A stretch of DNA of 64,000 nt from positions 14,055,078 to 14,119,077 of the forward strand of contig NC_057749.1 of assembly GCF_004010195.1 (NCBI RefSeq), given 5' to 3'. Position 1 is the first letter of the stretch. The number at the start of each line of letters is the position of its first letter. Position numbers and translations under genes: made by a program. Positions 1 through 64,000 of the stretch are shown piece by piece. The notes under the pieces are model-generated. The model made no database searches. It was given only the letters and a program-made list of their open reading frames with translations, and was not told where the DNA came from. This DNA comes from Chiloscyllium plagiosum (taxonomy: Eukaryota).

Positions 1-54
1 TTTAAGAACGGAAGTCCTGCTCCAGAACTTGAACCCAGAGTCTTGTGAGGTGGA

Positions 55-264
55 TAAAAATCAAAACACATGCGAATGCTGTAAATCAAACACAAACAAA
101 TTGCTGGAAAAGCTCAGCAGGTGTGGCAGCATCTGTGGAGAGAAATAGTCGACAATTCAAGTTGAGTGACCCTTCCACAGAACTGGAATTGGAACCTTAA
201 CTCAGATTTCTCTCCAAAGGTGCTGCCAGACCTGCTAAGTTTTTCCAGCAATTTCTACTTTTGT
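55..264. mobile_element. Fold-back Penelope-like mini-insertion, family C, degenerate
   Basis: Inverted arms ttgctggaaaagctcagcagg / cctgctaagtttttccagcaa; flanked by gtcttgtga(gg/ca)tgga at 40-54 and 265-279. Confidence 0.7.
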
Positions 265-1709
265 GTCTTGTGACATGGAGATCAGTATGCTAACCACTGA
301 GTCAAATGAGAGGGTAGGACAGGTCATCAATGGTTATAGCATGAAGTGGTAGAGTGCAGGCTTGAACACATTTTGGTGGGGGGGGGGGGGGGGGAATTAT
401 TGAACTCCGCTTTGCCATGAAAGCACCATCTTATCTCTTTATGCTTGCCTACAACTCATGTTTTTAAAAACGTCATTGATGGGTCTTTCACACAGGCTGA
501 CTGCTTAATCTTTGATGTGGGGTAGGATTGAAGACAGTCAAAGAGTATGTTTTGGAACAAATAAAACTGTTATTTGGCTCTACAGAACTGCGTACAGCTA
601 AAAATAGACACACCTTGTCAAAATCTCTCATCTTGAACTCATGTTGACTTTAGTATTCTCGTAAAAAGAAAAGGGGAACAGTGTTTTATATTGTGAGAGA
701 AGAGAATTAGCAAGTGGACTCTGATTGGCCAAGATATTGCTTTGTTAAATGAGCCAGAGAATGGCATGAACATTGCCAGGTGATGTCATTCTCTCAGAAT
801 GCACACCCTTTAGACCGTTCACCGATCAATTCTGCCTATTGAGGGAGTAAAAAGAGGGTTTACTGGATGGAGATGGTGGGACTGATGGATGGGAAAAGAC
901 TGGATCACTTTGGACTATATTCACTAGAGTCTGCAAGAATGATGGGGAATTACCATAGTAACTGGTCAAATACCAGATAGCAATGAGGGGAAAGTAAGAA
1001 GGCTAGTGATCAGTCTGATCATCAGTGGTACTTGCAGGAAAATGAAGCCTTTTGATTAATTTCAGAAAATGTTGTGGCAAATCAAGGTGGTGAAAGCAGG
1101 AACGTGGAGTTGAGGATTACCAGATCAGCCATGAACCCGTTGAATGGCGGAGCAGAACTGCTGGGCCAAATGGCTCACTCCTGCTCCTATATCTTATGGA
1201 CTTCTCCAAAAGACCAATCCTCCATCTCTATGAAGCTTATTAAACTCACATTTTTAGCTGCTTTAAAACATTTCAGATTATTTATACAGGAGGAAATGAG
1301 TGCCATTTTATAACCTAGTAACCCAGGTTAATGGAAAAGTCATGAACAAAATCTTGTTTATGAAGAGAATGAACACTATTTGAACATTTCCTTCTATGAA
1401 ACTCACTCAATGGAAATTTCACTGTGATTGAGCCTTTTTTAAATGACTTGCTTCCAAGTTCTTTTTGTGGTTTATGTAAATTAAATGCAAATATTTTCTC
1501 AGAAAACACACTTGTTTCCAGTTAAAGTTTCCAAAGCAGACGGAGGATAACCGTGTAAAAATGTTTTTTTTTAAACTCTGGCACATAATATTGGACTTCA
1601 AGGTCCAATACAGAAGCTTCAGAGTAGGAATAGACTAATATTCAGGATCAAAAATCCTAATGATGATAATGTGACCCATTGCATTGAATGTTCGGGCAGT
1701 GATATGTAT

Positions 1710-3430
1710 TTGGAGTAGCTGGAGTATTGTTTGCAGTTTTTAATCTGAAGAAGGATGTTATGTCTATTGAGGGAGTACAAAGGAGGTTTACCAGATTGAT
1801 TCCTGGAACAGTGATACTGAGGTGGTTAGGACTATATCGGTAAGGCCACACCTTGTATTGTGTGCAGTTTTGGTCTCCTAGTCTGAAGAAGGATCTTCTT
1901 TGCTATTGAGGGAGTCCAGCGAAGGTTCACCGGACTGATTCCTGGGATGGCAGGACTGATGTGAAGAAAGTCTGGATCAACTGGGTTTGAACTCACTGAA
2001 ATTTAGAAGAATGGGACGTGGGGGAATCTCATAGAAACATAAAATCCTGATGGGGCTGGACAAGCTAGATGCTGGAAGAACATTCCTGATGTTGAGGAAG
2101 TTCCAGAACTAGAGGTCACAGTCTAAGAATAAGGGGTAAGCCATTTAGGATTGAGTTGAGGAAGAATTTCTTCACTCGGAGTTGTGAACCTGGGGAATTC
2201 TTTCCCACAGGAAGCTGTTGGGACCAGTTTGTTAGTTATATTCAAGAGGGAGTTGGATGTAGCCCTTGCAGCTAAAGGGATCAAGGGGTATGGAGAGACA
2301 GCAGGAGTGGGATACTGAAATTGCATGATTATGATCTTCTTAAATGTTAGAGCAGGCTTGAAGGGCCGAATGGCCTACTCCTGCACCAGCTTTTTGTTTG
2401 TGTATTCACTGCAGTTTAATAGAATGAGTGGGGAATCTCATATAACAACCTATAAAATTCGATCAGGCTTAGACTGGGTAGATACAGGAAGGATGTTCCC
2501 AATTTAACTGGGGAGTCCAGAACTAGGAGTCACAGTCTAAGGATAAGGTATAGGCTTTTCAGGAGAGAGTTGGTGGGGAAATTTTGTTCACTCAGTGGTG
2601 AGCCTTTGGAATTCTCTCTGCCTAAGGAAACTATTGAGGCTAAAACATTGAAGGCTTTTAAGAAAGGTATAGATATAGTTCCTAGGGCTAGAGAGTCCAA
2701 AGGATATTGGAAGAAATACACACTGTAGGGATTCTATGATATTCTGTGGAGACTGAGTTGGATGATTAGCCATAATTCTATCGAATGGATACTGGTTGGC
2801 TAGCATTTTTAAAATTAATTCACAGGATGAGGGTGTCACTAGCTAGGCCAGCATTTATTGAGTTTAAAAGCTGGGAGGTTATGTTGCAGCTGTATAGGGT
2901 GCTGGTGAGGCCACACGTGGAGTACTGCGAGCAGTTTTGGTCTCCTTACTTGAGAAGGGATGTACTGGCATTGGAGGGGGTATAGAGGAGGTTCACTAGG
3001 TTGATTTCGGAGTTGAGGGGTTTGGCTTATGAGGACCGACTGAGTAGACTGGGATTATATTCACTAGAATTTAGAAGAATGAGGGGGGATCTTACAGAAA
3101 CATAAAATTATTAAGGGTATAGATAAGATAGACACTCACAGGTGAAACTCTGACAAGAGAGCGAAATTAGGGGGAGCAGATTTAGGACTGAATTGAGAAG
3201 GAATTTCTTTGGCAATCCTCTGGGTAATCTATGGAATTCCCTACCTAGTGAAGTGGTTGAGGCTTCCTCAGTAAATGTTAAGATTTTTTTGAACGGAAAG
3301 AATTAAGAGTTATCCTAAGAGGACAGGTAAGTGGAGCGGAGTCCAGGAAAACATCAGCCATGATCATATTGAATGGCAGAGCAGGCTCAAGGGACCACAT
3401 GGCCTACTCCTGCTCTTGGTACTCATGTTC
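1710..3430 (+). mobile_element. Cluster of 5'-truncated CR1 (HER1-like) LINE 3' ends
   Basis: RT C-terminal remnants ([31 protein letters not shown]) and repeated CR1 3' UTR ggccgaatggcctactcctgc. Confidence 0.85.
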
Positions 3431-4439
3431 TTATTGCCCATCCTTAATTGTCCAGAGGACAATTGAGAATCAACCACATTGCTGTGAGTCTGGAGTTACA
3501 TGTAGGCCAGACCAGGTAAGGATGGCCAATTTCCTTCCCTAAAGGACATTTATTACCCAGGAGAATGTGGTATTGAGGTGCCAACAACAAAGTGGCTGGC
3601 CACCACCATTTCTGAGGGCATTTAAGAGTTAACCACAGTGGCATGAGTCTGGAGTCTAGTCTTCTCTCCAAAGAGCATTACTGAAACCGATGGATTTATA
3701 GATATTTTAGTCAACCTGTTTAGGCATGTTATATCACAACTGTGGAGCTGAGGTAGGGACACGGTCATTGTGTAACATGAGCCCTTGTAATAATCCTACA
3801 ACCCACCTGGTACATTATCTAGCCAGTAGCTTCATTATTCACCAAGAATAATGATTAGCTATTAACTCCAGATTTACTGGTTTAATTCCATTTAAACATG
3901 CCAGCTCAATTGGTGAGATTTGAACTTGTCTCCAGAATGCTAACCTAAAGTTGATAGTGGTAGATTATTGATCAGGAGGGAGAGTGGACATAATAGACAT
4001 CAGATTAGCCATGATTGCAATGAATGGTGGAGCAGGCTCAAGGGGCCGAATGGCCCACTCCTACGTGATCTTGGTTTGTCTGGTGAAGCCATGCCCTGCT
4101 TTCCCACAGGTTTACCTGCTGTAACATTGCTGTAATTTCCATCTCTGGATTTCCCACCTCTGGTTTGTTTTTCTACTCTATGCATTCCGGATTGCCAGCT
4201 TCAGATAAATTTGGCTTTTCAGGCATCCCATAATTTGACTGATCAGGGCGACAGAGTGATCCTGTGACAAACTAAAAACAAGTTTCCGAAATGAGGATTC
4301 CTGAAAATGTCAGACGTCCGTCCGATATTTAAGCAAGGTATAGATATAGTTCCTAGGGCTAGAGAGATCAAAGGATATTGGAAGAAAGTGGGAGCAGTGG
4401 GTTGGATTTCAGTGATCAGTTGTGCCTGTTGCTAGTCCC

Positions 4440-4750
4440 ACTCTGTCTTCTCAGGAAGGGGTCATTGGTGATTGGGTTTAACCCAAAGGTCACCCATGCC
4501 TCAGGGGAGCAGTGAGAATGGGGTCTTTGTGGTAACCTCAGTTAGTATGGGAATTAAACTCTCTCTGTTGCCTTCTGCTATATATTGCAATCCAGCTAAC
4601 TGACACCTCTCCCATTACTGGCTAGGGTTACCGTGGCGGTTCCCCCTTCTCAACTTCACCCCTTTTCCTGAGGCATGGTGACCCCAGGTCAAACCATCAC
4701 CAGTCATCTCTCTCTAAGCAGCCCTACGATCCTCTGGAACTATGGCAACT
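4440..4750. mobile_element. Two opposed fragments of a second tRNA-derived SINE-like family (other copies ~26260-26460, 35400-35610, 44010-44150, 52370-52555)
   Basis: Shared core cctgaggtgtggtgaccctcaggttaaaccaccaccag...gactatggtgacttt. Confidence 0.6.
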
Positions 4751-5914
4751 TTTCTTTTTTTTAAAAGAAAAACTACTTTTTAAAAAATATTAGCCCACTG
4801 TTTATTGTTGTTACTCAATGCTGTCTTTTGGAATTTGGGGCACAGGTCCCCAGGATTTGGAGAAATTCCATCCGTATCGGAATTGAACCCTATCTCACAG
4901 GAAGGGAGTTGAAAATTACTGTTTTGGTGAAGTAAGTGCCCATGGGGTCAATAGTTAGAAATAAGGAAGCTCTGCAGGATCTGGTTGTGTTTTTAAAGTG
5001 ACCCCACTTTTTTTTTATTATTGTTTTGAAATTTGTGAAGTTGAAACTGTCTCCCAGCTCCAGCTCTCTGAGTAAGTAACTCTCCTAGTGAGGACTGAAG
5101 CTAACTCAACGACCCAGTTATCACACACCCTTTCCTAATGTTTCACATTTTATTAATGAGACTGCCTCATACTAGTCAAAAAACCAAAAGGACTGCAGAT
5201 GTTGGAAATTATGAAACAAAACAAATTACTGTGAAACTCCACAGGTCTGGCAACATTTGTGGAGTAAAAGCAGAGTTAATGTTCTGGGTTCAGAGATCCT
5301 TTTTGAAGGACTGTTGTTTGTTTTTTTTTGTCTAATACTGCTATCAAGTACGCTTCTCATTCTTTCTTTTAACACGTCGCATTGTGTGAAGCTGACAAAG
5401 CGTGTTCGTAGTGTTTTACAACAGAAATGGTTTTGAACTGAATCCAGGTTCACACTTTTTAGTGAGCACTTGATATCTGTTAAGCACACTACATGAGTCA
5501 CTGTTTACCAGCTCCTGACATTTTTATATAACAATTTGTGCCCAATTGACCTTTTAATTAAAATATCCATTGTCTGCTCCCTTGTTCCAATGGGTCTTGC
5601 ACATCCCTTCAGACTGCATTAGATGGTAACATTGCTTCCAGAGCTAATTGTTTTCTGAAATTTGTCACTAGCCTGTTATCAGTAGATGTCGTTTGAAGGA
5701 TGTGTCATTGACCTGTTTGGCTGTATTGTGAACGTACCTTTATATGACCAAGTCCCTGGTGTGGGACTCCAACCTGGAGCTTCCTATCTCAGAGCTTCTA
5801 TCTGCAGTCCTCACTTTCTCCTAGCTCAGAGGCAGGGACGCTACCCACGGTGTTGCAAGAACTTCCCAGTTGCAGAGTACACACCGGCCTTTCTAATGAA
5901 TTCCCAGCAACCAG

Positions 5915-6490
5915 TTAGGCTGGAGTACTGTGTACAGTTCTGATCACTACACCATAAGAAGGATGTCATTGCACTAGAGAGGGTGCAGAAGTGATTCATC
6001 AGGATGTTGCCTGGGCTGGAGAAATTAATCCCTGAAAAGAGACTAGACAGACTGGGCTGGTTTTCTTTGGAGCAGACCAAGCTCTGGAGGGGGCAGGGAG
6101 GAATCCAATCGAAGTGAACATAGCTCTGAGGAACATAAAGAGAGAGAAATTCTTCCCAAGTAAAGGGGTCAATAACCAGAGGACACAGGAACAAGAGGTT
6201 TAGAGCTTATTCAAGGCAAAAGTTTTCACCTAGTGGGTGGTGGTCTGGAACTCACTGGCTGAAAGGATGGTGAGAGGCAAGAACTATCAAGACTTTTCAG
6301 ATGTATTCAGATGAGCATTTGAAATGCAGTAGCTACAAGGCTAGGTGTCATGTGCAGTAAATAGGATTAGAATGAATGAATGGATGGATGTTTGAAGAGT
6401 GGCACAGACATAGTCATAGAGATGTACTGCACAGAAACAGACCCTTCAGTCTAACGGGTTGAAGGATCTCTTTCTGTGCTGTAAAACTGA
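5915..6490 (+). mobile_element. Degenerate CR1 LINE 3' fragment
   Basis: ctggagtactgtgtacagttctg...aggatgttgcctgggctggag, typical of the CR1 RT end. Confidence 0.8.
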
Positions 6491-6777
6491 CTCCAACATG
6501 AATCAAACTGGACAACATTAACCAGTCTTCACTGCACAAAAGTTGATTTTTTTTTTTGTCTCCCCCTTACCAATAATCCTCCCCGTTCAAAGAATGGTGA
6601 GAATTTGGAGTTCAATGGTAGGGAGTGGTTTAACAAATAGTTTAGAAGGATTTAGGACCCTCTGAAGAGCATCCCATCCAGCTGCCTACCCTCTCCTTGT
6701 AACCCTGCATTTTGCCTGGCTAATCCACTGAGCCTGCGCGTTCCTGAACACAATGGGAAATTTAGTATACATCATTA

Positions 6778-7100
6778 AGGTGGTACAGTGGCTCAGTGGC
6801 TAGCACTGCGACCTCACAGTGCCAGAGACCTGGATTCGATTCCCACCTTGGGCGACTGTCTTGCACATTCTCCCCGTGTCTGCGTGGGTTTCCTCCGGGT
6901 GCTCCGGTTTCCTCCCACAGTCCAAAGATGTGCAGGTCAGGTGAATTGGCCTTGCTAAATTGCCCATAGTGTTAAGTGCATTAGTCAGGGATAAATATAG
7001 GATAGGGGAATGGGTCTGGGAGGGTTACCCTTTCGAGGGTCAGTGTGGACTTTTTGGGCAAAATGGCCTGTTTACATATTGTAGGGAATCCAATCTAATC
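6778..7100 (+). mobile_element. HE1/V-SINE-like tRNA SINE nested in an older minus-strand copy (6655-7240)
   Basis: A-box tggctcagtgg, B-box gattcgattcc, core gtgggtttcctccgggtgctccggtttcctccc, aatct tail. Confidence 0.85.
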
Positions 7101-8328
7101 TGTTGGTCTTTGGGCTGTGGGAGGAAACCAGAGTACCTGGAGGAAACTCGCACCGATGCAAGAAGAAAGCCACCTGAGGGTAGAATCAAACCTGGGTCCC
7201 AGGCACTGTGAAGCAGCAGTACTAACCGCTGAGCTACCATGCTGTCCAGGTCTCTGGGTACTTACTAATGTGTATGACCTGCTGAAACAGGTTTAAGTGT
7301 AGAACTGTACTGCTGTCGTAAGCTGGGAATGGCAGCCCTCTCCCAAGATAACACCAGATGAGCTCAGATGAAAAATGTCGTCTGCCCATTTGGTCCCGCA
7401 CTTCCTCAACATCATCCCCATCTTCACTGGGAGCAGGTAGACAAGGCCTTACCTTGAAATCCCCTCTAAAGGGCAACACTTTATAACCATGCAAGACCTC
7501 TGTCCTCACGTGTGTGAGACGTGATGATGTGGTCCCATCCTGATGTGGACTTCTAACCCTGAAATGTATGACCATCCTGGAAGAGTAAGGGGAGTAGGTA
7601 GAGAGGAACACCACCACCAAGTCCCATGTCATCCTGATTTGGAACCATATCACTGCTCCTTCAGTGTCAGTGGATCAAATACCTTGCACTCCTATCTAAC
7701 CGCAGGTAACCTGCAGTAATTCAAGGAGATAGCTCACCATCACCTTCTCCATAGCAGTTTGGGCCAGCATTTATTGCTCATTCCTGTCAGTGGCACCCAC
7801 ATTCCCTTCAACAAATAAGATCAAAAGCCGGAAACAAGAGTTACCAATCACAAAGTCACATTACGCACACTACATAGTCAACGCTTAATCTTTTGTGCAG
7901 AGTAAATGGATTAGCCATGAGAAATGCAGAATTACATGGATAGGATAAGGCGGGGGAGGTCTGGGTTGGATGCTCTTTGCAGGGGCAACGTGGATACGAT
8001 GGGCCAAATGACCTGCTTCCACATTGTAGGGATTCTGTGTTAAACTGAGAGAGCTTTACTGTAAAAAGAATAGTCCCCTCATTAGGGAAAAGGTGGAAAG
8101 GATTTGATTAATTGAAAAATGTACTAAGCTTTAAAAAAAACACATTAAGCTCCTGCCGTGCTTTTGATACAATTATATATTTTCAGGGTGATTCACTAGA
8201 GCAATATCTGACAGAATTTGACACTCAGCTGCATAAAGAAATGTTAGGCAGAAGCTTGGCAAAAGAGTTAAGTTTTTAAGGCATATATCTTTTTTTATTG
8301 ATGAAGTCTCCTCTGGTTTCTTTTTCAG

Positions 8329-8363
8329 TACTCTACGAATAGCATTTGACAGTCTAAAGCAAC
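8329..8363 (+). CDS. PSTPIP1: PSTPIP1 exon ~4 (35 nt) [11 protein letters not shown]
   Basis: tttctttttcag|T...C|gtaagt; matches human SLRASFDSLKQ. Confidence 0.92.
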
Positions 8364-11300
8364 GTAAGTAGCAGAGATTGGAATCTGTATTTGTCATATA
8401 CATTTACTTTTACCTTTTTTATGGGATTCTTCTAATGATATCCATTTGCTCAGATGTAAGTATCACCTTGAACCAGGAATGGTTATTTTTATTTATCCCG
8501 TGTATCTCACATCCAGTTACTATGAGCTGCAGGGCTTGGTTACCCTGATCACATACATGAAACTGCACCGATGATCTTGCTGAAACACTCAAAATTCTAG
8601 AGTAGATACGGAATATTGCCCCGGATGGGAGATCCAGAACCAGGAGACACAGTCTCTGAATCATGTGTTGACATGAGGCAGAATTTCTTCACTCAGAGGG
8701 TGGTAAATATTTTTGGGATTCTCTCTCCCCAGAGGACTGTGGAAGCTCAATCATTGGCCGAGTCTAAGGCAGATCAAAAGATCTCTGTCTATGTATTAAA
8801 TATATCAAAGGGGTATGGGAATAGTGTGAAAACGTTACATTGAGGTAAGAGATCAACCATGATCTCGTTGAATTGTGGAGCAGGTTTGAGGGGCTATATG
8901 GCCTCCTCCTGCCCCTGTGTTCACCAATGGAATCTTTATGACTTGAGCCCTTGTGTGGATATCTGAATGTGCAACCTTCTGACCAAGAGCAACTGAGGAA
9001 GCCAAGGGCACCACGATGCATTCTTAATCCTTACACACCAGAAGCTCTTGAGTCTTGGAGGATTTGTATTATCAATTTGCACTTATTTTGCTTGTCTCAG
9101 CTAATGTTGGCTTCCTTATCTTTACATGACATAAATCACCAAGTTCAGCTTGGGGTGGGTTATAGGTGTCATCAGAACTTTTGAGACTAAAATAAGAACA
9201 TTTTCAGGAACTGTGCAAAGTTATTAAATCTAAGAGATTCATCTGTTTTTCCCTTTGTCTCAAACACCCCTTTGCCAATTCATTCGCACCCCACTCCCCA
9301 AAAATGAAACTCATGCTAAAAAGACAATAATTTTGAATCCTTTTCTTGGTTTTATTGGACCTTCACCACAAGGAATCCAACGTTGTTTTAAAAAAACAAG
9401 CTTCGACACTCTGAATATTTACTTTTTAAATCCCTGATGGAAAATAATGTTTTCCCACTTTTGGGAGAAAGTGAGGACTTCAGATGTTAGAGATTGGAGT
9501 TGGGAGTGTGGTGCTGGAAAAGCACAGCAGGTCAGGTAGCATCCGAGGAGCAGGAGAGTCAGTGTTTTGGGCATAAGCCCTTCATCAGGGATGAGGCTAG
9601 TGGGGCTGGGGTAAGGCAATTGGGAATATGTTAGGTAAATGGAGGTAGGGGCGAAGGAAACGGTGCCACCCTCTCAACCTGTCCATCACCTTTCCCATCT
9701 ATCCTCTCCACCCTCCTCTCCGATTCATCACCTTTTCCCCCACATTCATCTACCTACTGCATTCCCAGCTACCTTTTTGAACCCCCCCCCTTAAGCCCCA
9801 CCCCTCTCCCATTTATCTCTCAGCCCTCTGACCACAAGCCTCATTACTGATGAAGGGCTTATGCCTGAAACGTTGATTCTCTTGTTCCTCAGATGCTGCC
9901 TGACCTGCTGTGCTTTTCCCACTTTTGTCTAATATTGCTTTCCTGGCCCTCATTGAAAATTAGGAATTAAAATCTCCTTGGTGTCAAAAAGATTCCCCAT
10001 AATCGAACCAGGTCAGCCCTCCAGCACAGGCCTAATGGGCTGAATCACAGAATCCCTACAGTGCGGAAGCAGGCCATTCACCCCATCAAGTCCACACTGA
10101 CACACACCGAGCATCCCTAGAGCCACCCCATTGCCATATCCCTGTAACTTTGCATTTCCTATGAATAATCCATCCAGCCTGTACATCCCTGGACACTATG
10201 GGCAATTTCCCATGGCCAATCCACTATAACCTGCACACCTTTGGACTGTGCAAGGAAATCTGAGCACCTAGAGGAAACCCACGCAGACACTGGGAGAGCA
10301 TACAAACTCCACACCGTCACCTGACGGTGGAATCGAACCACGGTCCCTGCTGTTGTGAGGCAGCAGTGCTGACCACTGAGCCAATGTATCACCCCATTAA
10401 GCTGCAGTGACTTTGCTGGCAGTGTGGTAGAACCAGGTATGTACATATAGCCTCAAGACATTCTGATTTCCCCAGTGAAATCTGATTGGGATTTTGTTTA
10501 CCAAACTGGGTGGCACGGTGACTCAGTGGTTAAAACTGCTGCCTCACAGCGCCAGAGACCCAGGTTCATTTCCAGCCTCTGGTGACTGTCTGTCTGTGTA
10601 GAGTTTGCACAAACATTCTCCAAGTGCCTGCGTGGGTTTCCTCTGGGTGCTCTGGTTTCCTCCCACAGCCTAAAACTGTGCAGCTAAGGGTGGATTGGCT
10701 ATGCTAACTTGCCCCATAGAGTCCAGGGATGTGTAGATTAGGTGCATTAGTCAAGGAAAATGTAGAGTAATAGGGTAGTGTAATGGGTCTGGGTGAGATA
10801 GTTCCCGGAGGGTTGGTGTGGACTTGTTGGGCCGCAAGGCCTATTTCCACACTGTAGGAACTCTAATTTTCCTAATTCTACCCCCAAATACCATTTGTCT
10901 TTTAATGGACCGGTGCATTAAGTAGCAAATCAGCTGGAGCAAGAAGGTACCACTTTGCTGTGAGCGGCTTTTCACGTGTGCTTGAGTTTACTGGGCAGCG
11001 GTGAGGGTGACACCCGAGGGCAGTGTGACTATTTGTGTGAGCAACTGGTCAAGGTCAAACCACAACACGGTTCAGTCATGGGTGCTTCCATTCAGTGTGA
11101 CTCAGATGGACACTCTAGCACTAAATTCAAACATCTCCCCCTGTAATCCCCAACAATATCAGAAGAAACTGTCCATTAGGAGTGTATTTGAGGAGTAAGG
11201 TGATCTACCAATTCTTTAATTTTTGTTGATTGCATAGAGTAGACAGAGTGCATATTTTGTTTCAGAATTGGAAAACATTGGAAATCTACACATTCAGCTG

Positions 11301-14300
11301 GCAGTCACGTTAAAGGATGAGGCAAAACGCCTGGAAGATTTCAGGGAGAGGCAGAAGGAGACGAGGAAGAAGGTAAGAATGACGAGTGTGTGATAACAGA
11401 TGACAGGACACTTCTTTTTAAGAACGGTGTGAATTACACTGTGCTTGTATCATTGTCAGAGCTACTTAATATTGACAGATTGCACTTTGTTTGGAATTTG
11501 AAAAAGCCCCACATGTTCCTGTAGGAGCATTGCAAGATTTTTTTCATTCAAAATCTGCATAGTCCTTGCCAGATAAATATCTGAAAATGATGTTTGAAAT
11601 GTCTGTCGGTCATTTGAAGCACTCTGGGGACAAAGAATCTGACCTGAACAATGTGTTTTTGTTCTTGCTGAAAAGGAAATGTAAAACCACAGGCTTTTTA
11701 CATAAAATGAAGTTAATCTTTCATGACCTGAACTCTAGCTTGTCTTGAAAGCTTGACCTGTTTGAGTGTTGAGAGATCAGTTCAAGCCTGAATTCAGGTT
11801 TGTAAATTGTCAGGTTTTTTCCCCCTTTTTTGTTTTAAAAGCTGCCTTTACTAAAGGCCATGTGGAGGTGCCGGTGTTGGACTGGAGTGGACAATGTCAG
11901 AAGTCACACGACATCAGGTTATAATCAGACAGGTTTACTTGAAATCACAAGCTTTTGCAGTGCAGATTTCAAATAAACCTGTCTGACTATAATCTGGTGT
12001 TGCTTGACTTCTGACTTTTCTAAAGGCACCATCTCTTGTCAGGATTCAGTTCTGTCGGTTTTTAAAAATTCCTGGTACCTATCCCTAAAATAGTCTGAGA
12101 TAGTGGGGTTTAATGACCCATTCAGGAGAGCTGAACCACCTCTATTTTCAATAGATGCAGACATAAACACATTTTCAGAGCAGAAATGACTGAATTCAAG
12201 TGCTGTCTCCCTCCCCGATCTAGCTCTGATGTGACAGACTGTTGTAGAAGGAAGGTGGTGGTGTTACAGTTTGACCCAGGTAATGTCCCTGGGAGCTGGG
12301 TTTGAATCCTATTGGTATTTGAATTGTTGGGGGTTTGGTAAAATGAAATCTTCTGGTTAATAATGCTCTTTTAGGAACAAAAATCTACTGTCCTTACATG
12401 GTCTGGCCTACATGTGACTCCAGACCCACAGTGATGGGGTTCAGTCTCTGATCTCTGCGTGATTTAGGAATGGGCAATAAATGCTGTGTCTGTGTGTGTC
12501 TGTGTGTCTGTGTGTGTCCGGAATCAAAGGACCATTAGCCTGATTCTTGGGATTTCTACTGGGAATGAACGAGATGATTATTTGGAAAAGAAAAAAAATC
12601 CAATTGGAAATTTATGGTATCTAATTTTGCTAACCTTCCGAATGGGTGAGCACTTTCATCTAGAAGGATAAGAGCAACCGATCCATAGGGCCACCATCCT
12701 ATCCAAACCAATCACTATCCTGATTTGGAAATGTGTTGCTCGTTCCCTCACTATTACTGGGTCCAAATCCTGGAGCTCCCTCCTTAACAGTACTATTAAG
12801 GTCTGCAGTGATTTTAAGAAATCAGTTCACTGCTAACTTCTGGAAGGGAAACTGGGGACAAGCAATAAATGCAGGTGCAGCCAGTGACACTCCCATCTCG
12901 TGAATGAATGAAAAAAATTTCAGCTCTTGCTATGGATGGATTTAATTCTGAAATTCCCAATGGGTTTTGCAATTCCAGGATGGTTGTTGGTCCCACTGTC
13001 TCTAACTTTATGTAAAATTGATGAGGGGTTCACAATTTGTTTAAATGGTAGAGGAATGTGTGAATGAGAGGGGAAATGTTCATATTGATGAAGGCTTTTA
13101 AAATAACAGAGACCGATTATCCTGTCACCAAGTCACTCCTTATTTACATGGGCTGTGACCAGCCAGCTCAGCCAGTCCCGAGACTGAGGAGACTTTCTGA
13201 AGCCTCCTATTTATAAGAGTTTTATTTGTTAGCCACCCTCTGTGTAATACTATTTACGCAACAATTCAAACCCAGTTTTTTTTTTTAAACTGAACCTATT
13301 TTTTTCTAATCAACGTGTTCAGAGATGTTATCTCCTCTTTGATCAGGTGGGATTTGAACCCAGGCCCCCCACTTCAGGGGTAGGGGCATTACCACTGTGC
13401 CACAACAGGGACCCTATTTTCTGTTTACATCTCTCAGCCAGGGCTCCCTGATTAGCTGAGGGTTGTTAACCTGGGCCGAGATCCACCTGGCACGGTGGGT
13501 CAGTGGTTAGCACTGGGTGCCTCACAGTACCAGGGTCCCAGGCTTGATTCCAGCCTTGGGCGACTGTGTGGAGGTTGCACATTCTCCTCATGTCTGTGTG
13601 GGTTTCCTCCAGATGTTCCGGTTTCCTCCCACAGTCCAAAGATGTGCAGGTCAGGTGAACTAGCTATACTAAATTGCCCATAGTGTAAGGTGCATTAGTC
13701 AGAGGGAAATGGGTTTGGGAGGGGTTACTCTTCAAAGGGTCATTGTGGACTTGTTGGGCCGAATGGCCTGTTTCCACACTGTAGGGAATCTAATCTGGCC
13801 ATGGTTCCAATCACTACAGCTTTTTAATAATCTGTCCTGGTTGGAGGGTAGGGTATTGATTCTATTTGAGGTCAGCAACCTGACAAAGTGATCTGCTCTG
13901 GTCATTTTTATTTTCACAAATTAAACTAACCTCAGCACGTTTTACCAACAGTATGAAAATGCCATGGACCGTGTTCAGAAGAGCAAAGTGGCTTTGTATA
14001 AGAAGACACTTGACGTAAGCAAAACATTGTGGGGCAGTTGACAAAACGGACTCCATCGAAGGGATTTTTTTTGGATAAAGGACAACAAACTCAAAGAATG
14101 TGCATTTATAGCAATTAGTTCAAAAAGTTGTAGTATTTTAAGAAAGCTACTTACTTCGTTATTAATTATCTTTTTAAAGAAGAATTGGATAAAAACTTGG
14201 AGGGAGAATATTATGGAGCAATGACCATAGATTAGGAGAGTGGGCCTAATTGTATATCTCCTAAGGAAGGATATGCTTACCTTGGTGACAGTACGGTGTA

Positions 14301-17300
14301 AATTCATCAGAGCAATCCCTGGGATGAGGGATTATAAGCAGAAACTGAATAATTTTGAGGCACTATTTGCTGGAGTATAGAGGAGTGGGAGGTTGGATAG
14401 ATGGTGATCAGGAATGGGAGCATGGCTCCATTTTCCCCACTTTCCCCTAATATGAAGGAGCTACAGTCAGCCACAGCACCTGAAATCCAATAAAACTGGA
14501 TACTTCCAGTTGATGCAGTTCACCACTTGCTAAGGTATGTATGTGTTTTGGGGAGGTGTTTTTGTGTCAGGGTGTGAGCTGTAGCCTGCTGATGGAGGTA
14601 GTTAGCTACCTGGTCAATACCAACATCAAACTGAATGATGGGACACTACTTTGACACCAGCCAAGCCATCCTGATGGTCATGTCTCTTGACCTGTCTTGT
14701 CTAACTTTGCAGTCAAAGAAATGCTATGAACAGAAATGTAAAGAAGCAGATGAGGCTGAGCAGAGTGCTGAGCGTGTTCAATCCACAGGAAACCAGAAGC
14801 AAGTCGAAAAGGTAAACTACTCACTGACCAGAAATAAGGTCGTTGCTTCCCTCATTTAGTTTCTTTTCGTAATTTTTCTATTTCTTTCGCCATTTGAATT
14901 TGTTTCTCCAATAATCTCACCCTCTTTATTGTGAGACGGTTTTTATCCTTGATTCCTTGCCTGCCAGTTCTAGGTTTTTGCTTTGGTCTCTGGTCTTTAG
15001 TTTGAATGTGTATGTGTGAGCATTTGGGACTTGACCTGTTCTGCTGAATGTGCTCTTCCTCTCCTTTCGGTAACTGTGATGTCTTTTAGACTTTATCCTT
15101 TCACTAATTGTTCACATTTTCTGTGTATTTTTCTGTTGGACCCAGGAGACCAAGAGCATGTTGGAAATGTAATTGATCCTAATTAAAGGCACAGCACAAT
15201 TTGGACATTCACTACACTGCACTGAAGCTCTTGACTCGGTGTTGAACTCTAACAACACTCCTGTCACTTGCTCTGGTGCCTCTTCAGAATATAAACCTTT
15301 CAAGCACAGCCTCTGATCAGATGGCCCTGCTCCTGCATCCTCAGCTGGATGAGAACAGCCCATGTCCAGGGATTGTGCATCAATGGCTGGCCCTCAAGCT
15401 GCAATACTACAGTTAGCTGTTTGAATTAGTGCCTCTTTTCACTTGAGACCTTTCTAAAATAAGCATCTTGGAGAGTGACATTGAAATAACTCCAGAGGCC
15501 AGTGTCCCATCACTAGGTCCTCCTTTCTTTACACATGGAGAGTCTTTGACACTGATCCAGCTCCCTCAGAGCCAGCTCTCAATGAGCAGAACCTCTGATA
15601 TTTCTGTTATTTTTTTCTTATTTCTTTCTTCTTTTTTCTTTTTCTGTTTTTTCTTTTAATTTAACCCCCACACTACCGCCTAACTGCTGTAGTGCTTATT
15701 TTTTCCTCAGCACCCATGGTGTGTGTGTGTGCAGGTGTGAGACACAGTGAGAGACACTAAGTGCACCAATCTTTATTCAATTTCCACCACCAGGAAGATA
15801 GGAAAACGCCTGGGTGGCCAGTGATATACCTGTTTATATCTATCAACTAGAACTCCCTGATTGGACAAGATTAACAGCCCAGTCAGGGAACTCATTCTCT
15901 CAGGGCCATCTGGCTGACTGTTACAATCACAACAAAATGTATTAGTTGTCTTCTTGCAACTCTAGTACAAGAGAGGGGCTTGCATTCAGAGACGTTTTGT
16001 CTGTTTCCTCCATTGCCATCTCTTTCTGTCTACCTCTTGCTCTCTCTCTCTGACTGTGTATTTTCTTCCAACCACTCATTCCCCCACCTTTCTCTCTTGC
16101 TCATACTCTGTCTGTGTGCGTGTCTGTGTGCGTGTCTGTCTTTTTCTATCTGTCCCTTCCCCATTTCTCTCTGCTCAATTCCTAATTTCTTTTGTCTCTC
16201 TCTTTGTCACACCCTCTCTTACCAACTCCTGTCTCTGTCTCTGTCTCTGTCTCTGTCTCTGTCTCTGTCTCTGTCTCTCCTTCTCCACTTTTCCTTGCCT
16301 GTGCTCCTGTGTTTTTCCCTCTCTCATCCCTCACCCTGCTGCATCTGTTTCCCTCCCAACCATCTCTCTCTCTCTTCGTTGTCCTCGTTTCTCCTTCTGT
16401 CCCTCTCTAATCCCCTATGCAGCTGTGCCGGTGTCCTTCACCCCACACCCGCCACCACTATCTGTTTTTGTTCCCCACTCCCTTCCCTTTTTAAAAACTT
16501 GCAATTCACTTTTGTTTAAATACTCTAAGATAACACAATGTCTTTTAAAAAAAACTTCCTTCGTAACAGATGAAATTTGTAGGGCAGAGAATGAGTGGAT
16601 TCTGGGAGAACCTGTTGGGCTGAATGTTATGGCTTAGAGTGGACGCTGGGAAATTGTTTCCGTCAGGCGGGGATTCTACGACCCATGGGCACAGCCTTAG
16701 AATTAGAGGGGGTCAATTTAGAATGGAAATGAGGAGACATTTCTTCAGCCAGAGAGTGGTGGGCCTGTGGAATTCATTGCCATGGAGTGCAGTGGAGGCC
16801 GGGACATTAAAAGTCTTTAAGGCAGAGATTGATAAATTCTTAATCTCGCAAGGAATTCAGGGATAAGGGGCAAGTGCGGATAAGGGGCGTTGAAATGCCC
16901 ATCAGTCCATGATTGAATGGCGATTGGACTTGATGGGCCGAATGGCCTTTCTTCCACTCCTATTTCTTATGGTTTATATTAAAGGAATCCAAGGATTCAG
17001 GTGTAGCCACACTATTCTTTATTACCAGCTGAAAGCTCTGGACTGAGACACAGCTCCTGTGACTGGAGAGCTGTTTATGCATAACCCCAGGTGTAACCAC
17101 ATCCAAGCTTTGTACACTAGGAATGTCTCTATTTGCTTGTGATCGTGTTTGTGCACAGACTTGCATTGTAGCTGGACTCTGTGTCATGTGAGCTTTTGAG
17201 GCCATCTGTGCATTTTATTTTTAAATGTGTGATTCCCAAGCTCTCCTGATCAGGGCCCATAAATGATCAAACTGGAGCTGTGCATGTCTAATCTTGACAC

Positions 17301-20300
17301 ATTCACTGACAGTTGTAGTCTTCTGCATTTGACAGGTGTAGTGATCTGTTTAAGCATGAGCCCCCGACATGCCCAGACTGAGAAAACACAGGTTCTCTAA
17401 CCCCTGCCACACCCTGCCCTTCCCATGCACCAAATTGAGGAAGGAGGGCTTTTTAAAAAAAAAATTACTTGTGGGACATTGGCATCGCTGGCTGGGTCTG
17501 TGTTTATTGCTGACCCTGAATTAACCTTGAGGTGGTGGTGAGCTGCTGCCTTGAATCACTGCAGTCTGTGTGCTATAGATAAACCCAGAAAGCTGTTACG
17601 GTGGGAATTCCAGTATGTTGACCCAGCAACAGCGAAAGAATGGTGCTATATTCCCCAACGTCAAGATGATCAGGGGCTTGGAGAAGAACTTGCAGGGGGT
17701 GGTGTTCCCAAGTATCTGCTACCATTGTCCTTCAAGATGAAAGTGGTTGTAGGTTGGAAGGTGCTGTCTGAGGATCTTTGGTGAATTTATGCAGTGCATC
17801 TTGTAGATGGTACACACTGCTGCAACTGAGGGAGTGGATGTTTGTAGAAGTAGCGCCAATAATACGGGCTGCTTTGTCCCAGATAGTGTTGAGCTTCCTG
17901 AGTGTTGTTGGAGCCTGGATAAAATTCCTCTGATGGGAAAGGCAGCTGGGATGGATGTTATATCAGGGCATGAGGAACCTGGAGCACTGTGTTCTGTCTT
18001 GTTCTCCTGAACAAGTGTGGGGCACATTGGGAGGGTTTCTGCAAACCTGGCTGATCTTGCATTGGTCAAAATGCACTGGCAGCAATTCTCTTCTATGGGA
18101 TGTAGGTGTCAGTGGCAAGGCTAGTGTCTGTGTTGCCTATCCCTCGATGGAGTGGCTAGCTCTGCCATTTCGGAGGGCAGGTTAACACTCATCCACATTG
18201 TATTGGATCTGAACTCCAGTCTAGGCCAGACTGGGAAAGGGTGGCAGATTTCCTTCCTTAAAGTGCAGTTGTGAACCAGATGGGCTTTTAATGACAGTTC
18301 CATGGTTGCTGTTACTCATGGTAATGCCTGCTGAATGAATTAACTGGAAACACTACCAGCTGATGTGGTAGGATTATGAATCCATGTCTCCAAATGATTA
18401 TCCTATATCTCTGGATTACTATTCCAGTGACAGTACCTCTACGCTACCATCGCATTCTAATTAAATAATGTGTGTGTCTGCTCCACAGAGTCAGAATAAA
18501 GCCAAGCAATCTCGTGATGCAGTGAATGATGCAGGTATGTGATCTCTAGTTCTTGTGCAAACCTTGACCAGGACTTTAAGTGTATTTTTATGTTAGTGGC
18601 AAATCACTCAAATAGTGACTGCTAGGCTGTGAAACTTGACTTTTCCTCAACTACCCCAATGCTGTGTTCCCAAAACTCTCCTTCAAGATAATATTGGCTG
18701 CTTTACCCGTATTATCTCCTATATATCTCCCTCCATTGGCAAAAGAAATCTTTTCAGTTCCTGTATCTAAAACCTTCGACTAAATGTGGGCCATTCTCCC
18801 TAGACCAGTTCTCTCCCTATGGTGCTCCCAATCATTAATTCATTCCTTTTCTATATACAGATTCCAGCCTCTAACAACTATTTACTTAAAACTTTATAAT
18901 GTGGATGGTTATGTTGATAAAGCAGAAGGGGGTCTTTCAAATGGAGTCCATGCTCCTTAGTACAATGTGTGAGAAAGGGACGTTTTGTTTTACAGTTAAA
19001 TTGAGCGTTTTTGAATCCAGTCTGCAGCTGGACAGGTGTGGAGTTAGTATTTTGAGCCCTAGGTTTTAGACAGTTCCTTCCAAACCCATAACCACATTAT
19101 CTGGAAGGACAAGAGTGGTAGTTACATGGGAACACCACCCATCCAAGTTCCCCTTCAAACCACTCACCACCGTGATTTGGAAATACTTTGCCATTCCTTC
19201 AGTGTTGCTAGATCAAAATCCTGGAATTCACTCCCTAAGAATCATTAGAATCCCGACAGAGTGTGGAAGCAAGGCATTAGTCCATTGAGTCTACACCAAC
19301 CCTCTTTAAGGGCATCCTACCCAGACCCGATCTCTGTAACCCTGCATTTCCCATGGCTAATCCACTTAGCCTGCACATCCCTGGACACTGGGTAATTCAG
19401 CATACACAATCCATCTTACTTGCACATCTTTGGACTGTGGGAGGGAACCCATGCAGACACTGGGAGAATGTCTGTGTCTGTGTCTGTGTCTGTGTGTGTG
19501 GAGTTTGCACAGTCACCCGGAGGCTGGAATCGAACCTGGGCCCCCAAGCCTCTGCGCCTACTTGCAACACGGGGATTGCAACAGTTCAAGAAGGCAGCTC
19601 ACCCCCACCTTCTCAAGGGTAACTAGGGAAGGGCAATAAATGCTGGCCCAGCCACGGAAGGATGCTGTGAAACTTGAAAGGTTGTTGCCAGGGTTGGAGG
19701 ATTTGAGCTGCAGGGAGAGTCTGGGGTGGTTTTTCCTGGAACATCGAAGGCTGAGGGGTGACCTTATAGAGGTTTATAAAATCATGAGGGGCATGGATAA
19801 GGTAAATCGACAAGGTCTTTTCCCTGGGGTGGGGGAGTCCAAAACTAGAAGGCATAGGTTTAGTCTGAGGAAGAAAAATTTAAAAGGGACTTAAGGGGCA
19901 ACTTCTTATGCAAAGAATGTGTGGAATGAGCTGCCAGAGGAAGTGGTGGAGACTGGTACAATTATGGCATTTAAAAGGCATCTGGGTGCGTATGTGAATA
20001 GGAAGGGTTTAAGAGGGATATGGGTCAAGTGCTCGCAAATGGGATGAGATTAGTTTAGGATATCTGGTTGGCATGGATGAGTTGGACCGAAAGGTCTGTT
20101 TCTGTGCTGAGAGAATGGAATAAAAAATGCCCAGTGGCCTTTCTCTTTGCAAGGCTTTCCATCCCCCCCCTCCTGTCAATGATACAAAATAAACTGCTAA
20201 ACTGACTTGTGGTCTTGATGCATTCCTATCATGTGACCATTTGGGCATGATCAGTGGTGAAGATGAATCTTAATGACGTGGTGTTCTTTGTCCTTCAACA

Positions 20301-23300
20301 GCCCGTCACTTGCAGAGTTATGGGTGCAGGGGAAGGCAATAACTTTATTGAGAAAATAAAGTTTGCCCCTATGATACCCTCAACAATGTGGAAGGAAAAT
20401 CACCAGCAACGCAAAAGCTTGCATACAGAACATATTTAGGAGGTGGTGGGGGAGGGAAATGGGGGTAAGAAGAGAGAGAGAGGGGGGGAATGTGAAGGTT
20501 GGGAGACGGTTAGGTTTTGCGATTAATCACACTCTCTCTTTTGAGAAACATACAATACTTTTCATCAAGTCATAAACGGGAAAGCGGCCTATTATCAGGT
20601 TACTCAGCAACACACTGCTTTGCAAAGAGCCAATTACCTTGGTGTCACTGCTGCTGTTTGTTAAACTAAGAAATATCCAAGCTTTGCAGCAGCAAATTCC
20701 GAAAGTCGGCTGAATCAATGACCCCAGTCTGTATTGTGGTTTCTTTTGGGTTGATGGAGGGGGACATATCTCAAGATACCAGAGAACACTTCCCACCACC
20801 ACCTCTTTTTTTTTAAACCCCCCTTCCCTATTCAGAAGGAAGGCAGTGCAATCTTCTCATTGGTCACTTCAACCACCTGAACAAATAAGACCAAACATTG
20901 GAGACACACAACGGGTCTGGAAGTGTCTGTGGAGAGAGCAACAGAGTTAACGTTTTGAGTCCAAAGTCACTCTTTGTTCTCAAGAAGAATTTTACCTGAC
21001 TTAAAAAGTTGACTGCTTCTCTGTCCACAGATGCTGCCAGACCTGCTGAGTTTCTCAAGTGTTCTGTGTTTGTTTGAGATTTTCAGTATCCACGGTATTT
21101 TGTTGTTAGCACAAATGGGACCATGGCTTTGTGTCCCATCAGAAGACTGGAGCCTTCAGCAATGCAACTTTGCACACTATGCTCGACTATCAAGATTATC
21201 TACAGAGGTCCTGGAGTAGAGATGTAACCAGTAATTTAGATATTTGTAACTAACCTGTTCAAACACCCCTCTGTAGCAGGTGCGATTTGAAACCCTCCTG
21301 CCTTCTGGATTAGAGGTAGAGACACTATCAGTGCACCACAAGAGTCTGACCAGAAATGTTTAGGCTCAGGGTCAACTGAACCATATTGACATTTGAAACT
21401 ACAAACTTGCAGGACGTAGAAGGGAGCGAAGTTGGACTGTAATTATCTTCCACACTCCCTATAATCATTGTGTCCTTTTAATTTCTGTCAATAGCTGTGG
21501 ACTGGAACTGCACTTTCTAATTATAATAATGGGTTGGTTGCATTTTTCAGGAAACTCTGGGCTGTGTTAAGTTGGTTTAAAAAAAGTAGATTGGTTCGCT
21601 TTGTTTAAAATAAGAATAGGGCTTCAGTTACAACACGTCATAGATGTAGCTTTGACAAGGTATAGTTATTTTACTTTCTGAACAATGTATACAGTCTTTC
21701 ACATGATAAATATAGCATCCAAATGGTGCTAAAACTCATGTTGACTATTCGGGGATAACTATAGGCTGAAATATTCCTTTGAAACCAAGTCAAGATTAAA
21801 ATAATTGACACAATTGAGACTCTTCAGCAATCATCTTTTTATGTGCAAGAAAGCATGGTACATTTAATTTATGCAGTTTAACTTCAAGACATTAACTTTA
21901 TGTATTGCTGGCCAGGCAAGTTGATTTGCAAATGGGCTCCAGAACAGAGAGACCTAGGGGTTCAGGTACTTAATTCTTTGAAGTTTGTAGACCTGGTGGT
22001 TAAAAAGGCATTTGGTACGCTTGTCTTCATTGTTCAGTCCTTGGAGTGTAGGAGTTGAGAAGTCATGCTGAGGTTGTACAGGACATTGGTGAGGCCTCTT
22101 CTGGAAGACTCTGTCCAGTTCTGGTCACCCTGTTACAGGAAGGATATTATTAACTGGAGAGGGCTCAGAAGAGATTTACCACAATGTTGCCAGGTATGGT
22201 GTTCAAAGTTAAAAATCACAACACCAGGTTATAGTCCAACAGGTTTATTTGGAAGCACTAGCTTTCGAAGCGCTGCTCCAACATCAGATGGATGAAGAAG
22301 CAACACTCCGAAATCTAATGCTTCCAAATAAACCTTTTGGATTCTAACCTGGTATTGTGATTTTTAACTTTGAACATCCCAGTCCAACAGTGGCACCTCC
22401 ATATCAAGCCAGGTATGGTATTTGAGGTATTAAAGAAAGGCTGGATGGGCTGGGACTTTTTTTCACTAGAGTATAGGGGGTTGAGAGGTGGCCGTCTAGA
22501 TGTTTGTAAAATCATGAGGGGTAGAGATAGGGTTAATGGTAGATGTCTTTTCCTTAGGATGGTGGATTTCAAGACTGAGGGTCATATTTTTAAGATGAGA
22601 GAACAAGGATTTTGAAAAAGACATAAGTAACAATTTCTTTTACACTGAAGATGGTTCACATGTGGAATGAACGTCCTGAGGAAGTGGTGGATGTGGGTAC
22701 AGTTACGTTTAAAAGACATTTGGATAGGCACGTGAATAGGAAAGGTTTGAAGGGATATGGGCCAGGAGTAGGCAGGTGGGACTAGTTTAGTTTGGGATTA
22801 TGTTCAGCGTGGACTGGTTGGACCAAGGGTCTGTTTCCGTGTTGTATGACTCTTTTATGACCGACAACAGAACACGTTTGCAAGCCAGGGACTGCTTGTA
22901 TTTCTGTTACAGGATACACCCTGTGGGCGGCACGGTGGCACAGTGGTTAGCACTGCTGCCTCACAGCGCCAGAGACCCGGGTTCAATTCCCACCTCAGGC
23001 GACTGACTGTGTGGAGTTTGCACGTTCTCCCCGTGTCTGCGTGGGTTTCCTCCGGGTGCTCCGGTTTCCTCCCACAGTCACAAAGATGTGCAGGGCCAGG
23101 TGAATTGGCCATGCTAAATTGCCCGTAGTGTTAGGTAAGGGGTAAATGTAGGGGTATGCGTGGGTTTCGCTTCGGCGGGTCGGTGTGGACTTGTTGGGCC
23201 GAAGGGCCTGTTTCCACACTGTAATGTAATCTAAAAAAACCCCTCGATCTGTTCTGATGCACTTGAACCCAGAACCTCTGGCACAGAAAAAGGAGCACCT

Positions 23301-26300
23301 CCCCACAATGCCACAAAAACCCTAAAACCACACCCTTCTTTACCCATAACCATGTGACTGACTGAAGAGTAACTGCAAGAAGCAAGAGATTCTTGTGTCT
23401 AAACTCTTTGACCTTGTGTTTACAGAGAGACACTCCACATGCTGTTGCAATAAGCACACATTCAGTCTAGTTAAGGAGAGCTGAGACCCTAGTTAATACC
23501 CAAGCCATCAATACAATTAACATCTAATTGATAGACCACTGACTCCAATCATAAATTAACCTGATTTAACGAGCCAATTAGTTATAAAAGAATTATTGCC
23601 AGCAAATATAAAATCCTGATATTACTTTTTCAGTTACAAGGAGTATGTCATAGAATCAAACAGCACAGAAGAGGCCCTTCGGCCTATCAAGTCTGTACCA
23701 CCAAATGTCAATGTTGGATGTTAAGATTCTTCATGCAAACAGTGGTGAGCCTGTGGAATTCTCTTCCACACAACAGTTGAGGCTAAAATATTGAATATTT
23801 TCAAGAAGCCATTAGATATAGTTCTTGGGGAGAAAGGGATCAAAGGGGATGGGGAGAAAGCAGGAACAAAGGACTGAGTTGGATAATCAGTCATGGTCGT
23901 ATTGAAAGGTGGGGCAGGCTTGAAGGGCTGAATGGCCTACTCCTCCTATTTTCTAAGTTGAATGAAGTTACTTCCAGTTCCAGTCAGAAAGTATATTTGC
24001 ACTCTGCTTCCAGAGGTTAAATAGTGGAGGACATAACAAAAATGTTATTGGGATATGGTGAAATAACAGAATTGTTTTGATTAACAGATGGATGTCATGC
24101 CAACACTCTGACTGGAAATATCACACTGTCTTTGTCAGTGTGTTAATAGGCTGTTTCTACCATTAGGTAACTGTCAGAAAATAAGTGCAAACCATCTGTT
24201 TCAGTCATAAATAGATCTTGTTGCTGATTCATATTTACATCACCTGTGGGGTTTTCAAATAACTAACCTGCTCACATTAATAAGTGCTAGGCAGACTTTA
24301 GCAATGCTGTCATCTTGCGTTGTGTGTATTTAAAGTATGTTGATTAAGGAATGAAATGTACGTTCATTAAATTTCAGACAGTTTGGCAAAGCTTTCTGAA
24401 TTTGCTGATCAAGATGTTTATTGGAGTCTGTTTCCTGGTGTGTGGGTGTTCAATGCTAAGCGAAAAAAAAGCTTTATCTTCAGGTCAAGATCGACTTGAG
24501 TTATTTCTTTGCAGGTTAAGGTGCATTCTGGTTAATGCCACTGTGTCCACAACAGTAAAGACTGCTGGGTGAAAAATTATTTTTATCTACCAAAGTACAA
24601 AGTGAATCTGATTTAAGTTTACTTGACCCAGTTTGGGAGCTGGGTGGTACAATTGATGGGATTGGGGTTATATTGGCACTGGAATTAGAGACCCGGCAGA
24701 GAATAATCTTTTTGTATATAGAGTCATAGAGATGTACAGCATGGAAACAGACCCTTCCGCCCAACCCGTCCATGCCGATCAGATATCCCAACCCAATCTA
24801 GTCCACCTGCCAGCACCTGGCCTATATCCCTCCCAACCCTTCCTATTCATATACCCATCCAGATGCCTTTTAAATGTTGCAATTGTACCAGCCTCCTCCA
24901 CCTCCTCTGGCAGCTCATTCCATACATGTACCACCCTCTGCGATTTAAAAAGTTGTCCCTTAGGTCTCTTTTATATCTTTTCCCCTCTCACTCTAAACTT
25001 ATGCCCTCTAGTTCTGGACTCCCCGACCCCAGGGAAAAGACTTTGTCTGTTTACCCTATCCATGTCTCTCATGATTTTATAAACCTCTAAGGTCACCCCT
25101 CAGCCTCCGACGCTCCAGGGAAAACAGCCCCAGCCTGTTCAGCGTCTCCCTATAGCTCAAATCCTCCAACCCTGGCAACATCCTTGTAAATCTTTTCTGA
25201 ACCCTTTCAAGTTTCATAACATCTTTCCGATAGGAAGGAGACCAGAATTGCATGCAATATTCCAACAATGGTCTAACCAATGTCCTGTACAGCTGCAACA
25301 TGACCTCCTAACTCCTGTACTCAGTACTCTGACCAATAAAGGAAAACATACCAAACGCCGCCTTCACTATCCTATCTACCTGCAACTCGACTTTCAAGAA
25401 GCTACGAACCTGCACTCCATATATGAGACACTACTTTTAATATTTGCTTGTAGGTTGTAGGCACCATAGATAATTAAGGTCAGCATTTGTTACCCATTCC
25501 TTCACCTACTTGAAAAGGTAGCAGGAAGCCCTCTTTGTGAATCCTTGCAAAGTGTTTGTGGTAGTTAGAGCCACAGTGCTGATAGAAAGGGAACCCCAGG
25601 TTGTTTTTTTTTAACCCAGCAACAGTGAAGGGGAACTTGCAGGTGAGGGTGTTTCCCTTTGCCTGCTGCCCTTGTTCTTCTGGGTGTTAGAGGTCACCAT
25701 TTTGGAGGATTCTGCACTGGCATCTCGTGCAGTGCACCTGGAAGTTGCTACACGTTAATCGACAGTACAATGGTTAGAGCCACATTGTGGTGCTGGGAGT
25801 GAATATTTTTGTTGGTCAGTCATCTGTAACCTGAATGTTAAACTAGTCCACACTCATTGGCTGGGTCTGTTTTCTGGAAGGGAGTTGACTGGCTTGTCTC
25901 AATCATCCATATTATATACTTTGATTACAGTAAAAGTAGACCATATTTCTCGTCAAGGTGACAGGTTTGCAGTGGGGCTGCCAATCTGGTAGTCTGGCAT
26001 TATTATTGGTGCACTGGAGTAACTAATCATTAGCCATACAAGGTTAGATGCAGAGTAAACTTTGCTTTGGAATTGGAATGCCATTGAATCATTGTCTACG
26101 TTTAGAAAATGTGATTGAATTTGAGTTTAGATTTGCATACCAAACCCAAAGATCCGAAATCTTTTTAGCAAAGTACAGACCTATGGGTTAACACCCTAAA
26201 CCAAAGAGGGAGAGAGAATGGGAATATAAAGAGTTGGATACATCTTGTAGTTGCAGCATCACTAAGCTGTGCCAGTTAACTAGCTATTGTCCACATCTAT

Positions 26301-29300
26301 CTCTAACAGAGAGAAATGATTTGGTTATATATAGTGAGGGGCATCAGCCAACATCAAACATGGGGTGAGGTGCAGAGCTAGGTCTCCATAGCCTATTATA
26401 GCAATTAGCAGGAATTGAACCTGTGCTTTCGACATTGTTTTGCACTATACTGTAGCCGTTTAGACAACTCCCACATCGCTCTATTTGTTTGAGAACTCTT
26501 ATCTTAATGTATATTACTTTGGGCTAGATTATCAAACACAAAATACAAGAATATACGGCCACAAGCCAAAATTCACAATCTGAATATAGAGTTTATCATG
26601 TCCACCCATGAGCTGATTTTTCTCTCACCAAATGCTGTCCGACACACACTCAAACACTTGCTGAAACTAGCTTTGAGCATCTCCCTGGGCAGTTCACACT
26701 CTGTGTGAAATTGTTTTCTGTAAGTCACACATTTCAATGACAATTCTGACATGAATCCTTTGGGGGACTTTTGACCTTGTTTTTCAGAACAAGTTTACCA
26801 GCAGAATGTGGAGCAGCTGGACAAGATTCGACAGGAGTGGGAGCAAGAGCACATCAATACCTGTGAGGTATTTGTAAATCTCTTTTTTTTTTAAAATGAA
26901 GGTAGTAATTTGATAATAGTTGATATGGTCACAGCACAGAAGGTGGCCCTTCAACCCAATGTGACCTGTCAGCTCTCTGCAGGAGCCGACTTAGCCAATC
27001 CCACACCTCCACCTTTACCTGTGGCTCTGCAAATTTGTCCTCTTCAATTAATTATCCAATTCCTTTTTGAAAGGTACAATAGAATCTGCCTCCATGACAT
27101 CCTTGGGCAGATTTCAGATCCTAGCCTCTCGCTGCAATAAAAGGTTTCTCCACAAGTCCCACTGGCTTCTTTTGCTAATCTCTTTAAATCTGTGTCCCCT
27201 CTGCTTTTCAATCCTTCCACCAATGGGAATGCTTACTCCCTATCTGCTGTGTCCATCAAATCTTCTCTCAAACCTTCCCACTCCAACCCCTGTCTTTCCA
27301 ATCCATCCAAGTGATTGGAGTCCCTCATCTCCGGAATCCGTCTCTGCACCCACACTTCTCCCCTCCTACCTCCACCCAAGGCCCCAAAGGAGCCTTCTGC
27401 ATCTGACAGATTTTACCTGCACTTCCACACACATTGTTTACTGTATCCATTGCTCCTGATGATGTGATCCCCTGTACACTGGGGAGACAGGACACCTACA
27501 TGCAGAACACTTCAGAGAACATCTCCAGGACATGTGCATGAAACAACCCCACAGCCCCATGGCTGAACACTTCAACTCCCCCTCCCAATCAGCCGAGGAC
27601 ATGAAGGTCCTGGGCTGCCTCCACTGTCAAACCCTTACCACCCAATGCCTGGATGAAGAATGCCTCGTATTTTGCCTTTGATTCCATGTGGTTAGAGGGT
27701 CCCATGTAGATTTCACCAGTTTTCTCTTCACCACCACCACCACCCCCACCCCACCTTATCCCAGTTCCAACCTTCTGACTCAGTACTGCCCTCATGACCT
27801 GTCCTACCCATCCATTTCCTTCCCATCTATCCACTCCACCCTCTTTTCTGACCTATCACCTTCAACCCTTTCTTCATCTCCCTGTCACATTCCCAGCCAG
27901 CTTCCCCCACCTTGAAAAGTGTGGTGTTAGAAAAGCACAGCAGGTAAGATAGCATCTGAAGTGCAGGAGAATTGACCTTTTTGGGAATAAGCCCTGATGA
28001 AGAGCTTATGCGCGAAATGTCGATTCTCATGCTCCTCAGATGCTGCATAATGGCTGTGCTTTTCCAGCACCACACTCTCTCAACTCTGGGAGGGAATCTG
28101 AAGGCATTGCAAAAAGTTTCAAAGAGCAGTACTTGGACCTTGAAATGATACCCTGGTCAAGGCTGATCCCATGTCCTATAGAAATTCAACATAATTTCCT
28201 TGTCCCATTGTTTCAAATATCACTTTTTATACCATTTCTCCAGTGTCGTTCTCATTGTTTAAGGATGGAATGTCAACTACCATATGCTTTTCCTGTCATA
28301 GGTTCCTCAAAGCGTTAATTCTTCCTGGACTTCTTTTCCATGAAAGACTGGACGGCCTTTAATACTTTGTTCAATTGGCTGGTATACATAGAACATAGGA
28401 ATAGAGACCAGTCAGCCCATTGGGCCAACAATTTAATTAGACCGTAGCTGATCATCATCTACAACAATGGCCACTTTTCCCATACTATCCCGACATCTGT
28501 CGATGTCATTTGTCTCCAGAAATCGATTGGTTCAAGATCGAGCTCAATGTTTGAGCTTCCACAGACCTCTGGAGTAGAGAATTCGAAAGATTCACCATGT
28601 CTGGATGAAGAAATTCATCATTGTCTCTGTGTTAAATGGTTTGCTCCTAATTCTGAAATGTCCCCTGGTTCGTGATTCACCAGCCCAGAGAAATATCCTA
28701 ACTACAGCCTCTGTGACACCATGAGAATTGTGCAAATTTCAATAAGATTGCCTCTCCTTCTTCAAAACTCCTAAAGAGTACGCTCCCAGGTACTGGTCAT
28801 AATTTCATACAGCTCAGAAACACACCCTTCAGTCCAATTCATCCATGCTGACCAAGTTTCCCAAATTAAACTAGACCCACTTGCCTGCATTTAGCCCATA
28901 TCCCTCTAAACCTTTCCTACTCATGTATCTGTCCAAATGTCTTCCAAATATTGTAACTGTACCTCTGTCTACTACTCCCTCTGGCAGTTCATTCCACGCA
29001 TGAATCACACTCTGTGAAAAAGGTGCCCCTCTAGTCTCTTTTAAATCTTTCTCCTCTCACCTTAAAAATATGCCCCCTAGTTTTGAGCTCCCCCGCCTTC
29101 CTCTGGCAAAGACCTTTGCTATTCACCTTCTCTTTGCCCCTCATGATTTCATAAATCCAATGAGCTGCTAGAGGAAGTTGTGGAGGTGGATACATTACAT
29201 CTTTTAGAAGGCATCTGGATGGGTCTGTGAACAGGCAACATCGTGGTAAATCTTTTCTGAACCCTCTCCAATTTAATAATGTCCTTTTCTATAGGTTCCT

Positions 29301-32300
29301 CAGTCTTGCCTCATACAATATCAGATTGTTTTATGAACCTAGATGTTAAGTACTAGGATTGTTGTGAATCGTGATGAAAGCCAATCCTATAAATGTATAC
29401 AAGCACTGGAGTCAAACCTGATTTGACCACATAATCTCTCATATGTAGGCCACCACAGGTCACTGTAGGATGAGCTCATGTTGCAATGAAGTTGGTTGGG
29501 TGTTCTCAATCTCAACTCAGGAGGAGAAAGTGAGGTCTGCAGATGCTGGAGATCAGAGCTGGAAATGTGTTGCTGGAAAAGCGCAGCAGGTCAGGCAGCA
29601 TCCAGGGAACAGGAGAATCGACGTTTCGGGCATAAGCCCTTCTTCAGGAATGGGGAAAGTTTGTCCAGCAGGCTAAGATAAAAGATAGGGAGGAGGGACT
29701 TGGGGGAGGGGCGTCGGAAATGTGATAGGTGGAAAGAGGTCAAAGTGAGGGTGATAGGTCAGACTGGGGTGGGGGCAGAGAGGTCNNNNNNNNNNNNNNN
29801 NNNNNNNNNNNNNNNNNNNNNNNNNNNNNNNNNNNNNNNNNNNNNNNNNNNNNNNNNNNNNNNNNNNNNNNNNNNNNNNNNNNNNNNNNNNNNNNNNNNN
29901 NNNNNNNNNNNNNNNNNNNNNNNNNNNNNNNNNNNNNNNNNNNNNNNNNNNNNNNNNNNNNNNNNNNNNNNNNNNNNNNNNNNNNNNNNNNNNNNNNNNN
30001 NNNNNNNNNNNNNNNNNNNNNNNNNNNNNNNNNNNNNNNNNNNNNNNNNNNNNNNNNNNNNNNNNNNNNNNGGGTGTGGATCTGATGAGGGAGTCACGGA
30101 GGGAGTGGTCTTTACGGAATGCTGATAGGGGAGGGGAGGGAAATATATCCTTGGTGGTGGGGTCCGTTTGGAGGTAGCGGAAATGACGGTGGATGATGCG
30201 CTGTACGTGAGATTTGTGGGGTGGTAGGTGAGGACCAGTGGGGTTCTGTCCTGGTGGCGGTTGGAGGGGCGGGGTTCAAGGGCGGAGGAGTGGGAAGAGG
30301 AAGAGATGCGGTGGAGGGCATCGTCGACCACGTCGGAGGGGAAATTGCGGTCGAATTGCATTGATGGTGGGTCTCTGCAAAGGGATATGTCCAGGGATTG
30401 CTGACTTTGGAGAAAGGAAGTTTGGGGGGGATTTGATGAGGGTTTCATTGAAGAACCAACTCTATATCTTCACCAGTCACCATTGGTCCAACCAAATTGA
30501 TCTAATGAAATCGACTGTCATCCTTTTATGAATGATATTTGTAAAAATGTCATCTTAATCTTGAAAACCTGGTTACCTGTGAAAAATGTAGAAATTATTT
30601 CATTATGACAGCTATTGCTAAAATTTATGGCTGTTCCAGGGTCAGTTTATCTCAAGTGTGTTGACATGTGTCTTGTAGGTTTTGACCATGTCTTTGTGCT
30701 GGCTTCTGCCTAGTGTCCTGACTCATTGTTAACACTATCTGACACTCGCTCAAATTCAGTCAATGTGAACTGGGATTTTTGAAGCTAAACTGTGCCTGAC
30801 TGGTCAGAGTCTTTGCGGATGTTTGTGGGCGATGGGGTGTGGTGTGGTTCATTCTTCATAAACATTCTCCATTTTGGCTTGCAGGTGTTTCACCAACAAG
30901 AGAGTGACAGGATCAACAATCTGAGGAATGCCCTGTGGGTGCACTGTAACCAGCTCTCACTGCAGTGTGTGAAGGATGATGAGGTATTGTACTGGTCAAC
31001 CGGTATGCTGACTGGTCCCTAATCCTGATGTGGATTCTGAAAAGCAACCCTTGGAACGACCCATTTTTACATTCTTTGCTTCCCCTGGCTACCCCCACCA
31101 AAAGCTGTCTGGTAACTTGGCCAACTGATCAATCCTCCTTGGCAGAAATTTATTCTCTCTTCTTCTGAAGACACTTGGCCAGGGCTTCTGAAAGGTGGCA
31201 CGGTAGCTCAGTGGTTAGCACCGCTGCCTCACAGCACCAGGGACCCAGGTTCAGTTCCAGCCTCCAGTGACTGTGCAAACCCCACAAGGACATTCGCCCC
31301 CTGTCTGGGTGGCTATAGCTGTGCAAGTTAGGGTGGATTGGCCATGCTAAATTGCCCACAGTGTCCAGGGATGTGCAGGAAAGGTGGATTAGCCATGAGA
31401 AATGCAGGAATAGGGTGGGGTGTTAAGATGACCTTTGGAGGGTCAGTGCAGACTTGATGGGCCAAATGGCCTCCTCTTGCACTGTAGGAATTCTATGATT
31501 CTTAAATGACGTCCTCTTGCTGCGACAGTCTGTGCTACTCTAAAATTTAACCTTGGGAGGAACTAAATCTAAGTCTTTCATAGAACTTGCAGCACATGAG
31601 CCAGACACAATTGGCCCAGTTTTATGTTCCATGCAAGCCTTCTGTTTTCCTTTTAAATTTCACCCCGTTTCCATCTCCTTCACCCTAGCTTTCTCTCTCA
31701 ATCACTTGTTTAACTTCTTCTTGAATGGAGTCTTCAGTGGAAGGTGTCCAAAAGCCCCCATCACTTCCGCAGTGGGGGCATTGCTTGGGAGTTGGAGGTG
31801 GGCGCGGCCTGCTCCCTTGAATTGGCCAGTTGTGAAATGACATGTATTTATATCAGTGCCTTTGGGTGACCTCTAAGCTCTAGCTAACTATGCTGAGTTG
31901 GAAGTCACATGACACCAGTTCAACACGTTTAATTGAAATCACCAAGCTTTCACTTCAGCTGACGAAGGGCCTATGCTCTAAAAGCTTGTGATTTCAAATA
32001 AATCCGTTGGACTATAACCTGGTGTTGTGTGACTTCTGACTTTGTCCACCCCAGTCCAACACTGGAACCTCCACAACATAATGACACAGTGGGATCTTTC
32101 TGCACCCTGTGGCCATTTGCTGAGGAATGTTTGTTGATAGAGCGAGCTGTTATTCCTAATCAATGAGATGTTATTGCATGCGGAGTGACTGCTAAGTTGC
32201 TTTTTTTTAAACTGATTCCCTGGGAATGTACAGCATGTAGTTGCGGCAATGTCCACGTGTTGTAGCTTGAGTCTTCATCTGGCGTTTTAACTCTCTGCAG

Positions 32301-35300
32301 TTGTATGAGGAGACAAGGAAGGTTTTGGAGCTCTGCGACATTGATGCAGATATGGATTGTTTCATTCAGAAGAAGATGACTGGAACGCGTCCACCCGGTA
32401 AGACTTGCTTCTCTGTCTCGGTCAAAAAGTGTGGTGCTGGAAAAGCACAATAGGTCAGGCAGCATCCGAGGAGCAGGAGAATCGACCTTTCAGGCGCAAG
32501 CTCTTTGTCAGGGCTTCTTCCCAAAAGGTTGATTCTCTTGCACCTCAGAGGCTACCTAACTGGCCATGCTTTTCCAGCCCCGCACTTTTCAACTCTGATC
32601 TCCAGCATCTGCAGTCCTCACTTTTTCTCCTTGCTTCTGTCTCTGTACCAAAAACAGATCAGAACTTTGGTGATTTTTAAAACAGCTTTTGATCAATGTC
32701 TAAGAGGAATGTCATTGGAGGATTTGGGGCTGGAGTCACATAAGAACATCAGAACCGGGAGCAGGAGTAGGCCATCTGGCCCCTCCAGCCTGCTCCACCA
32801 TTCAATAAGATCATGGCTGATCTTTTCGTGGACTGAGCTCCACTTACCCGTCCGCTCACCATAACCATTAATTCCTTTACTGTTCAAAAATCTACCTATA
32901 TTTGCCTTTAAAAAAACATTCAATGAGGTAGCCTCAACTGTTTCACTAGGCAGGGAATTTCACAGATTCTCAACCCTTTGGGTGAAGAAATTCCTCCTCA
33001 ACTCAGTCCTAAATCCGTTCCCCTTTATTTTTGAGGTTATTCCTCCTAGTTCTAGTTTCATCTGCCAGTGGAAACTACCTCATTACCTATACCTTATTGA
33101 CTCCCTTCATAGTTTTATGTTTCAATAAGTTTTCTGCCCCCCACCCATTCTTCTATATTCTAATGAGTATAGTCCCCGTCTACTCAGTCTCTCCTCATAA
33201 GCCAGTCTCTTCAACTCTGGAAATGACCTAGTGAACCTCTGCATCCCCTCTAGTGCCAGTACATCTTTTCTCAAGTAAGGAGACCAAAACTGCACACAGT
33301 ACTCCAGGTATGGCCTCACCAGCACCCTGTACAGTATAACCTCCCGATGTTTAAACTCCATCCCTCTAGCAACGAAAGGCAATGTTCCATTTGCTGCCTT
33401 AATTGCCTACTGCACCTTTTGTGATTCATGCACAAGGACACTCTGGTCCTTCTGCACAGCAGCAAAGGATTCAGGCACAGAAGGAGGCTATTTTGGCCCA
33501 TGACCCCTCTAATGAGCAATCCCATCAGTCCAATTCTTCTGCTCCATTAATGCTGCTTTCCTCAAGTGTCCATCCAATTTCCTTTCTGAAATCAGTGATC
33601 ATCTCCCCTTATTACCCTAATAGGCCATAAGCTCCATGTCATTACCATGTCAGTGTAAGAAAATTCCTCCCTACATCTTCCACCCAAGGCCTCTGATCTG
33701 TGACCCTTCATCATTGTACCATTAGCTAATGGTAAAAATGTCTTTTTTTTTTATCCACCTTAACAAAGAAGTAATTGTTTCACACACCTCTATCAAATCT
33801 CCCTCTGTTGTATATGGGTTAGGAAAGGGTTAATGTTGGGGCGTGCTTTAAGCACCACTCACTTGGTGAGATCATTTGGAATTGTGGGCAGAACAGCTTA
33901 GGATCTGAAAGGAGTGAGACTGTACATATGGTCCCACAGACAGTGTAATAATGTTTAACACATCAATGTAACCACTCGCTAATATACAGTAAACTCAAAA
34001 TTGTTAATTACAAGTGACTCTCCTAGTTAGACCAGGATGTGGTTTCCCTCTCCCTCGCTAGATAAAGCTGACCCTATAGTTTCCTGCACTCAAATAGCAA
34101 CAGCCTTCACCATGAGCAGGAGCTTCTATTGTGTAGGAGCTGGGCACATCCAAACAGCAGCCTCCACCTCCTTTTGGTTCCAAGAATTCTGGAATTGACC
34201 TAGTGAACCTCCTCTATACCCCATCCAATGCCAGTACATCCTTTCTCATGTAAGGAGACCAAAACTGCACACAGTACTCCAGGTATGGCCTCACCAGCAT
34301 CCTGTACAGTATAACCTCCCTATTTGCAAACTCCATCCCTCTAGCAATGAAAGGCTAGGATTTCCAACCTAACCTTGTCACTAAATTCCATCAATATTAG
34401 AGCTTGATAAATCTTCTCTTACCCTAACAAATATCTTCAAGTCCTTCCTAAAGAATGGTGAATATTCAGGACTCCAGTTTCATTTGTTCTCCTCACTGCC
34501 TCTCACAAAGGCTCTGGGGAGCTGATTTCCCATCTGTCTCCCAGAGATAGTGCCATTGGGTTGACTGATCACAAGGCGCATAGCAGCAAACCTGCCTCAC
34601 TATCACCTGATGGCTGCACTGATGTAGTCGCAGGACATCACCCTGTGCTGTACTGACGTGAGCAGCTCAGTCAATGGAATAGAATTGTTCCAAACGCTGA
34701 AGATTTTTTATAGACACAAATCTTCCCTGTTAGACATTTCACTAACCACAGAGCACATATTCCGCACATCAGAGAGAAAAACAGAAGGCTGCAAGGTTAT
34801 GCGAAAAAGGGTGTAGAAAGGGGACTAACTGGAAAGCTCTTTGGAAAAGTTGGCATAGGCATGATGAGCTGAATGGCCTCCTTATGTGTTTGATTCACAG
34901 TGAGCAGGGAGATCCCAAATTTGATGCAAAGTAGGATCTCCGGGTTGGGGGAACATGTGCAGGAAGCAAGTGGAAAGAACAAAAGCTGGGGAAGGGAAAT
35001 TGTCCTGCCTTTCCATTTTCTCACTGCTCTAGCAGAAGATCCTGGAAGAGAGGTGTGTGTGGGGTTAAGACCATGATATCCTTATGGTATGCTGTAGCCT
35101 TGAGCTATGGATAATGATAATAAAGGGTATGACATTCTTTCCATCGTGTAGATATCTGGCTAATCCAGAAGTGCCTGACTTTCCATCTTCTGTAAATTAC
35201 ACCATTTAAGACCGTCCGATCCTGTTAACCACCTCACAAATCACATGGGGTGATTTCTAATGGGGTACAACTGATCAGACAGTCGATGTGGAATGGATTG

Positions 35301-38300
35301 TAAATACATGTGGGAGGTCAAGACAAGCTTTGTCTGAGACAATGACCTTTGTCTGAGACAGTTCACCTTTAAGCATGCTGAATGGCACATGGATGACCAG
35401 AATGTAATGCAGAGTGATGCCAACAGCATGGGTTCAACTCCTGCAATGGCTGTCCTTTCCACGAAGGACTCTCCTTCTCAATCCTTATCCCTCGCCTGAG
35501 GTGTGGTGACCATCAGGTTAAACCACCACCAGCCATCTCCAACTCTCTGTCTTGCTTGCTCGGTCTCTCTGAGAGCACAGCCCTGTAATCTCGTAAGATT
35601 ATGGTGACTTTTACTGTATACAAGTTGGCCTGTATTTATTCAGAGGGATTTAATTTGAGGCTTCAAAGGATGACGTGCCCAGCAGCATCTGGAGTTTGAT
35701 CAGAAAATCCTGAGGTTTTGATTTTTTTTCAGTTTTCTAATTGACACTCCTTTCCTGTGCCCTCACTGTCCAGAAATGCCTTGTCAAAACCTTCAAAATG
35801 GGGCATGATATGACAGCATGTATTGTGTGGAATTGCACAAATATCATGTGCTATATTCATTCTTTCATGGGATGTGTCTGTGTCTGGCCATTGTCAGATC
35901 ATGTGTGCTGTCTTATGTTAAACAATGCGATTGGTGTTCTAAAATTTTAACAAATACAAATTCTGAGTTTACTGTTGGACTTACATTTCTTCACAGCTCC
36001 CATAGAGTATGAGAATTACTATGACAAGTTATCTACCACGGAAAATCGCACAGCTGCCTCTGCCAGGAATGGAGGGATGTTGAAAAGGTAAATGGCACAA
36101 ATGTGGTTTCAAATTTCTTAAGATTTGCACTCCAGATCGCAATCCGAATGTGCTGTGTGCAGGAAACATGGGAACCCAAACCAATCCTAGAACTTATTTC
36201 AGTTCCAACCAGTAATCTAGATTTGCAGAATTTAATGGTGCAGACAGAAAATCCAGTTAGTGGAAATAGAGCCTTCGGTGTTCAATAGGAATTTTGTTGA
36301 AGCAGAAAATATATAATGAAGGTGAGGGATCAAATTTAGGAAGGTGCGATAAATTGAAATGTGGAGGTTAGGCAAGAGAGAGTATTAATCTGGGAAATTA
36401 AATATAATGGCTAGCTTCTCTGTCTCATCTCCGTAGCCTACCTGAACTCAAAACAGCATCCAAAACAAAGCTGTAAATTTAGGCATGTGATTTACAGCAA
36501 CCAGCTGTAGCAAAGTGACCCTTCAATAAAAAGGGTGCCCAAGTGCCCTTTTAGTGACTCCTTCAAAAGAAAGACAAGTTTGGGTGTCCAAATGAACCAC
36601 TGTCCACAATCATTTAGCACATATCATCAAAGTAACTCTGAAGAATTAAACTGCATTTATTTCAATACAAGGGGTCTGACAGGTAAAGCAGATAAACTTG
36701 GGGAATGGATGGGAACATGGGACTAGGATATCATAGCTATTTCAGGAACATGGCTTAGGGAAGGACAGGACTGGCAGCTCAATGTTTCGGGGTTTAGATG
36801 CTATAGGAAGGGAGGTAAGAGAGGAGGTGTAGTAGTATTTTTGACCAAGGAAAACATTAATTCTGTACTTAGGATATATCTAAGGGATTGTTCAGTGAAG
36901 CTATATGGGTGGAACTCAGAAGAGGCTGATCACCTTCCTTGGCTTGTACTAAGACCCACCAGTAGTCAGAAGGAAATTGAGGAACAAATATGTAGAGAGA
37001 CCTCTGATTTATGTAAGAGTAATAGGATTGTAATAGTAAGGGATTTTAACTTTCCAAACATAGACTGGGACTGACATAGTGTTAAGGGCTTGGATGGTAA
37101 GGAATTTGCTAAACGTATTCAAGAAAATATTCTTTGTTAATATGTAGATGTACTATTAGAGAAGGAGCAAAACCTGGCCTTCTGTTGGGAAGTAAGGCAG
37201 CACAAGTGACTGAAATGTTAGTGGGGAAGCACTTTGAGACCAGTGGTCATAATTCTATTAGTTTTAAAGAAGTTATGGAAAAGGATAGGCTTTGTATAAT
37301 AGTTAAAGTTCTTAATTGGAGTAAGGCAATTTCGATGGTATGAGACAGGAGCTTTCAAAAGTTGATTGGAGTAGACTTTACAGAGAAAGGGATGACCAGC
37401 AAATGGGAAACTTTTTTTTAAAAGTGAGATAACGAGAGTTCAGAGGCATTATGTTCCTGTAAAAAGTGAAAGAAAGGCTGGTAAGAGTAGGGGACAACGG
37501 ATGAATAAAGATATTGAGGCTTTGGTCAAGAAGAGGGGTATTTTTCTGGTTGGCAGTTGGTAATGTGTGTATGCCACAGGGATCAGGGCTGGGGTCTCGA
37601 CGTTTTACAATGTGATGATGGGACCAAAGGTATGACATCAAGTAGGAAAGTAAGTTGTGAAGAGGATATAAGGAGCTACAAAGAGAAATTGCTAGAGTAG
37701 GCAAATGAGAAATGGAGTATTATGTGGGAAAATGTGATATTGTCCATTTTGTCAGTAAGAATATAAAAACATATTTTGTAAATGGTGAGATGTTATCAGG
37801 CTCTGAAATACAGCGGGATCAGGGTGGCTAAGTGTGTAAATTGCAAAAGATCAGTATGCAGGTATGGCAAGAAATAGGGAAAACTAATGGAAAGTTATCA
37901 TTTTATTATGAGGGGGAATATTTTCTATTCATATGTGGGTGTCACTGGCTGGTCAGTATTTATTGCCTGTCTCTAGCTGCCCTTCAGAATGTGGGGTGGT
38001 GAGCTGCGGCCTTGTCTCATTGCAATCCATATGCTGTAGGTGGACTCACAATACCCTTAGGGAGGGAATTCCAGGATTTTAACCCAGTGACAGTGAAGGA
38101 ACAGTGATTATCTTTCCAAGTCAGGATGGTGAGTGGAAGGGAATTTGCAGGGGGTAGGGTTCCCATGTATCTGTTGCCCTCATTCTTTGAGGATGAAATG
38201 TTTGTGGGTTTGGAAAGTGCTGTCTGAGAATGTTTAGTGAATTTCTGTAGTGCATCTTGTAGATAGTACACACTCTGTGCTGGAGGGAATGGATGTTTGT

Positions 38301-41300
38301 GGATGCAATGCCAATTAAATGGGCAGCTTTGTCCTGGATGGTGTCGAGTTGCTTGTGTTGTTGGGGCTGCATCCATCCAGGCCAGTTGGAAAGTATTCCA
38401 TCACACTCCTGACTTGTGCCTTGTAGATGGTGGACAGGCCTTAGGGCGTCAGGAAGTTACTTTGTGTGTATCTGTGTGTGTCTGTCAATACAAGAGTAGG
38501 CAGGTTGTGCTTTAGATATACAGGGCATTGGTGCGACCATATCTGGAGTATTGTGTATAGTATTGGTCTTCTACATTAAGGAAGGATGTAAATGCATTGG
38601 AAGCAGTTCAGAGAAAGATTACCTGCAATGGGGCTGGCGGTTTTATAAGGAAATATTGGACGTGCCAAGCTTGTATCCACTGAAGGTTATTAAAGTAAAA
38701 GGTGACTTGATTGTAACACACAAGATCATGTGGAGCCTTGATGAAGCATACGTGGAAAAGATGTTTCCCATTATCACAGAATCTAGAACAAGTTTAAAAA
38801 TGAGATTGCCATTTATGACAAAGATGGAGGGGAATTTTTCTTCTTGCATAAGATTGAGAGCCTTTGGAAATTTCTTCCTTTAAAGGTTGGTGCAAGTTGG
38901 AAATTAGTGAATATTTTTAAAGTCTGATAAAAGGCTATTAGGGGTAAAATGGAATATTGACTGGAGAGGTCTATTCCTAATTTGTAGAAATGTTCCTTTT
39001 TATTCTTTCATGGGGTGTGGGCATTTGTTACTTATCCCTAAATGACCTTGAACTGAGTGGCTTACCTGGCCATTTCAGACAGCAGTTTAAAAAAACCCCA
39101 TTGCTGTGCGTCTGGAGTCGCATAGACCAGACCAAGTATCCTTCCCTAAAGGACATTAGTAAACCAGTTAGGCTTTTATGCCGATTTGATGATTTCAAGA
39201 TCACTGTTGTTGAAGGAAACTTTCAATACCGGAGATATACGTTAAGTTTAAATGTGCTCAGGATTTGAACACGTGTCCCAAGAAGATTTAGCCTTTTGTC
39301 TGTGGATTACTAATCCAGTGACGCTGTCGGTTAGCCCCACCCCTCACCCCCACCCACCCCATCCCAAACTATCTGCATAGCTTCAATTATTCCAAATATC
39401 AAAATGAGAATTGATTAAAAGAGCAGACCAGTCTCAATCACCAGCAAGAAGTCAGAGAGGTGGAATCGGGGTTTTCGGACTGGGAAACAATGGATATATG
39501 GAAGGACCATGAAAAATTGAGTTGCCAGTTCTTAGAATATTAATTTTTACATGAAGACCAGACCTCCTAGAATAAAGAATCAGGCAATCTAAGCAGAATA
39601 AAAACTTGTGTATGACAGTGCCAACAAGTGGGCACTTCTGACCATTTATATTCCCTTCATGAGATGCTATATAAATGCAATGAGAAGTGTGTGTTGCCAT
39701 GATTGTGAGGGAAAAAAAAACACCTAGATGTTTCCATTTTAACAAGTTCACTTTAACTCTGGAGGTCGCCGAGTGGATACACTTGGGGCAAATGCTCCCA
39801 TCAAACCTTTAATAGAATATTCAGCACCTCCACATGAAAAGACAACACCTTTGGAATAACAAAAGCAGGATTTCTTAATGTTGCTATGAACTCATCCTGT
39901 CTTTTTGGTTGTGTTTGTCATTAACTTCCATGTTTCAATATTTTTGTTTCAGGTATTTTCCTAACCTTATCCATTTACCCAACAGGTATACTTAAAAATT
40001 GACTGTTTGCTGATGCGTTTGTATGTGTCCAGTTATGTGTCAATCACTGTGTACTGACTAAGTGTCTTTTAAGGCAAGCATTCACCAGCAATTAACAGTT
40101 TTGCTTTGCTAAAGCTGATTAACACTTTTAACACAAAAGCGATCATCCTTGCAATCGCAAGACATTTCACAATGCAAATCATTTAGTCCTGCATTCAGTT
40201 GCATTTTCACCACAGGACCCCCAGGCCTATCAACTACTGCAGCAAGAACCTGCTACAATGACTGATCCTCATTTACAAGTGCAGTGGGAATGTTCATTTC
40301 CCCACAGAGATGCTGGAACAAAACCTGAAAGGCAGAGAGTTGTTAGAAATGGCACAAACTGGTGCTTGTGGGGTGCAGATTGACACAGACCCATCGAAAA
40401 TAGGAGCAGGAGTAAGCAATTTGGCCCTGCGGTCCTGTTCCACCATTTTGATATGACTGTGGCTATCGTCCACCTCAGTCCCCTGTTTCTGCTTTCTCCC
40501 CAGATCCTTTGATCCCTTTTAGCCCTAAGAATTGTATCTAACTCCTTCTTGAAACCATTCAATGTTTTGGTCTCAACTGCTTTCTGTAGTAGGGAATTCC
40601 ACAGGCTCCCCACTGTCTGACGTTTCTCCTCCTCCTCCTCAGTCCAAAATGGTGTACCCCATATCCATAAGGCTACACTTTCGTGGTCCTGGATTCCCTG
40701 GTCATCGGGAACATCCAAGGGAAATACATAAACAACTTTTGTTTTACTTTCCACATAACAGCCTCCCGTTCAACCTTACAATGAGCACCCAAGCATTTTG
40801 CCTCTGGTTCCTACCCAAGCCCTTACCTGGGATGGATGTGCCTGAGAGTGTGAAGTGAGGTTCAGAGCCAGAAACCGCAACGTCATCGTTACAGCAACAG
40901 ACCTAGCAATTCGCAAGCTGGGACTAATGGCACATTAGTCAATTCACATTGTCAATTCAAATCTAATCATTGCAGCCAGGGAAGTTAAATTCAATCTGTG
41001 TTAATACCTTGGATTATGAAGCAATACTGGTGTCCATTGGTATGACTAATTGTTGTAAAATCCTACCTGGCTCACTTACATCCTTTAGACTGTAAGACAT
41101 AGGTGTAGAACTCGACCATTCAGCCCATTGAGTCTGCAGTGCCATTCAGTGAGAACATGGCTGATCTGAAATCCTTGCCCAATCCGGTTTACATGTGACT
41201 CCACAGCAATGGGACTGTCTCTTACATGGCTGAGAGAACCACTCGATGTTTTCCCCTGAATGATAATTAGGGATGGGCATCTGATTCTTCCAATGACTAT

Positions 41301-44300
41301 CTCATCCTGTAAAGGAATAAAAAAGAATTTGTGCAGACGCTGGAAAATTGGAAAAAAACCAGAAATAATGGAGAGAATAGTGAGGTTACCACTTATCACT
41401 GGTCATTGTGCAGAGATCACAATCTTTCAAATCAGAGGAACAAATCTGCTTTCTCCCTGCTGTCCTGCTTTTATATTGTTTTACTGTCATGCTAACTGTT
41501 CAATATGTACCAGCCTCGTCCATTAGAACTGGTATAGTGGTAATGTCACAAGAATGGTAATCCAGAGGACCCAGACTACTATGGATTCAAATGTAGCTGA
41601 CTCTTTTAACTACGGTGGCTCAGTAGTTAGCACTGCTGCCTCATAGCACCAGGGTCCCAGGTTCGATTCTGGCCTTTGGCGACTGTCTGTGTGGAGTTTG
41701 CACATTCTCCCCGTGTCTGCGTGGGTTTCCTCCGGGTGCTCCAGTTTCCTCCCACAGTCCAAAGATGTGCAGGTCAGGTGAATTGGCCATGTTAAATTGC
41801 CCATAATGTCAGGTGCATTAGTCAGAGGGAAATGGGTCTGGCTGGTTGCTCTTTGGAGGGTCGATGTGGACTGGGTGGGCCGAAGGGCCTGTTTCCACAC
41901 TGTAGTGTATCTAATCTAATCTAATCTACCGTCTGGGTAATTAAGGATGGGCAATAAATGCCCTCATCCCATGAATGAATCTTAAAAATACCATTGCAGC
42001 AGCTGGGTGTCTGCAAATGTACTTAATAAAATCTGGAATTGAAAGCTATCATCTTGGTAACCGTGCCACAAATTACCAGATTGTAGTAAAACAGAAACAA
42101 AGTATGCTGGAGAAACTCTGACAAAGAATTATATCAGAGTCAAAATGTTTACTGTTTCTGACTGCACAGATGCTGTAAGAGTTTCTCTAGTACTCTGTTT
42201 TATTTCAGAAGTCCAGAAGCTGCAGTATTTAGCCTTACTCTGACTGAGCACAGTGGCTGGGTACAGCCTTATCTCTACTTCACTGACCATCTGGGATCGG
42301 GCATCCCCAAAACCCCCTTCAGGGGTCTTCCGATTCCTTGTTTAAAGATATATCCAATTTGTCCTTGGACGGACCTTGGTAAGGTCCTAGGGAGTGTTGT
42401 TGAACAAAGACCTTGGAGTGCAGGTTCATAGTTGAAAAATGTGTTGCTGGAAAAGTGCAGCAGGTCAGGCAGCATCCAAGGAGCAGGAGAATCGATGTTT
42501 TGGGCGTAAGCCCTTCTTCAGGAATGAGGAGGGTGTGCCAAGCAGGCAAAGATAAAAGGTAGGGAGGAGGGACTTGGGGGAGGGGCGTTGGGAATGCGAT
42601 AGGTGGAAGGAGGTTAAGGTGAGGGGGAGAGGCCGGGAAAAAGATTGCAGGTCAAGAAGGTGGTGCTGAGTCCGAGGGCTGGGACTGAGATAAGGTGGGG
42701 GGCGGTTGGATTGGTTGGTGCGGGTGTCCCAGAGGTGTTCTCTGAAATGTTCCGCAAGTAGGTGGCCTGTCTCCCCAGTGTAGAGGAGGCCACATCAGGT
42801 GCAGCGGATGAAGTAAATGGTGTGTGGAGGTGCAGGGGATGCAGTAAATGCAGGTTCATAGCTCCTTGAAAGTGGAGTCACAGGTAAATAGGATACTGAA
42901 GGTGGTGGGTATGCTTTCCTTTTATTGGTCAGAGCATGGAGTACAGGAGTTGGGAGGTCATGTTGTGGCTGTACAGGACATTGGTTAGGCCATTGTTGGA
43001 AAATTATGTGCAATTCTGGTCTCCTTCCTATCGGAAAGATGTTATGAAACTTGAAAGGGTTCAGAAAAGATTCACAAGGATGTTGCCAGGGTTGGAGGAT
43101 TTGAGCTATAGGGAGAGGCTGAACAGACTGGGGCTGTTTTCCCTGGAGCGTCAGAGGCTAAGAGGTGAACTTAGAGGTTTACACAATTATGAGGGGTATG
43201 GATAGGGTAAATAGGCAAAGTCTTTTCCCTGACCTCGGAGTCCAGAACTAGAGGGCATAGGTTAAGGGTGAGAGGGGAAAGATATAAAAGAGACCTATGG
43301 GGCAACTGTTTCACACAGAGGGTGGTACATGTATGGAATGAGCTGCCAGAGGAAGTGGTGGAGGCTGGTACAATTGCAACATTTAAGAGGCATTTGGATG
43401 GGTATATGAATAGGAAGGGTTTGGAGGGGTATGGGCTGGGTGCTGGCAGGTGGGACTAGATTGGGTTGGGATATCTGGTCGGCATGGACGGGTTGGACCG
43501 AAGCGTCTGTTTCCATGCTGTACATCTCTATGACACTTAGCTGAGGTGTTGTTCTTGAGATGTTCCGTGCTCTACACAGAAAACATTCCTCATGATCTTT
43601 TAATTAAAACCTTCATTCACAAAATAATTTGAACAAATCTCATTCCAGTGAGCACGTCCTCCTGTGTTTCTGCTAATTCCTTCAGGATAAATTTCGGGCT
43701 AATTTAGAAAGAATTAGCTGCTTAGCAAACAAAGCATCTTTTAAAAATCTCTGTTAATGCTGCCATTGGATCAAAGATGAAACTAGTAATTTATTAACAC
43801 TTAAATTCTAATTAGTCACAGCACTAAGCTGTAGGACTTGAAATTTTAACTTGCTCAGATTCAACACCAGCAATCCTAACTGATTCTATATTCAGATTCT
43901 GAGCCAGTAATGGACAAAAATCAAAAGATGTCATTTTTTTTGTTCATAATGTAATATTTGGAAGTGAAACTTTATACAGACAACCTATGATTTTGCTGTA
44001 CATTACCAGGTTGGGGTTGGTTAGCTTGGTTAGTTGACACCAACAGTGCAGCTTCAGTTCCTGTAGCAGCTAAGGTTACCATGAAGCATTCAACTTTGTC
44101 TCTTGTCTGAGATGTGGTGACCCTCAGGATAAACCACCACCAGAGGTCTCACATTTGACCCCTGGTCTGTCCTCTGTCCCTTTTTATTCTTTCACTGATA
44201 TGTGTGGCAATCATGAGGGGCATGGATAGGGTGAATAGCCAAGGTCTTTTCCCTGAGGTAGGGGAATCCAAAACTAGGGGGCATAGGTTTAAGGTGAGAG

Positions 44301-47300
44301 GAGAAAGATTTAAAAGGGAATGAAGGGGCAACTTCACACACTGGCTGATGCGTGTATGGAATGAGTTACCAGTTGAAGTGGTGGAGGCTGGTACAATTAC
44401 AGCATTTAAAAGGCACTTGGATGGGTACATGAATAGGAAAGGCTTACAGGGATATGGGCTAAATGGTGGCAAATGGGACTAGATTAATTTAGGATATTGA
44501 TTGACTTTGACGAGTTGGACCGAAGGGTCTGTTTCCATGCTGTACATCTTTATAACTCTATAACAGCAGTCAGTGCCCATTCTTGAACTGAGTGGTTGAA
44601 AGGCTATGGATTCACGTAGGCCAGGCTGGGGAAGCATGGCAGATTTCCTTCTTTTAAAGGACATTAGATTAGATTAGATTACTTAGTGTGGAAGCAGGCC
44701 CTTCAGCTCAACAAGTCCACACCGACCCTCCGAAGCGCAACCCATCCAGACCCATTCCCCTACACCTAACACTACGGGCAATTTAGCATGGCCAATTCAC
44801 CTAACCTGCACATTTTTGGACTGGTGGGAGGAAACCGGAGCACCCGGAGGAAACCCACGCAGACAGGGGGAGAATGTGCAAACTTCACACAGTCAGTCGC
44901 CTGAGTGAACCAGATGGGTTCTTCCAACAATGGATAATAACTTCATGGTTCACATCACTGAGACTAGTTTTCTATTCCGCATTTATTCATTGAATTTAAA
45001 TAACCAGCGCATTAGCCAGTGAATTACTAGCCCAGTGACATTACCACTGACTCCCTCTGTACAACCAGTCAGATTTATTTCGATGGGAATGGTAAATTCT
45101 GGCCTTGGTCCCACACTCTTTCCTCCTCCACATCAGCCCCCCGCCCACCCCCCATCACCACCCACTCACCCAATCTCTTGCTCACTGCCCTGCTACAGGA
45201 ATGTGCAAGCACCCAGACTGAGAGAGACAGATTTACCTTCCCCCTGGTGGCCCAAACAGACCCATTGTTGACTCTGCAAGTGTCAGACTACCTGTGGCTA
45301 GGATGTTTAGATCAACACCCCCACCCCCAGTCCCTGGAGCACTGGAATCTTTCAAATGCCTTTTCAAGATAAAACTGACCAGAACAATGAACATGCAAAG
45401 CAGGGAGTGCACCACTCCCTACAAGTTCCCCACATTCTCTCTCCTCCCCCCCCCCCCCATCCGCAAGCCACTCACCATCCTGACTTGGAAATATATCAGG
45501 ATTGCTGGTTTAAAATCCTGAAACTTCCTTCCTAATGAAATACAGCACATGGATTGCAGCTGTTCACCCCGCTGTCTCTAGGGCAATTGGGGATGGGTAA
45601 TAAATGCTGACCAAGCTAGCTGCACCCATACCAATGAAGGAATAAAAAATAAACTAATGAGTATGGTTAAAGTTAACTAAACAGTCCTGCAGTAATTGTT
45701 CTGAGTTGCTGAAGATTGCTAATTAAACTCAGTGAACTCTCTCTTTCTTGCTATTTAGGATTACCCATCTGTTACCAGGTCATACATCCAAATCCAATAG
45801 CAGCAATTCAATCAATGCAACTGCGCCACCTCCAGGTAAGAAACCAGAAGATATGCATTTATATAGTGCCATTTGTGCTCATCTGGCTGTCAAGCTAAAT
45901 ACTTTTGTAAAAAGTTAAAAATCACACAACACCAGGTTATGGTCCAACAGGTTTAATAGGAAGCACACTAGCTTTCGGAGCGACGCTGCTTCACTATCAC
46001 CTGATGAAGGAGCGTCGCTCCAAAAGCTAGTGTGCTTCCAATTAAACCTGTTGGACCATAACCTGGTGTTGTGATTGTTAACTTTGTACACCCCATTCCA
46101 ACACCGGCATCTCCAAATCGTGACTACTTTTGTTGAAGTATAGTCACTGTTGTCATGTAGGAATACACAATGCGCCATTCACCACACAGCAATAAAAAGT
46201 GATAACAAACAATCTGATACTCACTCCAGAGACTGATTGAAGGAAAGATTTTGGCCTGAACACTGGGGTCAAACTCTCCTGCTCCTGAAGTTGTCTTTAT
46301 TGGTCAGTACATCGGGTGTAGGAGTTGGGAGGTCATGTTGCAGCTGTGCAAGACACTGGTTAGGCAACTTCTGGAATACAGTGTGCAATTCTGGTTTCCC
46401 TGCTATAGTTGTGAAACTTGAAAGGGTTCAGAAAAGAGTTACAAGGATGTTGCCAGGGTTGGAGGGTTTGAGCTAACGGGAGAGGCTGAATAAGCTGGGA
46501 CTGTTTTCCCTGGAGTGTTGGAGGCTGAGGGGTGACCTTACAGAAGTTTAACATCATGAGGAGCATGGATAGGATAAAGAGACAGGTCCTCTTTCTTGTG
46601 GCAGGGCAGTCCAATCCAAAACTAGAGAGGTTTAAGGTGAGAGGGGGAAAAAATTTAAAAGGGACCTGAGGGCCAACATTTTCACCCAGAGGGTGGAGGC
46701 TGGTACAGTTCCAATTAAAAGGATAGGTACATGAATAGGAAGAGTTTACAGGGATATGGGCCAAATGCTGGCAAATGGGACTAGATTAATTTAGGATATC
46801 TGGTCAGCATAGAAGTGTTGGATTGAGGGTCTGTTTCGGTGCAATACAGCTGTATGGCTGTAAGTTATACCATCAGTTCTTAAGCTCAGCAAGTCAGGCA
46901 GAATCTGTAACAAGAGTTAACATTTCTGGTCAATGATCATTTGTCAGATCGGATCAAGTTGGGCATTGATGTCATTTCTGACTGAAGGTGAAGGTGAACT
47001 CGGTGAAAATCCCAGTCACTCACTTGCTCTGATGAAGAGTCACTGGATTTGAAGCGTTAACTCTGCTTTCTCCCCACAGATGCTCCAGAGTTTCTCCAGT
47101 AGTTTCTGTTTTTGGTTTGCTCACTGCTGCTATTCAATTTGTTTCCATCCTGTTCTCCTCCAGCACCAACCTCCATTGCTCATCTTATCCACTGCACCTG
47201 GGTCACTTCATTGTGTCACTTAGAGTGGCACGGTCGCTCAGTGGTTAGCACGGTAGCCTCACAGCGCCAGGGACGTGGGTTCAATCCCATCTGTGGGTGA

Positions 47301-50300
47301 CAGCGCAAACTCTATGTGCACATTCTCCCCGTTCCTGCATGGGTTTCCTCTGGGTGCTTTGGTTTCTTCCCACAGTCCAAAGATGTGCAGGTTAGGTGAA
47401 TTGACTATAGTATCCAGAGATGTGCGAATTATTTGGATGAGCCATGGGAAATGCAGGGTAACTGGGATTAGGCAGAAGGGGGTGTGGGTCTGGATGGGAT
47501 GCTCTTCGGAGGGTTGGTGTGGACTCAATTGGCCGAGTGGCCTGCTTCGACACTGTAGGGATTCTGGGGGAAAAAAAATAATCCGCCCTGTTAGATATCT
47601 GGAACTTGACAGGCAGCTTCCGTGGGGGACAGAACCGGAGTTAATGTTTTGGAGTCGGGGGAAAAGGACAGGATGGGAGAATTGGGAAGAAAGGATAGCA
47701 AGTTAGAATAATATGGCACCCCTACAGTGGTGAAGTGTTCCTAGGTACCTCATGGGAACATCATAAAGCAAAGTACAGCTCTGAGCCACAAACTTCAGCA
47801 TTTCTTTCAATTTTTAGTGTGGGCAGCATGTGGTTTAGTGGTTAGCACTGCTGCCTCACAGTGCCAGGGACCTGGGTTCAATTCCTGTCATGGGCGACTG
47901 TCTGTGTGGAGTTTGCAAATTCTCCCCCTGTCTGCATGGGTTTCCTCCCAAAGTTGTGCAGGTCAGGTGAACTGGTGCTAAATTGTCACATAGCATTGGG
48001 TGCATTAGTCAGGGTAAGGGAATGTGTCTGGGTGGGTTACTCTTCGGAGGGTTGGTGTGGAGCTGTTGGGCCGAAGGGCCTGTTTTTATACTGTTGGTAA
48101 TCTAATCTAAGGTGACCTTAAGGCAGATAACCAAGAGCTCAGTCAAAGGGTTGGATTTAAAGCAGTATCTTGATGGAGTGAGTGAACTGGAAGGTGTAGG
48201 GAGGGAATCAAGATCTTTGGGTCCTGGCAACCGAAAGTAATTAAAATTAGGGATGCACAGGGAGGCCCGAGGAATGCAGAAATCTGAGGTGGTGGGGCTG
48301 AGGTCACCAAGAAGGATTTGCTGTGATTGAGGACATGGGCGGTAAAATCTTAAGCATCATTGTGGGAAAGCAGCCGGGAGTGCATTGGAATAGTTAGGGC
48401 CAGATGTAACAAAAGCATGAGTGTGGGTTTTTAGATTAGATCACAGTGTGGAAACAGGCCCTTCGGCCCAACAAGTCCACACCGACCCGCCGAAGCGCAA
48501 CCCACCCATACCCCTACATTTACCCCTTACCTAACACTATGGGCAATTTAGTATGGCCAATTCACCTGACCCTGCACATCTTTGGATGGTGGGAGGAAAC
48601 CGGAGCACCCGGAGGAAACCCACGCAGACACTGGGAGAACATGCAAACTCCACACAGTCAGTCGCCTGAGGCAGGAATTGAACCCGGGTCTCTGGCGCTG
48701 TGAGGCAGCAGTGCTAACCACTGTGCCACCGTGCCGCCCACGGTGAGATGAACTGAGTAGGAGATGAACTGAGACCGGGCACAGTCAGGCAATGCTACTG
48801 ATGTGAAAAGGACAGTGGAGGAATGGCAATCCTGTTAGTGTCACTTAATGGCCCATTTACCTCTGTAAAGAGAAAAGAGAGGTTAATATTTTGAAGATAC
48901 AGACCAGACTGCCTCTTGTGTTTTCCTGGGTAGGGTTTGCCAGTTAATAGCTTAGTTGTACCACTAGATGGCAGTGTTGCTCTGTGTTGTGAGTCGTAGA
49001 ATTAAAATCCAGCTGCCTCCAATCTTTCCCATGGACATCCCCTCTCCTTAAAGAATGATTAAGTGATAATTTTCCAGTTCACCGCAAGAACTTCCCTGGT
49101 ATAAACAGAGGGATATCTCTAACTTATGGCTGTCAACAACACTCCTAATACAATAGATGTGGGAGTTAAAAGCTACTGTCACTGCAGTTTTATTCCGTTG
49201 ATATTCTGTGTTCGTCAGCAGAGGATTTGTATGCCAGTGTTGCTGTTCCACAACAGGAAAATCTGAACAACTACAGAGTACTCTACGATTACACTGCTCA
49301 GGTAAGGAAGCAACATTTGTGCAAAAATGTAGTTTTTCTTCGCTATTCGTTCATGGGATGTTTGAGTTGCTGGCAAAGCCAACATTTGTTGTCTATCCAA
49401 ACTGCCTTTCAAACTCTCTGTCTTGCTTAGCTATTTCAGAGGTAAGTTAAGAGTCAACCCCATTGCTGTGGGTCTGGAATCCCACTTCAATCAGACTAGG
49501 TAGAAATGGCAGATTTCCTTCCCTAAAGGAGACAGGTAAACCAGATGGCTTTTTTTTTTTTACAGAATTCCATGCTAGTTGTCAGTCATACTACTGAGGC
49601 TAGCTTTCAGTTATAGACTTTATTAAATTGAATTTAAATGTCACTATCTATAGTGGGATTTGAACTTGCATCTCTAGAGCATTTGAGCTTAATGTGTTGC
49701 TGGAAAAGCACAGCAGGTCAGGCAGCATCAAAGGAGCAGGAGAATCGACGTTTCGGGCATAAGCCCCTCTTCAGGATTCTCCTGCTCCTTTGAAGCTGCC
49801 TGACCTGCTGCGCTTTTCCAGTAACACATTTTTAAGCTCTGATCTCCAGCATCTGCAGTCCTCACTTTCTCTAGAGCATTTGCCTGGGTTATGACTATGC
49901 TGCCCACCTCCCTACATTCGGAAGCAGTAGTCTGTTTCTTTTTAAAGTCCCTATTTACTCTTGAGGTGTGGATAAAATTGGCGAGGCTGTATTTATTACC
50001 TATCCTCACTGCCCTGAAAAGGTGGTGTTGGCAATTGTGCAGGGCAAGGCCTGCTTGACCTGGTTTGCTGAATCCCAGGAGATTTACCTGGTGGGTTTGT
50101 TGCGGGAAGTGTGTGTAGGAAGTGGGACTGGGACTCTCTGCTGTCCTCACGCCTGCATTTCACAGACTATTGAGTTATTCACATTCTTTGCAACAAAAAG
50201 GTAGAGGTACCAGATACCATTTACAACAATGAAGAAATGGTGTAACATCGCAATTAAATCTGAGCCCCCTCTGCTATGGACTAGCTACTGAACCACAAAC

Positions 50301-51623
50301 TGGAACGAATAAAATACTTTCTTTAACTTGTTGAAAAGTTTAATTGGCATCAATGCTGGGGTGTAAAACACTTGTCCCATTTCAAGTCCCCAGTGTAACC
50401 ATCAAACACTCTCTTGTAATGGTCACTTCATGGGTGTGGTGGCAGTGTCAATATTTCTGGTCTAGCAATCCAGAGGCCTAATTTAATGCTTGAGAGACAC
50501 CAGTTCAAATCTCACCGTATTACCAGGGAAATTTAAATAGAATAAATCTGGGTTGGAGAAGTTCATATCTGTAATAGTGACAGTAAACTTATGAATTGTA
50601 AAAACTCATCTTATTTAATAATGCCACGCAAGAAGATGATTGACTGTCCTTCCACAGTCTATCCTCTACATGACTTCAGATCCACAGCAGTCAACTCTTA
50701 ACTCCTCTCTCAAACGGGCCTAGCGTGTGACTCAATTATATTTAATAAAGCTTGTGGTCACCTTTTGAGGTCAGAGGTTATAGGCCAACGGGTTGATTTG
50801 AAATCACAAGCTTTTGGAGTGCTGCTTCTTCATCAAGTGAAGTCACTTAAACTGACGAAGGAGCAGCGTTCCAAAAGCTTGTGATTTGAAAATCCCATCT
50901 GTTGGACTATAACCTGGTGTCATGTGACTTCTGACCTTTGTCCACCCCAGTCCAGCACTGGCACCTCCACATCGTGTTTTTCATCTTCAGGGCAATTAGG
51001 GATGGGCAATAAATTCTAACCTTCTCAATGGTGCCCAGATCCTGTGAATGAATGGATCTGCCCACAGTGCATGGGACAAGTGTTGTAAAACCCCAATACT
51101 GATACCAATTATTAGCTTTTTAACCAGTGACTCGAGAAGGAGACTCCTCATCACCTTTTCAAGGACAACTAGGGATGGACAATAAAATGTTGGCCCTCCC
51201 AGTGAAGCCCAGATCATTTGAGTGAATAAAAAGAGAGATAACAACTGAGATTAAAGTATCTTCCTGCCCAAGTGTGGTCCTCAGCCTAATCCTCTGTAAG
51301 AGAGCTCCATTTCCACTTACCCCTTCACTGCTATTCCCTGGTCGTTCTTAAGTGAGAATACCTGCAAGTAGAAAACTACTGGGTGGCTTGGTGCTTGGCA
51401 GTAACAGGACTGAAAGTGCCCAACTCTCTTTACTATAGGAGTCTCGGTCAGATGGGGGAGATGCTAATGTCACTTTTCTCTGCCCTGTTAGAACAGCGAT
51501 GAGCTAGATATAACCGCCAATGACATCATCCAGATCACGGCTGAGAACGAGGATGGCTGGTGGACAGCAAGTCGCAATGGAAGGAGTGGTCTAGTCCCAA
51601 GCACCTACCTGGAGAAAGCTTGA
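8329..51623 (+). CDS. PSTPIP1: PSTPIP1 (proline-serine-threonine phosphatase-interacting protein 1), 5'-incomplete spliced CDS: join(8329..8363,11266..11372,13952..14014,14713..14811,18489..18534,26788..26867,30885..30983,32301..32397,35997..36087,[39953..39985],45759..45835,49219..49301,51492..51623)
   Basis: Manually spliced exons have GT-AG boundaries and compatible phases. They translate to an F-BAR region (..[39 protein letters not shown]..) and a C-terminal SH3 ([25 protein letters not shown]), colinear with human PSTPIP1 as recalled. The SH3 argues against PSTPIP2. Confidence 0.96.
9464..9913. mobile_element. Fold-back Penelope-like insertion, family A, with a hammerhead motif in each arm
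   Basis: Inverted arms; 14-bp direct repeat ttttcccacttttg at 9450-9463 and 9914-9927. Confidence 0.85.
9843..9878 (+). ncRNA. Minimal hammerhead ribozyme motif (family A)
   Basis: CTGATGA-A-GGGC-TTAT-GCCT-GAAA-CG-TT; core intact, stem I weakened. Confidence 0.65.
10045..10385 (-). mobile_element. HE1/V-SINE-like SINE
   Basis: Reverse complement of the tRNA head and central core. Confidence 0.8.
10508..10865 (+). mobile_element. HE1/V-SINE-like SINE
   Basis: gggtggcacggtgactcagtggtt head; conserved core. Confidence 0.85.
11266..11372 (+). CDS. PSTPIP1: PSTPIP1 exon ~5 (107 nt) [36 protein letters not shown]
   Basis: ttttgtttcag|...AAG|gtaaga; F-BAR homology. Confidence 0.96.
11859..12019. 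mobile_element. Fold-back Penelope-like mini-insertion, family B
   Basis: Arms gtcagaagtcacacgacatcaggttata / tataatctggtgttgcttgacttctgac; ctaaaggc duplicated at 11851 and 12020. Confidence 0.75.
13100..13818 (-). mobile_element. Degenerate solo LTR-like element interrupted by two SINEs (13300-13415 minus; 13488-13795 plus)
   Basis: Similar to 15482-15934; minus strand starts TGTAGTGATTG and contains AATCAGGGAGCCC and TATA-like motifs. Confidence 0.55.
13952..14014 (+). CDS. PSTPIP1: PSTPIP1 exon ~6 (63 nt) [21 protein letters not shown]
   Basis: ccaacag|...GAC|gtaagc; matches [21 protein letters not shown]. Confidence 0.96.
14713..14811 (+). CDS. PSTPIP1: PSTPIP1 exon ~7 (99 nt) [33 protein letters not shown]
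   Basis: ctaactttgcag|...AAG|gtaaac; visible inside ORF 14635..14859. Confidence 0.96.
15482..15934 (-). mobile_element. Solo LTR (TG...CA) with a nested non-LTR 3' end
   Basis: Minus strand reads TGTTGTGATTG...CCAATCAGG...GATATAAA...GTTATTTCA; flanks acat/aaat; second copy at 13100. Confidence 0.65.
15610..15822 (-). mobile_element. 3' end of an A-tailed non-LTR retroelement (family uncertain, possibly L1/Tx1-like)
   Basis: Minus strand has AATAAA, (CA)n, hairpin CACTACAGC-AGTTAG-GCGGTAGTG and an A-rich tail; flanked by tgatatttctgtt / tgatatacctgtt. Confidence 0.6.
16005..16490. repeat. Pyrimidine-rich low-complexity tract with (CTGTCT)n microsatellite at ~16229-16278
   Basis: Read directly from the sequence; explains the spurious LS/CL/VS-repeat ORFs. 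Confidence 0.95.
16620..16977 (+). mobile_element. CR1 LINE 3' end
   Basis: ORF ...[34 protein letters not shown]... plus CR1 3' UTR. Confidence 0.92.
17463..17960 (-). mobile_element. L2/CR1-clade LINE 3' fragment
   Basis: Peptide [25 protein letters not shown]; same family at 37920-38460. Confidence 0.75.
18489..18534 (+). CDS. PSTPIP1: PSTPIP1 exon ~8 (46 nt) [15 protein letters not shown]
   Basis: ctccacag|...G|gtatgt; matches SQNKARQCKDSATEA. Confidence 0.95.
19655..20110 (+). mobile_element. CR1 (HER1-like) 3' fragment
   Basis: [29 protein letters not shown]. Confidence 0.9.
20875..21105. mobile_element. Fold-back Penelope-like mini-insertion, family C, degenerate (others ~5180-5335, 42090-42235, 46880-47115, 54855-55330)
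   Basis: Arms tctgtggagagagcaacagagttaacgtttt / ctctgtccacagatgctgccagacctgctgag. Confidence 0.65.
21945..22860 (+). mobile_element. CR1 LINE 3' fragment interrupted by a family B palindrome
   Basis: [29 protein letters not shown]1 sequence resumes after 22408. Confidence 0.9.
22201..22407. mobile_element. Fold-back Penelope-like mini-insertion, family B
   Basis: Inverted arms plus tail; exact 12-bp TSD gccaggtatggt at 22189-22200 and 22408-22419. Confidence 0.88.
22923..23233 (+). mobile_element. Young full-length HE1/V-SINE-like SINE
   Basis: A-box TGGCACAGTGG 22936-46, B-box GGTTCAATTCC 22980-90, CpGs retained; nearly identical to copies at 48432 and 60169. Confidence 0.92.
24718..25420 (-). 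mobile_element. CR1 (HER1-like) 3' fragment
   Basis: [45 protein letters not shown]. Confidence 0.93.
26788..26867 (+). CDS. PSTPIP1: PSTPIP1 exon ~9 (80 nt) [27 protein letters not shown]
   Basis: ttgtttttcag|...GAG|gtattt; EWEQEH motif. Confidence 0.96.
27345..28090 (+). mobile_element. Penelope-like element fragment: decayed GIY-YIG endonuclease, pyrimidine-rich 3' region and family A fold-back end
   Basis: [22 protein letters not shown]...EHFREH...MAEHFNSP; hammerhead-like CTGATGA(27994)...GAAA(28014)TGTC. Confidence 0.85.
28390..29280 (-). mobile_element. Mosaic of CR1 3' fragments with an internal inverted segment
   Basis: CR1 3' UTR and RT remnants; ~29159-29233 is the reverse complement of ~28915-28995. 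Confidence 0.75.
29616..29650 (-). ncRNA. Intact minimal hammerhead ribozyme motif (family A)
   Basis: Minus strand: TTC-CTGAAGA-A-GGGC-TTAT-GCCC-GAAA-CG-TC-GATT; GUC cleavage triplet, palindromic ACGT stem III. Confidence 0.8.
29786..30071. other. Assembly gap (286 N)
   Basis: Run of N. Confidence 1.
30885..30983 (+). CDS. PSTPIP1: PSTPIP1 exon ~10 (99 nt) [33 protein letters not shown]
   Basis: ggcttgcag|...GAG|gtattg; LRNALWVH motif including the PTP-PEST-binding Trp. Confidence 0.97.
31194..31500 (+). mobile_element. HE1/V-SINE-like SINE, internally deleted
   Basis: tRNA head and ctgtaggaattctatgattct tail. Confidence 0.8.
31898..32078. mobile_element. Fold-back Penelope-like mini-insertion, family B
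   Basis: Arms gaagtcacatgacaccag / ctggtgttgtgtgacttc; decayed hammerhead CTGACGA...aaagcttgtg. Confidence 0.75.
32301..32397 (+). CDS. PSTPIP1: PSTPIP1 exon ~11 (97 nt) [32 protein letters not shown]
   Basis: ctctctgcag|...G|gtaaga. Confidence 0.96.
32420..32629. mobile_element. Fold-back Penelope-like mini-insertion, family A, next to an exon donor
   Basis: Inverted arms plus tail; duplication cttgcttct(ct)gtctc at 32404-19 and 32630-43. Confidence 0.82.
32738..33460 (-). mobile_element. CR1 3' fragment
   Basis: [30 protein letters not shown]. Confidence 0.9.
33806..34159 (+). mobile_element. Probable solo LTR (354 bp)
   Basis: TGTTGT...ACAGCA termini, flanks ccctc/gcctc, internal AGTAAA; interrupts a CR1 remnant. 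Confidence 0.6.
35997..36087 (+). CDS. PSTPIP1: PSTPIP1 exon ~12 (91 nt) [30 protein letters not shown]
   Basis: tttcttcacag|...AG|gtaaat; YxNYYD motif. Confidence 0.93.
36640..38990 (+). mobile_element. Old internally deleted CR1 ORF2 (APE endonuclease to RT end) with a nested minus-strand LINE at 37920-38460
   Basis: [18 protein letters not shown]..., [15 protein letters not shown], and later RT C-terminal remnants. Confidence 0.85.
39953..39985 (+). CDS. PSTPIP1: Candidate additional 33-nt frame-preserving microexon (R)[10 protein letters not shown](R)
   Basis: Long pyrimidine tract tttttgtttcag|, TTAAC branch-like motif at 39921, AG|gtatac donor, phase 2-2, no stop; no human counterpart recalled. 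Confidence 0.5.
41612..41927 (+). mobile_element. HE1/V-SINE-like SINE
   Basis: B-box ggttcgattc, core, (ctaat)n tail. Confidence 0.9.
42378..43533 (+). mobile_element. CR1 (HER1-like) 3' fragment with a nested Penelope-like element
   Basis: [35 protein letters not shown]...; CR1 3' UTR. Confidence 0.92.
42432..42848 (-). mobile_element. Penelope-like fragment (GIY-YIG remnant plus family A end)
   Basis: [23 protein letters not shown]; exact 13-bp duplication tgcaggttcatag at 42419-31 and 42849-61. Confidence 0.88.
44210..44905. mobile_element. CR1 3' end (+, 44210-44560) and 5'-truncated HE1-like SINE (-, 44665-44905)
   Basis: Similarity to the other copies in the window. Confidence 0.85.
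45759..45835 (+). CDS. PSTPIP1: PSTPIP1 exon ~13 (77 nt) [26 protein letters not shown]
   Basis: ctctttcttgctatttag|...CAG|gtaaga; phase 2 to 1 as required to join its neighbours; start resembles human RFSGLLHG. Confidence 0.85.
45909..46124. mobile_element. Fold-back Penelope-like mini-insertion, family B, near-perfect arms
   Basis: ~80-bp inverted arms plus tail; CAC-CTGATGA(46001)-A-GGAGC-GTC-GCTCC-aAAA-GC-TA-GTG; tacttttgt at 45900 and 46125. Confidence 0.88.
46290..46860 (+). mobile_element. CR1 3' fragment
   Basis: [22 protein letters not shown]. Confidence 0.88.
47225..48740. mobile_element. Three HE1/V-SINE-like copies: 47225-47565 (+), 47820-48110 (+), 48432-48740 (-, young)
   Basis: tRNA heads, shared core, ctaat tails. 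Confidence 0.88.
48961..48975 (+). promoter_or_regulatory. CTCF-binding motif
   Basis: CCACTAGATGGCAGT closely fits the core CCASYAGRKGGCRS; lies in non-repeat intronic DNA. Confidence 0.6.
49219..49301 (+). CDS. PSTPIP1: PSTPIP1 exon ~14 (83 or 80 nt) (A)[27 protein letters not shown]
   Basis: ttcgtcag|cag| tandem acceptor, CAG|gtaagg donor; start of SH3. Confidence 0.94.
49686..49870. mobile_element. Fold-back Penelope-like mini-insertion, family A
   Basis: Inverted arms; minus-strand CTGAAGA-G-GGGC-TTAT-GCCC-GAAACGTC; tctctagagcatttg duplicated at 49671-85 and 49868-82. Confidence 0.88.
50770..50973. mobile_element. Fold-back Penelope-like mini-insertion, family B
   Basis: aaatcacaagcttttggagtgctgcttcttcatca / ctgacgaaggagcagcgttccaaaagcttgtgattt plus tail. 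Confidence 0.78.
51492..51623 (+). CDS. PSTPIP1: PSTPIP1 last coding exon [43 protein letters not shown]
   Basis: ctttttctctgccctgttag|; SH3 WW and PxxY motifs; TGA at 51621-51623. Confidence 0.97.
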   Translation, partial: NSDELDITANDIIQITAENEDGWWTASRNGRSGLVPSTYLEKA

Positions 51624-54125
51624 GAGCATCAGAGACCAGCCAGCTACGCCAGTTAAACTCCATATCCCTTGGAACAGGTCGAGAGAAACCGTAATCCCTG
51701 AAGGTGGCTGGGGAAGCACAGCAAGCTGTTTCACTTTTTAAAATCTGTGTGTGACATAGTTAGGTGGGAACATCCACAGCTTTCTGAAGTAGATTGATGT
51801 TCAACTGATGTTTGATCGTCACTCCTGTGGCCTTCACCTGCCTCACTGATTGGCCAGTTCCTGTGGAAAATACTTGTGAAATGATGCTTTGGTAGTCTAT
51901 TTTAAACTGTGCTCATCTTGCTGTGTGAATATTTCATTTTAAAATATTCAATTATTGCACTAATACCTCCTTTTTTTTTCCCCCCACACCCAACTTTGAG
52001 ATAACTAATTACTTTCTTTAGTGTGCTATTCAAGTGAGTGGTGTTGGTGACACAGTGAGGAATGTAGCTTTCAGCATTTCTAACCCAGTGCAGAACTTCC
52101 TTGTTCTCTGGTTCAGCAGTGTTTCTCAACCCTTACAGTTTCTACCACAATAGTGTTATATTTTTCTACTTCCCACAGCAACCATCCTGTGGACTGTGTT
52201 GGTTAAATTTACCAGCTTGGAACAATTGTGCTTGTGGGCTGATGTTGACCCTGAAGCAAGTGGAGAATTCAGTGGTTGAATTTAATATAAATTCTCAGTC
52301 ATTTAAAGGCCAGTGCCAGACTTAGCTCATTATTAGCTTTAACTTTGGTAGGAGTATTTTATTATTTAGTGGTTGGTTACCTCAGTTTGCTAGATTTCTG
52401 ATGCTAACAGTGTGGGCTCCATTCCTGCAGCAGCTGAGGTTACCATGAAGGATTCCCCTTCTCAAACGCCTCCCTCATGTAAGATGTCGTGACCCTCTGG
52501 TTAAATCACCAACAGCAGTTGCTCTCTGATTAGAGAGTTGGACTATGGTGATTTTACTGTTTATTCCTCTGCCTACTAATTCACATCCTTCACTCCCCAA
52601 ACTCACTCCAGCAGATTTCCTGCTCTATCTTGTTGAGCTTTTAAACATTTGTTTATGGGATGTGGGTGTAGCTGGCTGGGCCAGCATTTAATGTCCAACC
52701 CTGATTACCATGGAGAACAAAATGCTGAGCTAATGCCTTTTAATTACTGCCATCCATATGGGAATACAGAGAGCCACTGTGCTGTTAGAGAGGGAGTTGC
52801 AGGATTTTGCCCCAGCGACAACAAAAGAATGGTGTTACAGTTCCAAGTGATGGTGTGTGGCTCAGAGAGGGGCTTGCAGGTGGTAGTGTTGCACTCTTTG
52901 CACTGCCCTGGTCCTTGCAAATGGTAGAATTAGGCCCAGGACCCCTGACTATGACCCAACGTACCCAGCTGCTGAGGAAAAGCTCAGAGCAGACAGTGTG
53001 TGACTTACTGTACATGTTGTATCCTTCCAATCTTGTCCCCACCTTCCCTGAAAGCATCAACTCTTTGCTGGAGGCAGCTCACTTGAGTGGCCGTTATTTG
53101 TGGCTTTGCCTTGAACTGATCGAGCACAGGAGGCATCACGTCAAGCCCCATTCAGTCCTCAAGGCATCTCCAGAAGGGATTTCTGAATAACTGTAACTGA
53201 GTCATAATGGTACATGGGAGGCCATTTTGGCCTATTCACTCTGTGTCGAAGCTCTGAGTAACCCAGTCAGTCCCATTCCCATGTGGCCCTGCACGTTTAC
53301 TTTTCTCATACCCAATTTTTGTTGTCCCACCACCCTTGGATGCAGTGACCCTCAAGGTCTTTTTATCTCTGTAATATGCCAGCTGTAGCTGGGAGACACT
53401 GCTGTATATTTCTAGTGTTGTCTATTTCTATGCTTGAGCTATGCTATACCTTTTTTTAAACAGCGAAATGACCAGTTTTAGATAATTTTTTTTTGTTTTT
53501 AATTGATTTGGAGCAGCTGGTTAAAATAACCAACCCTAAGAGCACTTCCTGGTGTCCAGTTTTTGTATTTATGCAACACTTTGGGGTCATCTTGCTGTTA
53601 CAAATTTCTCATTACACTTAACAATGAAATTGCTTATGGAGATATAAGCCGAAACCTGTAAACAGCTGACTCTCCTGGTGTACTTGCAAGCTTTTGGTCA
53701 TTCGGTGGTGCGGTGCAATGCAATGAGTCTTTTCCCAACCCACCTGCATGTTCTAAAATTAGAGAAAGACTTGTATTCATCAAATGAGTGTAAACATTAC
53801 TATGGATGTGATTATCAAACTAAATACAATGAAACCGGTACACCTTTACTTTGTACATGTCAGGTGACTAATGCAGTATCATGTATAGAAAGGTGCATAT
53901 AATTTTATATATCCTATGTGTATAATATAAGTCAATGTTTATGTAAGTGCCAGAGGAGTGTCCACATGGTAGACTATTAAAGATTTTAAAGTATTAGCCA
54001 TGTAAATAATGAAGAACTTAAACTAATATATAGCCACGACGCTTATTGGTGTGAACTGTGGCTTTTTCAAATGTGTTGACTTGTGACCCACAGTATTCTA
54101 AATAAAGTTTATAAATGAACTTTTG
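51624..54125 (+). other. PSTPIP1: Probable PSTPIP1 3' UTR
   Basis: Follows the stop codon; AU-rich distal part with ATTAAA (53976) and AATAAA (54101); repeat-dense DNA resumes after ~54220. Confidence 0.6.
54101..54106 (+). terminator. Polyadenylation signal AATAAA
   Basis: Canonical hexamer at the end of the AU-rich UTR-like block, with T-rich sequence downstream. Confidence 0.6.
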
Positions 54126-54479
54126 CCATGAATGATTTTTAAAATATGCATTGGCTGACTTCTGTCCTTCTAACAGTAGAGGGTGCTAGAAACTCTGTGA
54201 CCTCTTCTTTTTAAAAAGAATTGTTCACTCACGGGATGAGGGTGTTGTGGGCTGCCAAGAGTCAACCACATTGATGTGGGTCTGGAGTCACATGTAGGTT
54301 ACATGTAAGGACAGCAGTTCCTTCCCTCCACCTAGGCTAATCCACCTCGTCTGCACAGCCTGTTGACACTACAGACAATTTAGCATGGCCAATCCACTTA
54401 GGTCTGCTTTGCACAGTCCAATTTTCTCACTTAGACACATGACATCTCCATCACTCCTTTACCACTGCTGTTGTCCTGT

Positions 54480-55240
54480 AGGTTGGAAGCAGGCCATTCA
54501 GCCCATTGGGTCCATACCAACTCTACAAATAGCACACCACCTAGACCCACTTCCTATCCTGTTCCTGTAACCCTGCATTACCCATGGCTAATCCTTGTTT
54601 GCTTATCTGCACATCCCTGGACACAATGGGCAATTTAGCATAGCCATTCCACCTAACCTGCACATCTTTGAACTGTAGGCAGAAACCCCTGCAGACACAG
54701 GGAAAACTTACTTCACACACAGTGGAATGGAACCTGGGTCCCTGGTGCTGAGGCAGCAGTGCTAAATACTAATCCTCCTTTTCTCTGGACACCCACCATC
54801 CGTTCCAGAGCAGCTCTGTTCCCTCTACAAAACATCATTAAAGCAATCATTTTTCAGCTCCTTTCACTTCAGTTTCAGTTGAAGTCATACTGGATTTAAT
54901 CATAGAATCCCTACAGTGTGGGAACAGGCCCTTCAGCCCAACAAGTCCACGCCGACCCTCTGAAGAGCAAGCTGTGCAGACTCCTTCCCCTCCCCTATTA
55001 TCCTACACTTACCCTGACTAATGCACCTAACCCCCACATCCCTGAACACTATGGACAATTTTGCATAGCCAGTTCTTCTAATCTGCACATCTTTGGATTG
55101 TGGGAGGAAACTGGAACACCTGGAGAAAAGCCACAGACCCAGAACGTGCAAACTCCACACAGGTGCCAGAGGCTAGAATCTAACCTGGGTCCTTGACTCG
55201 GAGGCAGCAGTACGAACTGCTGAGCCACCATGCCACCCCA
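54480..55240 (-). mobile_element. Two HE1/V-SINE-like copies (54480-54770, 54900-55240); further copies at 57410-57755 and 61450-61775
   Basis: Reverse-complement SINE head and core. Confidence 0.8.
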
Positions 55241-58200
55241 ATTTGAAAGTTAACTCATGCTCTCCACAGTTGCTACCAGATCTGCTGAGTTTCTGAACTT
55301 TTTTTTTGCTTTAATTTCAGCTCTCCAGTATCTGCAGCATGTTGCTTTTAAATGAGATGGGTGTATTTAATTCTCACTGTAAAGATAGTCTGCCCTTGGC
55401 AAGAACAGTGAGAGACATAGAAAATGTGTGGGTAGGGAGCAGAGAAAGATGATAGGAGCATGGTGGAGAGAGAAGAGATGATACCTCCGATAGTTTCTCG
55501 TTCATTTACAGACAGGCCACTGCTCAGGGCTAAGGGTAAGGTCAGCCCTGCATTCTGGGCCAGTTCTACAGCTCCAACTCCTCCTCCCTCCTTCCTCCCT
55601 CTCTCTACCCCCCCCCAACAACAAATATCCTTGCAGACCCCAGTTTACGTAGTCTGGGATCAGTATGTGGGCTATAGTGGTTAAAGGTCAGTCTGCCAAC
55701 TCTGACGAGATTAGAAGTTTGACAGTAAGTTTCCTTTTAACTTGCTGTACACAAGAAACCTTGCCCCACATATTTCTCCTCTGATGTGGAAATGTAATCA
55801 GGATAGAAAATGTATGTGCTGTCATAGCCTTGCACAGTATTAGCACTTCAATGGAATGCCATGAGTAGTGGGGGGTCATCAAACACCCAAATAGAAACCT
55901 TGTGGTCACATATGATTTAACCACAGAGCACATAGCTTAACATTCACAAAGACCAGGGCAGGACTCAAATGTTTTTAAAATATTATTCCTATATCACTAA
56001 CTATGGAACACTGCAGGAGGGAATAAAAAGGAATTCATTCATTAAAATATTACTTTGAACACCAATAGTGTGACAAAGTCAATCATTTATCTCAAGGAAG
56101 CTTAAAACTTTCAGTGCAATAGGTGGGGTGGGGGGGGGGGGGGGGTTGGGAGAGAATAAAAATACGTTTGCATTTGGAATGTACAGTTGGAAAAGTCAGT
56201 ACAGACCAGTACAGGACAGGAACTGGCCCCTTTGCTCATCATGTCTATGTCAACCCATGATATTCTAAACTAATCCTGCATGGGCTGCACTTGGTCTATA
56301 TCCCTCTATTCCTCATCTGTTCACATGTCTGTTAAATGTCTCCTAAAAGGAGCAGATTCATTAGTAACTTTCAAAAGGGAACTGGATAAATGTTAAAGGC
56401 AAGGAACAGGGGAGACCATAAAGATGAAACAGAAATAGGCCATTCAGCCTGCGCTGTCATTAATTGGAATCATGGCTGATTTGGATAATCTACTTTCCTG
56501 TCTTTTATCCAATATCCTGGATTCCCTTGCTGATTAAAAACCAGCCAGTCACAAATACTTAATTTAGCCTCTATAACCCTCTCCAGTCTACACATTCACT
56601 TCTGAGTGAAGAAATTCCTCATCTCATTTAAATGGGTGACCTGTTGCTCAGAGATGATGCCCTCTGGTCCTGGACTATCCGACCAGGGGAATAAGCATTT
56701 CTGCATCAACCCTATATTTTAACATTTTAACCCTCATTATTCTAAACTCCAATGAGTACAGGCCTAATCTCTAAGACAGTCTCCATACTCAGGGTCAACC
56801 TAGTAAACCTTTGCAGGACTGCCTCCAATGCAAAGATATCTTCCTGAAGATAAGGGGTGGGACAAATTGGATAGTTATCTCTGGCCTCAGCAAGGGGAGA
56901 TGACTGGCCTCCTGTGAGGATTTTAACACTGGTTTTGTCCAGTGATTCTCTCCATCAATTGACGGAGGAGACAGTATGTTTAAAAAGGTTGTGGAGTTTA
57001 TTAACTACACGGCTCAAGCAAGCTGCAATTCTAATCGGTTTTCATTTGTGGAACTCACCATAACGTAATAAGGTAATACAAGGCCCCTTTTTTTCCCCTC
57101 ATTTCCCTAACTGCAGTTCACAGTTGATCATACCATTCTCAGTGAGGGAGGGGTGCAGAATTTAAGACCTATAAGTAGTAAGCGTAGCTAAGGTTTACAA
57201 AGATATCTGCCATGTCCCCAAGTAAGATGATTAATACAAAATGGAAAAGAGGGAAATGGGGGAGATGGGCTGCAGTGTGGCCTCTTTGAAAGACTATAGG
57301 AACAAATGCTTGAAACAAGCTTCAGCAAAATATTGTATTTGTATAGACTTATGAAGGGATTGTAGTAACAAGGTCCACCTACAGGTGGTGAGATAGAGCC
57401 AATAGTTAAAACCATAGAGCCTCCAAGTCTGGAAGCATACTACTCAGCCCATTAAGTCCACACCAACTCTACAGAGCATCCCACCAGATCCATCCTATCC
57501 CTGTATCTCTGCATTTCCCCTGGGTAATCCACCTAGCCTGGAGATCCCTGGATACTGTGGGCAATTTAGCTTGGTCAATCCACCTTAATCTGCAGAACTT
57601 TGATGGATAAAGCAAACTGGAGCATCTGGAGGAAACCCACACAGACACACGGGGCGAAGATGCAAACTCCACACAGACAGTCACCCAAGGGTGGACTCTA
57701 ACCCGGGTCCCGAGTGCTGTAAGGCAGCGATGCTAACCACTGCTACCATGCTGCCCTATTCTTGGCAGCCATGAGAGTTGGAATGACATCACTTGTTGTT
57801 TCCTGTTCACCCATCTCTGCAGTTTCTCCCTTTAAAGTGCTGGAGGTGGGGAAAAAAAACCACAGGGAGAGGTCAGAATCAAAAAGGTTACACCAATCAA
57901 TAAACATTGAACATGCTGGCTCTCTATTCTCGAGAAGAGAAAGGCTGAGACGTGACTGGAGATTAAATCCCTCTCTTGCATTTACATAGACGTTTCCACT
58001 TACAGGAGAGGCCAAAATTTAGAATCATAGAACACAAATAAAACCAATTAGGAATTCTGGAAAAATGGTCACCCAGAGTAATGAGAGTTTGGAACCTGCT
58101 ACTTCAGGAAGTGGATGAGATGACTAGCATAACTGTAATTATTGGTATAAACACTGAGGGAGAACGGACTTGAAGGGTACTCGGAGGGCTAAATCAAGTA

Positions 58201-59953
58201 GGATGTGAGGAAGCTGGCACAGGGTGCACACACTGACATAGCTCACTTGGATTCATTGGGAGTGAAGAAGTCACTGAATGAGAGACGAAAAATTGTGTTT
58301 GACATTAGCATGTGGTGACAGCACGCACTTTCCTGAAAAAGAAATTTCTCCTATATCTTGAGAAGTGGTCAAGTTTCTTCAGCAGCTATTGCAGCCAAGA
58401 CATTGGCAATTGTTTAACAACTGCTGCAATTATTTATTCAATTTCATATGGCTGGGATTTGAATTCATAAGCCGAATTACAAGTTATTACTATTATCACG
58501 TATTGAGAAAATTGCAAGCAAACATTTTTTCAAACAAAAATTTGATTAAAATCTGTAAACTGCAAGTTTACCAAAACCTCACTAAACTACATTTTTAAGA
58601 TGGATTCTGCTAACGAACCTCAGTCAGCTTCCTCTTTGCAAATTCATGATGGTTTCTAAATTTTATTTTAGAAGAAACATTCATCTTCAAGACTATAAGT
58701 CGATGTCAGACTCCATCCTGGGAAATTCTTGAACGTTAGCCTTTCTGGGTCGCAGGATGACAATGATCCTGCCCTCAAGGTCAGCCCTAATTAGAATAAT
58801 TATCATGGATTCTCTTTGGAACAGACATTCCCATGAAATGCACCACACTCACTCATGGCAGAAGGCTGGATCAACAGTAACTTTCTCCCTTTCCCTTCGC
58901 TGCGCAGAGCTGTTTCATAAGCAATGTACATAAGCCTCCCAGACTCTTTGTAAAAGGTGACCTCTGTCTCTCTTCTTTGAAAGGCAGATCAATCTATTTG
59001 TCTGGTAACCAAATCTTGCAGCAGAGGACTAATAGATTACCGTTTGCTGGAAGCATTAAGTTCCTTTTTAACTAATACTTTGGAATTAAGCCATACCACA
59101 CTGCCAGCTCTGATAAGAATTCCCAGATATTGAATAACAGTGGTATTGGGTAGATTTATTAAAATTTAAATACTTTTTGAAACATACTTGAGTCTCAGTT
59201 CAAATGCAGAAAATGATGAAGGGGACAGCTTTAATCTCCAATTTAGAAAAAATTGATGAGAACCCAGCCCATATCCCTCCAAACCCTTCCTATTCATTTA
59301 CTCATCCAAATGCTTCTTAAATGTTACAATTGTACCAGCCTCCACCACTTCCTCTGGCAGCTCATTCCACACCCTCTGCATGAAAAAGTTGCCCCTTAGG
59401 TCTCTTTTATATCTTTCCCCTCTCACCCTAAACCTATGCCCTCTAGTTCTGGACTCACCGACCTCTGGTCAGCATGGACGGGTTGCACCGGGAAGGGTAG
59501 GTTTCCATGCTGTACATCTCTATGACTATGTGGGTGTTTTATTGCCAATGACTAATTCACTATCAAATGATTATTTGCTTTCTGTGATGCTGATGGAGGG
59601 ATAGGTTTGATCAGGACACAGGAAATTTCCTTATTCTCCATGGGACAGTTTTTGATGAAGGCCAGAAAGGGCCTCAATTCAACATCTCATTGGAGACTTA
59701 GCACCTCAGGCAGTGCAGCGTTCCCCCACTATTGCTCTTCCACATCAGCCCAGATTTCTATGCTCAGGTTCTCAAGAATGGAGCTTGAACCCTACAATCT
59801 TCTGACTCTGGTTTGACGGTTAGGACTTTCGTCTCAAAGTAAGGGAAGAACAAGGATACAGCTGGAATAAGTGGCCTATATTTAAAGGCGGCAAAGGTCA
59901 GTGGTCATTGGGGTACGAAGGATTCTATTTGGTAATGTAGGTGAACCTCAAAG

Positions 59954-60580
59954 TGAGGGGGCAGTGCATTCAAAAGTAATTGGTAATAATTAGATGAAAA
60001 AAATTTAAGAGTAATTCCATTTCTGGTAAGATCATTAAAATTTGAGACTTGAAGAAACTAGTGGAGATTGTGGGTTATACTTGGATCATTATGAGATATC
60101 TCCATGACTGAGGGGGCAGTGCATTCAAAAGTAATTGGTAGTAATTAGATGAAAAAAAATTAAGAGTAGATTAGATTAGATTACTTACAGTGTGGAAACA
60201 GGCCCTTCGGCCCAACAAGTCCAAACCCACCCATACCCCTACATTTACCCCTTTAACCTAACACTACAGGCAATTTAGCACGGCCAATTCACCTGACCCT
60301 CACATTTTTGGATTGTGGGAGGAAACCAGAGCACCCGGAGGAAACCCACGCAGACACGGGGAGAACGTGCAAACTCCACACAGTCAGTCGCCTGAGTTGG
60401 GAATTGAACCCGGGTCTCTGGTGCTGTGAGGCAGCAGTGCTAACCACTGTGCCGCCCACCTGCCACCGTGCCACCCACAAGTAATTCCATTTCTGGTAAG
60501 ATCATTAAAATTTGAGACTTGAAGAAACTAGTGGAGATTGTGGGTTATACTTGGATCATTATGAGATATCTCCATGACTG
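59954..60580. repeat. 155-bp tandem duplication; second unit interrupted by a young SINE (60169-60478, minus)
   Basis: Unit 1 59954-60108; unit 2 60109-60168 plus 60480-60580; nearly identical. Confidence 0.92.
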
Positions 60581-63220
60581 TACACACATGATAGGCAAAC
60601 ATCATTGATTCACTCTGTCCTCTGCCCCCCATAGCAATAAAACAAGTTAACAGTTCTGATGTTTGTACATTCTCACGGGCTGACAAATTAAGTCCATTAG
60701 GAATACTATGCTTACAATAAAACTTGAAGCCTGCCCTGCAGTAAAACAATAGATGCCTCGTACAAAGAGCAGTTTTGTAGATCAGGTAACATCAAAGCAG
60801 CTCAGAGTCTATTGAAAGTTCTTACCGTGACACCAAACACAAAAGCGTTGTGAACAATGGCACAAGCTGTAATTCCTGATTGTTACTTCTGTCTCTTTTT
60901 CTCCCATGACCGTGAAGCTGAGCTATGTTGTATTGCACCAGTCAAGCGCTCAAACTACAGTGGTGCGAGCAACTTCTGCTTTAGTTCTCTACTGTAGGTT
61001 TGGGCAGACCTGCAGCACCACTACCGTGGAGTACAGCAAGGATGCAGGCCCTGAATTCAAGCCAGCCAGAAAAGGGATTGAACCCAGTGGTGTTGGCACC
61101 GGTCAGCCAAGCTCAGCAGAACCTCTTCCCACCTGCCTCTGGTCATCCAGGCTGCAGTTATTATGGTATCATATGGTTCTATTGTTGTGCTGTGGTCCAG
61201 AGTTAGGGACAGTGATGGCCAAGTCCATGCATGCCTGACCAGGAATGCACCCAACTCTTACACCTGCCATTGGTGTATTAGAAGGACTTGAAGATTGATA
61301 ACATTGCCAGGCAGGTTGATGACTGCACCAGAAGACCTCCAGCAGTTTAGTGACAGATTATTTGAGTACAAATTGCAGGCAGCAGAGCACAACCAACTTG
61401 TGTGATGCCCTTTTGCACAAATGTCAAATACGAACAAGGGCATTTTTTCTTAGAATCCCTACAGTGCAGACAGAAGTTGTTTAGCCAGTCTGCACTGACT
61501 CAGAGGCACATCCCATCCAAACCCAACCTTCTACCCTACCCTACCCTATCCCTGTAACCCTGCATTTCCCATGGCCAATCCACCTAGCCTGCACATTCCT
61601 TAGACACGATGGACAACTTCGCATGATCAATTCATCTAACCTGCACATCTTTGGACTGTGGGAGGAAACCGAAGCACCTGATGGAAACCTATAGACACTG
61701 GGAGAAATGTGCAAACTCCACAGATGGCCACTCAAGGTTGGAAGCAAATCTGTGTTGCCCCCGACTGTGCCATCATCCTGCTCCTTTCCTCCACACCCAC
61801 CCCCCACCACCACCTCACCTATCACCAGTCATTTTTCCCCTAATCCCCCTCTCCTCACCATTCCACCATTACTCGAGGACCCACATTGAAGCTCCTGTAC
61901 TGTTTATCCTACGGAGCTCAATTAACTCAGTATAGGATGGCCACTTAACCGTAAAGTTCCCTGGCCGCTACACAACTGTTCCTCAAGCTGGCTCTACATT
62001 TGCTTAAAAATTCAGGTAGTGGTTAGGATTGTAAATAATGGCAGCCTCAAAATCTATGATAAAGGTTAAGGTGATGGGGGTGTGGGGGGCTAATATTTGA
62101 TTAAACACTGTGGAAAGAGAGAATTTTTGCCACAATCCTTAAATACCTGCAAGATTGGACAACTGAATATTTATCTTGTTTTAGGCTTAAACAGCATCAG
62201 CTATACTAAACACTATTCATTGTTAAGAACTATGGTTGATAAATAATAGAGAGTCATTTGTGGCATGACAGTTCCTGGAAATTCAGTTAGACCATGCCAA
62301 CGCCTTGTATGTAAATATCAGGAATACCAGAGCTAAGTAGAACACTCTCCCTGTTGTCTGGTCGAGACAGGCACTAGCTGGAGATAAAATTAAAGACTAT
62401 ACTTATGTAATACCCTTTACCATCTTGGAATATTCCAAAGTGCTTTACAGCCAATGAAATACTTTACACATTTATATTTGGTTACAAGATGTGAAAATCA
62501 AATGGCTTCAAACTACTTTGTAGTTCCAAGCTCCTCTTGCAGGTTTAAAATTTACTTGTAATTAGTTTAGAGATTTACCATTTTTGTTTTGACTGTTTTC
62601 TCAATATCTTTGGCTGAACATCTATAAATGCGCCTTGAGACTACCCCAAAGCTCTTTACTAAACAGAGTACAGTATGAAGCAAAAATTATTTGTAGCACA
62701 GGACGCATGACAGCTAAATGTGTCTCCACTCAAGGCAAAAAGGGCATTAAGTGACTAGTTGGATCCTTTGATGGCTAGGCATTCTAGATAACTCCCCTGT
62801 TCTTTGAATCATGCCACAGGACAGTTTTATTGGTTTTTGTCGCATCCAAAAAGGCACTTTGCAAAGAGTGGAATTCCCCAGGTTGTATCAGCTTAGATTT
62901 CGTACCCATGTTTCTGGGTTGAACTTCAGACTGTGCACTACCAATAGGTTTAATATTCTAGATAGTTCACAGTCCCTGGTTAACTACCTTCTGCATGAAC
63001 CCGATGCATGCTATATTGTCTACCATGAATGCAGTGCTCTTTTCACTGCAAATATAGGTAACAGGCACAAAATGGGTTTGTAAGAAGATAGGGGTGTTGT
63101 TGTAATGTCACTGGATTACTAATCCAGAGGCCCAGGCTAATGGTCTGGAACTACTACTTCTAGTCCTACTATAGCAACTGGTTCATTTGATTAAAACGGG
63201 AATTGAAAACTAGCAATTGT

Positions 63221-63563
63221 TGTGGCTCTGTTCGCCGAACTGGAAGTTTTTGTTGCAAACGTTTCGTCCCCTGTCTAGGTGACATCCTCAGTGCTTGGGA
63301 GCCTCCTGTGAAGCGCTTCTGTGGTGTTTCCTCCGGCATTTATAGTGGCCTGTCCCTGCCGCTTCCAGTTGACAACCGGAAGCGGCAGGGACAGGCCACT
63401 ATAAATGCCGGAGGAAACACCACAGAAGCGCTTCACAGGAGGCTCCCAAGCACTGAGGATGTCACCTAGACAGGGGACGAAACGTTTGCAACAAAAACTT
63501 CCAGCTCGGCGAACAGAACCACAGCAACGAGCCCCCGAGCTACAAATCTTCTCACAAACTTTG
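63221..63563. mobile_element. Young fold-back Penelope-like insertion, family D
   Basis: 151-bp arms (63221-63371 / 63373-63523, ~3 mismatches), 40-nt tail, exact 13-bp TSD aactagcaattgt (63208-20, 63564-76). Confidence 0.93.
63450..63489 (+). ncRNA. Minimal type I hammerhead ribozyme motif (family D); mirror copy on the minus strand at 63255-63294
   Basis: GCA-CTGAGGA-T-GTCACCT-AGAC-AGGGGAC-GAAA-CG-TT-TGC: stem I GCA/TGC, stem II 6 of 7 bp, palindromic ACGT stem III. Confidence 0.82.
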
Positions 63564-64000
63564 AACTAGCAATTGTAACTACAAAACCCATCATTGATTA
63601 TCCAAAAAAAAAAAAAATCAGATTCACTAATGGAAGGAATTTGTCAATCTTACCTGGCCCTTCCATGTGACTGCACACACAGCAATGTGGTTGACTCAAC
63701 TGCTGTCTGAAATGGCCTGTCAAAATAATTCAGTTCTAGCACAATTAGGGATTGGTGACAGCTATCCCTTCAAAAGAATTTTCAAGTTGTCCAAGTTATA
63801 ATCACCCCCACAAGTTTTCTCTTTTAGTTTCAGAAAGGATTGATTCTTGCATATCATACAAATAACACTAACAAATGATGAGATAGTTTTATAGTGATAT
63901 TTGTTGAAGATGATCACATTCAAGTGATTGTGAACAATTTAATTGTTATACTTCCCATTCACAAGGGGTCGAAGAACTGTACTAAAATATCCCAAGATCA

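Follow-up and report, generated by a model that had tools for sequence, protein, structure and literature searches.

Introduction

According to the accessible text of Craig et al. 2021 (bioRxiv 2021.04.23.441226; PMC8557442) and Arkhipova et al. 2013 (PMC3846280), the canonical insertion unit of EN+ Penelope-like elements (PLEs) consists of a pLTR, an adjacent inverted 5'-truncated copy, a tail of 30-40 bp and a TSD. The whole hairpin architecture, including pairs of minimal hammerhead ribozymes (min-HHRs) on opposite strands, is already published for PLEs in the portions of the literature that were available, and in the same portions the origin of the tandem, inverted and tail structures is called unresolved.

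Here, 64 kb of the genome of the shark Chiloscyllium plagiosum (the window) and additional genomic copies of the elements found in it were analyzed. As in the canonical units, in so far as the accessible text documents them, the shark elements have a tail-less inverted truncated copy, a one-sided tail, a TSD and a palindrome or microhomology at the junction, the pLTR overlaps the start of the ORF, and the GIY-YIG domain is C-terminal. Unlike these units, the shark unit is usually only 150-220 bp long and very abundant, and its TSDs mostly comprise 10-19 nt, compared with 8-10 in the rotifer PLE cases of that text. No description of a pile-up of ends at one point was found for EN+ PLE insertion units in the available parts of Craig et al. 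2021 and Arkhipova et al. 2013.

The motifs agree with published PLE min-HHRs, as described in the accessible part of the survey, in their type I core, the extra nucleotide before stem II, the palindromic 15.2-16.2 and the short helix I, in the presence of several consensus families per genome, mostly as single motifs from truncated PLEs, and in the occurrence of opposite-strand pairs 100-700 bp apart. No mention of sharks was found in that part of the survey. One variant of the shark family A alone gave 29,112 exact matches, compared with about 4,000-9,000 copies in total in coelacanth and Xenopus in the same part, numbers that stem from different search methods.

Two further systems bear on the mechanism. 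The Anolis Poseidon PLE (PAc) was studied in vitro (Frangieh et al. 2024, PMC11167929), and the accessible text reports two RT starts that bound the tail, cutting and extension of both target strands, an uncleaved RNA template and an ORF start within the hammerhead, all of which resemble the situation in the shark; its main text holds no analysis of hairpin junctions or of a 5' wall. LINE-1 twin priming (PMC11702581) is similar in that the second target end primes inside the RNA, in the discrete TSD and in microhomology at the joint, but in LINE-1 the inverted part corresponds to sequence located upstream of that in the sense part, unlike in the shark hairpins. If the second priming site has a constant position close to the 3' end, the two cDNAs span one and the same region and a hairpin results.

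Like the non-LTR retrozymes, which are known from one chondrichthyan too (bioRxiv 10.64898/2026.07.22.740005), the shark elements are short, non-coding, hammerhead-bearing and derived from a PLE pLTR. However, non-LTR retrozymes are head-to-tail tandem repeats with one ribozyme per unit, whereas the shark elements are single or head-to-head and TSD-flanked: the junction-blind copies were all single or head-to-head, and short tandem restarts were seen only in loci that include the ORF start. MITEs share the short length, inverted arms, TSD and high copy number. In contrast to MITEs, the shark elements descend from a retrotransposon, their arms are not terminal, as a tail is present on one side, they differ from copy to copy in ends and junctions, and they have long, variable TSDs. 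A search of mainly open literature gave nothing relevant on shark PLE hairpins, non-autonomous palindromic PLEs or a truncation hotspot.

Results

Fold-Back Hairpins in the Window

Self-BLAST of the window revealed 16 local fold-backs, compared with 0 in each of 10 Markov-2 controls. Eleven of them had been listed in a preliminary description of this DNA (at 55, 9464, 11859, 20875, 22201, 27915, 32420, 45909, 49686, 50770 and 63217); the remaining five are other kinds of repeat. Alignment to family reference copies uncovered faint inverted arms also at 31898 and 46880, and neither method found an arm at 5180 or 42090, so that 13 of the 15 listed insertions fold back and two have no detectable arm. 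The elements are:

55..264, minus strand, hairpin stub of family C whose tail is at the low-coordinate end, TSD of about 15 nt
5179..5316, minus strand, decayed family C stub, inverted arm undetected by alignment
9464..9919, minus strand, family A fold-back, long inverted arm extending into the PLE 3' UTR, TSD of 16 nt
11860..12018, minus strand, family B hairpin stub, junction has removed the hammerhead core, TSD of 17 nt
20882..21117, plus strand, decayed family C hairpin stub (self-BLAST and family alignment)
22198..22406, plus strand, family B hairpin stub, TSD of 16 nt
27300..27910, plus strand, decayed family A PLE body, GIY-YIG (27412-27600) followed by the 3' UTR, adjoins the 27915 hairpin
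27915..28088, minus strand, family A hairpin without tail, junction type shared with 32420
29522..29785, minus strand, non-inverted family A PLE 3' end, enters an N gap, intact minimal hammerhead from 29647
31896..32086, plus strand, family B hairpin stub, left arm partly deleted
32425..32631, plus strand, family A hairpin stub, TSD of 15 nt
42117..42226, plus strand, highly decayed family C stub, no inverted arm in the alignment
42426..42836, minus strand, tail-less 3' end of a family A PLE, with GIY-YIG (42666-42824), 3' UTR, hammerhead and arm
45906..46117, plus strand, young family B hairpin stub, TSD of about 11 nt
46882..47144, plus strand, family C fold-back, arms separated by unrelated sequence
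49685..49871, plus strand, family A hairpin, sense arm begins at the predicted cleavage site; the minus strand has an intact core (from 49774) as the loop of a 56-bp stem
50775..50976, plus strand, family B hairpin stub (self-BLAST and family alignment)
55250..55321, plus strand, family C fragment, absent from the earlier list (family alignment)
63217..63565, plus strand, family D (Poseidon-type, presumably) hairpin, arms of 155 nt that are 97% complementary, TSD of about 15 nt, hammerhead intact on both strands (63453 plus, 63291 minus), junction at a near-palindrome that precedes the cut site by 117 nt

In the alignments to family reference copies a TSD of 11-17 nt flanked 8 of the 18 window elements. 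In junction-blind genome samples, TSD-like repeats of at least 9 nt surrounded 16/19 A and 20/21 B hairpins, compared with 3/300 mismatched-pair controls for each family, which bears out the proposed architecture of a one-sided tail and a TSD. An inverted 5'-truncated copy was located beside the 5' end in 21/36 A and 23/39 B copies of these samples. The tail was found on one side only: most inverted arms have their start between +52 and +68, and the sense copies reach about +92 to +101, counted, as are all positions of ends, from the hammerhead cut site. The sizes grade continuously from stubs of 90 nt to inverted copies of kb length, with L248, L246 and L249 as long examples. Automatic end calls may err by several nucleotides, and 49686 was mis-called by the automatic alignment. 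Copies that end in N or at the edge of the fetched stretch, namely 5 A, 11 B and 10 D copies, were counted as censored, and the window's own copy in each blind set as well as L077, L086 and L096, whose flanks are identical to those of L069, were omitted.

Hammerhead Motifs

A strict minimal-hammerhead descriptor had four matches in the window (63453 on the plus strand; 63291, 49774 and 29647 on the minus strand), compared with 0 in 100 controls, in agreement with the earlier reading as minimal hammerheads. That all elements keep the catalytic core is true of the family motifs and not of the individual copies, as only 2 of the 15 listed elements contain a descriptor match. The fetched loci yielded 124 matches, and those among the matches listed belong to families A, B and D; the motif of family C was read by eye. 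An Rfam scan of the window revealed no hammerhead family up to E 10. The conserved core, the extra nucleotide before stem II, the palindromic 15.2-16.2 and pairable helices I and II are all present, and the stems, although unlike in sequence between the families, are still able to pair, as judged by inspection. From these features the motifs are predicted to be ribozymes of the min-HHR type.

Families and Their Coding Sequences

The families had been regarded as four unrelated ones. However, A and C align over 122 nt with a score of 90 (shuffle maximum 28), and all other pairs score at shuffle level; A and C are thus related, and three unrelated families remain. The termini of A are joined to RT and GIY-YIG in L248, the RT piece of which is 60% identical (E 2e-20) to an RVT_1 protein of 894 aa that has a Zn-finger-like linker, and the GIY-YIG of family A lies above the Pfam cut-off. 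A family C end is joined to an endonuclease in L250 (41% to P0004), and family D ends are joined to an endonuclease in L027 and L249, the endonuclease pieces of which gave no Pfam match; six short pieces had no match in a Pfam search. In the window, PLE termini continue into GIY-YIG at 42666-42824 (minus strand) and 27412-27600 (plus strand). The suspected PLE origin is therefore supported for A, C and D, and the description as ORF-less applies to the stubs, while the same termini run into PLE coding sequence in the window and in L248, L250, L027 and L249. In these families the hairpins are ends of GIY-YIG PLEs that carry the hammerhead motif and are composed of the pLTR and the tail.

For family B no RT or endonuclease was found attached to the ends; three long copies continue only into UTR, microsatellite or an N gap, and no ORF was found upstream of the fetched copies. 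It is probably an EN+ PLE insertion as well, as judged from architecture and min-HHR alone. An intact full-length PLE was not recovered, because the two long open frames were N gaps. A CX2-5CxxC motif upstream of GIY-YIG, which marks the Neptune clade, is present in P0004, the nearest full-length homolog, and, interrupted by a stop, in L250. By the Zn-finger-like linker A and C appear to be Neptune-type, and D, as judged by motifs, is taken to be Poseidon-type. PAc is a Poseidon element; here only D is of that type, and D is without a wall (see below).

Hairpin Junctions

The preliminary description had left open whether the hairpins are abortive PLE insertions or a self-propagating non-autonomous class, and had proposed the uniqueness of junctions as a check. 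In junction-blind samples 20/21 A and 22/23 B junctions were distinct, which favors abortive insertion by de novo truncation, and the D junction of the window was common to 0 of 20 junction-blind D copies. Genome-wide, the exact A fold-back junction matches numbered 7,612. The three commonest A junction types accounted for 14, 13 and 12 of the first 100 rows (hand tally) and all had microhomologies of 2-3 nt. In general, recurrent junctions fall on microhomologies of 2-7 nt and occur across several subfamilies; they arise separately in each subfamily, both arms bearing the letters of that subfamily. Many junctions contain filler bases or complex pieces, and the outer ends of the hairpins vary between copies. 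Fixed ends together with a fixed inherited internal junction, as expected for a self-propagating element or a MITE, were not found.

Master hairpins that are copied entire with their junction had nevertheless to be considered, as the best 40 places for 49686 were all 93-100% identical over most of its length, the D junction of the window was present in 17/20 D copies, and an unusual A junction was common to L069, L077, L086 and L096. But the searches for 49686 and D were junction-spanning and select for the junction itself, and in junction-blind samples almost every junction differed. Moreover, the four L copies share their flanks and thus represent one duplicated insertion, and microhomologies underlie the shared junctions, which occur in several subfamilies with matching arms. 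In the 17 of 20 junction-selected D copies that have the near-palindrome junction, the centre letter of the near-palindrome was A in 10 and T in 7, and two subfamilies were represented. Copying of master hairpins is therefore very improbable; the diverse junctions and the separate origins of the recurrent ones indicate that the hairpins are made anew and do not spread as units. Asymmetric variants shared by 27915 and 32420 were also considered as a sign of a master hairpin and were rejected, because they did not occur together in the other 29 best relatives (by eye).

Two Putative Priming Sites

The preferred reading, to which a probability of roughly 85% is assigned, is that each hairpin is a one-off, dead-on-arrival insertion that an autonomous GIY-YIG PLE made via twin priming. 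The endonuclease would cut both target strands, leaving the TSDs of 8-19 nt that are seen, and reverse transcription would start within the PLE RNA from either of the two target 3' ends. One priming site would correspond to the tail end, observed at +92 to +101, and the other to the ends observed at +52 to +68, about 35-40 nt upstream of the tail end; the use of two sites is suggested by analogy with the two start sites of the anole PLE in vitro. The two short cDNAs over the same stretch would be joined via 2-7 nt of microhomology or a few filler bases, and the product would be the inverted arm, sense arm and one-sided tail that the junction anatomy displays. The ribozyme motif would be carried along because it lies inside the pLTR.

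In 12/19 A and 14/22 B hairpins the inverted arm extends upstream at least as far as the sense arm does, which excludes a tail-primed cDNA folding back on itself and argues for two independent cDNAs. Alternatively, the inverted arm could arise by self-priming on an antisense template, as was put forward for rotifer PLEs from palindromes at inverted junctions (PMC3846280). The arms agreed at diagnostic sites in 11/15 A hairpins, compared with 0.30 expected, which also fits self-priming models, and the D junction lies on a near-palindrome. However, the outer ends of the inverted arms cluster at the second RT start, which on its own gives tail-less stubs that also have a TSD, many junctions contain filler bases or complex pieces, and the two arms of L201 (family D) derive from different subfamilies. 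Self-priming is thus regarded as unlikely.

It is hardly probable that ribozyme-cleaved RNA is the usual template with the junction at the cut site. The sense arm does start there in 49686 and L160, but among the 59 resolved A and B ends of the junction-blind sets none was at +1, only 1 of 100 genome-order junctions was, itself with a 2-nt microhomology, and uncleaved RNA was the dominant substrate in vitro in the accessible text of PMC11167929. Neither the junction-blind A and B sets nor the 100 genome-order junctions showed an excess at the predicted cut site, and the cut-site junction was rejected as a general rule.

A 5' Wall at Hammerhead Helix I

Truncation is not random: the ends of A, B and C are concentrated where hammerhead helix I has its 5' edge. 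The preliminary description had missed this point. Of the resolved ends, 24/31 A and 20/28 B fall at -14 to -40, with a stop rate 9-12 times that upstream (p ~1e-10); these bins were set after A was seen, and B alone represents a prospective check. In family C 11/20 ends are at -30 to -38. A hand tally of 100 genome-order A matches revealed that 67 end at -28 to -35, 2 at -36 to -53, and 31 continue, and the stop rate of family A falls 36-fold just upstream of the wall. The same edge is present in simple non-inverted stubs, and in 4 of 20 ORF-start loci the downstream tandem copy begins again at -32 or -33. In family D a wall was absent: 2 of 10 resolved ends were at -14 to -40, and 10 of 20 copies were longer than the fetched stretch.

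In terms of the twin-priming reading, most A, B and C cDNAs stop at or just before one point at the outer edge of helix I, and the likeliest reason is that priming on the pLTR copy at the mRNA 5' end would let them run off the RNA start. There is about an even chance that the wall is indeed such a run-off and that the stubs were copied in this way from the 5' end of the full PLE mRNA. A corresponding prediction, an untemplated cap-G at -32 ends, had been fixed before the sequences were fetched. A G preceded the -32 end in 8 of 12 independent copies (p 0.006), and in 5 of 6 informative rows an additional C came after arms with their end at -32 (p 0.018; one row belongs to the G set too). However, of six resolvable copies the G was part of the TSD in five and extra in one, and the predicted untemplated G was thus largely not borne out. 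If a base templated by the cap had taken part in microhomology joining, the G would be explained, but only post hoc. In one RNA run (X21), with 3,346 reads on both strands of which 94% continue into unlike sequence, no pile-up of read starts or ends was found, and a second run (X22) had zero reads on the elements; these reads speak neither for nor against a transcription start.

The failed prediction is one reason to consider that the wall is not an RNA start and reflects RT arrest or microhomology-rich joining at the structured, palindromic hammerhead, or an AT-rich site that the endonuclease trims. The position of the wall matches that of the 5' strand of helix I, junctions within the core use stem-derived microhomologies, and the anole endonuclease, according to the accessible text of PMC11167929, favors ATT, the triplet at -32 in A. 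On the other hand, the same edge in simple stubs and tandem restarts is difficult to reconcile with arrest or trimming, as is the absence of a wall in D, which has the same kind of ribozyme. RT arrest is expected on entry into an RNA structure, but the sharp drop sits beyond the whole structure that RT has already crossed. These explanations are possible, with the odds somewhat against them.

The diverse junctions exclude inherited whole hairpins, but not a short RNA of about 130 nt, from wall to tail, that is made from inserted stubs and mobilized in trans, the hairpin being rebuilt at each insertion. The stub would then be a ribozyme-headed non-autonomous unit, transcribed from an initiator-like site at helix I and moved by Neptune-type PLE proteins. 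The fixed 5' wall, the fixed 3' ends and the 29,112 exact matches to the 26-nt core pattern of A are compatible with it; in the accessible PLE literature, pLTR sequences are enough for trans mobilization in a rotifer (PMC3846280), and Chlamydomonas has non-autonomous PLEs. However, some copies pass through the tail into the ORF start (1,725 candidates, 20 examined), so that their template must contain the ORF; partial tandems are also present among these ORF-start loci. Furthermore, 31 of 100 copies extend upstream of the wall, and the anole PLE requires the first 172 nt of the ORF, past its RT start sites (PMC11167929, accessible text). Such a mobilized stub RNA, and with it the non-autonomous unit, is quite unlikely. 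If true, however, it would represent a SINE-like partner class for PLEs in vertebrates.

Discussion

The claim of a new mobile class does not hold; the hairpins are of a known kind and of modest mechanistic interest. This interest lies in the fact that the genome contains tens of thousands of natural PLE reaction products per family. In the hairpins the two arms are independent, the 5' wall is sharp and two putative priming sites lie at fixed inner positions; exact predictions can be derived from these features, and the wall may mark the start of the copied RNA. Hairpins of this sort can be expected to be taken wrongly for MITEs or microRNA precursors in annotations, as the Rfam matches in the window were mostly to miRNA-type hairpin models. 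These miRNA matches, together with a SNORD17 match at gathering score, were rejected as candidates, and reflect hairpin shape only.

Hairpin insertions of the window and their families

A self-BLAST of the window yielded 16 local fold-backs versus none in 10 controls. The elements that the preliminary description had listed as fold-backs were in part recovered: 11 of them were among these 16, and comparison with family references revealed weak inverted arms for elements 31898 and 46880, while 5180 and 42090 showed no inverted arm. One-sided tails and target-site duplications (TSDs) were verified, as flanking repeats of at least 9 nt were present at 16 of 19 A hairpins and 20 of 21 B hairpins (controls 3/300 each). 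The four hairpin families A to D had been regarded as unrelated. However, A and C turned out to be homologous (alignment score 90, shuffle maximum 28), and therefore the number of unrelated families is three. An inverted, 5′-truncated copy with a tail is described as the typical insertion of Penelope-like elements (PLEs) in bioRxiv 2021.04.23.441226, and the hairpins have the same organization. The remaining five of the 16 fold-backs (6788–7237, 10049–10864, 47486–48741, 50326–51128) lie outside families A–D and probably arise from other repeats that are present in both orientations.

Relationship to PLE coding sequences

Remnants of the PLE endonuclease were found in continuation of hairpin-type ends:
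27412–27600, GIY-YIG remnant
42666–42824, GIY-YIG remnant

In the fetched genomic copy L248, sequences for reverse transcriptase (RT) and endonuclease occur together with a long inverted copy. The RT fragment shares 60% identity with an RVT_1 protein of 894 aa that has a Zn-finger-like linker, and this relative points to family A being of the Neptune type (definition in PMC8557442). Among named proteins, the two closest matches of the family A endonuclease come from a bamboo shark (86 and 72% identity), which makes a shark host likely. Family C ends are joined to a related endonuclease, and family D ends to an endonuclease that, from its motifs, we take to be of the Poseidon type. No ORF was detected in the three long family B copies that were checked. 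In the long B copies L247 and L131 the 3′-UTR is preceded by a (CA)-rich segment resembling a microsatellite. In some copies the tail continues into the ORF start, as it does in the rotifer pLTRs of PMC3846280.

A six-frame search with the A endonuclease gave 97,902 first-look candidates, and a 26-nt A core pattern had 29,112 exact matches. The host assembly (3.56 Gb) is gap-rich, and long PLE copies are often gapped, so that the samples are biased toward short copies. A gap of 286 N is located within a family A PLE copy (29786–30071). The hairpins are real and very abundant, and with a probability of roughly 0.85 they are de novo fold-back stubs of PLEs, i.e., ribozyme-bearing ends consisting of pLTR and tail. 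At 27300–28088 a decayed family A PLE body is directly adjoined by a tail-less A hairpin of opposite sense, which could be a single complex insertion or an insertion into an older copy.

Diversity of the fold-back junctions

Junction-spanning queries retrieved many look-alikes. Because such queries select for the junction itself, the search was repeated with arm and tail only, and the upstream DNA was fetched (39 of 40 matches for A, 39 of 40 for B, 20 of 40 each for C and D). Three A copies with common flanks were removed, which left 36. In these junction-blind sets an inverted copy was present in 21 of the 36 A members, with 20 distinct junctions, and in 23 of the 39 B members, with 22 distinct junctions. 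The D junction of the window was found in none of 20 junction-blind D copies, and in 17 of the 20 best copies retrieved by selecting for the junction. Its site is a near-palindrome with A at the centre in 10 copies and T in 7, it is found in two subfamilies, and one top junction-selected copy has arms of different subfamilies. Therefore, this recurring junction is the result of repeated de novo joining and not of inheritance. Together with the junction diversity of A and B, this speaks against the self-propagating hairpin class that had been considered. The hairpins are also not tandem, in contrast to non-LTR retrozymes, which are tandem by definition (bioRxiv 10.64898/2026.07.22.740005).

A gapped pattern detected 7,612 exact A fold-back junctions. 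Among the first 100 (hand tally), the three commonest types had 14, 13, and 12 members, each with 2–3 nt of microhomology, and one junction was at the ribozyme cut site. Four copies (L069, L077, L086, L096) are the same A hairpin with a complex junction and common flanks. A distance of 24 kb on C8 separates two of the four, which represent a duplicated or tandem segment.

Origin of the two arms

Numbering is relative to the predicted hammerhead cut site, +1 being the first base 3′ of the cut. The inverted arms started mostly at +52 to +68, and the tails ended at about +92 to +101. These positions match the pair of internal RT start sites on either side of the tail of an anole PLE in vitro (PMC11167929), for which cutting and extension of both target strands and uncleaved RNA as main template are also described. 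Use of the inner site alone gave tail-less stubs with TSDs. A diagnostic variant was common to both arms in 11 of 15 cases (expected 0.30), so that both arms usually derive from a single RNA or a single source locus. This agreement also fits antisense self-priming, which PMC3846280 proposes as the source of the inverted arm. In 12 of 19 A hairpins and 14 of 22 B hairpins, as called automatically, the inverted arm extended at least as far upstream as its sense counterpart, which requires two cDNAs. Since the shared variants would also agree with self-priming, twin priming is an inferred rather than a demonstrated origin of the hairpins. In L084 (1–456) one private substitution is common to the sense arm and three successive inverted pieces, implying repeated priming on one template. 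In the D hairpins L201 and L191 the subfamily letters differ between left and right arm, which suggests two different RNAs within one insertion.

A pile-up of ends at helix I

The interval −14 to −40 contained 24 of the 31 A ends and 20 of the 28 B ends that could be resolved, and the stop rate in this interval was 9–12 times the upstream rate. The idea of such a pile-up at the 5′ edge of hammerhead helix I (the "wall") preceded the B data. Of 100 A matches in genome order, among which some hairpins are represented by both arms and one pair is a duplicate, 67 stopped at −28 to −35, 2 at −36 to −53, and 31 continued (hand tally), a 36-fold drop in stop rate just upstream of the wall. Eleven of 20 C ends were at −30 to −38, and one was clearly long. 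Downstream tandem copies restarted at −32 or −33 at 4 of 20 ORF-start loci. In the RNA reads X21 from another organism the depth decreased about fivefold or more across the wall, to which subfamily divergence may contribute, and the sole listed loose end on that side was at −32.

The wall coincides with the 5′ strand of helix I. Its sequence is TCATTC in family A and TCAGTT in family C; both match the initiator consensus, B less well. PLE transcription is reported to start within the pLTR (PMC2377424, PMC6765202), and in D. virilis an intron begins 46 nt past this start and extends to helix I (PMC2377424, PMC4209133). A cDNA primed within the 5′ pLTR would thus reach the start of the RNA, and run off, after about 130 nt. 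Three observations speak against this run-off: a wall is missing in D (2 of 10 resolved ends), the RNA reads had no pile-up of starts, and an untemplated cap G, which is known for L1 (PMC11702581) and had been predicted here, was present in only 1 of 6 resolvable copies. The chances that the wall represents run-off from the RNA start are about even. The mostly open-access literature that was searched contained nothing on shark PLE hairpins or a wall; the interest of the hairpins lies in the sharpness of the wall and in a twin-priming model that can be tested.

The hammerhead motif and its surroundings

The family motifs fit a predicted minimal type I hammerhead. The helices differ in sequence between families, yet pairing is possible in each, and GAAA is followed by the palindromic pair GC in B but CG in the other three families. 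For minimal hammerheads, PMC4209133 describes the extra nucleotide and the palindromic pair, and also reports that one genome can contain several families and that motifs occur as pairs on opposite strands. The claim that all copies keep the catalytic core applies to the family motifs, but the strict core was retained in only 2 of 15 listed copies. An Rfam scan gave no hammerhead match. At 49691–49830 (minus strand) the junction has made an intact core the loop of a 56-bp stem, lengthening helix I from 3–4 bp to the whole arm (computed fold −112 kcal/mol); about 1 in 100 of its class have this junction type. Host antisense transcription through this element would yield a predicted ribozyme with a far more stable helix I.

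Short exon-like stretches were seen by eye within 49263–51541, at about 49270–49305 (followed by a GT donor) and about 51520–51600. They resemble exons of an SH3-domain protein, so that several stubs are probably located in introns of a host gene. A weak tRNA-model match below the gathering score (13339–13407, minus strand) is possibly a tRNA-derived SINE head.

Follow-up and report, generated by a model that had tools for sequence, protein, structure and literature searches.

Minimal hammerhead ribozymes (min-HHRs) have been described in Penelope-like elements (PLEs; PMC4209133, Cervera & de la Pena 2014), where a palindromic 15.2/16.2 together with the lack of a loop 3 implies that the ribozyme acts as a dimer, and where pairs of motifs lying 100-700 bp apart on opposite strands were noted among the metazoan PLE hammerheads. 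PLE insertions with an inverted pLTR, a tail and a target-site duplication (TSD), with palindromes at the junctions and with TATA motifs facing two ways are also already in print (PMC3846280 and PMC8557442); in the former, palindromes at inverted junctions in rotifer Penelopes are read as self-priming. For PAc, a Poseidon-type PLE of Anolis carolinensis (PMC11167929, Frangieh et al. 2024), the ORF starts at hammerhead stem II and the ribozyme cuts 26 bp after the ATG. Reverse transcription of PAc initiates 111-118 nt into the ORF, where the sequence is A/C-rich; two start sites flank the tail, and each strand of the target undergoes cutting and extension in vitro.

The locus reported here lies at 63208-63576 of a window of 64,000 nucleotides (the whole stretch of DNA analysed) from Chiloscyllium plagiosum. 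It is real but ordinary, in that the arrangement is already described for PLEs. We regard it, with a probability of roughly 80%, as one extremely 5'-truncated PLE insertion that is folded back head to head, a 'solo inverted pLTR pair'.

Architecture and coding content of the insertion

The features, in window coordinates, are as follows.

63208-63220, unstranded: left TSD copy (13 bp), the final TTGT of which also base-pairs with the right arm
63221-63371, minus: short inverted arm, with the 32 final PLE ORF codons, the min-HHR and about 23 first codons of the next ORF
63372, unstranded: centre base A, the middle of the element's own TGACA
63373-63527, plus: long direct arm, the junction unit in sense orientation
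63528-63565, plus: tail of 38 nt on the long arm only, reaching from the inner to the outer putative RT start region
63564-63576, unstranded: right TSD copy, an exact direct repeat
63371-63469, plus: 3' end of the PLE RT-EN ORF by translation, 32 codons (DNRKRQ...STEDVT) and the stop TAG at 63467-63469
63459-63563, plus: start of the PLE ORF, 35 codons (MSPRQGTKRLQQ...), with the ATG formed by hammerhead A9, the extra U and G10.1
63400-63405, plus (mirror 63339-63344, minus): TATAAA, candidate pLTR promoter, inside the ORF at codons T-I-N
63438-63502, plus (mirror copy 63242-63306, minus): predicted minimal PLE-type hammerhead
63450-63452 with 63487-63489, plus: hammerhead helix I, with a possible outer helix of 63438-63442 with 63498-63502
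63453-63459, plus: hammerhead CUGAGGA box, followed by an extra U at 63460
63461-63467 with 63472-63478, plus: hammerhead helix II, 7 positions
63479-63482, plus: hammerhead GAAA box, followed by CG at 63483-63484
After U 63486, plus (mirror after 63258, minus): hammerhead cut, predicted from the motif
63503-63542, plus: A/C-rich stem-loop from fold prediction, with a 7-bp stem (AGCUCGG/CCGAGCU) and a 26-nt loop

A repeat search of the window finds inverted arms at 63217-63371 and 63373-63527, each 155 nt long, 97% complementary and separated by 1 nt, with four mismatched pairs (63367/63377, 63239/63505, 63226/63518 and 63220/63524). Without 63217-63220, which overlap the left TSD copy, the arms are 151 nt with three mismatches, and the sequence-only reading of 151-bp arms with about three mismatches around a 1-nt centre at 63372 is borne out. 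The proposed 13-bp TSD emerges from the same search as a direct repeat of 13 nt without mismatch, AACTAGCAATTGT, with copies at 63208-63220 and 63564-63576. The unpaired tail is on one side, as had been claimed, at a length of 38 nt and not 40 nt, and its last two bases (63564-63565) overlap the right TSD copy. TGACA, at the middle of which the centre base lies, is a 5-nt element motif that is self-complementary around its middle base. The short arm lacks the tail; its outer end is at the inner RT start region, at a point that lies within the loop of the predicted A/C-rich stem-loop. Folding of this stem-loop (63503-63542) is no better than that of shuffled sequences (z = -0.32), and its likeness to the 'AC-rich stem loop' of PAc (PMC11167929) is by analogy only.

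Long inverted arms with a flanking direct repeat are also what a MITE or DNA-transposon relic with terminal inverted repeats would present, and the sequence-only reading had named a MITE with fixed terminal repeats and no PLE parent as the alternative to look for. We give such an origin a negligible probability: TSD length varies (~10-16 bp), the unpaired 38-nt tail is at one end, truncation is one-sided, the 1-nt centre leaves no internal region, and the arms are PLE coding sequence whose parent is a retroelement. Palindromes are a known assembly hazard, and DNA run X15 contains a contig in which 63223 is directly followed by 63508. A spurious palindrome built from chimeric reads is nonetheless scarcely credible, given that the arms differ at 4 positions, that the TSDs are intact, and that 31 further sites on many chromosomes have the same architecture, each with flanks and a TSD of its own.

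Both arms correspond to the junction, hammerhead included, at which one ORF of a canonical endonuclease-bearing PLE passes into the next. The arms had been described as lacking any ORF and as forming a symmetric promoter cassette; they do lack a complete ORF, but translation and the match to an 832-aa PLE protein (P0012) identify them as PLE ORF fragments, and the cassette description fails since the arms are coding, with the 3' end of one ORF overlapping the 5' end of the next. It follows from this overlap that the 'pLTR' is almost wholly coding in this PLE family. The ORF opening at ATG 63459 is 43% identical to residues 2-41 of P0012 (E = 7e-4), 110 of the 112 arms compared retain the ATG, and short and long arms carry the first 23 and the first 35 codons of the next ORF, respectively. 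Upstream, the C terminus (DNRKRQ...STEDVT) is contiguous with the GIY-YIG region in one parental copy (L032), and its stop codon falls within helix II/loop 2 of the ribozyme motif. In this family, the same nucleotides make up the hammerhead, the stop and start codons, and a conserved N-terminal peptide, TKRLQ (ACG AAA CGU UUG CAA). TATAAA is located on each strand, as had been noted, 54 nt ahead of the ATG, and is kept in 93/112 arms; by analogy with PMC3846280, we consider it a putative pLTR promoter.

The parent family was traced by walking outward from a one-armed copy. A 30-nt junction across which the ORF is continuous is present at 17,908 sites (8,945 + 8,963) at ≤2 mismatches in the 3.56-Gb genome. 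In L032, the unit directly follows the EN-coding ORF, and the reading frame crosses the position of the palindrome centre to the TAG; the long arm of our locus is identical to this unit downstream of the EN ORF over 149 columns. The RT-EN fragments of the family match RVT_1 (E = 7.7e-8) and are 47% identical to P0012 over 397 residues, and VVYKIPCKDC...HYIGQTGR is present in the family ORFs. A direct Pfam scan of the family EN fragments returned no GIY-YIG domain, and a genome-wide Pfam GIY-YIG search returned one marginal match and missed the parent. Because the direct scan was empty, the domain is assigned through the Pfam-positive relative P0119, whose residues 620-795, spanning a Pfam GIY-YIG stretch at 711-767, align with the family EN region (E = 3e-22). 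Five 10-kb parent loci hold 5'-truncated copies only, and the longest head-to-head pairs hold N runs. Judged from these alignments, the parent is a very abundant canonical PLE with a predicted C-terminal GIY-YIG endonuclease. The autonomous RT and GIY-YIG parent that had been predicted is thus supported by the junction sites and by the contiguity of the unit with the RT-EN ORF, and the proposal of a PLE-derived insertion with an inverted partial pLTR and a short tail is confirmed by ORF continuity with the parent, the TSD and the one-sided tail.

A predicted minimal hammerhead on each strand

The claim of a hammerhead core on both strands holds exactly: the 34-nt core, from CTGAGGA to GAAACGTT, is present with zero mismatches at 63453-63486 (plus) and 63258-63291 (minus), and none is expected by chance (100 shuffles). 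Its features as read from the sequence are those of a min-HHR, with an extra U after A9, a G10.1-C11.1 pair, a long helix II, CG at 15.2/16.2 and no loop 3. Helix II contains an A-G mismatch. CUGANGA is intact in 106/112 arms, with subfamily-level change limited to N7 (G/U/C), and in 106 of the 112 the GAAA box is intact and position 17 is U or C (counted from GAAA-to-17 octamers ending in T or C). Helix II cells are 95.2% paired across the arms, and cofolding of two copies gains 5.9 kcal/mol over two monomers, with pairing at AAACGUUU.

Two further analyses gave no support. In stems I and II, one pair has a double change, equal to shuffles, among 86 distinct copies; as the copies are 93% identical on average, this covariation test is without power. 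The covariance-model search that had been proposed as a check gave no Rfam hammerhead match at either the gathering score or E ≤ 10: the whole window yielded no match at the gathering score, and positions 63150-63650 at E ≤ 10 yielded 18 matches, every one to a miRNA, snoRNA or other hairpin-shaped model and none to a hammerhead. We rejected SNORD17 (45.5 bits versus a gathering score of 45) and the other Rfam matches as artefacts of the 155-bp perfect hairpin. Rfam hammerhead models require helix III, which is absent from min-HHRs. With neither an Rfam match nor covariation, the ribozyme call rests on motif architecture and published relatives, from which the motif is a predicted ribozyme of the PLE minimal hammerhead type. 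It shares with the min-HHRs of PMC4209133 the CUGANGA and GAAA boxes, G10.1-C11.1, the extra nucleotide between 9 and 10.1, the long helix II and short helix I, the lack of a loop 3 and the palindromic 15.2/16.2 (CG). It differs from them in being a predicted motif with a helix II A-G mismatch, and in doubling as stop, start and N-terminal codons.

Repeated generation of the same fold-back point

The same fold-back point has been generated repeatedly from different parent subfamilies. A genome search finds the exact palindromic centre at 32 sites, so that the fold-back point recurs, as had been suspected; the centre base is A in 20 and T in 12 of these copies, and flanking repeats of ~10-16 bp are present in 31. 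All share a fixed 3' end, ...CAAACTTTGA(A). In unit positions, the end of the long arm is at 190-193 in 30/32 copies and that of the short arm at 150-158 in 25/32; in 7/32 the short arm is truncated, with the TSDs nonetheless kept. Counted from the start of the ORF, the short arm stops after 64-72 nt and the long arm after 104-107 nt, which accounts for the tail being on one side only, and these ends match, by analogy, the two RT start sites and tail of PAc. The same long/short asymmetry is seen in 12/12 other head-to-head PLE pairs with different centres. Among all 44 fold-backs, a tail of 35-43 nt is on one arm only in 43, and both arms are tailed in none (0/44). When arms of palindromic copies are labelled on a 112-arm tree there are 26 label changes, compared with a mean of 26.8 in shuffles, and thus no excess clustering; some of these arms match those of ordinary PLE copies exactly, and do so in different subfamilies. 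This scatter among ordinary copies argues for repeated origin.

The recurrence could also be explained by a palindromic element that is non-autonomous but self-propagating (a fold-back SINE, or a relative of retrozymes), in which a 348-nt unit is copied by the PLE machinery and 5' truncation eats into the left arm. At least 32 sites with exactly the same centre would fit such an element, and the 7/32 copies with a shortened left arm and a TSD are what 5' truncation of a unit-length template would give; a preprint argues for an origin of animal non-LTR retrozymes from PLE pLTRs (10.64898/2026.07.22.740005). We consider this explanation unlikely, for several reasons. First, the palindromic copies form no clade, but occur in every subfamily, some of them identical to ordinary PLE units. 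Second, many other centres exist, and the arm asymmetry in 12/12 fold-backs with other, unique centres points to a property of the insertion reaction rather than one inherited from a founder. Third, with the hammerheads on opposite strands there is one ribozyme per transcript, so that excision of a unit is impossible, and there is no internal promoter able to start a transcript at the left edge. A more elaborate form of this idea makes the solo inverted-pLTR unit a self-sufficient PLE parasite (a 'fold-back SINE'): a one-arm transcript would be reverse-transcribed, copy-back would rebuild the TATA-bearing second arm in each cycle so that the palindrome regenerates its own promoter, and read-through would give hairpin RNA against the 18,000-copy parent. 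This we regard as distinctly improbable.

For the preferred reading, a single truncated and folded-back PLE insertion, we propose that target-primed reverse transcription would start at the outer start site and copy the junction region. At the self-complementary TGACA, the nascent cDNA end would then either fold onto itself or pair with a second cDNA primed on the other target strand, and be extended back to the inner start region, after which the fold-back product would be sealed into the staggered cut. The centre base, A or T, would be the unpaired middle of the TGACA motif. For the fold-back step, the 7 truncated short arms fit better with copy-back of one cDNA, and cutting of both strands in vitro, if PAc is a guide, fits two cDNAs. 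Synthesis of the long arm first predicts an invariant sense A at the centre, and the 12/32 copies with T speak against it. However, the copies L033 and L054, with flanks 96.6% alike, go back to a single insertion duplicated afterwards, yet one has A and the other T at the centre. This base can thus change once the insertion is in place, and says little about any mechanism. We had considered A or T at the centre as a mark of which cDNA switched template, and dropped the idea because the duplicated insertion shows both states.

Other junctions also lie at self-complementary motifs. Among 50 listed of 54 sites with inverted anchors 0-30 nt apart, 15 have a 1-nt centre and four are perfect or near-perfect palindromes on the element's CAGCTG. 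Among 50 listed of 336 sites with centres inside the unit, nine form palindromes on GAAGCGCTTC, a motif of the element itself, and 10 have a common junction at GAAGCG. The enrichment at self-complementary motifs is read from these two listings (50 of 54; 50 of 336) and not set against a genome-wide null.

A copy made in this way would be dead on arrival, as it has no ORF and its minimal hammerheads would need a second copy and probably the element's protein to cut. The description of the insertion as very recent was too strong, as its arms are 97.4% alike, in the mid-to-upper range of the class (85.5-99.0%), and decay like those of other copies. The RNA evidence comes from ~2% of one poly(A) single-cell run, a library that cannot show 5' ends; in a second run (X20) no read mapped. 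Sense-strand reads of the PLE family are present, and 92% of the mapped reads continue into sequence unlike the window and thus derive from other copies. Both the palindrome and the parent carry TATA-like motifs ~26-33 nt upstream of the centre, which suggested that an RNA 5' end or TSS might lie at the centre itself. We dropped this idea as unsupported: 27 reads cross the centre from EN-coding sequence rather than starting there, and no pile-up of read starts or ends was seen in this run, which is blind to 5' ends.

These data bear on whether the locus is an exapted or active module, either a TATA promoter that fires both ways and yields self-cleaving RNAs, or a source of hairpin RNA for small-RNA silencing of the PLE family. 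The sense-strand reads and the retention of TATAAA ahead of the ATG would be compatible with such a role, and a bidirectional TATA and Penelope small RNAs are discussed for rotifer PLEs in PMC3846280. We nonetheless hold it to be very unlikely: depth is 0 on the unique flanks of the locus (62600-63210) in the sampled ~2% of the poly(A) single-cell run, nearly all mapped reads come from other copies, the 27 centre-crossing reads show no piling up of starts (a weak point, from ~2% of one run), and the arms decay as elsewhere. Promoter activity of TATAAA, cruciform extrusion and read-through hairpin RNA are possible but unsupported, and the poly(A) single-cell run gave no evidence for expression or function of the locus. 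Most likely, the locus has undergone nothing but decay since insertion.

Comparison with described elements

The single locus matters little, as one decayed by-product of a family with ~18,000 junction copies. The family, however, is a good natural data set for the unsettled mechanism of PLE integration. Its regularities are a tail on one arm and never on both, ends at PAc-like start sites, and junctions at self-complementary motifs; they agree with the self-priming idea that came from a few rotifer copies, and extend it to a large vertebrate-sized genome. The regularities of arm ends and junctions could guide biochemical tests.

Animal non-LTR retrozymes are similar in being PLE-derived, non-coding as a unit and of similar size, but they need direct tandem hammerheads on one strand, whereas here the hammerheads are on opposite strands and there is no tandem copy in the window. 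LINE-1 twin priming likewise involves both target strands or template switching, and places an inverted 5' part within one TSD-flanked insertion; L1, however, joins different parts of the RNA, with inversion and deletion, whereas both arms here carry the same sequence and form a palindrome. With PAc, the locus shares the start of the ORF at stem II, the position of the cut (~25-26 nt after the ATG), the distance to the RT start (~105-118 nt into the ORF, within A/C-rich sequence) and the tail between two start sites. The host and family are different, the two are likened by description, and the start sites here are inferred from the ends of genomic copies. The second arm is never tailed here, whereas no strand difference was seen for PAc in vitro (PMC11167929).

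The inverted-pLTR PLE insertions, such as Pen2a_Av of Adineta vaga and the scheme of Evgen'ev & Arkhipova 2005 and Craig et al. 2021, have the same inverted 5' pLTR abutting a direct one. They also have only one end with a tail, of 30-40 bp, as well as a short TSD, a pLTR with the first ORF codons, a two-way TATA and junction palindromes (PMC3846280 and PMC8557442). Our locus differs from them in having nothing between the pLTR copies, so that there is no ORF body and the insertion is reduced to a near-perfect palindrome with a 1-nt centre.

The insertion and the content of its arms

A repeat search recovers the palindrome around 63372 with the numbers of the sequence-only reading (151-nt arms with three mismatches, once four bases overlapping the left direct repeat are excluded), and the TATAAA on each strand, the 13-bp target-site duplication (TSD) and the one-sided tail that it described are likewise present, the tail being 38 nt rather than 40 nt.

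Features of the insertion (window coordinates)
63208-63220 and 63564-63576: exact 13-nt direct repeat (TSD), from the repeat search
63217-63371 (-) and 63373-63527 (+): inverted arms, 155 nt, 97% complementary, from the repeat search
63372: single-base centre between the arms, from the repeat search
63367/63377, 63239/63505, 63226/63518, 63220/63524: the four arm mismatches, from arm-to-arm comparison
63400-63405 (+), mirror 63339-63344 (-): TATAAA, read from the sequence
63528-63565 (+): unpaired 38-nt tail, 3' of the right arm

Immediately upstream, 63070-63163 is a high-copy repeat, with a summed contig depth of 290-320 versus 12.8 in the adjoining unique flank (DNA run X15). One contig of this run joins 63223 to 63508, skipping 284 nt of the palindrome at the depth of the unique left flank (12.8), a joint that a deletion allele, instability of the palindrome or an artefact of the graph could explain; no empty-site joint (63220 to 63577) is listed among the joints of the X15 contigs.

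With the element as query, the host genome (3.56 Gb, 101,977 contigs) yields many near-full-length copies (80 matches from 40 scored of 1,692 candidates), one of which (locus L032) is single-armed and has an open frame upstream of the centre (...YIGQTGRQL...HEH...) that continues across the centre and stops at a TAG inside hammerhead helix II; window positions 63371-63469 translate to the same 32-residue C-terminus and stop. Reverse transcriptase-endonuclease (RT-EN) fragments of this parent family match Pfam RVT_1 (E = 7.7e-8) and are 47% identical over 397 residues to a related protein of 832 aa (P0012). The EN part aligns to residues 620-795 of another relative, P0119 (E = 3e-22), of which 711-767 are Pfam GIY-YIG; scanning the family's own EN directly against Pfam gives no domain. 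The frame from the ATG at 63459-63461 (MSPRQGTKRLQ...) matches P0012 residues 2-41 (43% identity, E = 7e-4); this ATG is kept in 110/112 arms, and an upstream in-frame ATG at 63405 in just 58/112. Together, the continuous L032 frame, the homologies to RVT_1, P0012 and P0119, and the N-terminal P0012 match show that each arm is the place where ORF end and ORF start meet in a canonical Penelope-like element (PLE) with an endonuclease. TATAAA falls within the last codons of the RT-EN ORF, 54 nt upstream of the ATG. The proposed PLE origin with hammerheads, tail and TSD is thus borne out by a parent family with RT and EN; the accompanying statement that there is no ORF fails, and an ORF-free promoter module is ruled out, because the arms consist of PLE ORF end and ORF start.

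Named long relatives of the RT-EN among 120 related proteins (P0001-P0120) are almost all from tapeworms or flukes (Spirometra, Sparganum, Opisthorchis, Dicrocoelium; 40-51% identity), and two unnamed proteins are closer (54-55%); the bias may merely reflect which genomes have such ORFs called as genes.

The predicted hammerhead and transcription

A 34-nt core, CTGAGGA through GAAACGTT, occurs without change on both strands (63453-63486, +; 63258-63291, -), against an expectation of zero from 100 shuffles, in agreement with the sequence-only reading of a hammerhead core per strand.

Predicted hammerhead elements (+ strand, read from the sequence)
63453-63459: CUGAGGA
63460: extra U, directly 3' of A9
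63461-63467 with 63472-63478: helix II, 7 positions, one A-G mismatch, loop AGAC
63479-63482: GAAA
63483-63484: CG
63485 and 63486: U16.1 and U17, predicted cut 3' of 63486
Helix I: GCA/UGC

The start codon comprises A9, the extra U and G10.1. CUGANGA is intact in 106/112 arms, with N7 being G (58), U (46) or C (2), and position 17 is U or C in nearly all of the 112. Two copies folded together are more stable than a pair of separate monomers by 5.9 kcal/mol, owing to pairing of AAACGUUU. Against the hammerhead assignment stands the Rfam search, of a kind suggested by the sequence-only reading, in which no hammerhead model matches even at E <= 10. Across helices I and II, 86 distinct copies have one double change, equal to shuffles, in a covariation test without power because the copies are 93% identical on average. 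Rfam matches to SNORD17 (63287-63465, -; 45.5 bits versus a gathering score of 45, permissive filters) and to several miRNA models (E < 1e-5) are false positives arising from the long perfect hairpin.

In the minimal hammerheads of metazoan PLEs, as listed in passages of Cervera and de la Pena (PMC4209133), position 9 is followed by an extra nucleotide, G10.1-C11.1 is present, helix II is long, helix I is short, and 15.2/16.2 is palindromic with loop 3 missing, which implies dimers; motifs in pairs on opposite strands, 100-700 bp apart, are noted there too. The predicted hammerhead in the window shares the architecture listed there.

All 128 reads recovered from X19, a poly(A) single-cell RNA run of which about 2% was read and which cannot show 5' ends, lie on the element, and 92% continue into sequence unlike the window. 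None falls on the unique flanks of the locus in that 2%, and no pile-up of molecule starts or ends was found in this library; 27 reads span the centre from EN-coding sequence, most in ORF sense. These reads derive from other PLE copies, and the locus shows no sign of expression in data that are thin and blind to 5' ends. Promoter, cruciform and hairpin-RNA roles of the locus, as first proposed, are possible but unsupported.

Copies of the fold-back and their origin

At <=2 mismatches, 17,908 sites genome-wide carry the ORF-continuous junction and 32 the palindromic centre, so that the parent and the recurring fold-back point sought by the sequence-only reading are both found. Among 43 loci fetched with the window's element, 32 have exactly its centre, including two pairs (L033/L054 and L055/L056), each of which goes back to a single insertion duplicated later. 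Every one of 21 aligned copies is flanked by a repeat of its own, and the 3' end is fixed at ...CAAACTTTGA(A). For the same-centre copies, flanking repeats are ~10-16 bp in 31/32 (an estimate that tolerates one mismatch and can take in end microhomology of 1-3 nt), the end of the long arm falls at unit position 190-193 in 30/32, and that of the short arm at 150-158 in 25/32; in the other seven the short arm is truncated (43-129), with TSDs nonetheless present. The individual repeats, the fixed 3' end and the truncated short arms with TSDs mark the insertions as retrotransposed and rule out a cut-and-paste origin. Arm-to-arm identity ranges from 85.5% to 99.0%, and the window's copy, at 97.4%, is therefore not especially recent, contrary to the "very recent" insertion first proposed.

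The first 100 junction matches listed include 11 head-to-head pairs 230-2,380 bp apart and one same-strand pair. All 12 loci, when fetched, have two units in inverted orientation, one arm extending to unit position 178-193 and the other ending at 128-155, with centres that vary between loci; 4/12 loci are near-perfect palindromes. Tails on both arms occur in 0/44 fold-backs examined, and one (L053) has no tail. Since the long/short asymmetry persists with differing centres, the one-sided tail is a property of the insertion reaction. The middles of L049-L051, head-to-head pairs on G000:C1, are runs of N (~400 to 1,900 nt), for which assembly gaps at inverted repeats may be one explanation.

On a weakly resolved maximum-likelihood tree built from 149 columns of 112 arms, placing the arms of the 43 query-found loci takes 26 label changes versus 26.8 with shuffled labels. 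Some have exactly the sequence of arms from ordinary PLE copies, in different subfamilies, and L032 has a long arm identical to the one in the window. These patterns indicate, with a small and non-random sample of ordinary copies (31 arms from 18 loci), that the same fold-back point is generated repeatedly rather than inherited from a single founder.

Runs X1-X14, labelled as four organisms (A-D), contain 20-40% of sampled 31-mers of a 1-kb PLE stretch; X1 is labelled organism A, as is X15. Near-identical copies may thus exist under more than one species label, the kind of X1 (RNA or DNA) being a guess.

A putative insertion route and its junctions

In PAc of Anolis (Frangieh et al., PMC11167929), the ORF begins at stem II, the hammerhead cuts 26 bp after the start codon and only with protein present, reverse transcription begins internally, from two neighbouring sites that lie 111-118 nt inside the ORF in an A/C-rich stem-loop, the tail is the stretch between these sites, and both target strands are cut and extended. 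Here the predicted cut lies 25 nt after the ATG, one arm ends after 64-72 nt of the ORF and the other after 104-107 nt, and 63503-63542 forms a 7-bp stem closing an A/C-rich loop of 26 nt that contains the short arm's end, a fold no better than shuffles. Target-primed reverse transcription would start at the outer site, the cDNA end would pair at TGACA with itself or a second cDNA, synthesis would run back to the inner start region, and the product would be sealed into a 13-bp staggered cut. The truncated short arms point to copy-back of a single cDNA, the cutting of both strands seen in vitro to two cDNAs. The centre base (long arm's sense; A in 20/32 copies, T in 12/32) cannot discriminate between these variants, because one duplicated insertion carries both: L033 (C101068) and L054 (C8:46183900-46184900) have the same truncated fold-back and TSD in segments 96.6% identical over 931 nt, with A in one and T in the other, which fits inversion of the 1-nt spacer or plain transversion after insertion.

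The centre belongs to TGACA, a motif of the element itself that is self-complementary about its central base. Searching for inverted anchors separated by 0-30 nt gives 54 sites; among the 50 listed, 15 have the 1-nt centre, 4 are (near-)perfect palindromes formed on the CAGCTG of the element, which lies 10 nt upstream, and tandem arrays on two scaffolds account for six, the others being scattered. One 46-nt inverted PLE junction occurs five times with a period of 2,367 bp at G000:C99910:14480-23993, and once more on C96538, apparently through tandem amplification of a fold-back PLE unit. A further search, with centres within the unit, gives 336 sites; among the 50 listed, 9 are palindromes built on GAAGCGCTTC, itself a 10-nt palindrome of the element, and 10 have in common an asymmetric inverted junction of 100 nt at a GAAGCG repeat, which marks either a pronounced hot spot of microhomology or a small lineage that was copied as one unit. 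About eight of these ten are nearly identical copies of one subfamily, and account for 16 of the first 100 rows listed (two per site, one per strand; G000:C1:67869417-67869516 to G000:C4:39963615-39963714).

The structure type is already in print, and the locus is a new instance within a very large PLE family, whose regularities are useful for the problem of PLE integration. As described in sections of Arkhipova and colleagues (PMC3846280), rotifer Penelopes have an inverted pseudo-LTR with a 31-bp tail on one side and a 9-10-bp TSD, the pseudo-LTR takes in the first ORF codons, and the TATA is readable in both directions; a few have 'palindromes at the inverted junction', interpreted there as self-priming. 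Craig et al. (PMC8557442) give the same general scheme. The junction palindromes of the present PLE family repeat, on a larger scale, the pattern of those few rotifer copies.
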